Shown here: positions 1-29,267 of the stretch, in pieces | How the letters are laid out: each line of letters begins with the position of its first letter | How positions within the stretch are numbered: the first letter of the stretch is position 1 | Source of the DNA: a virus | Taxonomy: Duplodnaviria; Heunggongvirae; Uroviricota; Caudoviricetes | IMG/VR virus record: IMGVR_UViG_3300037400_003880 | DNA: 29,267 nucleotides | Reading direction: 5' to 3' (one strand) | The notes under the pieces: model-generated | Seen by the model: only the letters and a program-made list of their open reading frames with translations | Database searches by the model: none | Told to the model about the DNA's origin: nothing | Program-made: the position numbers and the translations under genes

Positions 1-5
1 ATCTT

Positions 6-260
6 ATGAAAACAATGTATGCACTGTCTGCGCTCTCTGCTGAAGGATTCGGCGGTAGAGATAAGTATACTAAGATTGTCGCGGCGGAGAATGAGTCAGA
101 ACTGCTCTCTCTGAAAAGAGAGTTTGCGCTGGAGTATGGCGTGGATTTGCAGATGGTTAAAGATACTCTTTGCCTTATTGAAGGTGAGAGTACGGCAACA
201 GAGCGCAGGACTTTCGATTTTCCTCTTAAAGGGAAACAGGTTTTCCCTTCGTCATGTTAA
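6..260 (+). CDS. hypothetical protein
   Basis: 84-aa ORF at window edge, followed by RBS-linked genes. Confidence 0.55.
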   Translation: MKTMYALSALSAEGFGGRDKYTKIVAAENESELLSLKREFALEYGVDLQMVKDTLCLIEGESTATERRTFDFPLKGKQVFPSSC

Positions 261-271
261 GGAGAAATAAA

Positions 272-487
272 ATGGTTATTATAAATAGTGGCGATCCAAA
301 AAAGAACGCAAATGATTTTCAATTTTCTTGTTTCAATTGCGGATGTAGATGGACGGCGGCGAGAAAAGAAGTTAAAATTTCTCCTCCCTGTTTACCTTAT
401 ATGGTTTATATGAATTGCCCGAATTGTAGAAAGATGGTAGAAGCAATGACTTATGAGGAAATTAAAAAGGAGGGCATAAATGGATAG
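272..487 (+). CDS. small Zn-ribbon protein (CxxC...CxxC)
   Basis: AAGGAG RBS before ATG 272; CFNCGC and CPNC motifs. Confidence 0.7.
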   Translation: MVIINSGDPKKNANDFQFSCFNCGCRWTAARKEVKISPPCLPYMVYMNCPNCRKMVEAMTYEEIKKEGING

Positions 488-671
488 AAACCTTGTTTGC
501 TTTGAAAATGGAAAAACTATTTTGAATGTAAATTCAATTGCAATGGTTTTTCCCAGTGATGACGATCCTGAAGTTACTTGCGTTAATTGTATCGGTCTTC
601 AAAGAACTTTTTATATCAAAGAAAAATATGAAGATGTTAAAAATAAGCTTGATAAATGGTTGGAGGTTTAA
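480..671 (+). CDS. hypothetical protein
   Basis: GGAGGG RBS; overlaps upstream gene. Confidence 0.65.
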   Translation: MDRNLVCFENGKTILNVNSIAMVFPSDDDPEVTCVNCIGLQRTFYIKEKYEDVKNKLDKWLEV

Positions 672-672
672 T

Positions 673-963
673 ATGAAAATTACTGTTTATACACTTGAGG
701 ACTTTCGTGACGACTATGAGCATGGAGTGATTGGAGTTTATAGCTCCTTTGAGAAAGCAAAGGAAGGGCTTATCAGCGTATTGAAAGAATCAGTCATGTC
801 TTGTCAAGATGAGCTTGATGAATGCGAAGATGATGAATATGCAGAGGAGCTTCGTGATTCTATCGCTGAACTTAAAGAAGACATTAAAGACGCAGAGCTA
901 TTAGTGCCAACTTCTTACTATGCTTGTAATCAGCTATACATTACTGAGCATTCTATTGATTAA
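673..963 (+). CDS. acidic hypothetical protein
   Basis: GGAGGT RBS before ATG 673 (ORF-track start 538 is too long). Confidence 0.7.
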   Translation: MKITVYTLEDFRDDYEHGVIGVYSSFEKAKEGLISVLKESVMSCQDELDECEDDEYAEELRDSIAELKEDIKDAELLVPTSYYACNQLYITEHSID

Positions 964-973
964 GGAGGATTAA

Positions 974-1246
974 ATGGTAACTTTTAAAGAGCTAATTGAT
1001 GGACTTACCGCGATTCTTAAAGAACATCCAGAACTTGCAGATAGAGAAGTCTCTCACGCATCTGAATGTGGATATTCTGCCGCTGGTTTTGAATCTCCTG
1101 TATCTGTAGCTATCCCTGTTTTCACGCAGGAGTTTAAAGATTCTGACCCCTATGTCAGAATTGTTTCCAATGATGACGGATACCGAACTAATAGGGCGAT
1201 TGCGAATTGGGAATTTATTTCCTCGGAGGAGAAGCAAGTAGATTAG
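974..1246 (+). CDS. hypothetical protein (extends to TGA 1285 if TAG is sense)
   Basis: AAGGAGG RBS; ends on TAG. Confidence 0.7.
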   Translation: MVTFKELIDGLTAILKEHPELADREVSHASECGYSAAGFESPVSVAIPVFTQEFKDSDPYVRIVSNDDGYRTNRAIANWEFISSEEKQVD

Positions 1247-1297
1247 GATCCTTTAAGTAATTTAAGAATAAATTTCAATTTTTGAAGCTAAAATGAT

Positions 1298-1326
1298 TTG
1301 ACTTTTTCTATAATTTTTGTTATAAT
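1298..1326 (+). promoter_or_regulatory. sigmaA-type early promoter
   Basis: TTGACT-N17-TATAAT with TG. Confidence 0.85.
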
Positions 1327-1358
1327 TGTTATAGAAAATGAGAAAAGGAGAAAGCCAA

Positions 1359-1550
1359 ATGGAGTTTGAATGTGCTTTTTGTAAGAAGAAGTTCATTTAT
1401 GATGAACCAGTTGACATAAACTATGAGCTTAAGTATAAATATCACGTTTGTCCAGACTGTTATTTAACTCTAATAATGGTTGTTAAAGAAGGTCAGTGTG
1501 ACAGTGCTATCTGTCGCCGGGCTTCAAAAATCTTTTTTCAGGATAAGTGA
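1359..1550 (+). CDS. small Cys-rich protein (CAFC...CPDC)
   Basis: AAGGAG RBS; first gene after promoter. Confidence 0.65.
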   Translation: MEFECAFCKKKFIYDEPVDINYELKYKYHVCPDCYLTLIMVVKEGQCDSAICRRASKIFFQDK

Positions 1551-1561
1551 GGAGTGATTTA

Positions 1562-2689
1562 ATGTTAGAAATTCAGAAGTTCATTCATGCTCATGACAAC
1601 TGGCGGGAGCTTTTGGCTGACGCGCCTTATAACTTGAAGATTTCTGAAGACGACGGTTATGTTCTCTTCAAGTATAATCAGATCAACTCTGACTTCACCG
1701 AGAAGATTTGTCGAGAGGCTCGTGGTCTTATCCTCGATTCCACTAACAACTTCAGCGTTGTAAGACTTGCCTTCGAGAAGTTTTTCAACCTTGATGAACA
1801 GTATGCAGTTCATATCGACTGGGATACTGCGGTCGCAACCGAGAAGATTGATGGCTCCATTATGTCTGTTTGGTATGCCCGCGGCAAGTGGCATTTAAGT
1901 ACAAATGGGACAATTGACGCATTCAAGGCAGAGCTCGGCGGCATCGGCCCGTACAAGACTTTCGGGGAACTCTTTGAGTCTGTATTGCCGCTGTCTACTT
2001 TCGAGAACTACAACAAGCATCGTTGCTGGACTTTTGAACTGGTATCTCCTTATAACAAGGTAGTTATCAACTATCCTGAGACTAAGGTATATCTCCTCTC
2101 TATTCGTGATATGTATTCTCTTGAAGAGCTCGACCTTGAAGCAGTAGAAATGATTGCAGATACTAACGGGATTACTGTACCTAAGCGTTATGACCTTAAC
2201 AACGAAGCTGACTACCGTCAGTTGGTTGAGCAGATGCCCGAAGGTCACGAAGGTATTGTTGTTAGAGATGCAATGGGACGGCGTGTGAAGATTAAGACTC
2301 TCCTTTACTTTCAAATGCATAAGGCTAAGAACAACGGAGTAATCACTTTGGAACGTATCGTTGATTTAATCAGAGCAAATGACCACTATGAGTTCCTCTC
2401 TTACTTCCCTGAGTATCAGTCTATTTTTGATAACATTGCTGAACAAATGACTGTTGCAAACCATCGAGTAACTGCAATCAAGGGGGTAGTAGAAAGATGG
2501 AAGATGGAGCATCAGTTTGTAGGTGACGTGCGTGCGCAGCGCAAGTATTTTGCTCAATATGTAAGGAAGGAAAACTTCGCGCCATTATTATTTGCAGAAT
2601 ATGATGGGAGACTTGACACTTTGCTTCAAAATATTACTACTCCTAAGTATATTTCGTTGTTTCATATTGTTTTACCGGAGGTTAGATAA
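1562..2689 (+). CDS. rnlA: T4 Rnl1-like ATP-dependent RNA ligase
   Basis: Nucleotidyltransferase motifs: ATEKIDGS (I), TFELVSPYN (III), EGIVV (IV), RVKIKT (V); LFKY, CREARGLILD and KFFN near the N-terminus. Confidence 0.9.
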   Translation: MLEIQKFIHAHDNWRELLADAPYNLKISEDDGYVLFKYNQINSDFTEKICREARGLILDSTNNFSVVRLAFEKFFNLDEQYAVHIDWDTAVATEKIDGSIMSVWYARGKWHLSTNGTIDAFKAELGGIGPYKTFGELFESVLPLSTFENYNKHRCWTFELVSPYNKVVINYPETKVYLLSIRDMYSLEELDLEAVEMIADTNGITVPKRYDLNNEADYRQLVEQMPEGHEGIVVRDAMGRRVKIKTLLYFQMHKAKNNGVITLERIVDLIRANDHYEFLSYFPEYQSIFDNIAEQMTVANHRVTAIKGVVERWKMEHQFVGDVRAQRKYFAQYVRKENFAPLLFAEYDGRLDTLLQNITTPKYISLFHIVLPEVR

Positions 2690-2988
2690 TGGGATAGGAA
2701 ATTAGAAATCTATTAGAATCAGCTTCTTCAGTCATGTGGGAGCTGGTTCTGTGTCATCATAACAGGTATGACTTATTTAATAACTCAAAAGATGTTCTTC
2801 TCATGGAAGAATTAATAGATATTTTTCGTCATTATGAAATTGAGCAATATAAAGTTACTTTGGTTCCTTTTCAATATAATGAAATTTCACCTTATGTAAG
2901 CGTAATTGGAAATGTTTCTTGGGTTGATAAGAAAGGACAGCTCAAAGCTATTCATGGTTATAATATGGGGATTCATATAATTAATTGA
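2689..2988 (+). CDS. hypothetical protein with in-frame TAG at codon 3
   Basis: GGAGGT RBS; ATG overlaps the ligase stop (TAATG); ATG GGA TAG GAA... is in frame with ORF 2734..2988. Confidence 0.6.
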
Positions 2989-3013
2989 CTTTTCTGAAAA
3001 AATATGTTATAAT
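2985..3013 (+). promoter_or_regulatory. sigmaA-type promoter
   Basis: TTGACT-N17-TATAAT. Confidence 0.85.
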
Positions 3014-3046
3014 ATTTATAGAAAACAGAAAAGGAGTTATCTAATA

Positions 3047-3802
3047 ATGACCTATTCTAAAGAAGAAATTTTATCTATTGTCAGAGATTTTCTCGGAGAT
3101 AATCCTACTGGAGTGTATGCGCCCAGTTTGGATTATGAATATGGCATTTCTGATTTGCCCGCAGCGAGTCAGCTGAATGTTGATGGAGTATGGACTATTG
3201 AGGAAGTCAATGGATTCAGCATTTATCGCGGTGCAACAAAGGTGGTAATTGTTCCGTATAAGAGTGATTATGTCATCAAACTTAATATTACAGGTACATA
3301 CCTTACTGAAGATGAGTGCAAAGAGGTAGGGTTTGAATATCCATACATTGATCGTGTTTCTAAGCAGGATATCCTCGATGAAGAGATAGCTCTTTATGAG
3401 AATGTCGGCGATGAACTCAAAGCTTTCATTAAGCCGAATATCTTTGTTGGGGTATATAATGGTATTCCAGTATATATTCAAGAGAAAGTGTTTACAACAT
3501 ATGAGTATACTGAATGGACTATCAGTCAAAAATTTTGTCAACAGACACAGCGTCATAAGCAGTTGACGAGCAAACTTGCTGAAAAGACCATTCCTGCGGG
3601 ATGGCGCTCAAAAATCTTCCCCGAGGCTTTTATCTCCGATATGATTCTTGCATATGGAGTAGTATATGCTTGGAAAATTCTTACACAAATTTCTGAAGCA
3701 GGTATTTCTGATTTGAATTATGGTAACTTCGGATACGATAAGAATGGATTACCATGTCTTATTGATATTGGAGATTTCTGTGAAGAGGAGTTCTTTTGTT
3801 AG
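3047..3802 (+). CDS. protein kinase-like fold protein (to TAA 3853 if TAG is sense)
   Basis: RGATKVV, YVIKL, catalytic-loop-like SDLNYGN, LIDIG; paralog of 14843..15601. Confidence 0.65.
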   Translation: MTYSKEEILSIVRDFLGDNPTGVYAPSLDYEYGISDLPAASQLNVDGVWTIEEVNGFSIYRGATKVVIVPYKSDYVIKLNITGTYLTEDECKEVGFEYPYIDRVSKQDILDEEIALYENVGDELKAFIKPNIFVGVYNGIPVYIQEKVFTTYEYTEWTISQKFCQQTQRHKQLTSKLAEKTIPAGWRSKIFPEAFISDMILAYGVVYAWKILTQISEAGISDLNYGNFGYDKNGLPCLIDIGDFCEEEFFC

Positions 3803-3841
3803 GACGTTCATTTTTATGACACAGACTGGACAGTCAATAAT

Positions 3842-3870
3842 TTGACTTTCTAAAAGAAATATGATATAAT
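3842..3870 (+). promoter_or_regulatory. sigmaA-type promoter
   Basis: TTGACT-N17-TATAAT. Confidence 0.85.
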
Positions 3871-3898
3871 ATTTATATAATAAAGGAGGGCAATACAA

Positions 3899-4024
3899 AT
3901 GGTTGATGGTTTTGCAATGTATGTGCAGGTTGAAGAACTTTATGATGAAGATGTATATCAGGCTCGTCTTGACTATGAAGATGGCTCTCTGGAAAATAAA
4001 GATGGAGGTTTGAGTATGACTTAA
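3899..4024 (+). CDS. 41-aa acidic peptide
   Basis: AAAGGAGG RBS after promoter; MVDGFAMYVQVEELYDEDVY... Confidence 0.6.
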   Translation: MVDGFAMYVQVEELYDEDVYQARLDYEDGSLENKDGGLSMT

Positions 4025-4194
4025 TGGGTAAGGAGAGGGAAAATCGTTCTTATAATAAAGAGGATATTAAGAACAGGCGTGATAAGAATAACGCCAAACG
4101 TAGGGAAAAGCGTGAGCGTTCACAACCTGAAAGTAAGAATGATTACAGAAGAAGAAAATAGCATGACAGAGAAGAATCCCAATGGGAATTTTAA
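4024..4194 (+). CDS. basic small protein with in-frame TAG (4159-4161)
   Basis: TAATG coupling; MGKERENRSY...RRRK*HDREESQWEF then TAA just before the next RBS. Confidence 0.55.
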
Positions 4195-4214
4195 TTAAAA
4201 AGGAGAATTATATA

Positions 4215-4535
4215 ATGGCAAAACAGGTATTTAAATGGGGACAGTGGAATGAGCTTGCGAAGGCAGTGGGTGTAAATATGCCCAAGCCGCAAGAGACCAA
4301 TAAGGCTAAGTTTAAGGTTCAGCAGGAGAAGTTTGCACGCTGCCGTAAGTGCGGTGGTCAGATGCATTATCTCAAGGGAACCAATGTTCTTATTTGTGAA
4401 AATGATATCGAGGTTGAAAAGACTTTCGAGAATGAAGATGGTACAACTACTGTTAAGACAGTAAAGCAGACTTGTGGTAATATCAATCTTGTTGATAAGG
4501 AATACCAGTCTTATGCCCGTTTTCTGTTTGAATAA
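4215..4535 (+). CDS. Zn-ribbon protein
   Basis: AAGGAG RBS; CRKCGG...ICEN...TCGN. Confidence 0.7.
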   Translation: MAKQVFKWGQWNELAKAVGVNMPKPQETNKAKFKVQQEKFARCRKCGGQMHYLKGTNVLICENDIEVEKTFENEDGTTTVKTVKQTCGNINLVDKEYQSYARFLFE

Positions 4536-4553
4536 TTAAGGAGGAGTTAAGTA

Positions 4554-5114
4554 ATGAATAATTATAAGTGTCCGTTTTGTGGTAAGACTTATACCAGCCC
4601 TGTTGCAATGGGTGACTGTGCTCAGCGCTGTAGCATTCGTGTAGCTAAAGAACAGGCTGATCAGGAGGCTATTCGTGCAGCTCGGAAGGAAATTGATACA
4701 GCATACAAGCTTTTGCAGGATGCAATTAATACTTATCGTAAGGCAGGTGGCGAAGATAACATTCAGGTTCATATGACTATTTCTGATAAGATTGTTGGAG
4801 ATGGGTTGGATATTTCTCTAAAGCCTAAGCAGGAGAATATTTCTTTCTCTAAGACAGACGTGCCTAATAAGGCGGCATTTAATCCTTTCGCAAAGGCGAA
4901 GAATCAGAACTTTGAGTCCTTCCTGAAGGATACTCTTGATATTAAGGAACCTATGCTTTCTAAGTGCAGAGAGAAGACTTCTGAAGAGGAAGAGCTTCAG
5001 AAGGCTATCAAGGAGACAGAAGATGCATACAATAAGATGTCTCCGCAGGAGCGTCAGCTTGCAGATGCAATTTTGTCCGCTATTGCTGAATCTCTTATGA
5101 GAGAGGTTCTGTAA
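4554..5114 (+). CDS. hypothetical protein, N-terminal C2H2/C4-like Zn finger
   Basis: AAGGAGGAG RBS; YKCPFCGKTY...CAQRC. Confidence 0.7.
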   Translation: MNNYKCPFCGKTYTSPVAMGDCAQRCSIRVAKEQADQEAIRAARKEIDTAYKLLQDAINTYRKAGGEDNIQVHMTISDKIVGDGLDISLKPKQENISFSKTDVPNKAAFNPFAKAKNQNFESFLKDTLDIKEPMLSKCREKTSEEEELQKAIKETEDAYNKMSPQERQLADAILSAIAESLMREVL

Positions 5115-5116
5115 TT

Positions 5117-5545
5117 ATGATGAAGCTGAAGAATTCTTACGAGTTTGATTTCTATGGCACGGATGGCGGTGATACCGTCGTCTGCGTTGCCACAGTGTTG
5201 CGTTTTGATGGGAGAATCCATCGTGCGTTTGACCTTGCTGAAAGGGCAGGGACATATGGTAATGGAAGTTTTTGGGCGCGGCAGAAGTTCTCTTTACCAA
5301 AGAAGAAGTTCGTAGGTAAGTGCGTACTGAAAGAGAATGATACAAATGATATTGAAACAGCAAAATTCATTGCTCGCGCGAAAGCACTAAGACAGGCTAA
5401 TGCGGAAATGGCAAACTTCCTTCGCGGCGTTGAAAAGAAGGTTATGACAAGTCTGGATTTAATTCAGACTCTTGAGGATGATACCAGAGATCGTTCAGAA
5501 GGATACGACATCGCGATTAAGGAAAGAATTGGCAAGAAAAAGTAA
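5117..5545 (+). CDS. hypothetical protein
   Basis: 142-aa ORF coupled to upstream gene. Confidence 0.7.
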   Translation: MMKLKNSYEFDFYGTDGGDTVVCVATVLRFDGRIHRAFDLAERAGTYGNGSFWARQKFSLPKKKFVGKCVLKENDTNDIETAKFIARAKALRQANAEMANFLRGVEKKVMTSLDLIQTLEDDTRDRSEGYDIAIKERIGKKK

Positions 5546-5551
5546 TTCAAG

Positions 5552-5581
5552 AAAAGTCAAGCAATAAAATGCTTGACTTTT
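5552..5581. repeat. 12-bp inverted repeat enclosing a -35 element
   Basis: AAAAGTCAAGCA-ataaaa-TGCTTGACTTTT. Confidence 0.7.
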
Positions 5582-5601
5582 TTTATATATTATGATATAA
5601 T
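5573..5601 (+). promoter_or_regulatory. sigmaA-type promoter for the BrxL-like gene
   Basis: TTGACT-N17-TATAAT. Confidence 0.85.
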
Positions 5602-5652
5602 ATATTGTAAGATAAAAAAGAAAGCACTAATTCAAAGAAAGGAATAAGCCCG

Positions 5653-7074
5653 ATGAACAAAGTAAAGAAGTATTTTCCTGAAGCCGCTCTGAATAAGAAC
5701 AAGAACTCCGCAGCTCTTCTTACTTTTCTTGAGCTGCCGGCAGAAGTAAAAAGCTGGATTCTGATGAAGTTCACCGATGAAAAAGGAAGAGTAAATGCCT
5801 ATGGAATTTCTGAATATGTAAAGAGCTATCGTTTGCGTGCAGACGAGTGGAATATTCGCTTGCTTGAGGCTCGCCACTCAAAGAAGGGGACTATTACGCT
5901 TCTTACTAAAGTAAAGATTGAATTTGATTATGCAAATGACCTTATTTGTTTCTCTTTGCCGGAGTATGGATTCCCGAAAAAGCAAAAGGAGGCGCAAGTA
6001 GATTGGAGCGTTGTTTCTGAACAGAAGAAATATCTGTTGACTCCTGATGCAGCTTGGGGAGAAATCACCCTGATGTATGATTGCGGAGTAATTACTATGG
6101 TAAACTTTACTCCTCTTTGTCCTTATACTTTTGATTTGGGCAAGTATAGAGAGGGGCGCAAGAATTTCTCTACTCAAGAGTGGATTGACCTTTTATTGGG
6201 GGCATTGAATTTTAATCCAGAGGGGTTCGAGACTGTAGATCAGAAGCTGACAATCTTGCAGCGGTTCCTTCCTTTCGTGGAAAAGCGTCTTAACACCATT
6301 GAACTTGCAACAAAGGGCACTGGTAAATCCTACTGCTACTCCCAGCTCTCCCCGAAGACTTGGTGTGTGAGCGGCGGCACAGTGACTCGTGCAACAGCTT
6401 TCTACGATATGACTCGTAAGAAAGTAGGCTACTTCGGTCAGTATTCTCAGGTTATTTTTGATGAAGTTCAGACTATTAAGTTCCCGAATCCTGAAGAGAT
6501 TGGAGGTGCACTTAAGTCTTATCTGGAAAGCGGTGAAATTCGTTGTGGCTCTTTCGAGGGAATGTCAGACTCTGGACTTACCCTCGTTGGTAATATCCCA
6601 GTTGGTTCAATGGATACTAAGTCTTCCAATATGTTTAAGACTCTGCCGAAGATTTTCCATGAGTCCGCGCTTATTGATCGCTTTCATGGAATTATCGAAG
6701 GGTGGAAGATTCCTCGTATGAATGAAGATTTGAAGATGGAAGGATGGACACTTTCTACAGATTATGTGGTAAATATGTTTGACCAGCTTCGTGACGAGTT
6801 CTATTATCGAGCAATCGTTGATGAACTTATTGTGACCGAGGGGAAAGCTGATACTCGTAATCTTGAAGCGGTGAAAAGACTGGCAACAGGTTTCCTGAAG
6901 CTGCTCTTTCCTCACGTCACATCTTGTAAGGATATTGATGTTGCAGACTTCCGAGATTATTGTCTTGAGCCGGCGATGAAGATGCGCGGGGCTGTGCTCT
7001 CTCAGCTTCAGCAGCTTGATACAGAGTACGCAGATAAGACTATGCCGACAGTCCACATTTTGGAGGAGGAATAA
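5653..7074 (+). CDS. brxL: BrxL-like AAA+ ATPase lacking the C-terminal Lon protease domain
   Basis: EWIDLLL, LPFVE..NTIELATKGTGKSY (Walker A), VIFDEV (Walker B), LVGNI, SALIDRFHGIIEGWKIP, RNLEAVKRLATGFLKLLFP. Confidence 0.8.
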   Translation: MNKVKKYFPEAALNKNKNSAALLTFLELPAEVKSWILMKFTDEKGRVNAYGISEYVKSYRLRADEWNIRLLEARHSKKGTITLLTKVKIEFDYANDLICFSLPEYGFPKKQKEAQVDWSVVSEQKKYLLTPDAAWGEITLMYDCGVITMVNFTPLCPYTFDLGKYREGRKNFSTQEWIDLLLGALNFNPEGFETVDQKLTILQRFLPFVEKRLNTIELATKGTGKSYCYSQLSPKTWCVSGGTVTRATAFYDMTRKKVGYFGQYSQVIFDEVQTIKFPNPEEIGGALKSYLESGEIRCGSFEGMSDSGLTLVGNIPVGSMDTKSSNMFKTLPKIFHESALIDRFHGIIEGWKIPRMNEDLKMEGWTLSTDYVVNMFDQLRDEFYYRAIVDELIVTEGKADTRNLEAVKRLATGFLKLLFPHVTSCKDIDVADFRDYCLEPAMKMRGAVLSQLQQLDTEYADKTMPTVHILEEE

Positions 7075-7075
7075 T

Positions 7076-7354
7076 ATGTACATTGTAAAATACGGGAAGT
7101 ATGACGATGTAAGAAGGAAAAAGGTAAAGTGTCCCACGTGCAAAACTGTGTATATTCTGGAAGGGGAGGATTACTCTTTTTGTAATGAAGAGTATTACAA
7201 GACCTTCGACTGGCACGGGATGTGTTATAAGAGCATCTACATTGGCGACTGGATCAGCTGGAAGTGTCCTTATTGCAATACTACATATTATACTTTAATC
7301 AAGAAGAAGGGCGCATGGCTTAAGAAGCTGTGGTACAAAATTAAAGGTTTCTAA
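7076..7354 (+). CDS. Zn-ribbon protein (CPTC...CPYC)
   Basis: GGAGGAGG RBS before ATG 7076. Confidence 0.7.
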   Translation: MYIVKYGKYDDVRRKKVKCPTCKTVYILEGEDYSFCNEEYYKTFDWHGMCYKSIYIGDWISWKCPYCNTTYYTLIKKKGAWLKKLWYKIKGF

Positions 7355-7367
7355 AGGAGGAGATAGA

Positions 7368-7490
7368 ATGTTAGTTGTGGTAATTGCAGTTCTTGCAGGA
7401 ATTGGGTTCATTCTTACTGGTGTGATGTGGGCGCTGTGCGTGGCGGCGAGTGACAGTGATGATGAAATGCATCGAGATGACCTCGACTAA
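7368..7490 (+). CDS. 40-aa single-pass membrane peptide
   Basis: AAAGGAGG RBS; MLVVVIAVLAGIGFILTGVMWALCVAA hydrophobic run. Confidence 0.6.
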   Translation: MLVVVIAVLAGIGFILTGVMWALCVAASDSDDEMHRDDLD

Positions 7491-7759
7491 TGCTGTATGA
7501 AGTTTTACTAAACACCCCATATACAAGAGGGAGAAGGGTTGTGAATTCTCCCTCTTTGCAGCTCACGAAAGAATGGGCACTTTCACAGCTCACAGACTTT
7601 CTGGAAGAAAATGAAGAGGAAGTCTTTGAAGAATTTTTATCTGGAGAAATGCAAGAAGATTTTTATGATTCAGCGCTGTATGATTGGTATGTTGAATCTT
7701 CCGACTATGAGATCCGTCCCTATCCAGAGGACGAATTGGATGAAGATGATGAAGTTTAG
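7490..7759 (+). CDS. acidic hypothetical protein (to TGA 7786 if TAG is sense)
   Basis: TAATG coupling; ends on TAG. Confidence 0.65.
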   Translation: MLYEVLLNTPYTRGRRVVNSPSLQLTKEWALSQLTDFLEENEEEVFEEFLSGEMQEDFYDSALYDWYVESSDYEIRPYPEDELDEDDEV

Positions 7760-7782
7760 GACATAACAAATCAGAAAAATAA

Positions 7783-7811
7783 TTGACTTTTCTGGAAAAA
7801 TATGATATAAT
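7783..7811 (+). promoter_or_regulatory. sigmaA-type promoter
   Basis: TTGACT-N17-TATAAT. Confidence 0.85.
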
Positions 7812-7864
7812 ATATATGTAAGATAAAGAAAAGAGCCAAAGCCAACTGAATAAGGAGGAGCTTT

Positions 7865-8005
7865 ATGGGTATGATGATGAAGGTTTTTAAGTCCAAGGCA
7901 CAGGCAGAGAAGTACATCGCAGAGCAGGGCGGCAAGGTGCAGGTCATCTATCAGTGGGATGATATGCGTCAGACCATCGTCAAGACTTATGTCGTAAAGT
8001 TTTAA
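7865..8005 (+). CDS. 46-aa hypothetical protein
   Basis: AAGGAGGAG RBS; MGMMMKVFKSKAQAEKYIAEQGGKV... Confidence 0.6.
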   Translation: MGMMMKVFKSKAQAEKYIAEQGGKVQVIYQWDDMRQTIVKTYVVKF

Positions 8006-8018
8006 GGAGGTATATAGA

Positions 8019-8366
8019 ATGATTTTGGCAAGATATATTTATCATGGAGATATTATGGAGGATCCTATCGAATACTCCTGTGCAGAGGATTTTCTATCAG
8101 ACCTGCTGGAGGATGAAGATATTATTGATTTTCTTAATGAGGCATACGAGGGAATTGATATTCCTTGCGTTGGTACAAAGCCGGCGGGAGATGTCATTTT
8201 TCAGATGTTGAATGGAGATCGCGGCGACCGTCCAAAATGGGACGCTGTCTATGACGATGTACTTCAATCGGAAGTAGAATATGTTGAAGATGAATTGGCG
8301 GCAAATGGTAAAATGATTTATCGTGATTATGAGCTGACTGATACAGACTTTTCCGAGGAGGAGTAA
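8019..8366 (+). CDS. acidic hypothetical protein
   Basis: AAGGAGGT RBS. Confidence 0.7.
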   Translation: MILARYIYHGDIMEDPIEYSCAEDFLSDLLEDEDIIDFLNEAYEGIDIPCVGTKPAGDVIFQMLNGDRGDRPKWDAVYDDVLQSEVEYVEDELAANGKMIYRDYELTDTDFSEEE

Positions 8367-8382
8367 TATCCTCCTCTCCAAT

Positions 8383-8732
8383 GGGGGCGTAATGGTTTCG
8401 ACCGGCGTTTGACCTCTTTATTAGCGAGTAGCTGGCACAGCTTAAAGTGCAACTTAAACATAAACGTAGATTATTCTATAGCTGCCTGAGCTTAAAACAG
8501 TATTGCGCATAGGGAAAACTGTAGCTGACGTAGAAGTACCCGTACTACGCATAATATTCGTCAGAAAGGAAATGAGAAGTGACGCAGCTCATGGGTATCG
8601 TAAGCCGTCTACAGCAACGCCATTTGTTTGTTAGTTGTCATGGTCTTGCCGAAGTTTTACAATTAACTACACTCGTAGAAGGTAAAGAACGAAGATGTCG
8701 GGACAGCAGTTCAATTCTGCTCGCCTCCACCA
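8383..8732 (+). ncRNA. ssrA: tmRNA
   Basis: 5' GGGGGCGTAATGGTTTCGAC; 3' T-arm GCAG-TTCAATT-CTGC and CGCCTCCACCA; G3:U70 pair; tag frame ...GTA GAT TAT TCT ATA GCT GCC TGA (VDYSIAA). Confidence 0.93.
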
Positions 8733-8759
8733 TATAGACTAATAGGAGGACATAATATA

Positions 8760-9287
8760 ATGGAACTGAAAATCTTACCGCAAGAGTATTCGTCAAAGGA
8801 AACGTGTCATAATCATTGGTAGCTTCCTCAGCTTTTTAAGCTCGCTACCTTTGAAGAAGGTACTACTTGCGTTGACTATGGTGGCGGAGCATTCGATACT
8901 TCCGTAAAATTTCTTGAAGAAAAAGGTGTCATGGCTAAGGTGTACGATCCCTACAATCGAGGGGCGGCGCACAATGAAGCGGTGCTATCTTGGGTTGAAG
9001 ATAATGGCGGAGTAGACTATGTGACCAGCTCAAACGTTTTGAATGTAATTAAGGAAGAAGAAGTTAGACTTAATGTACTGCATAATATGTCGCTTATAGC
9101 GAAGCCTAACGCAACTATTTACTTCGTAACTTACGAAGGGAATCGCTCCGGAATCGGGGCTTATAGTGGAAAAGGATGGCAGAATCATCGCAGGACAGCA
9201 GAATATTTAAGCGAGATTAAAGAAGTTTTCCCCGATGCTGTGAAGAAAGGCTCACTTATTATAGCGCATAATCAAAAAAATAATTGA
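8760..9287 (+). CDS. class I SAM-dependent methyltransferase with in-frame TAG (8820-8822)
   Basis: AGGAGG RBS before ATG 8760; motif I VDYGGG, VYDPYN, SNVLNVI; the ORF-track start at 8931 omits motif I. Confidence 0.8.
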
Positions 9288-9312
9288 CTTTTTTAGAAAA
9301 ATGTGATATAAT
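9284..9312 (+). promoter_or_regulatory. sigmaA-type promoter
   Basis: TTGACT-N17-TATAAT; the TGA in -35 is the upstream stop codon. Confidence 0.85.
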
Positions 9313-9338
9313 TATTATAGAAAGTGAGGGAAAAAGAC

Positions 9339-9575
9339 ATGAGTAAAGTTTGGGTTCTTGATATTGGCAATGGTGTTGAGCGTGCTTTTTCAACGCCTGA
9401 GAAGGCATATGATGCAGCTTATGACCAGCTTGTAAACTGGGGATACAATCCGGATGACGAGGACGAGAAGAACTTTTTTGAAGAGCTGAAGTCTACCTAT
9501 GAGAATAAGAACTATTCTGGCTTCAGCGTAGACGAGGTTCTTTGGTGCTGGGAAGTCCCGCTTGATAACGACTAA
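9339..9575 (+). CDS. hypothetical protein
   Basis: GTGAGG RBS, ATG 9339. Confidence 0.7.
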   Translation: MSKVWVLDIGNGVERAFSTPEKAYDAAYDQLVNWGYNPDDEDEKNFFEELKSTYENKNYSGFSVDEVLWCWEVPLDND

Positions 9576-9586
9576 GGAGGAGAACT

Positions 9587-9919
9587 ATGCTTACTTTTGA
9601 GCAGTTTGAAAAGACCATGAAGTCTTATCTGGATCAGCGCCGTGAGAATGAGGAGTGGGTTAATAAGGTAGATGAGGTCTTTCATGGAGCTTGGGAGAGC
9701 TTTTATGAGCATGACTATCATACAGCTTTTCTTAACCTCTTCATTGAAGTGATGGAGGACAATGACGGCTGGATTCCCTATTTCCTTTATGAAGTTGACG
9801 GTGAGTGGTTTGACGTGTATTTCCATGAGAATGAGGGGACAGATAGCGAGATCGACACTGTTGTGAAGATCGACAGCTACAGGAAGCTCTACGACTTGAT
9901 TGCGGGCACTCTGGTCTAA
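9587..9919 (+). CDS. acidic hypothetical protein
   Basis: AAGGAGGAG RBS. Confidence 0.7.
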   Translation: MLTFEQFEKTMKSYLDQRRENEEWVNKVDEVFHGAWESFYEHDYHTAFLNLFIEVMEDNDGWIPYFLYEVDGEWFDVYFHENEGTDSEIDTVVKIDSYRKLYDLIAGTLV

Positions 9920-9926
9920 CAAATAA

Positions 9927-9955
9927 TTGACTTTTTCTGAAAACTATGGTATAAT
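9927..9955 (+). promoter_or_regulatory. sigmaA-type promoter
   Basis: TTGACT-N17-TATAAT. Confidence 0.85.
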
Positions 9956-9981
9956 AATTATAGAAAGTGAGGAAAAAGAAA

Positions 9982-10278
9982 ATGGGCAAAGATGGCATGG
10001 AAGAACTTGTATATCAAAAGCTGTGCCGCGGCGAGTCTTTAACAGTTGAAGAGCAGGAATATCTTTATGAGTATCTTTGTGATAGTGACATCTATGAACT
10101 CGAAGATAATGGCTGGGTAGCAGAGATGGGAGTGTTCCATCTCAAAGATCGCTACTGGCAGGGCATCTATTACTGGAATGATATGTCTGGAACCGAGTTC
10201 GATAAAGACACTATCTTCCGAGAAGTGGAGCTCAAGCCAGTAACCCGAATGGATTGGATTGTTAAGAATCCTGACTAA
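9982..10278 (+). CDS. hypothetical protein
   Basis: GTGAGG RBS after promoter. Confidence 0.65.
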   Translation: MGKDGMEELVYQKLCRGESLTVEEQEYLYEYLCDSDIYELEDNGWVAEMGVFHLKDRYWQGIYYWNDMSGTEFDKDTIFREVELKPVTRMDWIVKNPD

Positions 10279-10338
10279 TTTTTTAGAGCTGGGACATACA
10301 AAAGAGACTTTTAAGTAATCTCCTCAGCAGAAAATTAT

Positions 10339-10367
10339 TTGACTTTCTGTAAAAATTATGTTATAAT
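10339..10367 (+). promoter_or_regulatory. sigmaA-type promoter
   Basis: TTGACT-N17-TATAAT. Confidence 0.85.
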
Positions 10368-10418
10368 ATTTATAGAGAGTTGAGAAAAGCCCCTAAAAAT
10401 GAAAGGATGGTGCCGCAT

Positions 10419-10601
10419 ATGGCTAATCAGGTAATCAAGGTAACTAAGGGTAAGGCTGACACTAAGACTTGGACTCACCGCTTCGACAACTATCAGAGGG
10501 CACGGGCTTTTGCAAAGGCTAACGGCGCGAAGGTTGAGCGTACTGGTGACTCCGTGATGAAGTATCGTGTGGTAACTGCTGGAGAGGGCATCCGTCCTTG
10601 A
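10419..10601 (+). CDS. small basic protein
   Basis: AAAGGA RBS; highly expressed-type codon usage. Confidence 0.6.
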   Translation: MANQVIKVTKGKADTKTWTHRFDNYQRARAFAKANGAKVERTGDSVMKYRVVTAGEGIRP

Positions 10602-10622
10602 CAGAAACAGACAATTAAAGAA

Positions 10623-10651
10623 TTGACTTTCTTCTAAAAAAATGATATAAT
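10623..10651 (+). promoter_or_regulatory. sigmaA-type promoter of the first tRNA cluster
   Basis: TTGACT-N17-TATAAT. Confidence 0.85.
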
Positions 10652-10719
10652 ATATATACAATCTTAAATATGACGTAAGTCATTTTAAGTTAGCCGGAGC
10701 AATAGTTCCGGCAGCTGAC

Positions 10720-10793
10720 GGTGGGTTAGTTTAATGGCAGAACAAGTGTTTAGTAATCACTCGATGTGGGTTCGACTCCCTCACCTACCTCCA
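10720..10793 (+). tRNA. trnT-AGT: tRNA-Thr(AGT)
   Basis: GGTGGGT/ACCTACC acceptor; loop TT-AGT-AA; U73; CCA encoded; 31:39 and 50:64 mismatches. Confidence 0.75.
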
Positions 10794-10796
10794 AAT

Positions 10797-10872
10797 GCCC
10801 CTGTCGTTCAACGGATTAGGACGTGGCGCTACGGACGCTAAGATACGGGTTCGATTCCTGTTGGGGGTACCA
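10797..10872 (+). tRNA. trnR-ACG: tRNA-Arg(ACG)
   Basis: cloverleaf; loop CT-ACG-GA; CCA. Confidence 0.92.
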
Positions 10873-10875
10873 AAT

Positions 10876-10947
10876 GCTCCTATAGTTTAGTTGGGAAAAT
10901 GGCTGACTTGTAATCAGCTGTCATCCGTTCGAGCCGGATTGGGAGCT
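10876..10947 (+). tRNA. trnT-TGT: tRNA-Thr(TGT)
   Basis: cloverleaf; GCTGA-CTTGTAA-TCAGC; no encoded CCA. Confidence 0.9.
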
Positions 10948-10953
10948 TTAGAT

Positions 10954-11030
10954 GCCGCTGTAGCGCAATTGGATAGCGCAACAGATTTCTAATCTGTGGG
11001 TTCAGGGTTCGAGTCCCTGCAGCGGTACCA
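10954..11030 (+). tRNA. trnR-TCT: tRNA-Arg(TCT)
   Basis: ACAGA-TTTCTAA-TCTGT; CCA. Confidence 0.92.
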
Positions 11031-11168
11031 GTTAACCGTAGATTCCGAGTACGATAACCTCGGCGTTAAGCTAACTACCGATATAGATGGCATGCGGCAC
11101 AGCAGCGTCTAAAACGCACAATTGAGACACAGGATGTTTCTTTTGACTTGCTATTAACTGCTTAAAAT

Positions 11169-11245
11169 GCCAGTATAGCTCAGTTTGGTAGAGCACTTCC
11201 TTCATACGGGAGCGGTCGTCGGTTCGATGCCGGCTACTGGCACCA
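11169..11245 (+). tRNA. trnM-CAT: tRNA-Met(CAT), elongator type
   Basis: CTTCC-TTCATAC-GGGAG; paired 1:72; CCA. Confidence 0.85.
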
Positions 11246-11432
11246 GTACCAGTTTCTTCTCGTGTTCTGTAAAACGAGAACGCCTTTCCTTTCTAAGTGA
11301 ATTGGACGTTGAGCATCTACGAAGTGATGTTAACTCGCAGAGGGTACGGGAACTCTGCCCGATATGTGCTGAGGTGAATGCGCCGGAGAGAAAACTTTGG
11401 TTAATAAATCCGTTGGTTCTGCAACGTTAAAC

Positions 11433-11458
11433 GGACGATATAGGCGCCTATATTGTCC
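11433..11458. terminator. 12-bp hairpin (terminator or processing site)
   Basis: GGACGATATAGG-cg-CCTATATTGTCC; no clear U tract. Confidence 0.5.
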
Positions 11459-11477
11459 AGACAGAAACAAAAATTAT

Positions 11478-11506
11478 TTGACTTTTATAGAAAAATATGG
11501 TATACT
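11478..11506 (+). promoter_or_regulatory. sigmaA-type promoter
   Basis: TTGACT-N17-TATACT. Confidence 0.8.
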
Positions 11507-11533
11507 TTCTATATAGAAAGTGAGGGGAAAGAA

Positions 11534-11692
11534 ATGAAACAGAAGTTCGTTCCGTATGATAAGCTCTCTAAGAGAGCAAGACGTGAAGCTGATAAGAAGA
11601 GACGTAAGGTGTGGGACGTATCTCCTGCGACCAGAATAGTCCCTGACAAGCATAAGGAAAAGCGAGACAATCAAAGATTTGACTTTTCCTGA
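11534..11692 (+). CDS. small basic protein (MKQKFVPYDKLSKRARREADK...)
   Basis: GTGAGGGG RBS after promoter. Confidence 0.65.
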   Translation: MKQKFVPYDKLSKRARREADKKRRKVWDVSPATRIVPDKHKEKRDNQRFDFS

Positions 11693-11707
11693 AAAATATG
11701 ATATAAT
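11679..11707 (+). promoter_or_regulatory. sigmaA-type promoter
   Basis: TTGACT-N17-TATAAT. Confidence 0.85.
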
Positions 11708-11867
11708 TATTATAGAGAAATGAGGGGACAAGGAAAAGTCACTAAAACCAGTCTTGCGGCTTTAGACGTGATGGAGAGCCGATTGCAGACGCCATTGGCG
11801 GATGGAGGTAGAATCCCTTGATACGCAACTGGATAAGCGTAAGCAAAGAAATAAACCAGTATTTAAT

Positions 11868-11943
11868 GGGAAGATGGCGTACACGGTTGGCGCGCCGCAC
11901 TGAAAATGCGAGAACGCAGGTTCAACTCCTGCTCTTCCCACCA
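11868..11943 (+). tRNA. trnF-GAA: tRNA-Phe(GAA)
   Basis: GGGAAGA/TCTTCCC acceptor; loop CT-GAA-AA; CCA. Confidence 0.88.
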
Positions 11944-12092
11944 AGGAAACTGGCAATGACCACAGCAACCAGAGTTCCGTAGCAATTCTGTGGAGATTAG
12001 AAAAACCTTGACGGTTGGCGGTGAAATCGTAGGAGCATGGCGGCTAAAGGGATGCCATGCAGCTGAGAAGCGGGCGGTACTTCTCAAATAAT

Positions 12093-12178
12093 GGGAGGGC
12101 GGCGAAGATGGTGAGTCGCGGCGGTCTGTAAAACCGTTCCCTCTGGGTGAGTGGGTTCAACTCCCACCCCTCCCACCA
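12093..12178 (+). tRNA. trnY-GTA: tRNA-Tyr(GTA)
   Basis: loop CT-GTA-AA; long variable arm; CCA. Confidence 0.92.
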
Positions 12179-12207
12179 CTTCCGAATGGAAGGAACCAAT
12201 AAATAAT

Positions 12208-12236
12208 TTGACTTTTTCCAAAAAATATGCTATAAT
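12208..12236 (+). promoter_or_regulatory. sigmaA-type promoter
   Basis: TTGACT-N17-TATAAT. Confidence 0.85.
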
Positions 12237-12299
12237 ATTTATAGAAAGTTAAGGAAAGAGTCCATACCAGATATTTAATCTGGAGAAAAGGAGAGCATT

Positions 12300-12788
12300 A
12301 TGACTGCTATTACTATGAAAAACTTCATGACCGCACTGACCACTGGCGAGCTGGTAATCAATGTCAAGGCTGAAACTGGTGAGGTTACTCAGGTTTCCAA
12401 GTCCATCTTTGACGAGAACGGTGCTCTGATTCCTGAGGTCGTAGAGTACGCTCAGGCTCAGATTACCAAGATTGAGGACAAGAACACCAAGCGCAAGGAC
12501 GGCTCCAAGCCCACCGCAAAGCAGCTTGAGAACGAGGGCATTAAGTCCACTATTCTCTCTCTGATGGAGGTTGGCACCACTTACACCGCAAAGGACATTA
12601 TCGGTTTCGAGATTGATGGCGTTACTACTACTCAGAAGGTGTCTGCACTCATGAAGCAGCTTGTAACTGCCGGCAAGGTTACTGCAACCGATGTAAAGCC
12701 GGAGGGTTCTAAGTCTAAGGTTAAGGGTTACGCCCTGATTGACACAGCTGAGGCTGAGTCCGAGACCGAAGACGAAGTATCCGAGTAA
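12300..12788 (+). CDS. coiled-coil + winged-HTH-like protein, paralog family A
   Basis: AAGGAGAG RBS; TTQKVSALMKQLVTAGKV...SKVKGY; acidic tail; similar to 26209 and 27474. Confidence 0.8.
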   Translation: MTAITMKNFMTALTTGELVINVKAETGEVTQVSKSIFDENGALIPEVVEYAQAQITKIEDKNTKRKDGSKPTAKQLENEGIKSTILSLMEVGTTYTAKDIIGFEIDGVTTTQKVSALMKQLVTAGKVTATDVKPEGSKSKVKGYALIDTAEAESETEDEVSE

Positions 12789-12820
12789 GACAATTTAATA
12801 GGGAGCTTAGCTCCCTAAAT

Positions 12821-12896
12821 CGCCCCTTCCTCTAATGGCTTAGGAGGTCTGGTTCTCAGCCAGAGAATACGGGTTCGATTCCCGTAGGGGTGACCA
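12821..12896 (+). tRNA. trnE-CTC: tRNA-Glu(CTC)
   Basis: TCTGG-TTCTCAG-CCAGA; CCA. Confidence 0.88.
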
Positions 12897-13123
12897 AAGT
12901 CCTTCTCACGCTGGACTTTAACCGCGCGTGGGTATGGGAGAGATTGTTTTGAGAGTAGCCCCTCACTCCATGAAGTAAAATCAAAGATGCCGCTTCTTCT
13001 CCGTTAGAGTAGTTCACTTCCGAGAACTGTTGGCTATGGCGTGCCTCTGTCGATCCTGAGGTCGGCACATTCCTTGTCGTTAGCTTGCTTGGCTTGACGT
13101 CATCAAGTAGGTTGGAAATATAT

Positions 13124-13199
13124 TGCGGTTTAGCCAAGTGGTAAAGGCAATCGGCTCTGACCCGATGACGCATAGGTTCGAATCCTATAACCGCAACCA
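13124..13199 (+). tRNA. trnQ-CTG: tRNA-Gln(CTG)
   Basis: ATCGG-CTCTGAC-CCGAT; U1:A72; CCA. Confidence 0.92.
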
Positions 13200-13208
13200 A
13201 TAAATTAT

Positions 13209-13237
13209 TTGACTTTTCTTAAAATCTATGATATAAT
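13209..13237 (+). promoter_or_regulatory. sigmaA-type promoter of the second tRNA cluster
   Basis: TTGACT-N17-TATAAT. Confidence 0.85.
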
Positions 13238-13273
13238 ATATATAGAGATTGAGAGAAAAGAAGAATTAAAAAT

Positions 13274-13347
13274 AGCGGGATAGAGCAGTCAGGAAGCTCG
13301 TCAGGTTCATTACCTGAAGGTCGTCGGTTCAAATCCGGCTCCCGCAA
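13274..13347 (+). tRNA. trnfM: tRNA-fMet-like (CAT)
   Basis: initiator-like body (GAGCAG..AGCTCG, GGTCGTCGGTTCAAATCCGGC); 1:72 mismatch; anticodon stem TCAGG/CCTGA rather than three G:C pairs. Confidence 0.8.
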
Positions 13348-13468
13348 TACAAACTGGTTCCGCTAAGCTCCTTTGTGATTGTGGCGTAGATTAAAGCGTG
13401 TGTAGTTAAGGGGACACCGCCAGTTAAAGATTGGGAGTTAGCTCAGCTCGGCAGAGCGCGCGGCTGTT

Positions 13469-13939
13469 TACCTGACCTCAAACTTTGATTCTAATGAAAG
13501 AATTAAATTCAAAGCAAAAGGGAAATGTAACAGAAGTTGAACTTATCCTTGAATTTCTAAAACTTGGTTATAATGTTCTTACTCCATATGGAGATTGTGA
13601 ACGCTATGATTTCGTAGTAGATAAAGATGGGAAGTTCATTAAAGTACAAAGTAAAACAGCAGCATCTGATGACAATGGAGCATCTTTTAGAATTTCAACG
13701 ACAAGTTGTAATCGGAAAGATGGCAGAATTGTTCATCACACTTATTCCGAAGATGATATTGATTATTTTGCTACGGTTTTTGATGGAAAATCTTATCTTA
13801 TTCCTGTACAGCTTTGTCAGGGGCATAATAAGAAATTCCGAATTTTACCTGCACAGAATGGTCAAACTCGCGGAATAACTTGGGCAAAAGACTTCGTATT
13901 ACAAGAGGTGATAAAAGAAGTTTGAGCTGATGTGTAAGC
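13469..13939 (+). mobile_element. 471-nt tRNA intron/insertion encoding a homing endonuclease
   Basis: inserted between tRNA positions 36 and 37; terminal stem CTCAAACTT/AAGTTTGAG. Confidence 0.82.
13494..13925 (+). CDS. PD-(D/E)XK homing endonuclease (I-Ssp6803I/PDDEXK_5-like)
   Basis: KGNVTE, GYNVLTPYGDCERYDFVV, KVQSKT, YSEDDIDYF; no SD sequence. Confidence 0.85.
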   Translation: MKELNSKQKGNVTEVELILEFLKLGYNVLTPYGDCERYDFVVDKDGKFIKVQSKTAASDDNGASFRISTTSCNRKDGRIVHHTYSEDDIDYFATVFDGKSYLIPVQLCQGHNKKFRILPAQNGQTRGITWAKDFVLQEVIKEV

Positions 13940-14050
13940 AACCGCAAGGTCGAGGGTTCGAGTCCCTCACTCCCAGCCAATGGGACATTAAGTGCGTGAT
14001 AACTCTGGCGGTTGGTTATCTTGTAGCGTCCCTAAAGCCGCCAATTAAAT

Positions 14051-14126
14051 GGGGTTGTAGCTCAGTTGGGAGAGCGCCTGCCTTGCAAGCAGGAGGTCGC
14101 GAGTTCGATTCTCGTCTTCTCCACCA
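14051..14126 (+). tRNA. trnA-TGC: tRNA-Ala(TGC)
   Basis: G3:U70; loop CT-TGC-AA; two U:U mismatches in the acceptor stem. Confidence 0.88.
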
Positions 14127-14130
14127 AAAT

Positions 14131-14206
14131 GTGGGTGTAGTTCAATTGGTAGAGCACTTGCTTGCCAAGCAAGATGTTGCGGGTTCGATCCCCGTCATCC
14201 ACTCCA
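14131..14206 (+). tRNA. trnG-GCC: tRNA-Gly(GCC)
   Basis: loop TT-GCC-AA; U73; CCA. Confidence 0.92.
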
Positions 14207-14241
14207 AAGGACTACCAGTAGTTAGCTACTATTGGGAAGTC

Positions 14242-14374
14242 TGTCAGCTCTGGCGTGCAGAATTTAAGTACGCCCCGCCTTTTGCAGCTTCAGCGGTAGT
14301 TGAAACTGTTGCACATCGACTAATTAAGTCATGCCGAGAAGTGATTGGAGGTTCGAATCCTCCCCTGACCTCCA
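14242..14374 (+). ncRNA. non-canonical tRNA-like element
   Basis: perfect T-arm GGAGG-TTCGAAT-CCTCC and 3' TCCA; GTCAG/CTGAC acceptor-like pairing; no canonical anticodon arm. Confidence 0.45.
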
Positions 14375-14612
14375 GAATTGCGGCGGATGTCTGCGGACTA
14401 AGCCTTGAAAATTAGATGCGTCTAATTTTCTAATGGTCGGGTGCGCTAAGTATGATTAAAGCGGCTTCGCTGGTAGATGCAGGAAAAACGTAAACCCTGT
14501 TGTGCGGCAATTCTAGTAGTTTATAAAAGAAAACGCTCGGTGCACAGAGAGAACTCGAAAGGGGCGGAATTGCTTAACAAAATAGTGCTTGCCGACGGGT
14601 GGGCGCTAATAT

Positions 14613-14687
<75 letters not shown>

Positions 14688-14722
14688 ACGGTTTCTAATG
14701 TTCATGGTGTTCTCCTTGTGAT

Positions 14723-14762
14723 GTGCCGTCTCTCGATTATTGAGGGGCGGCACAATTTTTTA
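14723..14762 (+). terminator. rho-independent terminator
   Basis: GTGCCGTCTCTC/GAGGGGCGGCAC stem + T tract. Confidence 0.75.
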
Positions 14763-14763
14763 T

Positions 14764-14792
14764 TTGACTTTTTTTATAATCTGTGGTATAAT
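14764..14792 (+). promoter_or_regulatory. sigmaA-type promoter
   Basis: TTGACT-N17-TATAAT. Confidence 0.85.
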
Positions 14793-14842
14793 ATATATAG
14801 TAAATGAGAAAAACCGATACCTTAAAGAAAGGGGTCAATGCC

Positions 14843-15601
14843 ATGATTAGTGTAACTGAAATCCTTATGAGTGAGGAATTTAAGAACAGCGCGGCAGTTA
14901 AGGCGGCGATGGATATTCTGGGTAATGTCCTTTCCTATGTAGATGACTACTGCGACAATTCTTGCATGGAAGCCGACCAGCTCGATGAGTTGATTTATAA
15001 CTACAGACCCCTCGAATGGGGATGCGGCGCAACTAAGGTTGCAGTTATTTTCAAGGACTTTGTTCTGAAGTCCAACTACTCTCAGATCGTTGAGTGGGAT
15101 GAGGGAGACTACGATGAGGAAAACGAAACTTACGTTGATGGTGGGTTCACTGACCCTCGTGATTGGGAGGATTGTGACTACTGCTGGATCGAGTCTCGTG
15201 TATATGAGAAGGCAGTTGAAGCAGGGGTTGCAGATTTCTTCGCTCCGACTATTGCTATCGGGAATACTGGTGTTTATATTCAGCCCCGTGCGGATCGCGA
15301 AGTGGCAGGTACTGACTGGTATAAGTTCCTGAATGGAACTGGTCGCTCTCGTTATGAGATGCGTTTCGGTTATCACGCTTTTGAGAAGCTCCGTATGGAA
15401 CTTGGACTGACTGGCGTAAGCCGTTCAATCTTCTCCTACTGGCTTGACAATGCGTCCTATGTCCAGCTCAAGAAGCTCGGTCAGTTCTTGAACAAGCACT
15501 GTATCAATGACCTGCACAACAACAACATTGGTTGGTTCGGAGATAAGGTTCTTCTGTTCGATTACAGCGGCTACCACTCTGGAACAGAAGATACGCTTTG
15601 A
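14843..15601 (+). CDS. protein kinase-like fold protein
   Basis: GCGATKVAV, FVLK, CWIESRVY, NDLHNNNIG (catalytic loop), FDYSG. Confidence 0.7.
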   Translation: MISVTEILMSEEFKNSAAVKAAMDILGNVLSYVDDYCDNSCMEADQLDELIYNYRPLEWGCGATKVAVIFKDFVLKSNYSQIVEWDEGDYDEENETYVDGGFTDPRDWEDCDYCWIESRVYEKAVEAGVADFFAPTIAIGNTGVYIQPRADREVAGTDWYKFLNGTGRSRYEMRFGYHAFEKLRMELGLTGVSRSIFSYWLDNASYVQLKKLGQFLNKHCINDLHNNNIGWFGDKVLLFDYSGYHSGTEDTL

Positions 15602-15620
15602 TTTGGGAAGGAGGATCCCT

Positions 15621-15818
15621 ATGACTAAGGAAATGCTTATGGAGTTCCTTGAGGGTTATGAGGACGGCGAGCAGGTTTGCGAGCAGGATCTGGCTCGCTT
15701 CTATCAGGACGTAGCTGATGCACAGGAGCGAATGATTGAGGAAATCGAGGAGCGTCAGCACGCAAGCGGCTTCTACGCTTTTCAGGATTCTCTGGATATG
15801 ATGCGGTATGAGCGTTAA
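15621..15818 (+). CDS. small acidic protein, paralog of 17815..18012
   Basis: AAGGAGG RBS; MTKEMLMEFLEGYEDG...GFYAFQD...RYER. Confidence 0.75.
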   Translation: MTKEMLMEFLEGYEDGEQVCEQDLARFYQDVADAQERMIEEIEERQHASGFYAFQDSLDMMRYER

Positions 15819-15823
15819 AATAA

Positions 15824-15852
15824 TTGACTTTCTTTGAAATCTGTGGTATAAT
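15824..15852 (+). promoter_or_regulatory. sigmaA-type promoter
   Basis: TTGACT-N17-TATAAT. Confidence 0.85.
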
Positions 15853-15878
15853 ATTTATAGAAAGTGAGGGTGATATGA

Positions 15879-16067
15879 ATGTCGATGTACAAAGCAATCG
15901 AACACGGCAAAGAACATCGCAAGCCGTGGCGCGGAAAAGCAAGGTCAAAGAATATTGACGGAACCTGTCGTAATCACGGGTCGTGTGAGTATTGCAAGTG
16001 CAATCGGCTTCATAAGTTCACCCGTGACCTTGAAGTGGCAAACGCCAAGCTCGATGAATGGAGGTAG
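15879..16067 (+). CDS. small Cys/His-rich basic protein
   Basis: GAGGGTG RBS; CRNHGSCEYC motif; ends on TAG in frame with the next ORF. Confidence 0.7.
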   Translation: MSMYKAIEHGKEHRKPWRGKARSKNIDGTCRNHGSCEYCKCNRLHKFTRDLEVANAKLDEWR

Positions 16068-16073
16068 TCAACT

Positions 16074-16205
16074 ATGTGTGAGAACTGCAAGTATTTCGTA
16101 GATGGTGAGTGCCCCTTCTATGGCAACACTGACCTCTGCATTCAGTATGAGGACGAGTCCGCTAAGTATGATACAGAGTATACTAATGAATGGGAGGGTG
16201 CATAA
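16074..16205 (+). CDS. 43-aa Cys-rich peptide
   Basis: GGAGGT RBS; MCENCKYFVDGECPF...C. Confidence 0.6.
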   Translation: MCENCKYFVDGECPFYGNTDLCIQYEDESAKYDTEYTNEWEGA

Positions 16206-16393
16206 TGAAAGAGGTAGTACTGGTATTCGGAGAGTACACAAGCGGTGACGGCATGGTTCTGAGAGTGTGTGAGAATCAGGCGGTAGCTGACAAGTGGAAG
16301 GCTATCTATCTGGAACAGGAAATGAAGGGGGCAGGTTCTGGTTTCGACAGGATTTTTACTCAGGTCTGGAGGGTTACTACCGAGGGTTCGTAA
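16205..16393 (+). CDS. hypothetical protein
   Basis: GGAGGG RBS; TAATG coupling. Confidence 0.65.
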   Translation: MKEVVLVFGEYTSGDGMVLRVCENQAVADKWKAIYLEQEMKGAGSGFDRIFTQVWRVTTEGS

Positions 16394-16413
16394 GAACCCT
16401 CACAGAAATTTAT

Positions 16414-16442
16414 TTGACTTTTCTCTGAATCTGTGGTATAAT
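16414..16442 (+). promoter_or_regulatory. sigmaA-type promoter
   Basis: TTGACT-N17-TATAAT. Confidence 0.85.
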
Positions 16443-16482
16443 ATATATAGAGATTGAGAGAAGAGCCAATAAGGAGGACACT

Positions 16483-16698
16483 ATGGAAACTATGGATTTT
16501 TACTCGAAGGCAAAGGAACTGATGAATGAGCTGGTTGCAGAGGACGGCGAATGGGAGCGAATTGATTCGTCCGAAGACTATGACGCAATCAATTCTTTGT
16601 TCACGCAAGGTGAACTGACCGTGCTGCTCATCAAGCTGATGGAAGAGAAGTATGGCAAAAAGTGTCGCCCTTGGGGCTGTGAAGAGGAGTGTGAGTAA
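16483..16698 (+). CDS. hypothetical protein
   Basis: AAGGAGG RBS. Confidence 0.7.
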   Translation: METMDFYSKAKELMNELVAEDGEWERIDSSEDYDAINSLFTQGELTVLLIKLMEEKYGKKCRPWGCEEECE

Positions 16699-16699
16699 T

Positions 16700-17500
16700 A
16701 TGACGGATAAGCATATGGACGCAGTTATGGACTGCGTAAGATTTCTTGAGGGTGAGGGTTACACGGTAATCTACGTTGCTCTCTACGGTTCTCAGAACTA
16801 CGGTATGGATACTCCGCATTCTGACCATGACTTCAAGGCGGTTGTAGCTCCTAAGCTCTACGACATCGCGCTGGGTAAGCAGCCCGTCTCCAAGTGCGTA
16901 GAGTTCGGTGACGGTCTTGTGGACATTAAGGATGTCCGCTGTATGGTTGACAACTGGAAGAAGCAGAATGTAAACTTCCTTGAGCTTCTGTTCACGAAGT
17001 GGTTCTACCTGAACCCTGAGTTCGAGGACTTCATGTGGTTCCGTGAGAACGCAAATGCAATTGCCCATGCTGACGAAGGTCGGGCAATCAATGCAATGCT
17101 CGGTATGATGAAGGAAAAGCAGCACGCTCTGTGCAAGGACTACCCCGCCCAGCTCAAGGACATTGAAGCTCACGGCTACTCTGCAAAGCAGCTCTGTCAT
17201 ATCATCCGCCTTAACAACCTTATGAAGGACTACTTCCTTGAGGACTTTGGTACGATCCTTTGTCCGATGGAGGCGCGGCGTGTTTACATGATGAAGGTAA
17301 AGACATACGAGCAGCTTTTTACCCCTGAGCAAGCTCAGGCTGTAGCAGATGCTCTTGTTCGGACGAATGAGGAAGTAAGAGAATCCTATAAGGATAAGGT
17401 AGCTCCGATCCAGACGTCCATCATGGCAAAGATGGACGAGCACAAGGTTGAAGCAGTAAAGCATGCGCTTCAGCTCGAACTCATGAAGGAGGATATGTAA
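16700..17500 (+). CDS. pol-beta superfamily nucleotidyltransferase (RlaP/NrdC.11-like)
   Basis: LYGSQNYG...SDHDFKAVV signature; KQNVNFLELLF; KQLCHIIRL. Confidence 0.85.
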   Translation: MTDKHMDAVMDCVRFLEGEGYTVIYVALYGSQNYGMDTPHSDHDFKAVVAPKLYDIALGKQPVSKCVEFGDGLVDIKDVRCMVDNWKKQNVNFLELLFTKWFYLNPEFEDFMWFRENANAIAHADEGRAINAMLGMMKEKQHALCKDYPAQLKDIEAHGYSAKQLCHIIRLNNLMKDYFLEDFGTILCPMEARRVYMMKVKTYEQLFTPEQAQAVADALVRTNEEVRESYKDKVAPIQTSIMAKMDEHKVEAVKHALQLELMKEDM

Positions 17501-17733
17501 TGAAAGATAGTCATAAGGCGGCAGGTTTTGGCGCGGCATCAGCAACTGCAACCGCATCGGTCGGTGGCATTAGTTTCGGTAGCTTACTGACCATCGTATT
17601 TATCGTTCTCAAGCTCACAGGCTATATCACATGGTCTTGGGTGTGGGTACTCGCCCCTCTGTGGATCCCCGTAGTTGGCTTCATCGTTTTCGCAGGGATC
17701 GCGGCATTCCTGATTGCGTCACTCAGTAAATAA
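17500..17733 (+). CDS. two-TM membrane protein (WSWxWVLAPLWIP type)
   Basis: AGGAGG RBS; hydrophobic segments. Confidence 0.75.
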   Translation: MKDSHKAAGFGAASATATASVGGISFGSLLTIVFIVLKLTGYITWSWVWVLAPLWIPVVGFIVFAGIAAFLIASLSK

Positions 17734-17741
17734 AAAAATAT

Positions 17742-17770
17742 TTGACTTTTCTGGAAAAATGTGATATAAT
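17742..17770 (+). promoter_or_regulatory. sigmaA-type promoter
   Basis: TTGACT-N17-TATAAT. Confidence 0.85.
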
Positions 17771-17814
17771 ATATATATAGAGAGTTAAGGAAAAGAGACT
17801 TAAAGGAGGAGCTT

Positions 17815-18012
17815 ATGACCAAGGAGCAAATGCTTGCGTTTCTTGAGCAGTATGAGGACGGCGATGTTATTGATGAGTATGAGCTGGCTCGCTATCAGCA
17901 GTCTATTACTGAAGCTCATGAGCGATTCGTTGAAGAGCTTGAAGAGCGTCAGTATGCTTCTGGTTTCTATGCTCAGCAGGATGTAATCGAGATGTATCGC
18001 CGTGAGCGGTAA
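17815..18012 (+). CDS. small acidic protein, paralog of 15621..15818
   Basis: MTKEQMLAFLEQYEDG...GFYAQQD...RRER. Confidence 0.75.
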   Translation: MTKEQMLAFLEQYEDGDVIDEYELARYQQSITEAHERFVEELEERQYASGFYAQQDVIEMYRRER

Positions 18013-18020
18013 GGAGGTTT

Positions 18021-18437
18021 ATGATGAAAACTAAGTACGTCATCTACGGGTATGAGTTTTCTACGAATGAGAAGGGCGCAGCTCCTGAAGTCTGCCAGTA
18101 TCAAGTTGCAGAAGTCTTCTATGGCGAGCATGATAATGTTACAATGCTTGTTCACTCGGACTTCTCCTTCTGGAAGTCTACGATGAGGGCGAAGGTGTGG
18201 AAGCAAGTTTATCAGGAGCAGGATTTGAATGAGTATCCTCCCGATGCTTTGGCTTACTTAATCAAGGACTTCGATAAGCTGAGCACAGTTCACTGGTACT
18301 TCCTCACAGAGAATGAGTACAATGAGTGGGTTGAATGGGCAAAGGGCGACGGGGCAAAAGAGGTAACAATTTCTAAGATTTACTCGAAGAGCGCCATGGA
18401 TGAGGATTCCGTTTACATAAAGTTCACAAAAAATTAA
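18021..18437 (+). CDS. hypothetical protein
   Basis: AAGGAGGT RBS. Confidence 0.7.
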   Translation: MMKTKYVIYGYEFSTNEKGAAPEVCQYQVAEVFYGEHDNVTMLVHSDFSFWKSTMRAKVWKQVYQEQDLNEYPPDALAYLIKDFDKLSTVHWYFLTENEYNEWVEWAKGDGAKEVTISKIYSKSAMDEDSVYIKFTKN

Positions 18438-18448
18438 CGAAAAAATAA

Positions 18449-18477
18449 TTGACTTTTTCCAAAAAATATGATATAAT
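18449..18477 (+). promoter_or_regulatory. sigmaA-type promoter with upstream TTHACA repeats
   Basis: TTGACT-N17-TATAAT; repeats at 18412, 18423, 18434. Confidence 0.85.
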
Positions 18478-18505
18478 ATATATAGAAAGTGAGGGAAAAG
18501 TTGAT

Positions 18506-18694
18506 ATGGAAAAGCGCTACGAGGTAAGTTGGTACAAGGAATGTTATCCACTCCCTGATGAAGGTGGCAAGAAGATGTTCGATACTCATGAAGCAGCGAC
18601 CATATTCGGTCATAAGATGCGCAAAGCGGGTTATTCCACATGGCTTAGAGTAATGGTCTACGATCCTGACGAGGAGGTATGGTATGAATATTGA
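18506..18694 (+). CDS. hypothetical protein
   Basis: GTGAGGG RBS, ATG 18506. Confidence 0.65.
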   Translation: MEKRYEVSWYKECYPLPDEGGKKMFDTHEAATIFGHKMRKAGYSTWLRVMVYDPDEEVWYEY

Positions 18695-18920
18695 GAAGTT
18701 CGAGGAGATTCTCCGCTGGAAGTATGACAACGGCGTTCACGACTTCGTCGGTAATCTTTCTGGTAACAAGTACCATATCCAGAACCCCTCTGGTAAGATT
18801 CGTGGATATGCGTTGTTCGCAAATGATAAGCTCATTTGTTGCAACACCCGTTTCACCAACGTTGCGTGGAGCCTCTGGGATATTGAATCTGAGGTTGCAG
18901 GAGTTAAGGAGGATGCTTAA
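18684..18920 (+). CDS. hypothetical protein
   Basis: GAGGAGGT RBS. Confidence 0.7.
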   Translation: MNIEKFEEILRWKYDNGVHDFVGNLSGNKYHIQNPSGKIRGYALFANDKLICCNTRFTNVAWSLWDIESEVAGVKEDA

Positions 18921-19114
18921 TGAGATACGCAGTTATTGACTGGTACGAATCTGATGAAGGTGATGTTCTCGGTATTGAGTTGACAAGAGAGGAAGCTGAT
19001 GCTCTGGTGGCGCAGCGCATTGAAGACACCGATGGCGAGTGCGATGTTCAGGTTTACGACAACGAGATGGACAAGGATATTTACTCCATGCTGATGGAGA
19101 ACATCTACGGCTAA
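18920..19114 (+). CDS. acidic hypothetical protein
   Basis: AAGGAGG RBS; TAATG coupling. Confidence 0.7.
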   Translation: MRYAVIDWYESDEGDVLGIELTREEADALVAQRIEDTDGECDVQVYDNEMDKDIYSMLMENIYG

Positions 19115-19134
19115 TGACTACGGAGGTAAAGATT

Positions 19135-19371
19135 ATGGAACTTTGGATCGTACTTGACAGCTTATCTAATGAGCCGGAAGTCTTCTCTGACAGGGGCGCG
19201 GCAGTAAGCTTCGCACTGGAAATTCTTCAGGGTTATCAGGAGCATTGGCAGTTTGAACAAGAAGAGTATGAAGACTCTTGCACAGACATCAGAAACGGAA
19301 AAGACAATTCTGAATGTTGGGGCACTTACCTCGGTGAGTGTGAGGTAAACATTTTCAAAAAGTCTATTTGA
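19135..19371 (+). CDS. hypothetical protein
   Basis: GGAGGT RBS before ATG 19135. Confidence 0.65.
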   Translation: MELWIVLDSLSNEPEVFSDRGAAVSFALEILQGYQEHWQFEQEEYEDSCTDIRNGKDNSECWGTYLGECEVNIFKKSI

Positions 19372-19396
19372 CTTTTTGAGAAAATTATGTTATAAT
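19368..19396 (+). promoter_or_regulatory. sigmaA-type promoter
   Basis: TTGACT-N17-TATAAT. Confidence 0.85.
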
Positions 19397-19432
19397 ATTT
19401 ATAGAGAGTTAAGGAAAAGCCCCTAAAGGAGG

Positions 19433-19708
19433 ATGCTTATGTTTGAGCGTATGTTTCTTATTCAGAAGGTTTCCCGTGCCGGCACTTGCCATGAGGTTCG
19501 AGATAACGAAATCGCAAATGAGCTTCAGGTTATCAACTTCGTAGATTTCTCTGACCTCTATGATTGGGATGATTTCAAGGTCTATGAGATTACGAACCCC
19601 GGCGAAGTTATTCCCCTTATCTACAAAGGTTGGCAGCCTGGTTGCTTGATCGAGTTTACGAATGATAAAGGAGAGGTTGTTCTCTCTGGCTACGGCACTG
19701 ACCACTAA
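19433..19708 (+). CDS. hypothetical protein
   Basis: AAGGAGG RBS; ends GEVVLSGYGTDH. Confidence 0.75.
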   Translation: MLMFERMFLIQKVSRAGTCHEVRDNEIANELQVINFVDFSDLYDWDDFKVYEITNPGEVIPLIYKGWQPGCLIEFTNDKGEVVLSGYGTDH

Positions 19709-19728
19709 GAACCAATAAGGAGAGGCTT

Positions 19729-19992
19729 ATGAGCGAATATATTGATATTGTACGAGACAAGATTACACGAGCTTCTTTTCGTCCCGCAAATCCTAAACAC
19801 TGGATTGTGCGTATTATTCAAGATGACGCAGGTCACATGACCGAGTTTAAGCGGGGCGGCATTCTGACTGAGCATGATGCTCAGAAGTGGGCACGGACTC
19901 TTGTGGAAGATTATCCAAATGCTGTAGAGATTGTTCTCTATGAACTGACGAACGCCGAACTGAATGCATATAAGGCAAAAGGTTGGGCGTAA
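19729..19992 (+). CDS. hypothetical protein
   Basis: AAGGAGAGG RBS. Confidence 0.7.
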   Translation: MSEYIDIVRDKITRASFRPANPKHWIVRIIQDDAGHMTEFKRGGILTEHDAQKWARTLVEDYPNAVEIVLYELTNAELNAYKAKGWA

Positions 19993-20051
19993 GACTTCTA
20001 AAATAGTGATGTAAGGTTGAAATCCCTTGCTGGAGCAGAAAGAGAGTTTAT

Positions 20052-20294
20052 ATGCTGTTTTATGAATCTAAGTTCTGCGATTGCTGTAAAAGAAAACTGA
20101 CACTTCCTTATTACTATGAGCGAGAAGATGGTTGCTACGCTTTTCGAGTCGATACAACTGAGGGTGTAAAATGGATTTGTTCCACTTGCTTGTATGCCTA
20201 CAATATCCTTGATAGGCTCCCCAATGAAAAAGAGCGCTTGATGGATAGAAAATCTCTCATGAAACGGAGAGAACAAGAGAAAAAGTTTAATTGA
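20052..20294 (+). CDS. small Zn-finger-like protein (CDCC...CSTC)
   Basis: 80-aa ORF ending in the next promoter. Confidence 0.55.
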   Translation: MLFYESKFCDCCKRKLTLPYYYEREDGCYAFRVDTTEGVKWICSTCLYAYNILDRLPNEKERLMDRKSLMKRREQEKKFN

Positions 20295-20319
20295 CTTTTC
20301 TGAAAAAATATGATATAAT
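20291..20319 (+). promoter_or_regulatory. sigmaA-type promoter
   Basis: TTGACT-N17-TATAAT. Confidence 0.85.
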
Positions 20320-20479
20320 ATATATAGAGAGTTGAGAGAGAGCAGGAAATCAACTTCCTCTCGATAAGGTTCCAGTGTGAATCCCAAGTTAGGTTTCTGG
20401 AGCTGAGATAATTGGGGATACGGATCGGTGCCGAATCGCCGTGAAAAGGTTCGGTGAAAGTTCCTCTCAACCTTTAAAT

Positions 20480-20557
20480 GCCGGCGTGGCGCAACTGGAA
20501 AGACGCGCGAGCCTCAGAAACTCGATAGTGTGGGTTCGAGTCCCACCGCCGGCACCA
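20480..20557 (+). tRNA. trnL-CAG: tRNA-Leu(CAG) with short variable loop
   Basis: GCCGGCG/CGCCGGC acceptor; Leu-type D arm; loop CT-CAG-AA; variable region only ATAGT; A73; CCA. Confidence 0.8.
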
Positions 20558-20677
20558 GAGGAGTTTGATTGTCCCATGCAATATGGGCGGGAGCCTTCTC
20601 CTTGAACAAAAAGGGCGAACAACGATGCGGCTACAGCATTGAATGTGAGAGGAAGTGCGCATACCTCAAGTGGCACA

Positions 20678-20779
20678 GCTCATGTCAAATCCGTAAGATA
20701 GGTTCGATTCCTATTTTAAGCATTGGAGTGCGACGGGTGATAGGGACGGATGGAGGTTCGAGTCCTCCCATGAGCACTA
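20678..20779 (+). ncRNA. twin-T-arm tRNA-like RNA A
   Basis: GCTCATG/CATGAGC + ACTA; two TTCGA T-arms; internal ATCCGT/ACGGAT stem. Confidence 0.6.
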
Positions 20780-20819
20780 ATTATAACATTGTTTCTTTCA
20801 AAAGTTAGCAAATAAATAT

Positions 20820-20848
20820 TTGACTTTTTTGAAAAAATATGTTATAAT
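20820..20848 (+). promoter_or_regulatory. sigmaA-type promoter
   Basis: TTGACT-N17-TATAAT. Confidence 0.85.
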
Positions 20849-20927
20849 ATATATGTAAGATAAAGAAAAGGGCGGTAAACAAAATGCCCACGTCAATCCT
20901 CTTTTGAGGAAGAAAAGGAGAAAGCGT

Positions 20928-21314
20928 ATGTTTATGGATTTCACTAACGTAGAAGACAAGTCCGTTAAGACTGTAGCTCGTGCGACTGGTGTAGCGGAGC
21001 TTGAAGCGTGGCTCAAGGAGAACTTCGGTGAAGCGAATGTAACTCAGACTGGTTCTGGTGATTTCGCTGTGGCTCTCGGTGAGAAGGGCAACGAGGTTTG
21101 CGTTGAGTTCAGCGTAACTGCCAAGGATGTGTTCGACCGCCAGACTCCCAAGAAGGGACTTGTAAAGGCATTCGATCGTAAGGCGGCAGGTGACAAGTAT
21201 AAGGCAGACCGTGAGAAGGCTGAAGCAAACAAGGCAGCTCGCAAGGCAGTATCCGACAAGAACAAGGCTCGTGATAAGGCAAAGCGGGAGGCTGCGGCAG
21301 AAGCAGAAGACTAA
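20928..21314 (+). CDS. hypothetical protein, paralog family B, Lys/Ala-rich tail
   Basis: AAGGAG RBS; VTAK motif shared with 22092 and 28671. Confidence 0.75.
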   Translation: MFMDFTNVEDKSVKTVARATGVAELEAWLKENFGEANVTQTGSGDFAVALGEKGNEVCVEFSVTAKDVFDRQTPKKGLVKAFDRKAAGDKYKADREKAEANKAARKAVSDKNKARDKAKREAAAEAED

Positions 21315-21440
21315 TTGATTTAAGCGGCACGTGGTTCGGTACGGTTTCTGAATGACCCCGCTATAAAAATGTGGTGTAATTGTAACCGAGGTGCGCCTTA
21401 CCTAACCTTTCATCTTTGATAAAAAACGTTAAGGCAAAAA

Positions 21441-21540
21441 TGACCAGAGAGACTTGGATAGCGACCACTCCCATGAGTGGTAAGTGTGGTTCAATTCCAC
21501 CATTTGGAGTAAGGGCAGGTTCGACTCCTGCGCTGGTCAT
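21441..21540 (+). ncRNA. twin-T-arm tRNA-like RNA B
   Basis: TGACCAG/CTGGTCA closing stem; T-arms GTGG-TTCAATT-CCAC and GCAGG-TTCGACT-CCTGC. Confidence 0.6.
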
Positions 21541-21544
21541 AAAT

Positions 21545-21617
21545 CGCGCCATCGTCTAAGAGGTCAGGACGAGTCCCTTTCAAGGACTAAATGTGGGTTC
21601 GATTCCCGCTGGCGTGA
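21545..21617 (+). tRNA. trnE-TTC: tRNA-Glu(TTC)
   Basis: AGTCC-CTTTCAA-GGACT; no encoded CCA. Confidence 0.9.
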
Positions 21618-21673
21618 TGTCCTTAAAAAATTATGACTGCCGGCACAACTGCCGGAGAAAAGGAGAATGCCAA

Positions 21674-21856
21674 ATGAGAAAGCAGAATCAGAAGGTTCAG
21701 ACTCGTCAGATTACCGCAGGTGTTACCCTGACTGGTACGAAGTCTGTGGAATGGTGGGACGAGCAGGTTCGGAAGGATGTCGCAGCTCGGAAGGAAAACT
21801 TCTATACGAAGGACGTTTACTTTACGCCCGACTTCCAGCTCAAAGCTGAGGGCTGA
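21674..21856 (+). CDS. small hypothetical protein
   Basis: AAGGAG RBS, ATG 21674. Confidence 0.6.
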   Translation: MRKQNQKVQTRQITAGVTLTGTKSVEWWDEQVRKDVAARKENFYTKDVYFTPDFQLKAEG

Positions 21857-21976
21857 GAAGTCCTGATCCTTAACTAAAAGGGGAGGTTAGTTCGTAGTCT
21901 TAGGATTACACCAGAGCCTCCCCTTGATTAGGGAATTTGTTCACAAAAAGTTCATAATTTGTTTACAAAAAATCTA

Positions 21977-22005
21977 TTGACTTTTTTCAAAAAATATGAT
22001 ATAAT
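21977..22005 (+). promoter_or_regulatory. sigmaA-type promoter with upstream TTHACA repeats
   Basis: TTGACT-N17-TATAAT; repeats at 21940, 21951, 21962. Confidence 0.85.
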
Positions 22006-22091
22006 ATATATGTAAGATAAAGAAAAGGACAGAAACCAAAGAGGTTCCGTCCTACGAACCAGACAAAGTCTGGAGAAATGGAGAGTGCTAA

Positions 22092-22457
22092 ATGGCAGAT
22101 ATGGTTGAGAAGGTTCTCCCTGACTACACTGGCATGAAGGTTTCTCAGGTGAAGGCGGCAGTTCGTGCTCAGATTATGGAGGATTTCTTTGAGTTTCTTC
22201 AGCAGAAGTACAACACCTATGGTCAGGTTGCGGCAGGTGAGATTGCTTTCTATGCGGCAACTTTCACTGACGAGGATGGCTTCCAGCACGATGTGCCGGC
22301 AGTAATCAAGGTAACTGCGAAGCCGTTCTATGATTCCGTTGGAGAGAAGGGGCGTAAGACTGAGCCGTATGATGTAGAAGAGGAGATTAAGCAGTTTAAG
22401 CTGGCAAAGGCTGGTCAGGCAACTCGTCATAAGGGTCGCCCGAAGAAGGAGTCTTAA
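22092..22457 (+). CDS. hypothetical protein, paralog family B
   Basis: GGAG RBS; EDGF..D...IKVTAK. Confidence 0.75.
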   Translation: MADMVEKVLPDYTGMKVSQVKAAVRAQIMEDFFEFLQQKYNTYGQVAAGEIAFYAATFTDEDGFQHDVPAVIKVTAKPFYDSVGEKGRKTEPYDVEEEIKQFKLAKAGQATRHKGRPKKES

Positions 22458-22486
22458 AAAAAAGGAGAACGGAATCCGTTCTCCTT
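22456..22486. terminator. terminator hairpin between convergent genes
   Basis: AAGGAGAACGGA/TCCGTTCTCCTT with an A8 tract (U tract on the minus strand). Confidence 0.8.
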
Positions 22487-22492
22487 ATAGTA

Positions 22493-22828
22493 TCAACCAA
22501 ATTGAATTGTTTCTTCTTCAGGAGAAGTTCTAATTTCATAAGCCTAATCAATTTTGACATTTAGATTGTTAATGGTTTCTTCTAAAGATTGTCCATTAAC
22601 ACTTATGTCTCTTGAGTCAAGAGTGATTTTGTCCCCTACTTCTTGACCGCTTTCTACTTCTTTTAGTACGTAAGTAACAACTCCGTCTTCTAACCTTTTT
22701 TCGAGAGTATATCTGATGTTAGTCCCAGATGAGCCACCGCCGATTCCTCTCAGTCTAGCAAAATATGCGGGATCAATGGTATCATCTTTTCCACGATTTC
22801 GGTTGATATATCTACTCATTTTATTCAC
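22493..22828 (-). CDS. hypothetical (possibly virion-associated) protein; TAG at 22544-22546 read through
   Basis: GGAGGTG RBS; read-through adds QAYEIRTSPEEETIQFG and ends at a TGA adjacent to the terminator. Confidence 0.65.
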
Positions 22829-22979
22829 CTCCGAATATTATTGGCGCTCTGCCAATTCTAAAGAAAAGTGAGTAAAGGCACAAGAAAATCAAATAAAGTA
22901 AGGCTGTTAAGTAAATAATGAGAAAATTCTTCCTTTGCGACCGTAGTAAGCTTATTGAAATGTAAAGGAGGCTAAAGTA

Positions 22980-23195
22980 ATGAGAGAAGTAAATTTTTCA
23001 GAAGTTATTAAAGCAGTACGAACATTTGATGAGGCTTCAGAAGTTTTTCTTGATTCTATTGAGAAGAATTTTGGAGAAGTTCCTTAGGAATTGATGAACT
23101 GTTGTTATAAAGTGCTTAATTTAACAGCAGAATTGATGGCATCAGAGGGAATGAATAGAGAAGAAGTGGAAATGAAGATTTTTGAGGGGCGGTAA
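22980..23195 (+). CDS. 71-aa hypothetical protein with in-frame TAG (23085-23087)
   Basis: AAGGAGG RBS; MREVNFSEVIK...GEVP*ELMNCCYK...KIFEGR. Confidence 0.65.
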
Positions 23196-23259
23196 TAAGA
23201 ATGGCGTCGTGAATTTTATGGTTGCGGCGCCATTTAAGTTTAGTTAGGAGGTTCATATA

Positions 23260-23673
23260 ATGGGTGATTTTGAAAATGTGCCGTTGACTGTAACGGAAAG
23301 AAAAATATTGGCAAATTAGGAGTAGCAAAAACGGCAGAAAATTCTTTATAAGATTGGTTATAATACTGCTGGCTGCTATGAATTAACTTTTCCAAATGGA
23401 AAGAAATATATAGGGAAATCAATTAAGTTAGGTCATCGAATCGCAGACCACTTGAGAGAATTAATTCCGACAAATGGTAAGGTTATTAAGAAGTATAGTA
23501 TGAATTGGTATGCAATAGCTGTTAAAGAAAATGAAGGGCGGCTCAATTCCATTAGTGATATTAGAATACGAGGATGGCGGAGTAAGAGTTGTGACATTTT
23601 AGAAAAATAGTTGCTTTCTTCTATTCCAGTAGAAGAGCGATGCAATTATTATAATGAAATTTTTTATGACTGA
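23260..23673 (+). CDS. GIY-YIG endonuclease with three in-frame TAG codons
   Basis: AGGAGGT RBS; GCYELTFPNGKKYIGKSIKLGHRIADH, ILEK*LL, NYYN; TAG at 23317, 23323, 23608. Confidence 0.82.
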
Positions 23674-23839
23674 ATTGATTGAGTTAAAAGAGGGGATGAA
23701 AACAATAGAGTAAATGCCAGATCAAACAACTTATTAACTGATTAAGAGAAATTTAATTAAACGTAATTGGGAAAGTAATTATTAAGGTAATTATAGAGTA
23801 TAATTAAGATTATAATATAGAGTAATTAAAGAAGTAATA

Positions 23840-24100
23840 AAGAGAGAAGAAGAATAGAAGAAAAACAAAAGGAGGACAAAAGGAAAAGAACAGAACGGAA
23901 AGAGGAAGAACGGAAGAAGAACAGAAGAAGAACAGAAGAAGAACAGAAGAAGAAGAAGAACAGAAGAAGAAGAACAAAAAAAAGGAAACGGGATAGAGAA
24001 CGGAAGAAGAACAGAAGAAGAAGAACAGTAATAGAAGTAGTAGTAGAAGAAGAAGAACAGAATAACAGAAAGAATGAGAACGAAAAGGAGTAGTACCTAA
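23840..24100 (+). repeat. polypurine (GAA)n/AAGAAGAACAG low-complexity tract
   Basis: repeated GAAGAACAGAA units; almost no T over 23860-24020. Confidence 0.8.
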
Positions 24101-24280
24101 AGTAATACTATAACTATAATAAAGAGTAATAATAAAGGGAGCCGAGTCTCGTGGGAACCTTACCCCTTAAGCCCTACGAATCCTAAAAAAATAAAGCCCC
24201 TCAAAATCAGAGATAGGGGCTTGGGAATTGGTTTGTTGAAGATGGGGCATATTGGCATCATAACCCACACATTGACGGGT

Positions 24281-24360
24281 TGAAATGTGCGTTAGCAGGA
24301 TGAAATGTGCGATAGCAAGAAATAATGTGCGATAGCAGGATGAAATGTGCGTGGCAACAC
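24281..24360 (+). repeat. four 20-bp tandem direct repeats (TGAAATGTGCGWTAGCAGGA)
   Basis: exact 20-nt period. Confidence 0.8.
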
Positions 24361-24473
24361 AGCAACGAAAAAGTCAAGTAAATAATAAATTAAATAAATA
24401 AGGGGGAGTCAAGATTTTCAAGATACGGCGGCACGAAACCACTTAAAAGTGAACGGGGAGGATAGTCAAGAAT

Positions 24474-24502
24474 TTGACTTTTCTTTCAGTTTGTGATATA
24501 AT
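24474..24502 (+). promoter_or_regulatory. sigmaA-type promoter
   Basis: TTGACT-N17-TATAAT. Confidence 0.8.
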
Positions 24503-24530
24503 TAAGTAAAGAGAGGAGGGAAAAACTACA

Positions 24531-25217
24531 ATGATTTAGTTCGTTTATAGCATAACGATCCAAAAGGAAGGCGATTTCCTGAGCTTTTTGAAGAGTTTTG
24601 ACAAGAAAATAATGATAAATGACAAGGTTATTGACAAAAATAACAAATCAGGCGTGATTCATGGTGAAAACAGTGTGGAAACTATAGTATTTATAGAGAA
24701 ATTAAGTGCGGATGACTTCAAAAGTATGAGAGAACTGTGGAAAAAGATAACAATTGAACGGGAACTATCGTTGGAATACGTGAGAGATGGATGGGTTTGG
24801 TTGCTACCGTTTCAGCAGCTCCACAGCGGTCCAGATCGACCATACAATCAGATAATTAAGCACAATGGCTTACCGACCACGCGCTCCGCCAAGAAGAAGG
24901 ACAAGCCAGATCTTAGGCTAAGAAGGGCAGAAGCCAGAGACTATGGTAGTGTTGAAGAGGGGGACGATCCAGATAGCTCAGCTCAAACAATTCTTGAGGA
25001 GCTACTCAAACCAGAGTGGCTAGGATGGTGGCATCGCCGCTTCATTTATCTTTACCATTATTATGGGAACCATTGCAGTTGTTATAAGGAACGCTTTATT
25101 TATGACGCTTTTATTGCTACTGTTTGGGAGATCTCTAAAGTTATAGGTGTGCCGCCCCTTGATATTTGTGAGATTTATCGCGCGGCGCGCCCCGTTTATA
25201 ATAAACTTTATATGTAA
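24531..25217 (+). CDS. hypothetical protein with in-frame TAG at codon 3
   Basis: AGGAGG RBS; ATG ATT TAG TTC... is in frame with ORF 24588..25217. Confidence 0.7.
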
Positions 25218-25221
25218 GAAA

Positions 25222-25258
25222 TGGGCAGTTTCCTTTGTTGGAGCTGCCCAATTTTTAT
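25222..25258 (+). terminator. rho-independent terminator
   Basis: TGGGCAGTTTCC/GGAGCTGCCCA + T tract. Confidence 0.75.
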
Positions 25259-25609
25259 TGTTGTTTTCGGTTTCATTTGATTTCCAATTCTTGTACTAAA
25301 AAAGGGGATTAGAAGATTTAATCGAAAGGCTTAGTAGAGGGATCTTCAGTACCGGATTTTGCCTCTTCTTAACTTTTGTTTTTGTGCGGGCGCCGGCGCG
25401 CCTAAAATAGGGGTCACTTTAAATAGGAGTTCTTTTTAACTTAGAGGGGTCTTTTCTTTTTAAAAATCGGGGCGGAGAATAGAGGGGATTTTTATAGGGG
25501 ATCCTGCTTGGAAAAAGCTTTGAGATTTTGAGCTAAAAATGGGGGTTAGAATAATCCTTCCAAAACCTATAGTGGCTTTGAGTTCGGTACCGGATTTTGC
25601 CTCTTGCAA

Positions 25610-25820
25610 TTGCAGCTCACGGAATCCCTGAGCAGCTCCGAAATAGGGTTTTTTTCTTTAAGTAGGAATTGCAGCTCACAGCTCCAAACTTTTCCAGCTC
25701 ACCCTGATTTAGCAGCTCACGACCGAGATCGTTTTTTCTTCAAGTAGGAATTGCAGCTCACGGCTCTAAGAGTTCCAGCTCACATAGGCACCGAGATCAC
25801 GGAGCTGTTCCAGCTCATGC
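25610..25820 (+). repeat. cluster of co-oriented (G/C)CAGCTC motifs
   Basis: about 9 copies. Confidence 0.75.
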
Positions 25821-25934
25821 ATTTGTTTTTACTGGATCGCGACTGCCGAGGAGATCTTCGTGACAATGCCGCGGCGTCACCTCGATCCGATCCTCCGTTC
25901 ACAGAATGTTCACAATTTGTTTACAGAAAATCCA

Positions 25935-25963
25935 TTGACTTTTCCCGAAAAATATGGTATAAT
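25935..25963 (+). promoter_or_regulatory. sigmaA-type promoter with upstream TTHACA repeats
   Basis: TTGACT-N17-TATAAT; repeats at 25898, 25909, 25920. Confidence 0.85.
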
Positions 25964-26071
25964 ATATATGTAAGATAAAGGAAAGGGCTGGAGCCAAGAG
26001 GTGCGGGAAAGGCGCACTGAGGTACCGCCCGCCGTTCACAAAATGTTCACAAAAAGTTCAGAGTTATTTAA

Positions 26072-26100
26072 TTGACTTTTTGCGAAAAATGTGGTATAAT
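26072..26100 (+). promoter_or_regulatory. sigmaA-type promoter with upstream TTHACA repeats
   Basis: TTGACT-N17-TATAAT; repeats at 26035, 26046, 26057. Confidence 0.85.
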
Positions 26101-26208
26101 ATATATGTAAGATAAAGAGAGAAGCGGTAAGCAAGAGGTGCGTGCTGGCTTCCTCCACGAGATTAGTCCTCTCGTGAACAGGCGTAATACGCCAGATAGG
26201 AGAACACT

Positions 26209-26664
26209 ATGGCAGCTATGACTATGAAGCAGTTCCTGACCGCAGTTACCGAGATGACCGAGAAGCCGGAGCTGGTCGAGTTCGCTAAGGCTCAGCTGGA
26301 GAAGCTGGACGAGAAGAACGCCAAGCGCCGCACTACCCTGACCTCTGCCCAGAAGGCGACCATTCAGGTAGTCACCGCTTACGCTTCCACTCTGGCAAAG
26401 GGTGAGGTCGTAACCTCTGCTATCGTCTCCACCGCACTGGGCGTCACCTCTCAGCGTGCGACCGCACTGCTGAAGAAGGGTGTAGAGCTGGGCTTCTTCA
26501 CCGAGACCGAGCCTGTGAAGGGTAAGTCTGGTAAGGTGAAGGGCTACGCTCGCACCGAAGCCGGCAACCACCCCGTAGAGACCGAGGAGGTCGAGGATGG
26601 CGAAGCCGAGGAGCTGGGTGAGTTCGAGGACGAGCTGACCGACGAGGAGCTGTCCGAGGACTGA
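26209..26664 (+). CDS. winged-HTH-like protein, paralog family A
   Basis: AGGAG RBS; VTSQRATALLKKGV...PVKGKSGKVKGY; acidic tail. Confidence 0.8.
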   Translation: MAAMTMKQFLTAVTEMTEKPELVEFAKAQLEKLDEKNAKRRTTLTSAQKATIQVVTAYASTLAKGEVVTSAIVSTALGVTSQRATALLKKGVELGFFTETEPVKGKSGKVKGYARTEAGNHPVETEEVEDGEAEELGEFEDELTDEELSED

Positions 26665-26686
26665 CGTTTCACATGAAACACAATGG

Positions 26687-26719
26687 GAGCTGGTGCCCTG
26701 ACGGGTGCCAGCTCTTTTT
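26687..26719 (+). terminator. rho-independent terminator
   Basis: GAGCTGGTGCCC/GGGTGCCAGCTC + T5. Confidence 0.8.
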
Positions 26720-26913
26720 GCAGCTCACTTTAGCGCTTTAAAGCGGTGATCTCCCAGCTCGCATGATGCAGCTCATACGCAATCGCAGCTCACGGATGCA
26801 GCTCACGGGAGCCGATCTAAGGGCGGGATCGACGATGCAGCTCGCCGATGGTTAGACGCAGGCAACAATACCTACTATTCCGATCTGAATGGTAGGAGTT
26901 AGCCATTGCTAAC

Positions 26914-27316
26914 CGAACGTTTGTTCGCCCGAACGTTTGTTCGCCTACTAAACCTACTAAACCTATAGGTTTTAGGACTTTAAAGCGCTAAAGCGCAGAT
27001 CCGCCCCTTATTATTATACCACATAAATATGAACGTGGTATGAACTGGATGTAAACAATTTGTTAAGAACATATGTTCTTCGGCATTATAACCAAAAAAC
27101 TTTCAACTTGTTGAAAAATTTTGTGCAAGTTGTATGAAGATCGGTTTTCAACATTCTCCACCAAATTTTGTGCAGTATGCCTAAACCTAGTAAACCTATA
27201 GGAATAGTAGGAATTGCCCGGGCCCGATCCGGACTCGAACATATGTTCGCCTGCCCGGGTCCGCCCGAACGTTTGTTCTCCCCGCCTGGATCCGGTCCGT
27301 CCAGAACGTTTGTTCT
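26914..27316. promoter_or_regulatory. cluster of six GAAC-N4-GTTC (Firmicute LexA/Cheo box-like) sites
   Basis: sites at 26914, 26930, 27067, 27236, 27266, 27303. Confidence 0.7.
27013..27066 (-). promoter_or_regulatory. extended -10 promoter with four 11-bp-phased TTHAYA repeats and no -35
   Basis: minus strand: TTAACA-N5-TTTACA-N5-TTCATA-N5-TTCATA...TGGTATAAT. Confidence 0.65.
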
Positions 27317-27443
27317 TTTTGCCCGGGCCCCAGATCAGCACTTTAAAGTGCTAAAGTGTCCGTGGACACTTTCGTGGACTAAAGTGGGGTGTCCTCGATC
27401 CGCGTACACTTTAGCGATTTAAAGCATTAAAGTGTGAGGTCGG

Positions 27444-27475
27444 AAAAATGTCCGCCAGAGGCGGACACTTTTTTT
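27444..27475. terminator. bidirectional terminator
   Basis: A5-TGTCCGCC-aga-GGCGGACA-CT7. Confidence 0.8.
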
Positions 27476-27896
27476 AGTCCTCGACTGCATCGGGATCCGC
27501 GTCAGCATCCGCGTCCGCGGGTGCATCCGCATCCGCGAACTTGTAAGCCTTGACCTTGCCCGACTTGCCCTTGACGGGCTCGACCTCTACGAGGACGCCC
27601 GCCTTGACACCCGCGCGGAGGACGGCGGTAGACTTCTGCGAGGTCACGCCCAGCAGACCCGCCACAGACGCGGAGGTGAGAACCTCGCCCGCCTTGACAG
27701 CCGCGCGGAGGGTGGCGAGGGTGGCGGTGTTAGCCGCAGAAGCCTTCTCCTGCGCCTTAGCGCGGCGGGCGGCGTTCTTGCCATCGGTCTTGTTGAGCGC
27801 GGCGAGCGCGTAGGCGCGGATGTCCTCGTCAGTGGTGGTGTTGAGGACTGCGGTCAGGAACTCGGTGTTAGTCTTGATAGTCATGGTGTTCTCCAT
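27474..27896 (-). CDS. winged-HTH-like protein, paralog family A (start may be 27884)
   Basis: VTSQKSTAVLRAGV...PVKGKSGKVKAY; acidic tail. Confidence 0.8.
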   Translation of the reverse strand: MENTMTIKTNTEFLTAVLNTTTDEDIRAYALAALNKTDGKNAARRAKAQEKASAANTATLATLRAAVKAGEVLTSASVAGLLGVTSQKSTAVLRAGVKAGVLVEVEPVKGKSGKVKAYKFADADAPADADADADPDAVED

Positions 27897-27959
27897 TCTC
27901 CATGCCTTGCATGGTAGGCGTTTTTCGGGTTTTGGGCTTTTCCCTCACCCTGTACTATT

Positions 27960-27988
27960 ATTATACCACACTTTTCGGAGTTTGTCAA
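27960..27988 (-). promoter_or_regulatory. sigmaA-type promoter
   Basis: minus strand TTGACA-N17-TATAAT. Confidence 0.85.
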
Positions 27989-28234
27989 CTGGCATTTTGC
28001 ACAAACTTTTGTGTGGATTTTTGTGAGGATTGAACGGATGGTACTGGCGGTTCTGGAATTCACGCAATATGGGGATTTTTCCCCCTTGCTACCCTCCTAC
28101 GGTCGCATCCGTCCTATAACCGAACAACCCTCTGCCCGACAGCGGTAACGAGCTACATATTCCGCGATTTATTGGGGAAAATCGTAACCCTGTAAGCGTT
28201 TCGGGGTTTTTCTCCCCCTCAACCTTACATATAT

Positions 28235-28263
28235 ATTATACCATATTTTTTGGAAAAAGTCAA
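28235..28263 (-). promoter_or_regulatory. sigmaA-type promoter
   Basis: minus strand TTGACT-N17-TATAAT, same cassette as the plus-strand copies. Confidence 0.85.
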
Positions 28264-28464
28264 ATTAGCTGCTGCGTTTTTGCCCATATATCGCCATAAA
28301 AAGCCCCAAAAATTTCGGCACCTTGTACACTATTTTCAACAACTGGGATCCTCTTTTGTGCATTTTGCTGGTGTCTTTGTACGGCGTACACTTTCATGGA
28401 CTAAAGTAAACTGTTCTCCTGTGGCGGACAGCGATAGTTAGACTATCACTTTGATAGTTTAACT

Positions 28465-28660
28465 CGCTAAAGCGCCAGATCCTCTTCTCCTTTAGCGCTT
28501 TAAAGCGCTAAAGATCTGCCCGGTCCATTTGTACATATTGACGAGAACGTATGTTCCGATCCGCCCGGGCACTTTCACACTTTAAAGCATTAAAGCAATC
28601 CAGATCTTTTGTACTTTAAAGCACTAAAGCGATCCAGATCTTTCGCGCACTAAAGCGCGA
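28465..28660. repeat. cluster of CTTTAAAG-N(3)-TAAAG / TTTAGCGCTAAAG palindromic motifs
   Basis: about 5 copies here; further copies at about 26729, 26978, 27341, 27409. Confidence 0.75.
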
Positions 28661-28685
28661 AAAACGGCGATTATCCGCCGTTTTT
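28660..28685. terminator. bidirectional terminator overlapping the stop of 28671..29033
   Basis: AAAAACGGCG-attatc-CGCCGTTTTT. Confidence 0.75.
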
Positions 28686-29033
28686 CACCTCCTTCAAAGC
28701 CTCCCGAATATCGTCCATGTTTAGCGCTAAAGTCACACGCTCCGACTTGGTGCAAACGTCATTCCAGTTTTTGACAGTCATGCCAATAATCACGATTGCA
28801 TCCACAAGAAAACCGTCCTTGTTAGTGACCTGACCCACACAAACAACCACGCTATTTCCCGTGATTTTTACGGGCGACCCCTCCTCCTTGGCAACCTCGA
28901 TGGTTTTGGGGATAAAGAGGACGTTTTCCTCTCCATACTCTACCACCATAGCGCTATAGATAACCTTCCCGACCTCTACACGGATGGCGTTCTTGCGTGC
29001 GGTATCGTTTTTCATCTCGTCAAGATTCATCAT
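28671..29033 (-). CDS. hypothetical protein, paralog family B
   Basis: AAGGAGG RBS; EYGEENV, KDGFLVD...MTVK. Confidence 0.75.
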   Translation of the reverse strand: MMNLDEMKNDTARKNAIRVEVGKVIYSAMVVEYGEENVLFIPKTIEVAKEEGSPVKITGNSVVVCVGQVTNKDGFLVDAIVIIGMTVKNWNDVCTKSERVTLALNMDDIREALKEVKNGG

Positions 29034-29076
29034 ACTTGTATCCTCCTTATTGGTTCTATGTCCTTACTACTCTTAT

Positions 29077-29105
29077 ATTATACTACATTTTTCGGGATTT
29101 GTCAA
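29077..29105 (-). promoter_or_regulatory. sigmaA-type promoter
   Basis: minus strand TTGACA-N17-TATAAT. Confidence 0.8.
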
Positions 29106-29267
29106 ATTGAACCCCTTGAAAAACTTCGATATATGGACGAAAAAGGATCCGAAATCTTTGTGACATTTGCACAAACGGCGGCTGCGCACAGATCGATTGG
29201 TTGTGCATCTTGCACAAATTTTTTGACCGAGTTTTTGGCTAAGGATCGGCATTTTTCTGCTACCCTG

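Follow-up and report, generated by a model that had tools for sequence, protein, structure and literature searches.

Recoding of the stop codon TAG to glutamine (Gln) is already well documented in gut phages. The gut phages known to use genetic code 15 include the Lak, crAss-like, Garnet, Amethyst, Agate and Topaz phages, and suppressor tRNAs are found in only ~40% of TAG-recoded genomes (Borges et al., 10.1101/2021.08.26.457843). In crAss-like phages, the reading of TAG as Gln was confirmed by LC-MS/MS (Peters et al. 2022, PMC9523058). A further example, the phAss-1 group, is a gut virome phage of 136 kb with TAG in many ORFs, in which recoding was recognised via ORF interruption (PMC10607447).

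The DNA analyzed here (the window) is 29,267 nt long and belongs to a large, uncultured phage of the gut or rumen. Comparison with its relatives confirmed that TAG serves as an amino-acid codon in this stretch. The window appears to represent the early/middle, tRNA-rich region of a large phage whose relatives measure 178-183 kb. It resembles the phages of Borges et al. in having in-frame TAGs at Gln positions with a presumed code-11 host, and in the scarcity of TAG in an early, code-change-compatible region and its density elsewhere in the genome of a relative. A phage-encoded tRNA(CUA), another trait of those phages, occurs here in relatives. However, the window belongs to a different, undescribed ~180 kb lineage that has a BrxL-like ATPase and RNA ligases as well as a tmRNA and two tRNA arrays, and, in contrast to those phages, neither the window nor G001, a complete relative, showed a release factor 2 (RF2) gene. 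No near match was found among 50,697 phage records. The crAss-like phages share the same reassignment, but they form an unrelated group with Bacteroidota hosts. The likeness to phAss-1 consists of TAG within ORFs of a gut phage, and no sequence relationship with the window was found here.

In-frame TAG codons of the window

All eleven in-frame TAGs listed in an earlier sequence-only reading of the window are present (2695, 3800, 4159, 7757, 8820, 23085, 23317, 23323, 23608 and 24537 on the + strand, and 22544 on the minus strand, which reads CTA on the + strand). Each of them, as claimed, is in the reading frame of an upstream ATG preceded by a Shine-Dalgarno sequence (AGGAGG 10 nt from ATG 8760, GGAGG 7 nt from 2689, AGGAGG 11 nt from 24531, AGGAGG 8 nt from both 23260 and 22980, and GGAGG at 22819 on the minus strand). 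The curated gene table contains three additional ones (485, 1244 and 16065), giving 14 in-frame TAGs in 12 of the 53 curated genes. These genes, together with a tmRNA gene, are as follows:

272..505, + strand: 77-aa gene; TAG 485-487 (codon 72), TGA end, RBS AGGAG 7 nt upstream
974..1285, + strand: 103-aa gene; TAG 1244-1246 (codon 91)
2689..2988, + strand: 99-aa gene; TAG 2695-2697 (codon 3), TGA stop within the -35 hexamer of the next promoter
3047..3853, + strand: 268-aa gene; TAG 3800-3802 (codon 252)
4024..4194, + strand: 56-aa gene; TAG 4159-4161 (codon 46)
7490..7786, + strand: 98-aa gene; TAG 7757-7759 (codon 90), TGA end within TTGACT 7783-7788
8383..8732, + strand: phage tmRNA gene (Rfam RF00023, 108 bits, E 1e-41; ARAGORN agrees)
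8760..9287, + strand: SAM-dependent methyltransferase, 175 aa; TAG 8820-8822 (codon 21), upstream of motif I DYGGG
15879..16205, + strand: 108-aa gene; TAG 16065-16067 (codon 63), read-through ending in TAATG that overlaps the start at 16205
22493..22819, minus strand: 108-aa gene with RBS, ATG and terminator; TAG 22546-22544 (codon 92)
22980..23195, + strand: 71-aa gene; TAG 23085-23087 (codon 36)
23260..23673, + strand: GIY-YIG nuclease, 137 aa; TAGs 23317, 23323 and 23608 (Pfam GIY-YIG 23.2 bits, cut-off 22.6)
24531..25217, + strand: 228-aa gene; TAG 24537-24539 (codon 3), AGGAGG 11 nt before ATG

Apart from the methyltransferase and the GIY-YIG nuclease, the ten other TAG genes are mostly small, and a function is known for none of them. 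The tmRNA gene lies directly upstream of the methyltransferase gene, a position kept in the related loci L002, L003 and L024; it is part of the context, outside the recoding itself.

TAG occurs at 2.2 per 1000 codons in the window and makes up 6.8% of its Gln-type codons, with none in the genes of the large enzymes and none in the RNA ligase, BrxL-like ATPase or nucleotidyltransferase genes. Twelve of the 14 TAGs are located in the first or last 20% of the gene (p=6e-4), six of the 14 lie no more than 17 codons from a TAA or TGA end, and the GIY-YIG gene has 12.6 times the TAG density found elsewhere in the window (p=0.003). The interrupting codon is TAG in all 14 cases, although this strand contains 2.4 to 2.9 times as many TAA and TGA triplets. 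Long ORFs cover 27% of the window under code 11, 39% if TAG is read as sense and 45% if TGA is. ORF statistics of the window alone do not single out TAG, and the decisive evidence for a sense codon is comparative, with homology that crosses the TAGs from RBS-preceded starts upstream.

Conservation across the TAG codons

If TAG were a stop, homologs would be expected to end at these positions. Instead, alignments cross 3800, 4159, 8820, 22544, 23085, 23317/23323/23608 and 24537, and with 1244, 2695 and 7757 homology extends past 12 of the 14 window TAGs. As to the other two, the L003 alignment of the 272..505 gene halts before TAG 485 because the L003 locus ends there, and read-through at 16065 would follow from the code alone, since no homologs of the 15879..16205 gene were found.

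At the left end, the L003 homolog of the 974..1285 gene matches it in length (103 aa) and in the position of the TAG, and the two are 96% identical from end to end, with the 12 codons beyond the TAG included. ATG 2689 shares a TAATG with the stop codon of the RNA ligase gene, no RBS precedes the next ATG (2734), and the codon-3 TAG of this gene is conserved in L003; the promoter downstream is at 2985. Alignments of the 3047..3853 product with L003 (TAG), L002 (AAG) and G001 (TAT) run beyond the TAG (D-x-HFYD/E), the L002 homolog has its own TAG three codons further on, and the 16-codon extension after TAG 3800 differs from L003 by two synonymous and no nonsynonymous changes. Opposite TAG 4159 (context DYRRRK-Q-HDREES), CAA (Gln) is found in L003, L002 and G001, and homology reaches a shared C-terminus. 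The L003 homolog of the 7490..7786 gene likewise encodes 98 aa, ends at the same point and has TAC at the TAG codon. The proposal that read-through genes end inside the next promoter was borne out at both sites: read-through at 7757 leads to the TGA within the -35 hexamer, and that at 3800 leads to TAA 3851-3853 within the promoter 3842-3870. The neighboring genes 2689-2988 and 8760-9287 likewise end at a TGA within a -35 hexamer.

The methyltransferase product matches the profiles Methyltransf_23 (E 6.7e-5, below Pfam's cut-off) and phrog_14016 (over residues 10-112) and has 95 homologs, of which the nearest are full-length. Its TAG does precede DYGGG (codon 21 versus residues 39-43), and the first code-11 start (8931) lies downstream of the motif. 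The codon opposite TAG 8820 is TAG in L003 and L004, CAG in L002 and AAG in G001. Codons 1-57 show 20 synonymous versus 10 nonsynonymous differences from L002 and 10 versus 2 from L003, and purifying selection extends across the TAG.

At the right end, read-through on the minus strand extends the 22493..22819 gene, as claimed, to a TGA (22493-22495) 6 nt before an 11-bp terminator hairpin (22486-22462). Protein P0182 (71% identity, 108 aa) aligns with its product end to end, and P0183 (41% identity) also spans the extension; the P0182 gene, in L029, has TAG at the same codon and a second TAG (codon 59) opposite a window CAA. The L029 homolog of the 22980..23195 gene, also 71 aa, shares its TAG codon, is conserved beyond it, and has an additional TAG at codon 33, opposite a Glu codon of the window. 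The GIY-YIG product is 45% identical to that of G001 160151-160568 through all three TAGs to a common C-terminus (YYNExFYD), and the G001 gene has its own TAG opposite a window CAA. The window's own record contains the 137-aa product, for which TAG read-through is required. For the 24531..25217 gene, the alternative TTG start (24588) has no RBS, and conservation with G001 begins at the codon directly after the TAG (FVYSIT versus YVYSIT); the G001 counterpart starts M-K-T-Q(CAA)-Y-V-Y-S-I-T.

Suppressor tRNAs and TAG usage in relatives

The window harbors 15 tRNAs and the tmRNA, and the statement that it has no tRNA(CUA) was verified with ARAGORN (normal and relaxed settings) and Rfam. Among these tRNAs, the one closest in sequence to the suppressors of the relatives is the following:

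13124..13199, + strand: tRNA-Gln(CUG), found by ARAGORN and Rfam

It has 68-71% identity to the tRNA(CUA) suppressors SupA and SupB and shares with them U1-A72, A73 and an almost identical D-arm. L024 carries two tRNA(CUA) genes (1986-2057 and 2132-2204), which recur at identical coordinates in L025, a contig of a different sample; each combines a Gln-type D-arm and the loop CUCUAAC with U1-A72 and A73. A third, also Gln-type, was found in the IMG/VR relative G002. The SupB anticodon arm is identical to that of the L002 tRNA-Gln(CUG) except for G36A. In Escherichia coli, the amber suppressor supE (glnV) is a tRNA-Gln with anticodon CUA, in which a single G36A change turns tRNA-Gln(CUG) into a UAG reader; it is a weak laboratory or strain-level suppressor in a code-11 cell. 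The same G36A is the exact relation of SupB to the phage tRNA-Gln(CUG), whereas the relatives' suppressor is duplicated, phage-borne and supports systematic TAG use.

In the closest long relative, the suppressor pair is located in the first tRNA array, ~11 kb upstream of an RNA ligase gene that has its window homolog at 1562-2689. This position, just upstream of the region collinear with the window, would explain why the window lacks tRNA(CUA), and we infer from this relative, at ~80% protein identity, that the window phage would carry suppressor tRNAs of its own. Of the components proposed for a search of the remaining genome, tRNA(CUA) was thus recovered in L024, L025 and G002, while G001 has no detectable tRNA(CUA), release factor (RF2 included) or Gln/Glu-tRNA synthetase. 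Since suppressors occur in only ~40% of TAG-recoded genomes, the lack of tRNA(CUA) in G001 fits.

G001 is a complete, distant but collinear relative of 178.7 kb. ORFs of at least 150 aa cover 38% of it under code 11, 72.5% if TAG is read as sense and 42% if TGA is. The gain in coding density expected from recoding was thus evident in G001, but was small in the window (62.2% to 65.6% in the curated annotation). TAG occurs at 0.4-1.2 per 1000 codons in the window-collinear region of G001 and at 12-24 per 1000 at 0-50 kb. Scarcity in the window genes, including enzymes, together with density in another part of G001, is a distribution known from code 15 phages; the gradient agrees with the published early/late pattern and was counted in favor of recoding. 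A connection of TAG use to late expression is plausible.

Identity of the amino acid and alternative explanations

Alignment of homologs at the TAG columns revealed a preference for Gln, which is very probably the meaning of TAG as the best-supported residue. The BLOSUM62 tally over 15 TAG columns is 62 for Gln, 29 for the runner-up Glu, 25 for His, 14 for Lys and -1 for Tyr. The sequence-only reading held that Gln fits the contexts, and this stood for 4159, 8820 and 24537, opposite which CAA or CAG is found, but not for 3800, 7757, 23317, 23323 and 23608, where relatives have Tyr, Lys, Thr or Glu, all at variable positions. In the relatives, TAGs fall on Gln24, on CAA in the GIY-YIG and minus-strand genes, and on methyltransferase Gln141, a column with TAG in L002 and L003 and Gln in 95/95 homologs, two of them translated with table 11. 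The methyltransferase genes of relatives, and P0182, agree with their database proteins only if TAG is translated as Q.

Insertion of Glu, Tyr or Lys by a suppressor that another synthetase charges is very improbable. This could account for the Tyr residues that face 7757, 3800 and 23323, for Lys at 3800 and 8820, and for Glu at 23608 and at the codon-33 TAG of L029; in a host that makes Gln-tRNA indirectly (non-discriminating Glu-tRNA synthetase and GatCAB), incomplete amidation could give Glu. Nevertheless, every non-Gln match is a single-step neighbor of TAG at a variable position, whereas the invariant methyltransferase column and the Gln column at 4159, common to three lineages, carry TAG; the tally disfavors both Glu and Tyr, and the tRNA(CUA) genes of the relatives have a Gln-type acceptor stem, discriminator base, D-arm and anticodon arm. 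Pyrrolysine decoding, which involves a Pyl-type tRNA along with pylS and pylBCD, was rejected on the tRNAs: these genes are ordinary Gln-type cloverleaves, and ARAGORN gives the label 'Pyl' to any CUA anticodon.

Very improbable, too, is that TAG mainly remains a stop here, a leaky or conditional terminator that yields short products at first and later also extended ones as a minority, without full reassignment. The rarity of TAG and its bias toward gene ends would agree with this, as little would be lost on truncation where the six TAGs near TAA or TGA ends leave nearly complete proteins; host RF1 is presumably present, with no RF2 gene seen. However, the methyltransferase, the GIY-YIG nuclease and the two codon-3 genes would be useless without efficient decoding, yet are under purifying selection, an invariant catalytic-domain Gln carries TAG in relatives, and the first 50 kb of G001 is dense in TAG. 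This possibility differs from Gln recoding in degree, with no separate mechanism. An origin of the TAGs in nonsense mutation or misassembly of decaying genes, read with the standard code, is scarcely credible. Homing endonuclease genes are prone to decay, the GIY-YIG gene has no close homolog in a 5.8-billion-protein set, and genes on a short, nearly identical Logan contig were called with code 11, but the conservation data contradict decay: TAG positions are shared with independent samples and diverged relatives (1244, 2695, 3800 and 8820 in L003; 22544 and 23085 in L029), frames are open and conserved beyond them, no interruption is a TAA or TGA, and relatives have suppressor tRNAs.

Implications for phage translation

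It is thus very probable that this phage translates TAG as Gln (genetic code 15), decoded by phage-encoded, Gln-derived amber suppressor tRNAs. The comparisons of the window with its relatives show TAG read-through with Gln as the best-fitting residue, and the suppressor tRNAs and genome-wide coding gain were shown only in the relatives. TAG would be read by derivatives of phage tRNA-Gln with anticodon CUA, in which the loop CUCUAAC replaces CUCUGAC, presumably charged by the glutamine-charging system of the host, and TAA and TGA would be the only genuine stops. The window phage is an additional code 15 phage, with modest extras over those already known: the sparse use of TAG and its bias to gene ends, to codon 3 and to a homing endonuclease gene. 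Production of the full-length methyltransferase, the GIY-YIG nuclease and the products of the ten other TAG genes would need suppressor tRNAs first, and TAG may delay or gate expression.

Gene content of the window and its relatives

The genes of this 29.3-kb phage region lie mostly on the plus strand, and numerous small genes are each placed behind repeated promoters of the form TTGACT-17-TGnTATAAT, nine of which were found with an 11-of-12 match in a scan of positions 1–10700.

Features of the window
1562–2689: T4-type RNA ligase
5653–7074: BrxL-like ATPase
8383–8732: tmRNA (Rfam, 108 bits)
8760–9287: SAM-dependent methyltransferase
10720–21618: 15 tRNA genes
In the window: PD-(D/E)XK endonuclease, an ORF in a 471-nt insert between tRNA halves 13432–13468 and 13940–13979
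In the window: RlaP-like nucleotidyltransferase
In the window: GIY-YIG nuclease, 137 aa, three in-frame TAGs

The two tRNA halves were joined by ARAGORN at a relaxed threshold and called Asp GUC. The tmRNA is full-length and lies directly 5' of the TAG-containing methyltransferase gene, a position kept in L002, L003 and L024; its ARAGORN tag peptides vary among relatives and seem unreliable, with the exception of ANYSIAA in L003. Three genes (12300–12788 and 26209–26664 on the plus strand, 27474–27896 on the minus strand) are mutual paralogs of one family, and all three match G001 at 168252–168756 as well as a second G001 copy. From about 27.4 kb to the right end, the window shifts to minus-strand genes and its G+C content rises to 0.48–0.54.

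A near-identity search of a phage database with the window returned only tRNA matches and no close catalogued phage. The following relatives were used for comparison.

Relatives of the window
L003 / L004: ~89% methyltransferase identity
L002 / L024: a single 183-kb contig, ~81% methyltransferase identity
L025: 68.6-kb contig from a different sample, same region as L024
L029: 1.4-kb contig, 71% identity in the minus-strand gene
G001: complete 178,685-bp IMG/VR genome (UViG_3300031867_000005, loci L015–L023), collinear with the window from 1.5 to 25 kb

Protein identity between G001 and the window is 45–60% for most proteins and 81% for the BrxL-like ATPase. G002, an IMG/VR fragment, has short DNA stretches in common with the window, several of them at the repeated promoters. 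Over the 20-kb stretch compared, L025 and L024 agree in their genes, their tRNAs and the coordinates of both; nevertheless, their public gene calls use different codes (374 vs 494 aa, and 249 vs 261 aa), and code 15 has thus been applied inconsistently to this lineage.

In-frame TAG codons are translated

The curated map comprises 53 genes, 12 of which contain a total of 14 in-frame TAGs. All of the TAGs proposed by the sequence-only reading were located, each preceded in frame by an ATG that has a well-matched Shine-Dalgarno sequence, and three more were added at 485, 1244 and 16065. Two ORFs were left out of the map: the minus-strand ORF 21987–22430, a shadow of the real plus-strand gene 22092–22457, and ORF 13930–14433, because it spans two tRNA genes. 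The gene structures that had been predicted under read-through were likewise recovered. In the methyltransferase, TAG is codon 21, 5' of motif I (DYGGG), and the first code-11 start falls 3' of that motif. Read-through at 3800 yields a gene (3047–3853) that stops inside the promoter at 3842–3870, read-through at 7757 yields one (7490–7786) that stops at a TGA within the next -35 hexamer, and on the minus strand read-through at 22544 yields a gene (22493–22819) with an RBS and an ATG, whose TGA is followed 6 nt later by a terminator hairpin. Three genes (2689–2988, 7490–7786 and 8760–9287) end at the TGA within the -35 TTGACT of the next promoter (2985–2990, 7783–7788 and 9284–9289).

Protein alignments with relatives, compared at the TAG columns in curated frames (the all-frame table being too noisy with off-frame shadow alignments), cross the TAGs at 1244, 2695, 3800, 4159, 7757, 8820, 22544, 23085, 23317, 23323 and 23608, and the relatives' proteins do not terminate there. 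In gene 24531, conservation with G001 starts at the codon directly after the TAG, far 5' of any alternative start. The TAG itself is kept in L003 at 1244, 2695, 3800 and 8820, and in L029 at 22544 and 23085. Pseudogenes or assembly errors could also leave in-frame TAGs, but both are excluded by the substitution pattern in methyltransferase codons 1–57, a stretch that lies outside the translated region under code 11: changes are biased to synonymous ones relative to both L002 (20 synonymous, 10 nonsynonymous) and L003 (10 synonymous, 2 nonsynonymous). Together, the alignments, the conserved positions and this bias bear out the proposal that TAG is a sense codon. Moreover, the relatives' public gene calls agree with their database proteins only if TAG is translated as Q, and the 137-aa GIY-YIG product, which requires read-through of three TAGs, is present in the window's own record. 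This product was the sole match when a big protein set was searched for GIY-YIG homologs, and the comparison of this gene relied on a G001 homolog found by local BLAST.

Coding density, suggested earlier as a discriminator between codes 11 and 15, proved uninformative in the window: with so few TAGs in the region, ORF coverage under code 11 and with each stop in turn taken as sense could not tell the codes apart. G001 showed a clear gain: coverage by ORFs of at least 150 aa is 38% under code 11, 42% if TGA is taken as sense and 72.5% if TAG is. G001 is clearly recoded for TAG. Two stop-spanning controls against G001 were not counted as evidence: the six-frame version was overwhelmed by off-frame shadow alignments, and the best-frame version was circular, its alignments passing true stops into conserved promoters.

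TAG most probably encodes glutamine

The assignment of Gln, proposed from codon context, is upheld by the codons found opposite TAG. The TAG at 4159 is opposite CAA in three lineages (context DYRRRK-Q-HDREES), that at 8820 is opposite CAG in L002, and that at 24537 is opposite CAA in G001. Conversely, the window has CAG or CAA where TAG occurs in L002 (codon 24), in the G001 GIY-YIG gene and in L029 (codon 59 of the minus-strand gene). Methyltransferase column 141, occupied by TAG in L002 and in L003, is Gln in 95 out of 95 homologs, two of them confirmed as table 11 translations. Non-Gln partners of TAG (Tyr, Lys, Ser, His, Thr and Glu) are confined to variable positions, and four of them (Tyr, Lys, Ser and Glu) have codons a single change away from TAG. 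Tallied by BLOSUM62 across 15 TAG columns, Gln scored highest (62), followed by Glu (29), His (25), Lys (14) and Tyr (-1).

As noted earlier, the window contains no CUA suppressor tRNA. The first tRNA array of the L002 contig (locus L024), 10 kb further upstream, contains two CUA tRNAs, SupA and SupB (1986–2057 and 2132–2204), and the same array is present in the second sample (L025). ARAGORN labels them 'Pyl' because of the anticodon only; pyrrolysine decoding of UAG was dismissed on the type of these tRNAs, as both resemble the phage's own tRNA-Gln genes (U1-A72, A73, D-arm GCCAAGCGGTA(A)AGGC, loop CUCUAAC). Their nearest relative is the window's tRNA-Gln(CUG), and the anticodon arm of SupB is that of the L002 tRNA-Gln(CUG) save for G36A. 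A pattern scan found one further Gln-like tRNA(CUA) in G002. For the window's own genome, suppressor tRNAs are inferred. A tRNA-like gene at L024:4720–4792 has 71% identity to SupB and an ARAGORN 'anticodon' of only two bases (aa).

In G001, no tRNA(CUA) was found by Rfam, ARAGORN at relaxed settings or a motif scan, nor was a release factor or Gln/Glu-type synthetase found with release-factor and class-Ic synthetase profiles. Suppressors were detected in only ~40% of TAG-recoded genomes by Borges et al. (bioRxiv 10.1101/2021.08.26.457843), and G001 resembles those of their genomes that are recoded without a detectable suppressor. In the G001 tRNA region (132.7–137.7 kb), the slot between tRNA-Lys UUU and tRNA-Gly UCC is a 300-nt tRNA-free gap; the same slot holds both suppressors in the closer relative L024.

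Distribution of TAG

TAG accounts for 6.8% of Gln-type codons in the window (2.2 per 1000 codons) and is absent from its large enzymes in the curated map. In G001, its frequency is 0.4–1.2 per 1000 codons in the collinear region and 12–24 per 1000 in the TAG-rich first 50 kb; in TAG density this agrees with the early/late gradient of Borges et al. (bioRxiv 10.1101/2021.08.26.457843). TAG is 12.6-fold enriched in the GIY-YIG gene (p=0.003), and 15 of the 22 in-frame TAGs of L003 fall in homing-type nuclease genes (p=4e-6), namely 3007–3894, 1223–1945, 13086–13838 and 18643–19383 (three of GIY-YIG type, plus a 295-aa gene that has G001 paralogs). In TAG density these genes resemble the TAG-rich region of G001 and not the early genes around them. 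The window's TAGs are biased towards gene ends: of the 14, 12 fall within the first or last fifth of their gene (p=6e-4; per gene p=0.003), and in two genes TAG is codon 3.

This pattern is consistent either with tolerance of incomplete suppression or with a gating role. That TAG in the early/middle region acts as a graded translational gate and a timer on individual genes, rather than as a free CAG synonym, is a tentative and rather unlikely reading. Since TAGs stand at codon 3, before the methyltransferase motif, in the homing nuclease and in the last 10–15% of small genes, such genes would yield either no product or a marginally shorter isoform before the phage tRNA(CUA) builds up, and the full product once it has accumulated.

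Discussion

The phage uses genetic code 15 (TAG=Gln), the code of Lak, crAss-like and other gut phages (bioRxiv 10.1101/2021.08.26.457843; PMC9523058); unlike those, its lineage, of ~180 kb, is undescribed. For annotation, code 15 is needed to call genes in this contig and in its relatives. With code 11, the methyltransferase is left without its SAM-binding motif, the GIY-YIG nuclease is lost, and about ten small genes are cut short or given a wrong start. This type of recoding is already known, and the current picture of phage recoding is unchanged. A ~180-kb tRNA-rich lineage joins the TAG-to-Gln phages and provides a clean case of suppressor tRNAs arising from a phage's own tRNA-Gln via one anticodon change. 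A translational gate, if true, would add to the published early/late split a built-in timer for single genes of the early region.

What the first reader, a model, noticed from the sequence alone, without database searches (positions are those of the whole stretch)
13432..13979. tRNA-Asn split by an endonuclease-filled intron with no ribozyme core: candidate new class of mobile tRNA intron
Seen: exons 13432-13468 and 13940-13979 rejoin into an intact 77-nt tRNA-Asn(GTT). The 471-nt insert lies between positions 36 and 37. A PD-(D/E)XK ORF (13494-13925) fills all but 25 nt at the 5' end and 14 nt at the 3' end. The insert ends in C, not the omega-G that group I introns need. Established: I-Ssp6803I-type endonucleases are known from group I introns in bacterial tRNA genes, whose catalytic core needs about 200 nt outside the ORF; group II cores are larger still. 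Inference: this is a minimal intron removed by protein enzymes (nuclease plus ligase), and the same genome carries an Rnl1 ligase. Both exons retain full pairing and identity elements, which argues against simple gene knockout.
Basis: partly seen in the sequence, partly recalled or inferred. Interest (0 to 1): 0.93.

Follow-up and report, generated by a model that had tools for sequence, protein, structure and literature searches.

The report
Ribozyme-less endonuclease intron splitting phage tRNA-Asn
A phage tRNA-Asn gene is split right after its anticodon by a mobile insert that is almost all homing-endonuclease gene, has no self-splicing RNA, and has ends that pair with the anticodon in a conserved rod, so either phages remove a tRNA intron with proteins (unknown in bacteria) or a selfish gene breaks tRNAs and uses them as a scaffold.

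Summary
Exons 13432-13468 and 13940-13979 join into a 77-nt tRNA-Asn(GUU). The 471-nt insert lies between positions 36 and 37. Its ORF (13494-13925) is an I-Ssp6803I-type PD-(D/E)XK homing endonuclease.

No group I, group II or small-ribozyme model matches. Neither covariation nor synonymous-site constraint points to an RNA core hidden in the ORF.

About 45 related loci in large phages show the same design in eight tRNA types. Splicing in silico gives a tRNA in 43 of 45. The insert ends pair with each other and with U33-U36 to form a continuous rod. The two junctions are two-fold symmetric in it, with a 3-nt 3' stagger.

The element is mobile: sister phages of Enterococcus phage EFP01 carry the exact insert-less gene, and inserts are more alike than the exons they split. 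The window encodes an Rnl1 ligase. Other carriers have RtcB or Rnl2-like hits instead.

No RNA data show splicing. My best reading is a protein-dependent intron (about 0.5). The main rival is an unspliced selfish cassette that uses the tRNA as a scaffold (about 0.35).

This scan has met the same class before on other DNA. I found no description of it in the searchable literature.

The parts
13209..13237 (+). Sigma-70-like promoter (TTGACT, 17 nt, TATAAT, with TG) ahead of tRNA-Met, the split tRNA-Asn, tRNA-Ala and tRNA-Gly
   Evidence: 11 of 12 consensus matches. No terminator-like site between it and 14400. A consensus match only.
13432..13468 (+). Exon 1 of tRNA-Asn: positions 1-36, ending with anticodon GUU (13466-13468)
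   Evidence: ARAGORN on joined exons; covarying acceptor, D and anticodon stems.
13469..13939 (+). 471-nt intervening sequence: the rod termini plus the endonuclease gene
13465..13471 (+). Rod helix A, 5' strand: U33, G34, U35, U36, then insert bases +1 to +3. The 5' junction (13468|13469) lies inside this helix.
   Evidence: It pairs with 13934-13940. RNAalifold pairs 37:516 to 44:510. In-register pairing is 94-100% over 33 non-redundant junctions. It is also the MFE of the mini-precursor.
13472..13476 (+). 5' side of the internal loop, CUGAC (box D-like CUGA)
   Evidence: C+4 pairs with G-8 and covaries (CG 11, UG 6, AU 1).
13477..13485 (+). Rod helix B, 5' strand (CUCAAACUU)
   Evidence: Complementary to 13918-13926. 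It covaries in relatives.
13494..13925 (+). I-Ssp6803I-type PD-(D/E)XK homing endonuclease, 143 aa (P0001)
   Evidence: dN/dS about 0.14 in the Asn clade.
13918..13926 (+). Rod helix B, 3' strand (AAGUUUGAG). It overlaps the last codons and the stop codon.
13927..13933 (+). 3' side of the internal loop, CUGAUGU (box C-like)
   Evidence: Conserved in a different reading frame relative to the stop codon in EFP01.
13934..13940 (+). Rod helix A, 3' strand: GUAAGC plus A37. The last three insert bases (AGC) pair with the anticodon. The 3' junction is 13939|13940.
13940..13979 (+). Exon 2 of tRNA-Asn: positions 37-76, with G73 and an encoded CCA
1547..2689 (+). Rnl1-family RNA ligase: candidate sealing enzyme, 11 kb upstream
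   Evidence: Pfam PF09511 5.7e-15; phrog_562 1.7e-44. A link to the insert is inferred only.

Best explanation
This is a mobile intervening sequence of a widespread, ribozyme-free class. It consists of a homing-endonuclease gene bracketed by about 40 nt of conserved RNA.

Shown: it sits exactly between nucleotides 36 and 37 of a phage tRNA-Asn gene. It has no detectable ribozyme. Its ends pair with each other and with U33-U36, so the precursor should fold as a normal cloverleaf whose anticodon stem continues into a long rod with the ORF in the end loop. It moves between tRNA genes.

Inferred: the precursor is transcribed with the neighbouring tRNAs. A two-fold-symmetric protein endonuclease cuts both strands of the rod, one nucleotide 3' of the central pair U35:G-2 on each strand, which gives a 3-nt 3' stagger. 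That releases the insert and leaves a tRNA nicked between U36 and A37. An RNA ligase then seals the nick: Rnl1 in this phage, RtcB or Rnl2-type enzymes in others.

Which nuclease cuts, and what chemistry the ends have, is unknown.
For: No ribozyme:
- Rfam gives nothing at E<=10 on 13350-14050.
- RNAalifold on 18 whole precursors finds only the cloverleaf and the rod. The two small helices inside the ORF have no compensatory change.
- Relative synonymous entropy in 10-column windows stays between 0.28 and 0.74 along the ORF.
- The 3' ends AGC, AAC, AAA, AUC, AUA, ACA, AUG and GAU exclude an omega-G. One 5' exon ends in C.

Rod:
- Pairs 33:37, 34:-1, 35:-2, 36:-3, +1:-4 and +2:-5 are kept in 94-100% of 33 non-redundant junctions across 8 anticodons. 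The median duplex z-score is -4.4.
- Helix B covaries.
- Mini-precursors of 8 types fold, as MFE, into a cloverleaf plus rod.
- The termini stay nearly invariant although ORFs have dS about 1.2.

Exons:
- 43 of 45 joined exon pairs are called as tRNAs with the expected anticodon.
- Acceptor and T stems show many compensatory changes.
- In the complete 190-kb genome G005, both tRNA-Lys(UUU) genes are split and no intact one exists.
- EFP01 has no other tRNA-Asn.

ORF always present:
- All 13 genuine hits to the 3' terminus carry an intact ORF of 139-143 aa.
- No ORF-less rod was found in IMG/VR or the JGI metagenomes.

Ligase:
- Rnl1 is in the window.
- RtcB is in EFP01 and G002; PF09414 hits are in G003-G005.

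Symmetric enzyme candidate:
- Four copies of the endonuclease are predicted to assemble: score 0.88, best of 3 controls 0.00.
- That mark was reached by 20 of 30 proteins solved as pairs of one chain and by 1 of 23 solved as single chains.
- The runs agree in at least 84% of contacts, and the partner pLDDT is at least 85.
- The I-Ssp6803I tetramer is already solved, so this pass may come from likeness.
Against: - No spliced RNA has been seen.
- No bacterial or phage enzyme is known to cut a continuous RNA helix with a 3-nt stagger.
- Carriers do not share one ligase family. RtcB needs 3'-phosphate/5'-OH ends, while Rnl1 and Rnl2 need 3'-OH/5'-phosphate, and no Pnkp was found in the window.
- Large tRNA-rich phages often carry RNA-repair ligases for other reasons.
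- Inserts are more alike than the exons they split (L022 vs L023: insert 98.5%, flanks 99-100%, exons 83% and 66%), so exon integrity may reflect recent homing.
- L040 keeps, and even tightens, the rod (U35 to C, now Watson-Crick with G-2) while losing the Asn anticodon and one anticodon-stem pair. L027 has an 8-nt duplication in the D arm.
- G002 carries a second, intact tRNA-Asn.
Confidence: 0.5

Rival explanations
1. It is not an intron in function. A selfish homing-endonuclease gene inserts at its own cleavage site and inactivates the tRNA. The intact cloverleaf and the rod serve the cassette: the tRNA body gives RNase P/RNase Z processing and nuclease resistance, like an engineered tRNA scaffold. 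The rod joins the mRNA to it and may control translation. Intact exons reflect constant re-invasion of fresh targets.
For: - Inserts are much more alike than their exons, with identical flanks, so turnover is high.
- Insert-less alleles coexist in sister phages.
- L040 keeps and strengthens the rod while its tRNA identity decays, and L027 is broken.
- G002 has a spare intact tRNA-Asn.
- No splicing enzyme is known.
- Family members also live free-standing beside intact tRNA genes: SM5, My1 and HSTV-4.
- Phage tRNAs are often dispensable (general knowledge).
Against: - 43 of 45 exon pairs are still tRNA-like, with anticodon, U33 and A37 kept.
- Both Lys(UUU) genes of G005 would be dead.
- No degenerate ORF was seen, whereas the usual homing cycle predicts decay after fixation.
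- A scaffold does not obviously need pairing to reach through the anticodon in eight tRNA types, although a continuous helix could explain that.
Confidence: 0.35
2. It is a cryptic self-splicing or self-cleaving RNA: either a group I core overlapping the ORF, or a new small ribozyme formed by the conserved termini (the CUGA/UGAUG loop), with a ligase or a reverse reaction joining the exons.
For: - The termini are strongly conserved non-coding RNA at dS about 1.2.
- CUGAUG and GUAA/GAAA recall hammerhead core words (by eye).
- The 5' exon ends in U in most types.
- The family's founding member lives in a group I intron.
- A mild dip in synonymous variation at codons 15-36.
Against: - No Rfam ribozyme family matches at E<=10.
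- There is no covarying structure in the ORF.
- Only two stacked helices exist, with no three-way junction.
- The CUGA/UGAUG loop is missing from the Ile, Thr, Met, Asp and second Lys types, which keep the same architecture.
- There is no omega-G, and one type has C at the 5' junction.
Confidence: 0.07

Closest known systems
Group I intron of the Synechocystis PCC 6803 tRNA-fMet gene encoding I-Ssp6803I
   Same: Same endonuclease family (PF11645; 2OST is the best sequence and fold match). It also lies in the anticodon loop of a tRNA gene. That the insertion site is also just after the anticodon is from memory (Bonocora and Shub 2001). Both are mobile.
   Different: That intron is 655 nt with a 150-aa ORF, which leaves about 200 nt of ribozyme. 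Here only 39 nt lie outside the ORF. There is no core and no omega-G; a terminal rod takes their place.
Archaeal bulge-helix-bulge (BHB) tRNA introns cut by EndA and joined by RtcB
   Same: Protein-dependent in concept. The anticodon pairs with the intron. The two cuts have the same polarity (3' stagger across a short helix) and two-fold symmetry. Some archaeal tRNA introns carry box C/D motifs (general knowledge).
   Different: There are no 3-nt bulges and the helix is continuous. The sites are 3 bp apart, not 4. The position is 36/37, not 37/38. The hosts are bacteria, where EndA is not known. The encoded protein resembles I-Ssp6803I and Hjc; EndA is not among the top 50 fold matches.
Free-standing homing endonuclease genes in phage tRNA clusters (T4 SegB type, and PF11645 genes next to tRNA-Asn or tRNA-Ile)
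   Same: No ribozyme. It targets tRNA genes. Homologues sit 2-20 nt after an intact tRNA-Asn in Salmonella phage SM5 and in haloarchaeal virus HSTV-4, and abut tRNA-Ile in phage My1.
   Different: Here the gene lies inside the tRNA, at the anticodon, and is framed by a conserved, covarying RNA rod.
Intervening sequences of bacterial 23S rRNA genes, removed by RNase III without religation
   Same: Protein-excised, ribozyme-free inserts whose ends pair in a long stem (general knowledge).
   Different: RNase III leaves 2-nt overhangs, which would give a 6- or 8-nt anticodon loop here. A tRNA nicked at 36|37 would also need ligation to decode.

Membership tests
Group I intron | Conserved catalytic core (P3-P9) detectable by the Rfam model | tested here: not met
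   No Intron_gpI match at E<=10 on 13350-14050 or at gathering score on the window. No covarying helices in the ORF.
Group I intron | Terminal guanosine (omega-G) at the 3' end, and a U.G pair at the 5' splice site | tested here: not met
   The window insert ends in C. Relatives end AAA, AUC, AUA, ACA, AUG, GAU. U36 pairs with A-3, not with G. The tRNA-Asp type has C36.
Group I intron | About 200 nt or more of non-coding ribozyme sequence | tested here: not met
   25 + 14 nt lie outside the ORF. Relative synonymous entropy stays at 0.28-0.74 along the ORF.
Group II intron | Domain V/VI structure, a 5' GUGYG start and a 3' AY end | tested here: not met
   No Rfam group II match. The insert starts UACCU and ends AAGC.
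Archaeal BHB intron | Two 3-nt bulges separated by a 4-bp helix, each holding a splice site | tested here: not met
   The consensus and MFE folds give a continuous helix with the sites 3 bp apart.
Archaeal BHB intron | A splicing endonuclease (EndA) available in the host or virus | not tested
   No whole genome is held for the window, and host genomes were not searched. The insert protein's fold matches are I-Ssp6803I and Hjc, not EndA.
I-Ssp6803I family homing endonuclease (PF11645) | Profile match above the curated cut-off | tested here: met
   104.8 bits against a cut-off of 26.1, covering 2-136 of 138 profile positions.
I-Ssp6803I family homing endonuclease (PF11645) | PD-(D/E)XK fold with the catalytic motif kept | tested here: met
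   TM 0.78 to 2OST. D34, E36, D39, Q52 and K54 are invariant in 30 homologues and align with the GD...VQVK region of 2OST. Which of these residues are catalytic is from memory.
I-Ssp6803I family homing endonuclease (PF11645) | Site-specific cleavage of the insert-less tRNA gene (homing) | not testable with these tools
   Indirect only: insert-plus and insert-minus alleles at one locus, and inserts more alike than their exons.
Box C/D K-turn | C-stem, 3-nt bulge, tandem sheared G.A pairs, then U.U and G-C (RUGAUGA with CUGA) | tested here: inconclusive
   CUGA faces CUGAUGU, and the C+4:G-8 pair covaries. But only 2 nt are bulged and C+8 is unpaired. The motif is absent from the non-Asn/Lys types.

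The most novel reading that the evidence does not exclude
The homing endonuclease is also the splicing endonuclease.

The pre-tRNA rod is an RNA replica of the DNA homing site. The anticodon stem stands for the left half-site. U33:A37 and the three anticodon pairs reproduce the central base pairs.

The two RNA junctions (after 36 on one strand, after the partner of 34 on the other) fall where I-Ssp6803I is reported to cut DNA: next to the anticodon triplet on each strand, leaving 3-nt 3' extensions. That report is from memory (Bonocora and Shub 2001) and I could not re-read it here.

One small tetrameric protein would then both spread the element as DNA and remove it as RNA, leaving 3'-OH/5'-P ends for an Rnl1-type ligase.
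Probability: 0.12. Interest if true: 0.95.

Novelty: new variant of a known kind. Interest (0 to 1): 0.78.

Why it matters
Bacteria and their viruses are thought to remove tRNA introns only by self-splicing, with group I introns and rarely group II. Protein-catalysed tRNA splicing is a hallmark of Archaea and Eukarya.

If this class is spliced, it is a third, enzyme-dependent route in the bacterial virosphere. It is carried by hundreds of gut and rumen phages and by one cultured Enterococcus phage. It would also give phage RNA-repair ligases a housekeeping role.

It would bear on the old idea that protein-spliced tRNA introns descend from mobile group I introns that lost their ribozyme.

If it is not spliced, it is a clear case of a selfish gene that repeatedly breaks translation genes and borrows their fold. 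That matters for annotating phage tRNA sets, because standard tRNA finders miss these genes.

EFP01 makes the question testable at the bench.

Tried and rejected
- RNA evidence. No RNA holder was listed for the 1-kb stretch. A search with kind 'rna' gave two bovine metatranscriptome runs holding a 0.05 share. Laying them, plus two DNA runs, gave no joints. The loose end at 13940 in X25 belongs to a different, unsplit tRNA-Asn. The RNA contigs over parts of the ORF are relatives (10 differences in 90) and may be DNA carry-over. None of this bears on splicing.
- Asp register. Cutting after U35 and after G-2 would give an omega-G and anticodon GUC. The insert-less allele of EFP01's relatives and the non-G ends of other types reject it.
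- His-His motif. H81-H82 as a possible RNA-cleaving dyad is not conserved in other rod-type endonucleases.
- Flanking spacers. Pairing of 13349-13431 with 13980-14050 is no better than in shuffles (z = 0).
- ORF-less rods. None in IMG/VR or the JGI metagenomes with these exact termini. Other termini and larger remnants were not covered.
- Joined-exon form of the window's own tRNA. Not found in the JGI metagenome contigs.
- Rnl1 as a shared partner. Neither the family nor the window's protein matched in five carrier genomes. The tool warns that nothing rang anywhere, so this is weak.
- First scan for related loci in viral contigs, using the single protein as query. Nothing was found.
- RNase III as the nuclease. 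Its 2-nt stagger cannot give a 7-nt loop (reasoning only).
- Single-sequence MFE of the whole 548-nt precursor. It does not show the rod. The alignment fold and the mini-precursors do.
- Literature. Six searches found no description of this class. The I-Ssp6803I papers that state the cut sites are not held.

Full report
**1. The observation**

The window is a tRNA island of a large phage from a bovine gut sample. It holds 15 intact tRNA genes and a tmRNA.

Between tRNA-Met (13273-13348) and tRNA-Ala (14051-14126) lie two tRNA halves:
- 13432-13468 ends ...C32 U33 G34 U35 U36.
- 13940-13979 starts A37 A38 and ends G73 CCA.

ARAGORN does not see the gene in place. On the joined halves it calls a 77-nt tRNA-Asn(gtt).

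The 471 nt between the halves hold one ORF, 13494-13925, with 25 nt before it and 14 nt after it. The last insert base is C.

The ORF is a clear member of the I-Ssp6803I family:
- Pfam PF11645 at 4.9e-30.
- PDB 2OST at 5.6e-10.
- An AF2 model of pLDDT 89 whose best solved match is 2OST at TM 0.78, followed by Hjc resolvases.

**2. No ribozyme**

Rfam finds no group I, group II or small self-cleaving family in 13350-14050, even at E<=10.

I aligned 18 whole precursors with ORFs 50-98% identical. RNAalifold recovered the four tRNA stems and a terminal rod, all with compensatory changes. Inside the ORF it found only two short helices, and neither had a single double-sided change.

Among 14 Asn-clade ORFs, relative synonymous-codon entropy in 10-column windows stays between 0.28 and 0.74 and never approaches zero. 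There is only a mild dip at codons 15-36.

Related inserts end in AGC, AAC, AAA, AUC, AUA, ACA, AUG or GAU, so there is no omega-G. One type follows C36.

A register that would create an omega-G gives anticodon GUC. It is excluded because the insert-less allele in sister phages of Enterococcus phage EFP01 is exactly exon 1 plus exon 2 at 36|37.

**3. The family**

The protein has 561 relatives at E<=1e-5 in metagenomes.

I fetched about 45 loci from IMG/VR genomes of 80-190 kb, from MAG contigs and from one cultured phage, EFP01. Almost all lie between positions 36 and 37 of a tRNA gene:
- Asn(GUU), the commonest
- Lys(UUU), in two lineages
- Ile(GAU)
- Ile(UAU)
- Thr(GGU)
- Met/Ile(CAU)
- Asp(GUC)

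Joining the exons gives an ARAGORN tRNA with the expected anticodon in 43 of 45 loci. The exceptions are L027, with an 8-nt duplication in the D arm, and L040.

Other family members are free-standing:
- 20 nt after an intact tRNA-Asn in Salmonella phage SM5.
- 2 nt after tRNA-Asn in haloarchaeal virus HSTV-4.
- Abutting tRNA-Ile in phage My1.

**4. The rod**

In every type, the last three insert bases are complementary to the anticodon: AGC or AAC for GUU, AAA for UUU, AUC for GAU, AUA for UAU, AUG for CAU, GAU for GUC. The partial exceptions:
- L038 and L049 are Ile genes that carry an Asn-type AGC end, which looks like transposition between tRNA types.
- The Thr type pairs two of the three bases.

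Over 33 non-redundant junctions, pairs 33:37, 34:-1, 35:-2, 36:-3, +1:-4 and +2:-5 are kept in 94-100%. The median duplex z-score against shuffles is -4.4.

The anticodon stem therefore runs on, past a single 32x38 mismatch, into a continuous helix.

In the window the parts are:
- Helix A: 13465-13471 pairs with 13934-13940.
- An internal loop, CUGAC facing CUGAUGU, which is box D/box C-like. Its C+4:G-8 pair covaries.
- Helix B: 13477-13485 pairs with 13918-13926. It encloses the whole ORF and overlaps its stop codon. It covaries strongly between loci.

Mini-precursors of eight types fold, as MFE, into a cloverleaf plus rod.

The box C/D-like loop is limited to the Asn and first Lys clades, so it cannot be the general catalytic element. 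It does not meet K-turn geometry cleanly.

The termini are almost invariant while the ORFs have dS about 1.2 and dN/dS about 0.14. In EFP01 the 3' motif lies in another frame relative to the stop codon. Selection therefore acts on the RNA or DNA sequence, not on the protein.

**5. Geometry of the junctions**

The 5' junction (36|+1) lies between pairs 36:-3 and +1:-4. The 3' junction (-1|37) lies between pairs 34:-1 and 33:37.

On each strand the break is one nucleotide 3' of the central pair 35:-2. The two sites are thus related by a two-fold axis and give a 3-nt 3' stagger.

This is what a symmetric dimeric nuclease would produce. RNase III would not, because it leaves 2 nt.

The polarity is the same as in archaeal BHB cleavage, but there are no bulges and 3 bp separate the sites rather than 4.

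From memory, Bonocora and Shub (2001) report that I-Ssp6803I cuts its DNA target next to the anticodon triplet on each strand, leaving 3-nt 3' extensions. The papers that state this are not held.

If that is right, the RNA rod reproduces the left half and the centre of the DNA homing site, and the RNA junctions coincide with the DNA cut sites. I offer the consequence, that the endonuclease itself excises the insert, only as the novel case.

Points bearing on the novel case:
- Held literature places tRNA-splicing endonucleases within the PD-(D/E)XK superfamily, and describes I-Ssp6803I as a tetramer in which two subunits contact the DNA.
- Four copies of the window protein are predicted to assemble: score 0.88, best of 3 controls 0.00. 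The mark was reached by 20 of 30 proteins solved as pairs of one chain and 1 of 23 solved as single chains. The runs agree in at least 84% of contacts, and the partner pLDDT is at least 85. Because the 2OST tetramer is solved, this may reflect likeness only.
- Against it: PD-(D/E)XK DNA enzymes are not known to cut RNA duplexes. The distal half of the rod does not mimic the right half-site. EndA is not among the fold matches.

**6. Mobility**

Sister Schiekviruses of EFP01 carry the uninterrupted tRNA-Asn at the same place.

Across loci, inserts are systematically more alike than the exons they split. The extreme case is L022 against L023:
- Flanks 99-100% identical.
- Insert 98.5% identical.
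- Exons only 83% and 66% identical, with fully compensated stem changes.

The element, or the exons around it, is exchanged faster than point mutation acts. This supports homing. It also weakens the argument that intact exons prove long-term selection for a working tRNA.

**7. Is it spliced?**

For splicing:
- Exon integrity in 43 of 45 loci.
- The complete genome G005 holds five copies of the endonuclease, four of which I could place in split tRNAs. Both its Lys(UUU) genes are split and no intact copy exists.
- EFP01's only tRNA-Asn is the split one.
- ORFs are always intact, and no ORF-less rods were found.
- Each of the five carrier genomes checked has at least one RNA-ligase hit, though those in G003 and G005 are weak: RtcB in EFP01 and G002, PF09414 hits in G003-G005. 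The window has Rnl1.

Against splicing:
- No RNA data.
- No known nuclease.
- The ligases differ in the end chemistry they need, and no Pnkp was found beside Rnl1.
- L040 keeps and tightens the rod while its tRNA identity decays.
- G002 has a spare tRNA-Asn.

The rival is a selfish gene that uses the cloverleaf and rod as a processing and stability scaffold. It explains most of the same facts.

I put protein-dependent splicing at about 0.5, the unspliced cassette at about 0.35, and a cryptic ribozyme at about 0.07.

**8. Comparison and novelty**

The closest known element is the group I intron of Synechocystis tRNA-fMet, which encodes I-Ssp6803I. It has the same protein family and the same kind of target, but 655 nt with a ribozyme.

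The present class fails every tested defining feature of group I, group II and BHB introns (see the membership table).

Six literature searches found no description of it.

Earlier agents of this scan reported the same class on other genomes and reached similar readings, also without RNA evidence.
- The symmetry and homing-site-mimicry argument.
- The ligase inventory.
- The synonymous-site and alignment-fold tests against a hidden core.
- The insert-versus-exon divergence contrast.
- The G005 tally.
- The negative search for ORF-less rods.

The cultured phage EFP01 offers a direct bench test.

Noticed in passing
window 8383-8732 (+): A full-length tmRNA gene (Rfam 108 bits, ARAGORN tag peptide) sits in the phage tRNA island.
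   Followed up: no
window 5653-7074 (+): A BrxL-like Lon protease/ATPase (PF13337 9e-101, plus BrxL_N) lies in a phage context, between the Rnl1 gene and the tmRNA.
   Followed up: no
window 16652-17500 (+): A nucleotidyltransferase with a weak RlaP match (RNA repair pathway Pol-beta family; Pfam 1.2e-4, below the curated cut-off; phrog_388 5e-16). It may belong to an RNA-repair set with Rnl1. No Pnkp was recognised in the window.
   Followed up: partly
L039 / L001 (Enterococcus phage EFP01), insert 3' end against exon 1: Only in EFP01, the last roughly 25 nt of the endonuclease ORF resemble tRNA positions 7-31 of exon 1 (20 of 24 identical; 0 of 300 shuffles reach the score). This may be a relic of a recombination that rebuilt the ORF end.
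   Followed up: partly
L022 against L023 (IMG/VR 3300045988 contigs): Flanks are 99-100% identical and inserts 98.5%, but the tRNA exons differ at about 20 positions with compensated stems. The divergence stops sharply at the tRNA ends. I have no worked-out mechanism for this exon swapping.
   Followed up: partly
L040 and L027: Two decayed hosts. L040 has U35 to C (anticodon GCU, now Watson-Crick with G-2 of the rod) plus a broken anticodon-stem pair. L027 has an 8-nt duplication in the D arm. Both ORFs are intact.
   Followed up: partly
G005 (IMG/VR 3300045988_112927) 121.4-131.9 kb: Five PF11645 copies lie within 10 kb of one tRNA island. Four split tRNAs (CAU, GUC, UUU, UUU). For the copy at 126835-127215 I could not find tRNA halves. 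The genome also has a suppressor-type tRNA(tta).
   Followed up: partly
L008/L009 and G004: Some carriers seem to read TAG as a sense codon. The endonuclease of L008/L009 translates only with TAG=Q, and G004 carries a tRNA with anticodon CTA. The window itself shows no clear gain in ORF length with TAG=Q.
   Followed up: partly
L012/L013 and L040, exon 2: An unusual T-loop (AUCGUAA instead of UUCGAAU) is shared by split tRNA-Asn genes of different phages. G002, which holds L012, also has a canonical intact tRNA-Asn.
   Followed up: no
L003 (Salmonella phage SM5), L112 (haloarchaeal virus HSTV-4), L002 (phage My1): Free-standing PF11645 genes lie directly beside intact tRNA-Asn or tRNA-Ile genes, in both bacterial and archaeal viruses. 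In the SM5 record the tRNA-Asn is annotated as tRNA-Met.
   Followed up: partly
window 12300-12788 (+): A 162-aa ORF between tRNA-Tyr and tRNA-Glu has no Pfam or PHROG family.
   Followed up: no

Follow-up and report, generated by a model that had tools for sequence, protein, structure and literature searches.

The window, a 29,267-nt stretch of phage DNA (IMG/VR record IMGVR_UViG_3300037400_003880), contains a tRNA cluster in which the gene for tRNA-Asn(GUU), accompanied by 15 other tRNAs and a tmRNA, is split by a 471-nt insert between nucleotides 36 and 37 (Table 1). The insert is nearly filled by an endonuclease ORF, which leaves 25 nt before its ATG and 14 nt after its stop, that is, 39 nt of non-coding sequence in total. 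The ORF matches Pfam PF11645 (E=5e-30) and I-Ssp6803I (PDB 2OST, E=3e-13), and the residues E14, D39, Q52 and K54, which make up the E...D...QxK active site of PF11645, were invariant in 50 homologs.

Table 1 Features of the split tRNA-Asn gene, its insert and two putative RNA-repair genes of the window.
Feature	Position	Strand	Remarks
T4 Rnl1-like RNA ligase	1562..2689	+	PF09511, phrog_562
Sigma-70/sigma-A type promoter-like site	13209..13237	+	TTGACT, 17 nt, TG-N-TATAAT; putative, by reading the sequence; upstream of tRNA-Met and the split tRNA-Asn
tRNA-Asn 5' exon, nt 1-36	13432..13468	+	3' end is the anticodon GUU (13466-68)
Inner helix, 5' strand	13466..13472	+	anticodon and first four insert nt; pairs with 13932-13939
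Insert at 36/37	13469..13939	+	471 nt; without ribozyme core
G·A module, 5' strand (UGAC)	13473..13476	+	G and A invariant in 42/42 of the clade
Outer stem, 5' arm	13477..13486	+	pairs with 13917-13926; 95% paired, covarying
In-frame UUG at stem end	13485..13487	+	predicted start; 8 nt from the tail SD across the helix
PD-(D/E)XK endonuclease ORF	13494..13925	+	PF11645, I-Ssp6803I family; 143 aa from ATG, 146 aa from UUG
Shine-Dalgarno (SD) sequence AAGAGGTGA	13903..13911	+	within the last ORF codons; -12.9 kcal/mol
Outer stem, 3' arm	13917..13926	+	holds the stop TGA (13923-25)
G·A module, 3' strand (CUGAU)	13927..13931	+	CU faces one C, then G, A, U
Inner helix, 3' strand	13932..13939	+	T13933 bulged; terminal AGC pairs with the anticodon
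tRNA-Asn 3' exon, nt 37 onward	13940..13979	+	
RlaP-like nucleotidyltransferase	16652-17500		PF10127, just under curated cut-off; RNA-repair partner of ligases

Standard tRNA finders miss or misname such genes: one tRNA scan overlooked the window copy, and the intron mode of ARAGORN called it tRNA-Asp. Joining the exons at 36/37 gives the normal tRNA-Asn loop, CU GUU AA, whereas a 35/36 register would give Asp. The tRNA body is of the Asn type (U1-A72, G73 and A38), and two phage contigs (L238, L239) carry empty tRNA-Asn alleles with an identical, uninterrupted anticodon arm; therefore, the tRNA is Asn and the site is 36/37, and sequence comparison with the empty alleles defines the insert boundaries at the DNA level.

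Elsewhere in the window, the phage tmRNA occupies 8383-8732; its ARAGORN tag call looks wrong, and translation at about 8457-8490 gives NINVDYSIAA-stop, which ends as tags typically do. The stretches 11750-12090, 12900-13120 and 14210-14600 between the tRNAs are non-coding and have no Rfam match at gathering score, and the end of 14300-14376 resembles a tRNA 3' half. A BrxL-like Lon ATPase gene (PF13337, PF20442) lies at 5653-7074, and the coding density of the plus strand is low over 21000-29267, with 28% in ATG ORFs of at least 60 aa. There was no sign of TAG recoding in the window; its close relatives L003, L004 and L008 read TAG as Gln, L008 having TAG at a CAG of the window.

A protein search returned 560 homologs. 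Matches were located in 127 loci, 122 of which were parsed as inserts directly 3' of an anticodon, mostly in tRNA-Asn but also in Ile, Lys, Thr and single other tRNAs, and the 36/37 site was fixed in about 120 loci. ARAGORN intron mode mis-paired the halves in several loci, so the junctions were re-parsed, about 25 of them by hand, and L061, L081, L082, L083 and L126 were excluded from the junction set. For the covariation counts, the 122 inserts were reduced to 70 representatives sharing less than 90% amino acid identity; these counts are of sequences and not of independent events, and the changes are spread over several branches of the protein tree. A small number of members are degenerate, and the carrier hosts look bacterial by promoter and SD style. 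One member resides in the cultured Enterococcus phage EFP01 (KY549443, L240, about 105250-105790), where the split tRNA-Asn is unannotated and the CDS is annotated from a later start. An IMG/VR search found no short insert lacking the ORF, and we found no description of this insert family in the literature searched, in which subscription journals were thinly covered. In a separate observation, a 20-kb stretch of one genome (L138; G010, 120001-140000) contains at least five PF11645 inserts in tRNA genes (two Met-type, two Lys and one Thr), together with an ARAGORN tRNA call with the anticodon UUA.

The protein family and the fixed insertion site point to homing: at the anticodon, the endonuclease would cleave tRNA-Asn genes that lack the insert, and the element would spread in this way. 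Free-standing endonucleases of phage tRNA regions include T4 SegB and the PF11645 genes of Ackermannviridae, My1 and Vibrio phage Pylo. Relatives with 30-35% identity in enterobacterial and Vibrio phages lie, like the present family, in tRNA clusters; unlike the insert, however, these free-standing genes adjoin annotated intact tRNA genes and do not interrupt them. I-Ssp6803I itself belongs to a group I intron in the anticodon loop of Synechocystis tRNA-fMet. The insert likewise encodes an enzyme of this family (PF11645, PDB 2OST) within a tRNA anticodon loop, but it has no group I core, its last nucleotide is C (65/70) or A (5/70) and never the terminal G, it sits at 36/37 and its ends pair with the anticodon. 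I-Ssp6803I is listed as a homing endonuclease (PMC3424549).

Tested against the hallmarks of group I, group II and bulge-helix-bulge introns, the insert matches none of these classes. No Rfam intron match, group I or group II, was obtained for the insert at E<=5, and the catalytic core P3-P9 of group I introns is absent, with only 25 + 14 non-coding nt present. Its ends read UACCU...GC, not the GUGYG...AY of group II introns, and domain V is absent by the Rfam search. A bulge-helix-bulge (3-nt bulge, 4-bp helix, 3-nt bulge) was not found at the junctions, where the helix is continuous. We also considered a group I-type junction at 35/36, with U·G at the 5' site and a terminal G, which would yield tRNA-Asp(GUC) through a ribozyme supplied in trans. 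The ARAGORN intron mode call of Asp and the U35·G pair in 44/70 representatives agree with such a junction, which is nevertheless hardly credible, given the Asn-type body, the empty alleles reading CUGUUAA, the lack of any group I match at E<=5, and the Lys and Ile members, which have no terminal G in the 35/36 register, where the Lys members would moreover acquire a UUA anticodon.

The earlier note had proposed that the two ends of the insert form a paired stem. All six sequence strings it quoted are present where it placed them, and the endonuclease stop TGA indeed lies within the outer stem. The pairing of GTTTAC with GTAAGC is real, but the note had omitted the bulged T13933 and the C13472-G13932 pair. 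The duplex of the anticodon and insert ends has a folding energy of -15.1 kcal/mol, compared with -6.3 +/- 1.9 kcal/mol for shuffled sequences, only 1 in 3000 of which was as low; with the exon arms included, the value is -26.6 kcal/mol, reached by 0/3000 shuffles. Numbering the insert I1 to n, the six inner pairs are 34:n, 35:n-1, 36:n-2, I1:n-3, I2:n-4 and I3:n-5. Across the 70 representatives they are 97% paired, compared with 34-52% in slid registers and a mean of 71% (maximum 78%) in cross-locus shuffles, and the I2 and I3 columns each contain five or more pair types. The seven outer pairs are 95% paired in the 42 representatives that carry the G·A module described below (cross-locus mean 66%, maximum 76%), again with several pair types per column. 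Both helices thus withstood the covariation check that the earlier note had suggested, with compensatory changes in each.

The pairing of the insert end with the anticodon tracks the target tRNA, as AGC:GUU, AAA/AGA:UUU and AUC:GAU, the last three bases of Lys- and Ile-targeting elements having changed to fit the new anticodon; the three positions are paired in 69, 66 and 70 of 70. A U33-A37 pair, present in 68/70, links the anticodon arm with the rod and thereby places both junctions within one continuous helix, staggered by three pairs; from 33:37 to I3:n-5 this helix is 93-100% paired. By this covarying pairing, the proposal that the ends bring the two putative splice sites together is borne out. 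G·U pairs are frequent, indicating that the pairing operates at the RNA level, and excision through a DNA-level inverted repeat is disfavored for the same reason. Whole-precursor minimum free energy folding did not recover the rod, since the coding sequence competes, and the support for the rod is covariation and local folds. On this evidence, the insert ends form a conserved, covarying RNA rod, in which both helices are real. In the transcript, they would extend the anticodon arm into this rod, a step backed by the covariation, and the inner helix would mask the anticodon and set both junctions on one duplex.

Two sets of loci deviate in the anticodon. L082 and L087 (about 2480-2930) carry the insert in a tRNA with the ochre-reading anticodon UUA; there, the anticodon pairs with the TAA stop of the ORF itself, and the usual internal loop is absent. 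In L046 and L085/L116, GUU is changed to GCU in an Asn-type body, which strengthens the pairing with the insert end; these are possibly degenerate copies.

Between the two helices lies an internal loop, which the earlier note had described as CTGA facing CTGATG and had interpreted as a box C/D, K-turn-like junction. A G·A loop is present there, but the loop proper consists of UGAC (13473-76) opposite CUGAU (13927-31). In 42 representatives the strands read 5' Y-U-G-A-C and 3' C-U-G-A-U-G. Both GA steps and the U preceding the 3' GA are invariant (42/42), giving a tandem G·A/A·G, presumably sheared, at 1b·1n and 2b·2n in all 42; next comes a U·U pair in almost every member, with C-G or U·G as the fourth pair in 39/42. 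The module is invariant while the neighboring stems vary and protein identity falls to 48%, which indicates selection, and coding does not explain the conservation, since the 3' UGA is the ORF stop in only 11/42. The conservation of CUGA/UGAUG expected by the earlier note therefore holds for the GA core in 42/70 but fails in the other 28/70, in whose rod an A/CA loop or a symmetric loop takes its place; these include the whole Ile clade and several Asn members. The module is confined to one part of the protein tree, with about four changes, and its distance to the junctions varies by one nt on each strand.

A standard K-turn is characterized by a 50-degree kink and A-minor hydrogen bonds. Its Watson-Crick C helix leads, 5' to 3', into a 3-nt bulge, after which come G·A and A·G pairs (PMC5061560, PMC4316175), and standard and box C/D K-turns are bound by L7Ae, YbxF and YlxQ (PMC5061560, PMC4316175). 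The earlier note's proposal that CUGA/CUGAUG is such a K-turn, bound by host YbxF/YlxQ as a recognition element for processing, draws on real similarities: the tandem G·A/A·G, the U·U that comes next and the C-G (or U·G) in fourth place (39/42), the invariance of these positions amid varying stems, and L7Ae-family genes in the Firmicutes controls and in the Bacillota MAG behind L123. In addition, six Asn-type members from SD-poor contexts, perhaps non-Firmicutes hosts, lack the module, through one or two events. The geometry, however, is that of a 4+3 loop, in which a single C faces CU and no 3-nt bulge occurs 5' of G1b. A register with a 3-nt bulge is only 26% paired, its first pair being C·A in 38/42, and the C helix does not start from a Watson-Crick -1b·-1n pair, the -1n nucleotide being C in 41/42 and facing A with a 3-nt bulge, C with a 1-nt bulge, or G with loss of register with a 2-nt bulge. 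Thirty-nine members could accommodate a 2-nt bulge with an additional bulged C, but L079 and L110 could not. At the place of box D (CUGA), the sequence is CUGA in 26/42 and UUGA in 14/42, and in place of the box C consensus RUGAUGA that the note invoked, the 3' strand is mostly CUGAUGU, which has C for R and U for the final A. The opposite orientation of a K-turn was ruled out by its conflict with the covarying inner-helix pairs, and no L7Ae gene was found in 25 phage records.

By its sequence and register, therefore, the loop is not a standard or box C/D K-turn, and its absence from 28/70 representatives (40% of the family) that keep the rod shows that it is not the general processing signal of the family, contrary to the role suggested for it in the earlier note. 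Together with the junction distance that varies on both strands, this makes the K-turn explanation very unlikely. We infer that the loop is a tandem module of sheared G·A pairs peculiar to the Asn clade, where it would act structurally or bind a protein; YbxF/YlxQ as its accessory binder, in this clade only, is unlikely.

The initiation signals of the endonuclease ORF are arranged unusually. The leader in the window has no SD (best, -2.6 kcal/mol), and the best anti-SD match in the ORF is AAGAGGTGA, near its 3' end. Among the 70 representatives, the SD was found in the tail only in 60, in the leader only in 3, in both in none and in neither in 7. At the tail-SD site, Glu is encoded by GAG in 38/57, compared with 0-25% at the other well-filled Glu columns outside the site, and Leu TTG/CTG (33/58) and Val GTG (22/49) are raised there only; different amino acid strings (LEEV, QEV, KVV, RMV) all encode an SD. 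One insert nested among the tail-SD members (L019) has lost the tail SD and has a leader SD, and four more distant inserts have a leader SD and, as judged by eye, no clear tail SD. In the six Asn-type members with neither SD, the neighboring genes seldom bear one (3/25 vs 70/152 and 31/61). Pairing of the SD-like tract with the leader was ruled out; the Ile clade has no partner for it.

The spacing between the tail SD and the main AUG, about 15 nt on first estimate, exceeds what a split site would allow. For the G·A clade, and only there, this difficulty is resolved by start codons at the end of the 5' arm of the outer stem, present in 34/41 members against 9.6 expected from shuffles, with an SD-to-start spacing across the helix of 5-8 nt in 29 members. 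The stem-end start may be in frame, as is the UUG/GUG in 6/6 representatives of the subclade to which the window belongs; otherwise it begins a short ORF (mostly 2-7 codons) ending at or near the main AUG. In L020, L023, L024, L027, L029, L038, L046, L052 and L101, an upstream ORF of 4-5 codons runs from the stem end and stops in an AUGA overlap with the endonuclease start, which suggests initiation followed by re-initiation. Among the Ile-type and other non-G·A members, a stem-end start occurs in 6/19, and the main AUG is about 10-18 nt away.

The outer stem would thus bring the tail SD beside a start codon at the opposite end of the gene, and the endonuclease would be translated only while the insert ends are held together. 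From the SD placement, codon choice and spacing, we consider such split-site translation likely. The site would serve the precursor, an end-paired intron after excision and a circle equally well, and it is therefore no proof of splicing. In T4 genes 38 and 25, which have split ribosome-binding sites, a stem shortens the SD-start distance to 5 and 11 nt (PMC3014915). The insert is similar in that a stem shortens an over-long SD-to-start distance, here mostly to 5-8 nt, but here the SD follows the start codon at a distance of about 420 nt, in the 3' end of the same ORF, and becomes upstream only via end pairing or circularization.

We next consider the fate of the insert in the transcript. Our best reading, which we favor slightly, is that it is a mobile, ribozyme-free, protein-spliced tRNA intron; that the insert is spliced at all appears somewhat more probable than that it is retained. 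A protein nuclease would cut the junctions, leaving 3-nt 3' overhangs because of the stagger in the rod, and a phage or host RNA ligase would join the exons and perhaps close the intron. Spliced products generated in silico passed ARAGORN with the expected anticodon in 64/68 cases. The U35·G pair is kept in 44/70 and position 32·38 remains unpaired in 59/69, though one change would strengthen the helix, and this persistence is expected if the loop must decode. Five near-complete genomes (G002, G006, G007, G017 and G020) contained no other Asn-anticodon gene by a genome-wide pattern search and local ARAGORN. Against splicing, G001, G004 and G008 have a second intact tRNA-Asn. This second gene (also in G009 and G003, by pattern) has a U31-A39 pair, unlike the interrupted alleles, and is possibly endonuclease-resistant.

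The DNA cut of I-Ssp6803I leaves the anticodon as a 3-nt 3' overhang. This is the stagger that splicing would need, which makes the protein encoded by the insert, by analogy, a candidate cutter of the rod. EndA and RNase III genes were absent from five carrier phage genomes. No ligase is common to the carriers: Rnl1 was found in 3/15 complete records, RtcB in 4/15 and PF09414 in 10/15, some of the PF09414 matches probably being DNA ligases, and none was found in G021. The differing ligases of the carriers need different end chemistries, and the Rnl1-like ligase of the window is a candidate joiner in this phage only.

The main competing explanation is that the insert is never spliced: a dispensable phage tRNA would be destroyed and its frame kept as a stable scaffold, trimmed by RNase P/Z, whose rod hides the anticodon from synthetases and ribosomes and builds the split ribosome-binding site. 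Any helix extending the anticodon arm past U33-A37 is bound to match nt 34 with the final nt of the insert. Geometry by itself therefore fixes the exact register without any need for splicing, which counts against taking the register as evidence for it. Through the split site, the outer stem acquires its own function, and the carriers searched lack a splicing enzyme or common ligase. The scaffold would also accommodate the GUU-to-GCU changes that keep pairing (L046, L085), chimeric arms (L024, L027), the second Asn copies and the failure to find an ORF-less derivative. Against this, the exons remain tRNA-like in 64/68, although intact exons may be only a trace of recent homing. Moreover, the anticodon-loop positions are of the decoding type and not helix-optimal, and at least five inserts in 20 kb of one genome (L138) would be a heavy loss if each killed its tRNA. 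On balance, we regard an unspliced scaffold as possible but rather unlikely.

RNase III leaves 2-nt overhangs. A third possibility is that host RNase III or Mini-III cuts out the insert as an intervening sequence, with such overhangs, and that the tRNA halves stay unjoined or have their ends healed by repair enzymes (RlaP, Thg1-like, ligases). The rod forms a long duplex with few irregularities, rRNA intervening sequences provide a precedent, being excised by RNase III without ligation (PMC11270868), and the window has its RlaP-like gene (sub-cut-off) and L005-L007 have Thg1 genes nearby. In the covarying register, however, a 2-nt stagger would yield an anticodon loop of 6 or 8 nt, and a tRNA broken at the anticodon cannot decode, which renders this route highly improbable.

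Archaeal bulge-helix-bulge introns in tRNA and rRNA are cut by EndA and circularized, and some carry homing endonuclease ORFs. The insert resembles them in its apparently protein-dependent design, with a long ORF in a loop closed by a junction-joining stem, but its junctions lie in a continuous helix, its carriers look like bacterial phages and no EndA was found in the five carrier genomes. Lak megaphages also have unexplained introns in their tRNAs, one of them predicted to hold a tRNA-like insert, and the part of that account available to us mentions no endonuclease ORF (PMC6784885).

Both leading readings, a spliced intron and an unspliced scaffold, are undescribed in the literature searched. 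Tentatively, the family may represent a class of widespread mobile phage tRNA introns that have neither ribozyme nor bulge-helix-bulge and are cut by protein from a continuous duplex. The cutter would possibly be the intron's own PD-(D/E)XK enzyme, with any available RNA ligase joining the exons, and the excised end-paired or circular intron would serve as the mRNA, since closure alone puts the 3'-end SD upstream. To our knowledge, tRNA introns of bacteria and their phages are removed only by self-splicing; if the spliced reading is true, a protein that cuts an ordinary duplex would amount to a new chemistry of splicing and give phage RNA ligases a new role. The K-turn idea, which fails on geometry and distribution, is of lower value. 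The split ribosome-binding site across intron ends appears to be new, and it matters independently of splicing: an SD in the last codons of a gene, working across paired ends, would be an unusual gate for a toxic nuclease, which a simple reporter can test. As a member resides, unannotated, in the cultured phage EFP01, both splicing and the split site are directly testable.

Follow-up and report, generated by a model that had tools for sequence, protein, structure and literature searches.

One of the tRNA operons of a large rumen phage (a phage-like contig of ~183 kb from ruminant gut samples) contains an element of 99 nt (20678-20776, + strand), here called RNA A, that has the acceptor end of a tRNA together with two T-arms. 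The question raised by this locus is whether a tRNA-shaped sequence that appears unable to decode is a functional RNA, and if so, what kind of partner such an RNA could engage. The window, meaning the whole stretch of 29,267 nucleotides that was analysed, is rich in tRNAs, with 15 tRNA genes and one tmRNA. The original prediction described the element as an anticodon-less tRNA mimic with a second T-arm and a D-loop-like hairpin; here its parts are located, its alleles in related phages are compared, and it is set against similar RNAs in other phages and against known tRNA-like systems. The comparison of alleles indicates that RNA A is a real and conserved element, and argues against chance or debris.

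Structure of RNA A

One tRNA criterion is a 7-bp acceptor adjoining a T-stem of 5 bp whose 7-nt loop fits the consensus TTCRANY, and all of these parts are found in RNA A, where the outer T-arm abuts the 3' acceptor strand with zero spacer in a tRNA-like arrangement (Table 1). The acceptor stem GCTCATG/CATGAGC with its trailing ACTA and the canonical T-arm in its normal place were both found where they had been predicted. The interior contains the two further elements that had been described there, a second T-arm, whose hairpin loop TTCGATT matches the T-loop consensus, and a GCA-TTGGAG-TGC hairpin. For a site picked at random in this window, a perfect 7-mer complement is expected at a distance of 40-250 nt upstream with p ~0.019.

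Table 1. Coordinates of RNA A, of its operon and of related features, numbered as in the window unless another contig is named
Feature	Position	Strand	Remarks
Complete phage tmRNA	8383-8732		The only one by ARAGORN and Rfam
Promoter-like site (TTGACT, 17 nt, TATAAT with TG)	20291-20319	+	11/12 consensus matches
tRNA-Leu(CAG)	20480-20557	+	CCA encoded; directly upstream of the spacer; replaced by tRNA-Lys(CTT) or tRNA-Lys(TTT) in relatives
Spacer, 120 nt	20558-20677	+	Travels with RNA A as a single block; near-identical in L229-L232, recognisably homologous in L004
Leader hairpin GAGG-AAGTGCGCATA-CCTC, then AAGTGGCA	20649-20667	+	Ends 10 nt before the 5' end of RNA A
RNA A, acceptor stem 5' strand GCTCATG	20678-20684	+	All 7 positions form Watson-Crick pairs with 20769-20775; first pair G-C (short allele) or A-T (long allele)
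RNA A, closing helix 5' strand ATCCGT	20689-20694	+	Aligns with the D-loop AATCGGCA of the long allele; helix specific to the short allele
RNA A, inner T-arm ATAGG-TTCGATT-CCTAT	20698-20714	+	Stem extendable to 8-9 bp (AAGATAGG/CCTATTTT)
RNA A, D-loop-like hairpin GCA-TTGGAG-TGC	20720-20731	+	Motif ATTGG-N-GT; stem invariant, N variable
RNA A, purine-rich linker GACGGGTGATAGGG	20732-20745	+	Alternative pairing with the 3' strand of the inner T-arm (CCTAT/ATAGG); partly kept in the long allele
RNA A, closing helix 3' strand ACGGAT	20746-20751	+	Adjoins the outer T-arm
RNA A, outer canonical T-arm GGAGG-TTCGAGT-CCTCC	20752-20768	+	Pairs 2 and 3 are G-C/A-T in the short allele, A-T/G-C in the long allele (GAGGG/CCCTC), a two-sided change
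RNA A, acceptor stem 3' strand CATGAGC and discriminator A73	20769-20776	+	A73 at 20776, then CTA, no CCA
Second promoter-like site	20820-20848		Strong, as is the first site
RNA B, second two-T-arm RNA	21440-21540	+	Consists, in this order, of T-arm, TTGGAGT, T-arm, closing helix; lies 4 nt before tRNA-Glu
Long allele in L004	2441-2615		
Long allele in L229 (184.9-kb contig)	~1942-2116		

The interior had also been drawn as a domain closed by ATCCGT/ACGGAT, and this part of the description stands only in its components: both strands of the helix are present, but the helix is confined to the short allele, which is the form carried by the window, and the fold of the inner domain is not established. 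As drawn, the fold has an energy of -28.0 kcal/mol, which becomes -32.2 kcal/mol when the inner stem is lengthened to its 8-9 bp form. The lengthened fold equals the minimum free energy (MFE), other folds tie with it, and the MFE structure pairs CCTAT with the downstream ATAGG instead. Thermodynamics alone does not single out the drawn inner fold; the folding z-score against shuffles is only -1.58.

RNA A had been expected to be a tRNA-derived, anticodon-less RNA of the kind that tRNA finders overlook, and the two programs behave accordingly. The Rfam tRNA model (RF00005) scores it at 27.5 bits, below the gathering threshold of 29 bits, and does so through the acceptor stem and T-arm only; the Rfam alignment passes over the D-arm, and RNA A has no D-arm after positions 8-9. 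ARAGORN makes no call on RNA A whether or not introns are allowed, and neither Rfam nor ARAGORN with introns allowed finds an anticodon arm in it. A tRNA interrupted by an intron was considered as a separate candidate and rejected, as ARAGORN with introns calls neither RNA A nor the nearby RNA B and no removal of a segment restores a cloverleaf.

The only 7-nt loop in RNA A that could be taken for an anticodon loop is TTCGATT, where position 37 is U rather than a purine; two such "anticodon" loops would be present in the long allele. With this U at inner-loop position 37 and no anticodon arm, RNA A cannot decode, as far as its sequence tells. CCA is encoded in none of the RNA A alleles or RNA B homologs, as opposed to 12 of the 15 tRNAs of the window and five of the five tRNAs of L004, a related phage; however, three of the 15 ordinary tRNAs in the window also have no CCA, so its absence says little either way. 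Recognition of tRNA by anticodon nucleases, T-box riboswitches, and RelA goes through the anticodon loop or through pairing with a codon or specifier, and the T-box also requires a free NCCA end. RNA A had been suggested as a decoy for any of these three, which is unlikely for an RNA that has neither an anticodon loop nor an encoded CCA. RNase P, named in the same suggestion, would be a plausible target, as would other factors that recognise the elbow and the acceptor/T minihelix.

Alleles and relatives of the locus

Relatives were found through homologs of the 128-aa protein encoded just downstream of RNA A. The short allele recurs in three more assemblies (L230-L232) and in one DNA run, and these copies differ inside RNA A only in the TTTT linker, which is one T shorter. 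A longer form with 175 nt and three T-arms, the long allele, is present in two related ~185-kb phages (L004 and L229), and contains a D-arm, two inner T-arms, and extra hairpins. Since L229 pairs this long RNA with a spacer almost identical to that of the window, the short and long forms are alleles of one locus. A third allele is represented by only ~30 nt, in RNA-library contigs, and departs from the others immediately after GCTCATGTC, continuing as a D-arm-like AATTGGCA. Every allele has A as its discriminator, and the 3' flank following A73 is CTA in the window, ATT in the L004 long allele, and TTG in the strain of run X3.

Sequence changes between the short and long alleles bear directly on structure. 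Among the 12 outer pairs, three are changed on both sides (acceptor pair 1 and pairs 2 and 3 of the outer T-stem) and none is broken, which supports structural constraint on RNA A. In both alleles the acceptor helix stops at exactly 7 bp, as the flanking bases are unable to pair. In the inner T-stem two pairs are changed on both sides and one of the five, the terminal one, is broken; the short allele has the stem ATAGG/CCTAT and the long allele has GTGGG/CCCAC and GCGG/CCGC, all paired under an identical TTCGATT. The MAFFT alignment of the 3' module places the inner T-stem off by one column. Within the interior, conservation is highest in the 3' part of the insert, which holds the motif ATTGG-N-GT. 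The three RNA A versions have A, T, or C at N, and a third family (L082, 8150-8262) has G; the putative GCA/TGC stem is identical throughout, without variation. From these comparisons, the outer minihelix and the inner T-arm or T-arms have comparative support and the closing helix is specific to the short allele. The two-sided changes are few events, as there are only two truly different full alleles in addition to the ~30 nt of the third, and these alleles may be recombined cassettes rather than orthologs that diverged gradually.

The region of the closing helix can be followed from one allele to the other. In the long allele the acceptor is followed by a D-arm-like TCC-AATCGGCA-GGA, then by a hairpin, and then by a T-arm. 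The short allele has AATCCGTA at the position of this D-loop; the GG is lost and the segment is the 5' strand of the closing helix, which is probably a remodelled remnant of the D-arm. A protein-coding function of the open reading frame at 20569-20808 was also considered, and is excluded by a 1-nt indel and by the 76-nt difference in allele length, both of which fall inside the frame.

RNA B lies between an mRNA and tRNA-Glu, and was expected to share the layout of RNA A. The two RNAs do have the same order of parts, and RNA B supplies variation of its own: among five distinct sequences, there are two-sided changes at four positions of the closing helix, two of the outer T-stem, and one of the hairpin. 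Four of these sequences have TTCAATT as the inner loop and the fifth has TTCGATT. T-loops normally vary between purines at position 57; read as an anticodon, the same change would switch CAA to CGA, which argues against decoding.

Searches beyond these relatives returned little. A blastn search of 20300-21700 against 50,697 phage records gave no match, pattern scans of IMG/VR for RNA A, RNA B, and the leader found nothing, and the neighbouring proteins have no relatives there; the phage clade is absent from the phage-record collection and from the IMG/VR copy searched. The T-arm/acceptor pattern GGTTCGAGTCCNNCCATGAG occurs at 52 loci in IMG/VR, nearly all of them ordinary tRNAs and none a relative of RNA A. 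A scan of JGI metagenomes gave one homolog of RNA B (L082), the remainder being unrelated pairs of adjacent tRNA-like pieces. In genome contigs the 3'-module pattern had no match, and the leader pattern was found at eight loci, none of which has RNA A. RNA A was not found beside homologs of the neighbour proteins P0003, P0005, P0011, and P0014-P0017; the closer P0014-P0017 contexts (L095-L097) have protein genes where the window has the RNA operon, and two others (L098, L099) have tRNA islands without RNA A.

Two-T-arm RNAs in other phages

The architecture of RNA A is not restricted to its own clade. A search of IMG/VR for pairs of T-loops at a spacing of 28-58 nt gave at least 120 loci, with 80 unique sites among the matches listed. 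A 7-bp closure next to the outer T-arm is present at 23 of the 80 unique sites listed, compared to 3.3 in offset controls. Of the 23 closed elements among the matches listed, 17 are not reported as tRNAs by ARAGORN, and some, such as L161, L148, and L176, are like RNA A in size and layout. RNA A itself fits the two-T-arm layout, in which the T-loops are ~30-60 nt apart, there is a single 7-bp acceptor-type helix, and the RNA is not decodable. The name "twin-elbow" for this two-T-arm class denotes an informal grouping, not a published family. The scan thus points to RNA A as a compact member of a recurrent phage class, not a one-off.

Operon context and transcription

Following the promoter-like site at 20291-20319, the unit consists of a leader RNA, tRNA-Leu, the spacer, and RNA A, without a protein gene. 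The presence of promoter-like sites on both sides and the lack of any terminator-like site found between 20291-20319 and 20820-20848 suggest that RNA A is co-transcribed with tRNA-Leu. RNA-library contigs from three studies contain either the leader with the 5' two-thirds of RNA A or the leader with the start of the third allele. These contigs touch 20523-20749, and the promoter-like sites are also heavily covered; as assembled contigs, they show presence and not ends or level, and positions that they leave uncovered carry no weight. They hint at transcription of RNA A, and carry-over of DNA or read-through could also produce them.

The window also encodes an RNA ligase of the T4 Rnl1 type, an RlaP-like nucleotidyltransferase, and a BrxL-like ATPase. 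No partner protein for RNA A was identifiable in the window, and no Ro60/TROVE match was found among 14 distinct window ORFs (10 compared with PHROGs and 10 with Pfam, 6 of them with both).

Possible functions of RNA A

The preferred reading, held tentatively and at slightly less than even odds, is that RNA A is a non-decoding RNA derived from a tRNA, which would mimic the top half of a tRNA and engage a protein that recognises the acceptor/T helix together with the elbow. The transcript probably runs from the promoter through the leader, the tRNA, and the 120-nt spacer into RNA A. A 7-bp acceptor stacked on a T-arm is the minimal shape recognised by RNase P and RNase Z, and since RNA A has a perfect 7-bp acceptor stacked on its T-arm, it is probably excised as a ~99-nt species. 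RNase P would cut before G20678 and RNase Z after A20776, releasing a stable RNA; the RNase P cut at the 5' end of RNA A would also create the 3' end of the spacer RNA. Within the excised molecule, the second T-arm and the D-loop-like hairpin with its GG probably form a second self-capped T-loop or elbow. In the long allele and in the L082 type there are roughly as many GG-loops as T-loops, a match that is less clear in the short allele; this can be read as each T-loop being capped as in the elbow of a tRNA. RNA A would then occupy or recruit a tRNA-processing or tRNA-modifying enzyme, or a host nuclease that targets tRNAs, and would never enter decoding.

Processing could also be the purpose of the element rather than a step in its release. 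RNA A would in that case be the by-product of a module acting in cis, in which the RNase P cut at 20678 forms the 3' end of a conserved spacer RNA or the fold caps the operon transcript against exonucleases, an explanation that is considered unlikely. The spacer and RNA A do move as one block behind three different tRNAs: the CCA immediately before the block belongs to tRNA-Leu(CAG) in the window, to tRNA-Lys(CTT) in L230-L232, and to tRNA-Lys(TTT) in L004 and L229. The leader hairpin has a constant loop, GAGTGNNCATA, over stems that covary (GAGG/CCTC, GAGC/GCTC, and GGGA/TCCC), the hairpin and the 8 nt leading up to the cleavage site are identical between diverged alleles, and further unusual tRNA-like genes, in L001, L004, L006, and L098, are preceded by this hairpin too. 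The location of RNA B between an mRNA and a tRNA would also suit a processing role. However, an ordinary tRNA or a bare minihelix would suffice for such a role, which leaves the one to two extra consensus T-arms and the ATTGG-N-GT motif unexplained.

The tRNA island could alternatively have generated RNA A by neutral recombination between its numerous T-arm sequences, which are nearly identical, as a scrambled and decaying tRNA, perhaps formerly of Leu type, that is transcribed and has no function. Whole modules distinguish the alleles, and deleting the stretch between two identical copies of GGTTCGATTCC would turn the long form into the short one; the Rfam tRNA model still scores the first 66 nt of the long allele as a degenerate cloverleaf (20.9 bits), the acceptor and T-arm sequences resemble those of phage tRNA-Leu genes in IMG/VR, and aberrant tRNA-like genes are numerous in these phages. 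Decay does not predict, however, that among outer pairs none of 12 would be broken, and in the inner T-stem only the terminal one of five, despite five two-sided changes, nor that the helix would stay at exactly 7 bp with the T-loop consensus intact in every inner arm. The same architecture also recurs far above controls in unrelated phages, among the matches listed, and debris is considered quite improbable.

LeuRS reads A73 and the tRNA core, and a minimal tRNA-Leu without an anticodon arm can be leucylated in vitro. That RNA A receives CCA and is aminoacylated by a synthetase that ignores the anticodon, such as LeuRS, to serve as a non-ribosomal donor, as a sponge for EF-Tu or a synthetase, or in decoding through CGA, nevertheless seems very improbable: A73, the Leu-type acceptor sequence, the 3-bp D-stem with a GG loop kept in the long allele as in class II tRNAs, and the ARAGORN tRNA-Ser call in IMG/VR (L052) that takes a T-arm-like hairpin as an anticodon arm (CGA) favour it, but the inner loop has U at position 37 and occurs twice in the long allele, the short allele has lost the D-loop GG, no allele encodes the CCA that most of the surrounding tRNAs do, and the RNA B orthologs switch what would be the middle anticodon base.

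The preferred reading of RNA A as a mimic of the top half of a tRNA can be extended to the widespread class, although the extension is doubtful. Members of the class would keep the acceptor, the T-arm, and in some cases the D-arm of a tRNA as a scaffold, in which one or more extra GG-capped T-loop modules replace the anticodon, and would titrate or redirect in trans a host factor that reads the elbow or the acceptor end, the number of elbows being tuned by gain and loss of cassettes. Candidate factors in such a titration are an anticodon-independent tRNA-cleaving defence nuclease, RNase P, RNase Z, and the CCA-adding enzyme. Phage tRNA genes have been described as a counter to host tRNA-cutting nucleases.

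A rumen phage clade keeps modular tRNA-shaped RNAs that appear unable to decode, and elements of the same two-T-arm design are present in many phage contigs unrelated to it. Binding to a defined host or phage protein would make these RNAs a new layer of phage control over tRNA biology and a natural counterpart of the engineered "tRNA scaffold" used for RNA expression. If they are only processing signals or debris, they would still account for a class of sequences that tRNA finders miss or misname.

Comparison with known tRNA-like RNAs

The mascRNA and MEN-beta RNAs have a tRNA-like fold, and cleavage by RNase P defines the 3' end of the RNA upstream (MALAT1 in the case of mascRNA). This makes mascRNA a model for processing in cis; it is, however, eukaryotic, with one T-arm and a shortened anticodon arm, and its Rfam model (RF01684) matches true tRNAs in the window only, not RNA A. 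The tRNA-like domain of tmRNA is processed by RNase P and, like RNA A, combines an acceptor with a T-arm and has no anticodon arm. RNA A differs in having T-A at pair 3, with no G3:U70, and in having no mRNA-like part or tag frame. The tmRNA model gives no match on RNA A and weak matches on the T-arms of RNA B only (17 nt at 21515-21531 and 11 nt at 21488-21498).

The inner domain of RNA A resembles YrlA and the Y RNA-like family (RF02553), which are also non-decoding and have a tRNA-like module with a T-arm before a D-arm; in RNA A this order is that of the inner T-arm and the GG hairpin, closed by a helix. The RF02553 model has no match on the window at E values up to 10, and gives 13.9 bits (E=6) on the long allele, where the cut-off is 69. 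Unlike YrlA, RNA A has only 5 nt between the inner T-arm and the GG hairpin, with no closed acceptor-like hairpin at that place, has no Ro60-binding stem, and ends in an open tRNA-type acceptor with a free 3' end. The interdigitated double T-loop motif of T-box stem I, RNase P, and the L1 stalk is described as two pentanucleotide T-loops arranged head to tail, which form a flat platform that stacks on the tRNA elbow (PMC3664808). The T-loops of RNA A, by comparison, are ordinary 7-nt hairpin loops on separate stems.

The literature search found no description of phage tRNA-like RNAs with a second T-arm or without an anticodon, or of natural tRNA scaffolds, with the older papers on T4 stable RNAs lying mostly beyond its reach. 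The nearest published precedent that is verifiable from sequence appears to be T4 species 1 RNA (rnaC; AF158101, 70908-71046), a small stable RNA at the far end of the tRNA cluster beside species 2 RNA (rnaD); the GenBank annotation gives no function for either species. Like RNA A, rnaC has a canonical T-arm (CCGGG-TTCGAAT-CCCGG) followed by an acceptor-like closure, and a long interior that is not tRNA. It is 139 nt long, however, with a single T-arm and an imperfect acceptor helix containing two U-U mismatches; there is zero sequence similarity between the two RNAs, and neither is in any Rfam family. Read as a phage tRNA-like stable RNA of this general kind, RNA A is set apart by the perfect 7-bp pairing of its acceptor, by its second T-arm, and by the D-loop-like hairpin.

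RNA A and its flanking sequences

The block formed by RNA A, the tRNA-like RNA with two T-arms and no anticodon arm, and the 120-nt spacer in front of it is nearly unchanged between close strains, while the preceding tRNA differs. The tRNA-Leu of the window (20480-20557) shows 15 differences from its counterpart in X3, a sequencing run with a close strain, and in the loci L230-L232 it is replaced by a tRNA-Lys(CTT). In these sequence comparisons the RNA A unit seems to be fixed, with tRNA cassettes swapped around it. Between the promoter-like site and the tRNA-Leu lies a leader of ~150 nt (20326-20479), which is partly kept in L006 (1150-1200). The leader has no Rfam match and is a candidate for an additional structured RNA of the RNA A operon.

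Several aberrant tRNA-like genes of the phage clade have a leader hairpin upstream, in which the loop is kept, the stem covaries, and AAG follows 3'. In three gut metagenome-assembled genome (MAG) contigs this hairpin is found directly 3' of a -10-like box, and short genes begin there. The hairpin may be a signal for protein binding or for protecting RNA ends.

Positions of the leader hairpin, RNA B, and tRNA-like genes with inserts in the window and in loci from other assemblies (L numbers)
Feature	Position	Description
Leader hairpin, loop GAGTGNNCATA	window 20649-20672	4-bp stem, then AAG
Leader hairpin, further loci	L001 1281; L004 1042 and 2412; L006 2122; L098 5553; L101, L103, L104	
RNA B	window 21440-21540	two-T-arm RNA
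RNA B homologs	L006 3723-3824; L062 1148-1248; L082 6706-6806; L098 1952-2052	
tRNA-like gene, acceptor GGGGCAT/ATGCTCC	L001 1380-1488; L004 ~1243-1350; L006 ~2223-2330	
tRNA-like gene with inner mini T-arm	L082 8150-8262	

RNA B and its homologs

The closing helix of RNA B, the second two-T-arm RNA of the window, has 8 bp, with two-sided changes at four positions. Among the homologs the hairpin varies and the inner T-arm is invariant. The motif GGAGTAAG is present in this type, and a tRNA-Glu or tRNA-Leu always begins a few nucleotides 3' of the two-T-arm RNA.

Other tRNA-like genes

In the window, a perfect orphan T-arm (GGAGG-TTCGAAT-CCTCC, 14347-14363) is followed by CCTGACC-T-CCA; no perfect 5' acceptor strand to match was found within ~140 nt, and the region 14207-14380 may be a further tRNA-like RNA carrying a long insert.

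Several IMG/VR phage loci also contain unusual genes. At L129 4972-5120 (3300018430_000106) and L147 6613-6776, a complete tRNA (tRNA-Phe(GAA) in L129, tRNA-Arg in L147) is enclosed by a second full tRNA-like gene, in its apparent anticodon loop; the outer genes end in CCA, and in both cases one tRNA is nested whole within another. ARAGORN calls L052 388-468 (3300031951_004675) a tRNA-Ser(cga), with a Leu-type acceptor and D-arm and an "anticodon arm" (TCGGG-TTCGAGT-CCCGA) indistinguishable from a T-arm; the gene is either a genuine CGA decoder or a misnamed two-T-arm mimic. Genes of 62-68 nt in L034/L039 and L036 have an acceptor stem, D-arm, and T-arm, with only a short unpaired linker replacing the anticodon arm.

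In the L001 1380-1488 type, the acceptor contains an alanine-type G3:U70 pair, A73 is present, CCA is encoded, and the T-arm is canonical; ~70 nt of non-tRNA interior replace the D and anticodon arms. Its 3' end, TATGCTCCACCA, also occurs in L082 and L098 genes that ARAGORN calls as an odd tRNA-Arg(cct). The L082 gene with an inner mini T-arm has a normal acceptor stem, a D-arm with loop AATCGGCA, and an outer T-arm; its "anticodon stem" (ACGC/GCGT) surrounds a hairpin, the mini T-arm (GGG-TTCGATT-CCC), and ATTGGGT. Judged by this arrangement of sequence elements, the insert follows the logic of RNA A on a fuller scaffold.

Follow-up and report, generated by a model that had tools for sequence, protein, structure and literature searches.

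The window analysed here is the whole stretch of 29,267 nucleotides from a Caudoviricetes virus (IMG/VR record IMGVR_UViG_3300037400_003880). Towards its right-hand end two winged-helix protein genes run convergently, and the gap of 720 bp between them is free of genes and carries repeated copies of the palindrome GAAC-N4-GTTC, here called boxes. The features of this zone, in order of position, are the following:

26209..26664, plus strand: gene for a 151-aa winged-helix protein, paralogue of 27474-27896 (41% identity)
26687..26719, plus strand: terminator hairpin with T-run of the 151-aa winged-helix gene, read from sequence
26721..26845, plus strand: five co-oriented iterons (G/C)CAGCTC(A/G)C, adjoining boxes A1 and A2
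26914-26927: box A1, CGAACGTTTGTTCG, sequence match
26930-26943: box A2, the same CGAACGTTTGTTCG, sequence match
27013..27023, minus strand: putative leftward extended -10, TGTGG-TATAAT, without a -35 (15-mer match)
27066-27079: box B, AGAACATATGTTCT, sequence match
27085..27114, minus strand: promoter-like site TCAACA-18-TATAAT, leftward over box B (10/12 consensus match)
27217, 27254 and 27322 (range 27217..27327), with another at 28564: CCCGGG palindromes accompanying boxes
27236-27249: box C1, CGAACATATGTTCG, sequence match
27266-27279: box C2, sequence match
27303-27316: box C3, sequence match
27449..27467: terminator hairpin ending the convergent 140-aa winged-helix gene
27474..27896, minus strand: gene for a 140-aa winged-helix protein, with a strong promoter at 27988->27960
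28544-28557: box D, AGAACGTATGTTCC, sequence match

The palindrome is present in seven perfect copies at 26914-28557, six of them within 403 bp, and all seven, including the cluster of six in about 400 bp, were found where an initial annotation of this DNA had placed them. The whole window contains 9 matches, 7 of them in 1.65 kb, while 0.37 +/- 0.60 are expected from 100 dinucleotide shuffles, none of which (0/100) gave as many as 9. Outside the zone there are two matches, at 4378 in a coding sequence and at 11912 in a tRNA-Phe gene, and their spacers are not LexA-like. Among palindromes of the form 4-N4-4, GAAC is the sole one enriched in the zone, with 7 copies against 3 for the runner-up. 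The arms GAAC/GTTC are perfect in 7/7 boxes and extended to CGAAC...GTTCG on both sides in 3/7. Boxes A1 and A2 (26914..26943) form a 16-nt tandem duplication, and boxes C1-C3 (27236..27316), spaced by 30 and 37 nt and each accompanied at 6-7 nt by a CCCGGG palindrome, form a second tandem unit. Local tandem duplication at two places (a 16-nt unit in two copies and a 30-37-nt unit in three) thus accounts for 5/7 boxes. After these are discounted, about four independent box loci are left, which is still far above chance. Box D is immediately preceded by the hexamer TTGACG and followed by GATCCGCCCGGGC.

None of the seven boxes falls in coding sequence, even when TAG is translated as glutamine, and the non-coding location claimed by the initial annotation is confirmed by the lack of any credible open reading frame over 26720-27445 with table 11 or with TAG as glutamine. 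A hidden gene beneath the array was rejected, as neither code gives a supported frame and indels in relatives break the frames, and no known RNA family was matched in 25200-29267 at E <= 0.1. Only box B overlaps a core promoter, the other boxes being at least 26-116 nt from any -35. It spans about +1 to +14 of the weak minus-strand promoter-like site, which has no open reading frame downstream, and lies at about -60 to -73 relative to a TG-extended -10. The extended -10 at 27013..27023 points into the non-coding DNA carrying boxes A1 and A2, and its 15-mer is identical to that of the strong promoter (27956-27970). The claim that the boxes are mostly not tied to promoters of coding sequences is upheld within this window. 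A second iteron cluster, at 25613-25783, is without boxes. The box zone coincides with the point of transcription convergence, where the cumulative GC skew levels off before it declines. Promoters of the type TTGACA-17-TGnTATAAT and GGAGG ribosome sites are found in the window, and their style suggests a Firmicute host.

When 62 boxes from 8 non-redundant related loci were pooled, the motif (C/A)GAAC-ATAT-GTTC(G/T) was obtained, with C (56%) or A (35%) in the flank and a spacer of A/g-T/a-A/t-T/c, which yields CGAACATATGTTCG. Among 39 sites with one mismatch, the GTTT/AAAC variant accounts for 20 against about 2 expected, and all other variants are at background level. GTTY is a known degeneracy of the Gram-positive LexA consensus. 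The Firmicute LexA operator (DinR; Cheo or SOS box, CGAAC-N4-GTTCG) has the same 14-bp palindrome, C/G flank, AT-rich spacer and GTTY, and the consensus of Bacillus subtilis LexA is quoted as CGAAC(N)4GTTCG (PMC4551915). Judged from its flank, spacer and degeneracy, the pooled motif is an ideal Firmicute LexA operator, which makes the proposed identity with the Firmicute LexA box precise. The inverted repeat, the AT-rich spacer, the C/G flanks and GTTY are thus all present; overlap or abutment with a core promoter, which also belongs to such operators, is not a property of the boxes as a set. A reading as restriction sites (GAAC-N4-GTTC being a subset of GAANNNNTTC) was rejected, since it leaves the flank and spacer preferences unexplained and since restriction sites are avoided by phages, not accumulated.

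Conservation in relatives had been set beforehand as one of the points on which the proposal would fall or stand, and the boxes do recur in relatives, which were located through protein homology alone, without use of the motif. Boxes A1/A2 are retained in loci L003, L006 and L133; in L001 one of the two copies is degenerate, and L005 is left with a single AAAC variant. Half of box B and the weak promoter are missing from L001 and L005 through a deletion of about 100 bp, and a homologue of box B with one mismatch lies in the same module of L004. There are three C-box units in L003 and one each in L001, L005 and L006; in L004, whose protein is 59% identical, three boxes follow one another at intervals of 35-36 nt. 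Box D is retained in L003 and L008, and the junction of TTGACG and box is also found in L004. In total, L003 has 7 boxes versus 0.06 expected, L005 has two one-mismatch sites only, and L138/L139 keep other motif families and no boxes. Indels of about 16, 30-37 and 100 bp separate the relatives across the non-coding zone. Among the close relatives the arms show 4 changes in 120 positions versus 7 in 64 for the spacers, a contrast that few changes underlie, and other non-coding DNA shows 125 in 2488. The boxes are therefore dispensable: they were repeatedly lost or reduced (L001, L005, L138), and one lineage is boxless.

Among wider relatives, the complete genome G001 (178,685 bp; BrxL-like protein 82% identical) contains 11 perfect boxes, and 173,279-176,243 accounts for 8. 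With up to one mismatch allowed it has 26 sites, about 23 of them in the final 12.6 kb; a reversed-pattern control gives 0. Its densest block is a gene-free 89-nt tandem unit with about three boxes each, which are interleaved with co-oriented iterons, the same iteron as in the window, just upstream of an exonuclease-like gene. Enrichment is also seen in L133 (3 boxes versus 0.017 expected), L136 (3 versus 0.055) and L134/L135 (8 versus about 0.2, all intergenic). The arrangement is clearest in L117, where 13 boxes occur one per spacer, 9-15 nt past terminators, 8 of the 13 lying 60-93 nt ahead of the next -35 and 12 having a GC-rich palindrome with a CCGG core 3-12 nt away, with no iterons. 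The same order of terminator, box and promoter is repeated in G001 (L010:7280), L127 and L016, and in other relatives nearly every early-gene spacer has a box after the terminator, 26-116 nt before the -35. Across relatives only the 14-bp word is conserved, while the surrounding DNA is unalignable and ranges from 26 to 58% GC. Triple arrays of GAAC-N4-GTTC are present in at least 120 IMG/VR stretches, compared with 21 for a composition-matched control palindrome. Searches of INPHARED by DNA and protein found no relatives, IMG/VR searches with the 140-aa protein and an exact 30-mer gave no matches, and the sole match of a genome-collection scan for relatives or host was a Desulfospira BrxL homologue.

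That a phage DNA-binding protein reads the palindrome, be it an early shut-off repressor or a flanking winged-helix protein, is unlikely in our judgement, although several observations speak for it. The array is bordered on either side by a winged-helix gene, the two being paralogues, homologues are found alongside boxes in L004, L065, L133-L136 and G001, and the boxes travel with other phage-specific motifs; moreover, a 96-aa protein of G001 has LexA_DNA_bind as its best Pfam hit, albeit below threshold (17.5 bits vs a cut-off of 23.7). However, this protein matches MarR-like regulators equally weakly and is unrelated to the flanking family, so it was rejected as a LexA. The flanking proteins were likewise rejected as LexA-like readers, with no LexA match in Pfam, a PDB sequence search or Foldseek; their fold is predicted confidently (pLDDT 87) and is a generic winged helix, as is their sequence. 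Their identity falls to 36% between window and G001 and to 31-35% in L065 with the box unchanged, L138/L139 retain the protein (49% identical) and other motifs without boxes, and the GTTY degeneracy and C/G flanks reproduce LexA's own preferences. No S24 peptidase or repressor was found in the complete relative. A phage-encoded reader is thus not evident from the sequences, and the alternative raised by the initial annotation, a phage protein on a similar palindrome, is weakened by the divergence of the winged-helix proteins over unchanged boxes and by the lack of S24 in G001.

The complete relative also has no lysogeny module that could be recognised as a tyrosine or serine recombinase or as ParB. 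Lacking an S24 repressor, an integrase and ParB, G001 looks virulent, as does the clade, and the window phage appears to be a large, lytic phage of the rumen; a prophage-induction switch is unlikely because of the missing recombinase and ParB. A reading of the three-box array as a res site was rejected, as no recombinase was found and single boxes also occur.

Host SOS operators overlap the promoters that they repress, usually with one to three per gene, whereas the phage boxes mostly lie past terminators, 26-116 nt before a -35 or in gene-free DNA, and number 7 to about 23 per phage. Coliphage 186 (Tum) and the Gifsy phages have LexA-controlled antirepressors. Another is Sar of phi3T/SPbeta (bioRxiv 10.1101/2025.11.27.690993). 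There a phage SOS box likewise couples development to LexA cleavage, but the box is single and belongs to one small gene in a temperate phage, and no antirepressor-like gene lies downstream of the boxes here. In the tectivirus GIL01, host LexA with gp7 acts on dinBox1 and dinBox1b, which fit that consensus; half-sites and weak sites contribute as well, and LexA is the lysogeny repressor of a temperate linear-plasmid prophage with few sites at P1 and P3 (PMC4551915, PMC11511902). Both cases concern Firmicute phage sites of the LexA consensus, with LexA as the presumed reader here; the present clade differs by its lack of integrase, ParB and S24 repressor. The virulent Bacillus phage phi29 ties its early programme to the state of the host by multiple Spo0A boxes and Spo0J sites (PMC9437464). 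It resembles the present case as a virulent Firmicute phage with multiple sites for a host global regulator, but regulator and signal are others, and its sites are associated with promoters or the origin and have an experimentally shown function. Phages of Alphaproteobacteria have conserved CtrA sites, discussed as 'lytic deferment' (PMC9437464). There too, comparative genomics points to motifs for a host regulator in the regulatory DNA of phages, but they sit at promoters of specific genes, not in spacers or tandem arrays, and concern another host phylum. Many short sites or promoter-terminator cassettes in spacers of small genes, linked to array plasticity, are known as stoperators of Cluster A mycobacteriophages and as T4-type PeSL cassettes; stoperators lack symmetry and are bound by a repressor of the phage itself, and PeSLs have no host-repressor site. 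The boxes differ from stoperators in being palindromic and in the absence of an S24/LexA-type repressor from the complete relative.

Given seven perfect LexA words and the same word between the early genes of relatives, the phage probably senses the DNA-damage alarm of its host or interferes with it. What is observed is the motif with its enrichment, conservation and location in non-coding DNA; that its most likely binder would be the LexA of a Firmicute (Clostridia-like) host is inferred, as are all effects set out below. We give about even chances to the explanation that the boxes are sites for host LexA and act as optional, SOS-sensitive cis elements within an early-cassette zone. They would be one word of a modular spacer 'grammar' between small, individually promoted early-type genes in a clade of large, amber-recoded rumen and gut phages. 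The ancestral unit, as it occurs in relatives, would consist of a terminator, a box 9-25 nt on, a CCGG-core palindrome in GC-richer lineages, an A/T-rich upstream region and TTGACA-17-TATAAT; in the window, loss of cassettes and local tandem duplication would have stacked such units into the 720-bp gene-free gap. In an undamaged cell, LexA dimers on the boxes would cover DNA upstream of promoters or, at box B, the start site, and in this way damp or insulate transcription of the early zone, and cleavage of LexA upon host DNA damage, or upon RecA activation by phage replication, would release this brake; that replicating phage DNA titrates LexA to some extent would be incidental. Against this explanation, the usual position of a box, 26-116 nt ahead of a -35 or remote from promoters, is not LexA's classical place of repression, the boxes are dispensable, and the recent tandem duplication of part of the array needs no selection.

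A pure LexA sponge, in which sites without a local target soak up LexA during replication and derepress the SOS regulon without damage, or conversely keep LexA DNA-bound and resistant to RecA-driven cleavage, is possible but improbable, and is not favoured. It would suit the consensus sequence and therefore probably high affinity of the sites, their number (7 in the window, about 23 in G001) and location mostly off core promoters, the gene-free tandem block of G001 and a virulent-looking phage that needs no prophage-induction switch. A sink, however, requires number and not position, and the boxes are fixed in position in the spacers of L117, L135, L127 and G001; 0-2 sites suffice for close relatives, and no such LexA sink is described in the literature searched. 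The dense array as a sponge, favoured by the initial annotation, is therefore not the best fit to one box per spacer between terminator and promoter, and is further disfavoured by the losses in L001, L005 and L138 and by the local tandem expansion in the window. A broader and quite speculative proposal, to which we give little credence, is that large virulent gut and rumen Firmicute phages use distributed consensus LexA operators (7 to >20 per genome) as an SOS handle, either as a replication-multiplied sink that switches SOS on without damage or as a borrowed silencer for a quiet carrier state without repressor, integrase or partition genes. Least probable of all is an origin, packaging or other nucleoprotein site built with the CAGCTCAC iterons, or a REP-like selfish or neutral repeat with incidental LexA likeness: the iterons interleaved with boxes upstream of the exonuclease-like gene in G001 and adjoining them in the window, the convergence point with its skew plateau and downturn, and the strong indel dynamics would fit, but boxes and iterons are separable (25613-25783 is boxless, L117 has no iterons), a 14-bp word conserved alone in unalignable DNA is unlike a mobile repeat, and an incidental match would not yield the flank, spacer and GTTY preferences.

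Co-option of host regulators by phages is already known from GIL01 and phi29, and LexA-type sites in early-gene spacers are a new variation of it. While LexA co-option is established in temperate phages, where a single box, or a small number, is found at an antirepressor or lysogeny promoter, what is new here is the LexA-type operator as a recurrent building block of early-gene spacers in lytic-looking large phages. Should LexA not bind, the boxes would be a sharply defined operator of a kind not yet known, represented by numerous natural variants. If it binds, they would offer a simple marker of host phylum for uncultivated phages, and anaerobic Firmicutes of the gut and rumen would have lytic phages that sense or disturb the DNA-damage state of the host, which, if true, would bear on competition between phages and prophages, on SOS-triggered defences and on the effect of SOS-inducing antibiotics on gut phage activity; and should the distributed-operator reading be true, the IMG/VR stretches with triple arrays would mark a widespread undescribed strategy.

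All seven copies of the LexA-type (Cheo) palindrome GAAC-N4-GTTC that the initial annotation had placed at 26914-28556 were confirmed in the sequence. Across the whole 29,267-base window the pattern has nine matches versus 0.37 +/- 0.60 expected from dinucleotide-preserving shuffles, none of which reached nine. Outside the box zone lie two matches, at 4378 in a CDS and at 11912 inside tRNA-Phe, whose spacers contain GC, unlike those of the other seven. Within 26700-28700, GAAC is the sole enriched 4-N4-4 palindrome (7 copies versus 3 for the runner-up). Since five of the seven boxes derive from two local tandem duplications, about four independent box loci remain, which is still far above chance. 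The box zone and its flanks contain the following features:

26209-26664, plus strand: gene for the 151-aa winged-helix protein, convergent paralogue left of the gap
26914-26943: 16-nt tandem unit in two copies, carrying two boxes (A1/A2)
27066-27079: box B
27236-27316: 30-37-nt tandem unit in three copies (boxes C1-C3), a CCCGGG palindrome beside the box in every copy
27474-27896, minus strand: gene for the 140-aa winged-helix protein, convergent paralogue right of the gap
28544-28557: box D
Repeated word: co-oriented CAGCTC(A/G)C iterons
Repeated word: CTTTAAAG-YRC-TAAAG elements, often with AGATC next to them
Repeated word: CTAAACCTATAGG palindromes
Repeated word: TTTCAAC-N17-TTTTGTGCA promoter-upstream modules

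The window has the gene content of a large phage (15 tRNAs, a tmRNA, an Rnl1-type ligase and a BrxL-like ATPase). The 720 bp at 26720-27445 lie between the terminators of the two convergent paralogous genes and hold no credible ORF, whether read with table 11 or with TAG as Q. To the right follow small minus-strand genes, each with its own TTGACA-17-TGnTATAAT promoter, GGAGG ribosome site and terminator, and the region would, judged by its sequence, be an early-gene-cassette zone in Firmicute style. Only box B touches a promoter-like site: relative to a weak TCAACA-18-TATAAT on the minus strand (27114->27085) it spans roughly +1 to +14, and relative to the extended -10 TGTGG-TATAAT (27023->27013) it occupies about -60 to -73; both elements point leftwards into non-coding DNA. 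Box D is preceded by a TTGACG hexamer without a -10, and the remaining five have no promoter nearby, so that the earlier description, by which most boxes are unconnected with CDS promoters, was correct. Promoter-upstream modules without promoters adjoin boxes at 27098-27180.

The box-zone DNA carries at least four other repeated words. The iterons, as (G/C)CAGCTC(A/G)C, form co-oriented clusters of 5-10 (window 25613-25783 and 26721-26845; L010, a segment of the relative G001, 9836-10262; metagenomic locus L138 1613-1740) and are kept from the window phage to a 178-kb relative, there as an 89-nt tandem unit, and to a box-less lineage; the flanking winged-helix proteins are candidate iteron readers. 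About nine copies of CTTTAAAG-YRC-TAAAG, often followed by AGATC/GATC, stand beside terminators (26728-26745, 26971-26995, 27334-27434, 28450-28657); the element is shared with loci L001, L065, L135 and L138, with 1-2 copies in G001. GC-rich CCGG-core palindromes (GGCCCGGGCC, CGGCCGGCCG, GACCGGTC) occur at 27217, 27254, 27322 and 28564 and in locus L117 at 7300-13400; in GC-poor genomes they lie 3-12 nt from almost every box, and the AT-richest relatives (G001, L127, L016) are without them. On the minus strand, about 220 nt without an ORF (28010-28228), near-identical in L001 and L003, are read from a strong promoter (28263->28235); they fold modestly (-69.4 kcal/mol, z = -2.0), no Rfam match was found, and a small RNA is possible. 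TTCACA-like direct repeats with an about 11-nt period (25898-25925, 26035-26062) lie just 5' of the tandem pair of TTGACT-17-TATAAT promoters that precedes the 151-aa gene; from the first promoter a short leader-like transcript without an ORF is predicted.

Close relatives were metagenomic contigs reached via homologues of the 140-aa protein, and according to their sample names they apparently come from rumen studies. In L003 (140-aa protein 97% identical) all seven boxes stand where they do in the window, some with different spacers; L001 keeps two boxes and a degenerate third, deletions having taken box B, box D and two C units; L006 carries three perfect boxes plus a single AAAC variant, and L005 no perfect box and only two AAAC variants. 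L004 (protein 59% identical) has three boxes 35-36 nt apart immediately 3' of the gene and shares the TTGACG-box junction of box D. In a five-way alignment, differences from the window affect 4/120 positions of box arms, 7/64 of box spacers and 125/2488 of other non-coding DNA; evidence for constraint on the arms is weak. Gaps are more than twice as frequent in box columns as in other columns, a reflection of the gain and loss of box units.

More distant relatives were found independently of the motif. G001 (IMGVR_UViG_3300031867_000005; 178,685 bp, rated complete), found via its BrxL-like protein (82% identical), has 11 perfect boxes in the whole record, versus no match for the reversed-pattern control; 8/11 lie in 173,279-176,243, the syntenic position, 26-29 kb 3' of the BrxL-like gene. 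Allowing up to one mismatch with a LexA-like spacer, about 23 of 26 distinct sites fall in the last 12.6 kb. There, boxes and the CAGCTCAC iteron, which the window shares, alternate within a tandem unit of 89 nt; boxes are found behind the 140-aa gene's orthologue as well, and one is 14 nt past a terminator and 87 nt ahead of a -35. Among further loci found by homology to the winged-helix protein, L133 has 3 boxes in 1.1 kb (0.017 expected), L134/L135, on a 108.8-kb contig, 8 boxes, all intergenic (about 0.2 expected), and L136 has 3; L137-L139 have none, and L138 has the other motif families and iterons, with neighbouring CCCGGG sites lacking a box between them. The search for arrays in related genomes that the initial annotation had proposed therefore found them recurring in L003, L004, G001 and L133-L136, and because they are present in G001 and L133-L136 and absent in L137-L139, the boxes are conserved over deep divergence yet dispensable. 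A search of INPHARED found no cultured relative at DNA or protein level. Between G001's two winged-helix genes lie about 15 copies of a AATAAGGGG-containing unit with periods of 37 and 57 nt (L010 8450-8940; G001 174,449-174,939), without counterpart in the window. The G001 record starts and stops inside a 60-nt tandem repeat with ACTAAACCTATAGGAATAGTAGG (L010 12490-12686; segment L011 1-160), the same word as at window 27181-27215, after which comes roughly 1 kb of AT-rich DNA of low complexity (L011 550-1500); the repeat may be a physical genome end or an assembly break.

An IMG/VR scan for three boxes with 14-30-nt gaps gave at least 120 matches versus 21 for the composition-matched control palindrome CAAG-N4-CTTG. 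Many of the matches listed represent unrelated tandem repeats; three or more LexA-like boxes are present in about 40, and some come from distant relatives of the window phage, namely L065 (winged-helix homologue, 31-35% identical), L016 (homologue of a 120-aa protein) and L107 (Rnl homologue). The clearest case is L117, where 6 kb contain 13 boxes, nearly always one to a spacer, 9-15 nt downstream of a terminator T-run; a GC-rich palindrome with a CCGG core comes 3-12 nt after the box, then TTGTTAAAAAAATAAC-like A/T-rich DNA and TTGACA-17-TATAAT, 8/13 boxes being 60-93 nt from such a promoter. In L127, four boxes are stacked 26-116 nt 5' of a single -35. Short arrays of 3-13 LexA-type boxes occur across L013-L132 on many unrelated viral contigs with a GC content of 23-69%, for example L127, L085, L043, L072 and L032/L041; other loci with GC-rich spacers (GAACGGCGGTTCCGGT and similar) represent a different 33-nt tandem repeat.

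With respect to the reader, 62 boxes pooled from eight non-redundant loci have C (56%) or A (35%) as flank, a spacer A/g-T/a-A/t-T/c and the consensus CGAACATATGTTCG. Among one-mismatch sites, 20/39 have A in place of the outermost G (AAAC, equivalent to GTTT) versus about 2 expected from block shuffles, all remaining variants being at background. GTTY degeneracy is part of the classical Gram-positive LexA consensus CGAACRNRYGTTYC. The pooled consensus also agrees with that of B. subtilis LexA, CGAAC(N)4GTTCG (quoted in PMC4551915), and host LexA is the probable reader. The initial annotation had alternatively suggested a phage protein reading a similar palindrome, and no reader encoded by the phage is apparent. 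The 140-aa family is confidently predicted to form a long helix and a generic winged helix (pLDDT 87); its best matches, all with weak E-values, are CadC, Z-alpha, MarR and CodY, and LexA is not among them; its G001 orthologue is just 36% identical and the boxes are unchanged. Searching the complete G001 record in all six frames gave no S24 peptidase and a single LexA_DNA_bind-like match, below threshold (17.5 versus 23.7 bits cut-off):

L012 (G001 segment) 1416-1706 = G001 74,915-75,205, minus strand: 96-aa winged-helix protein with acidic tail in a replication/recombination module, best Pfam match LexA_DNA_bind

A local cis role of the boxes would fit better than a pure sink, because single boxes hold a fixed place in relatives' spacers, whereas the sponge first proposed, in which boxes titrate LexA, requires number and not position; titration could coexist with a local role. 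Boxes and iterons together forming an origin or packaging assembly is a further rival. The clade looks virulent, the complete G001 record having no tyrosine recombinase, serine recombinase, ParB or S24 repressor, so that the boxes are unlikely to form a switch for prophage induction as in GIL01 or the antirepressor systems.

LexA co-option is known in temperate elements with one or few promoter-proximal boxes, such as GIL01 (PMC4551915, PMC11511902), phi3T/SPbeta Sar (bioRxiv 10.1101/2025.11.27.690993), CTX and others (reviewed in PMC9437464), whereas in the virulent-looking clade described here boxes lie in spacers and arrays. Literature text searches found no paper on LexA-box arrays, whether distributed or tandem, in lytic phages, nor on a LexA sink; multiple Spo0A sites are described in virulent phi29 and CtrA sites in phages of Alphaproteobacteria (PMC9437464). 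For the local cis role, LexA could cover DNA upstream of promoters or, alternatively, act as a roadblock 3' of terminators, and its cleavage would release this brake. The gene-free pile-up in the window looks like spacer units left over and duplicated locally in a highly plastic zone. Co-option of host regulators by phages is already known, and the box arrays would belong to this class as a variant.
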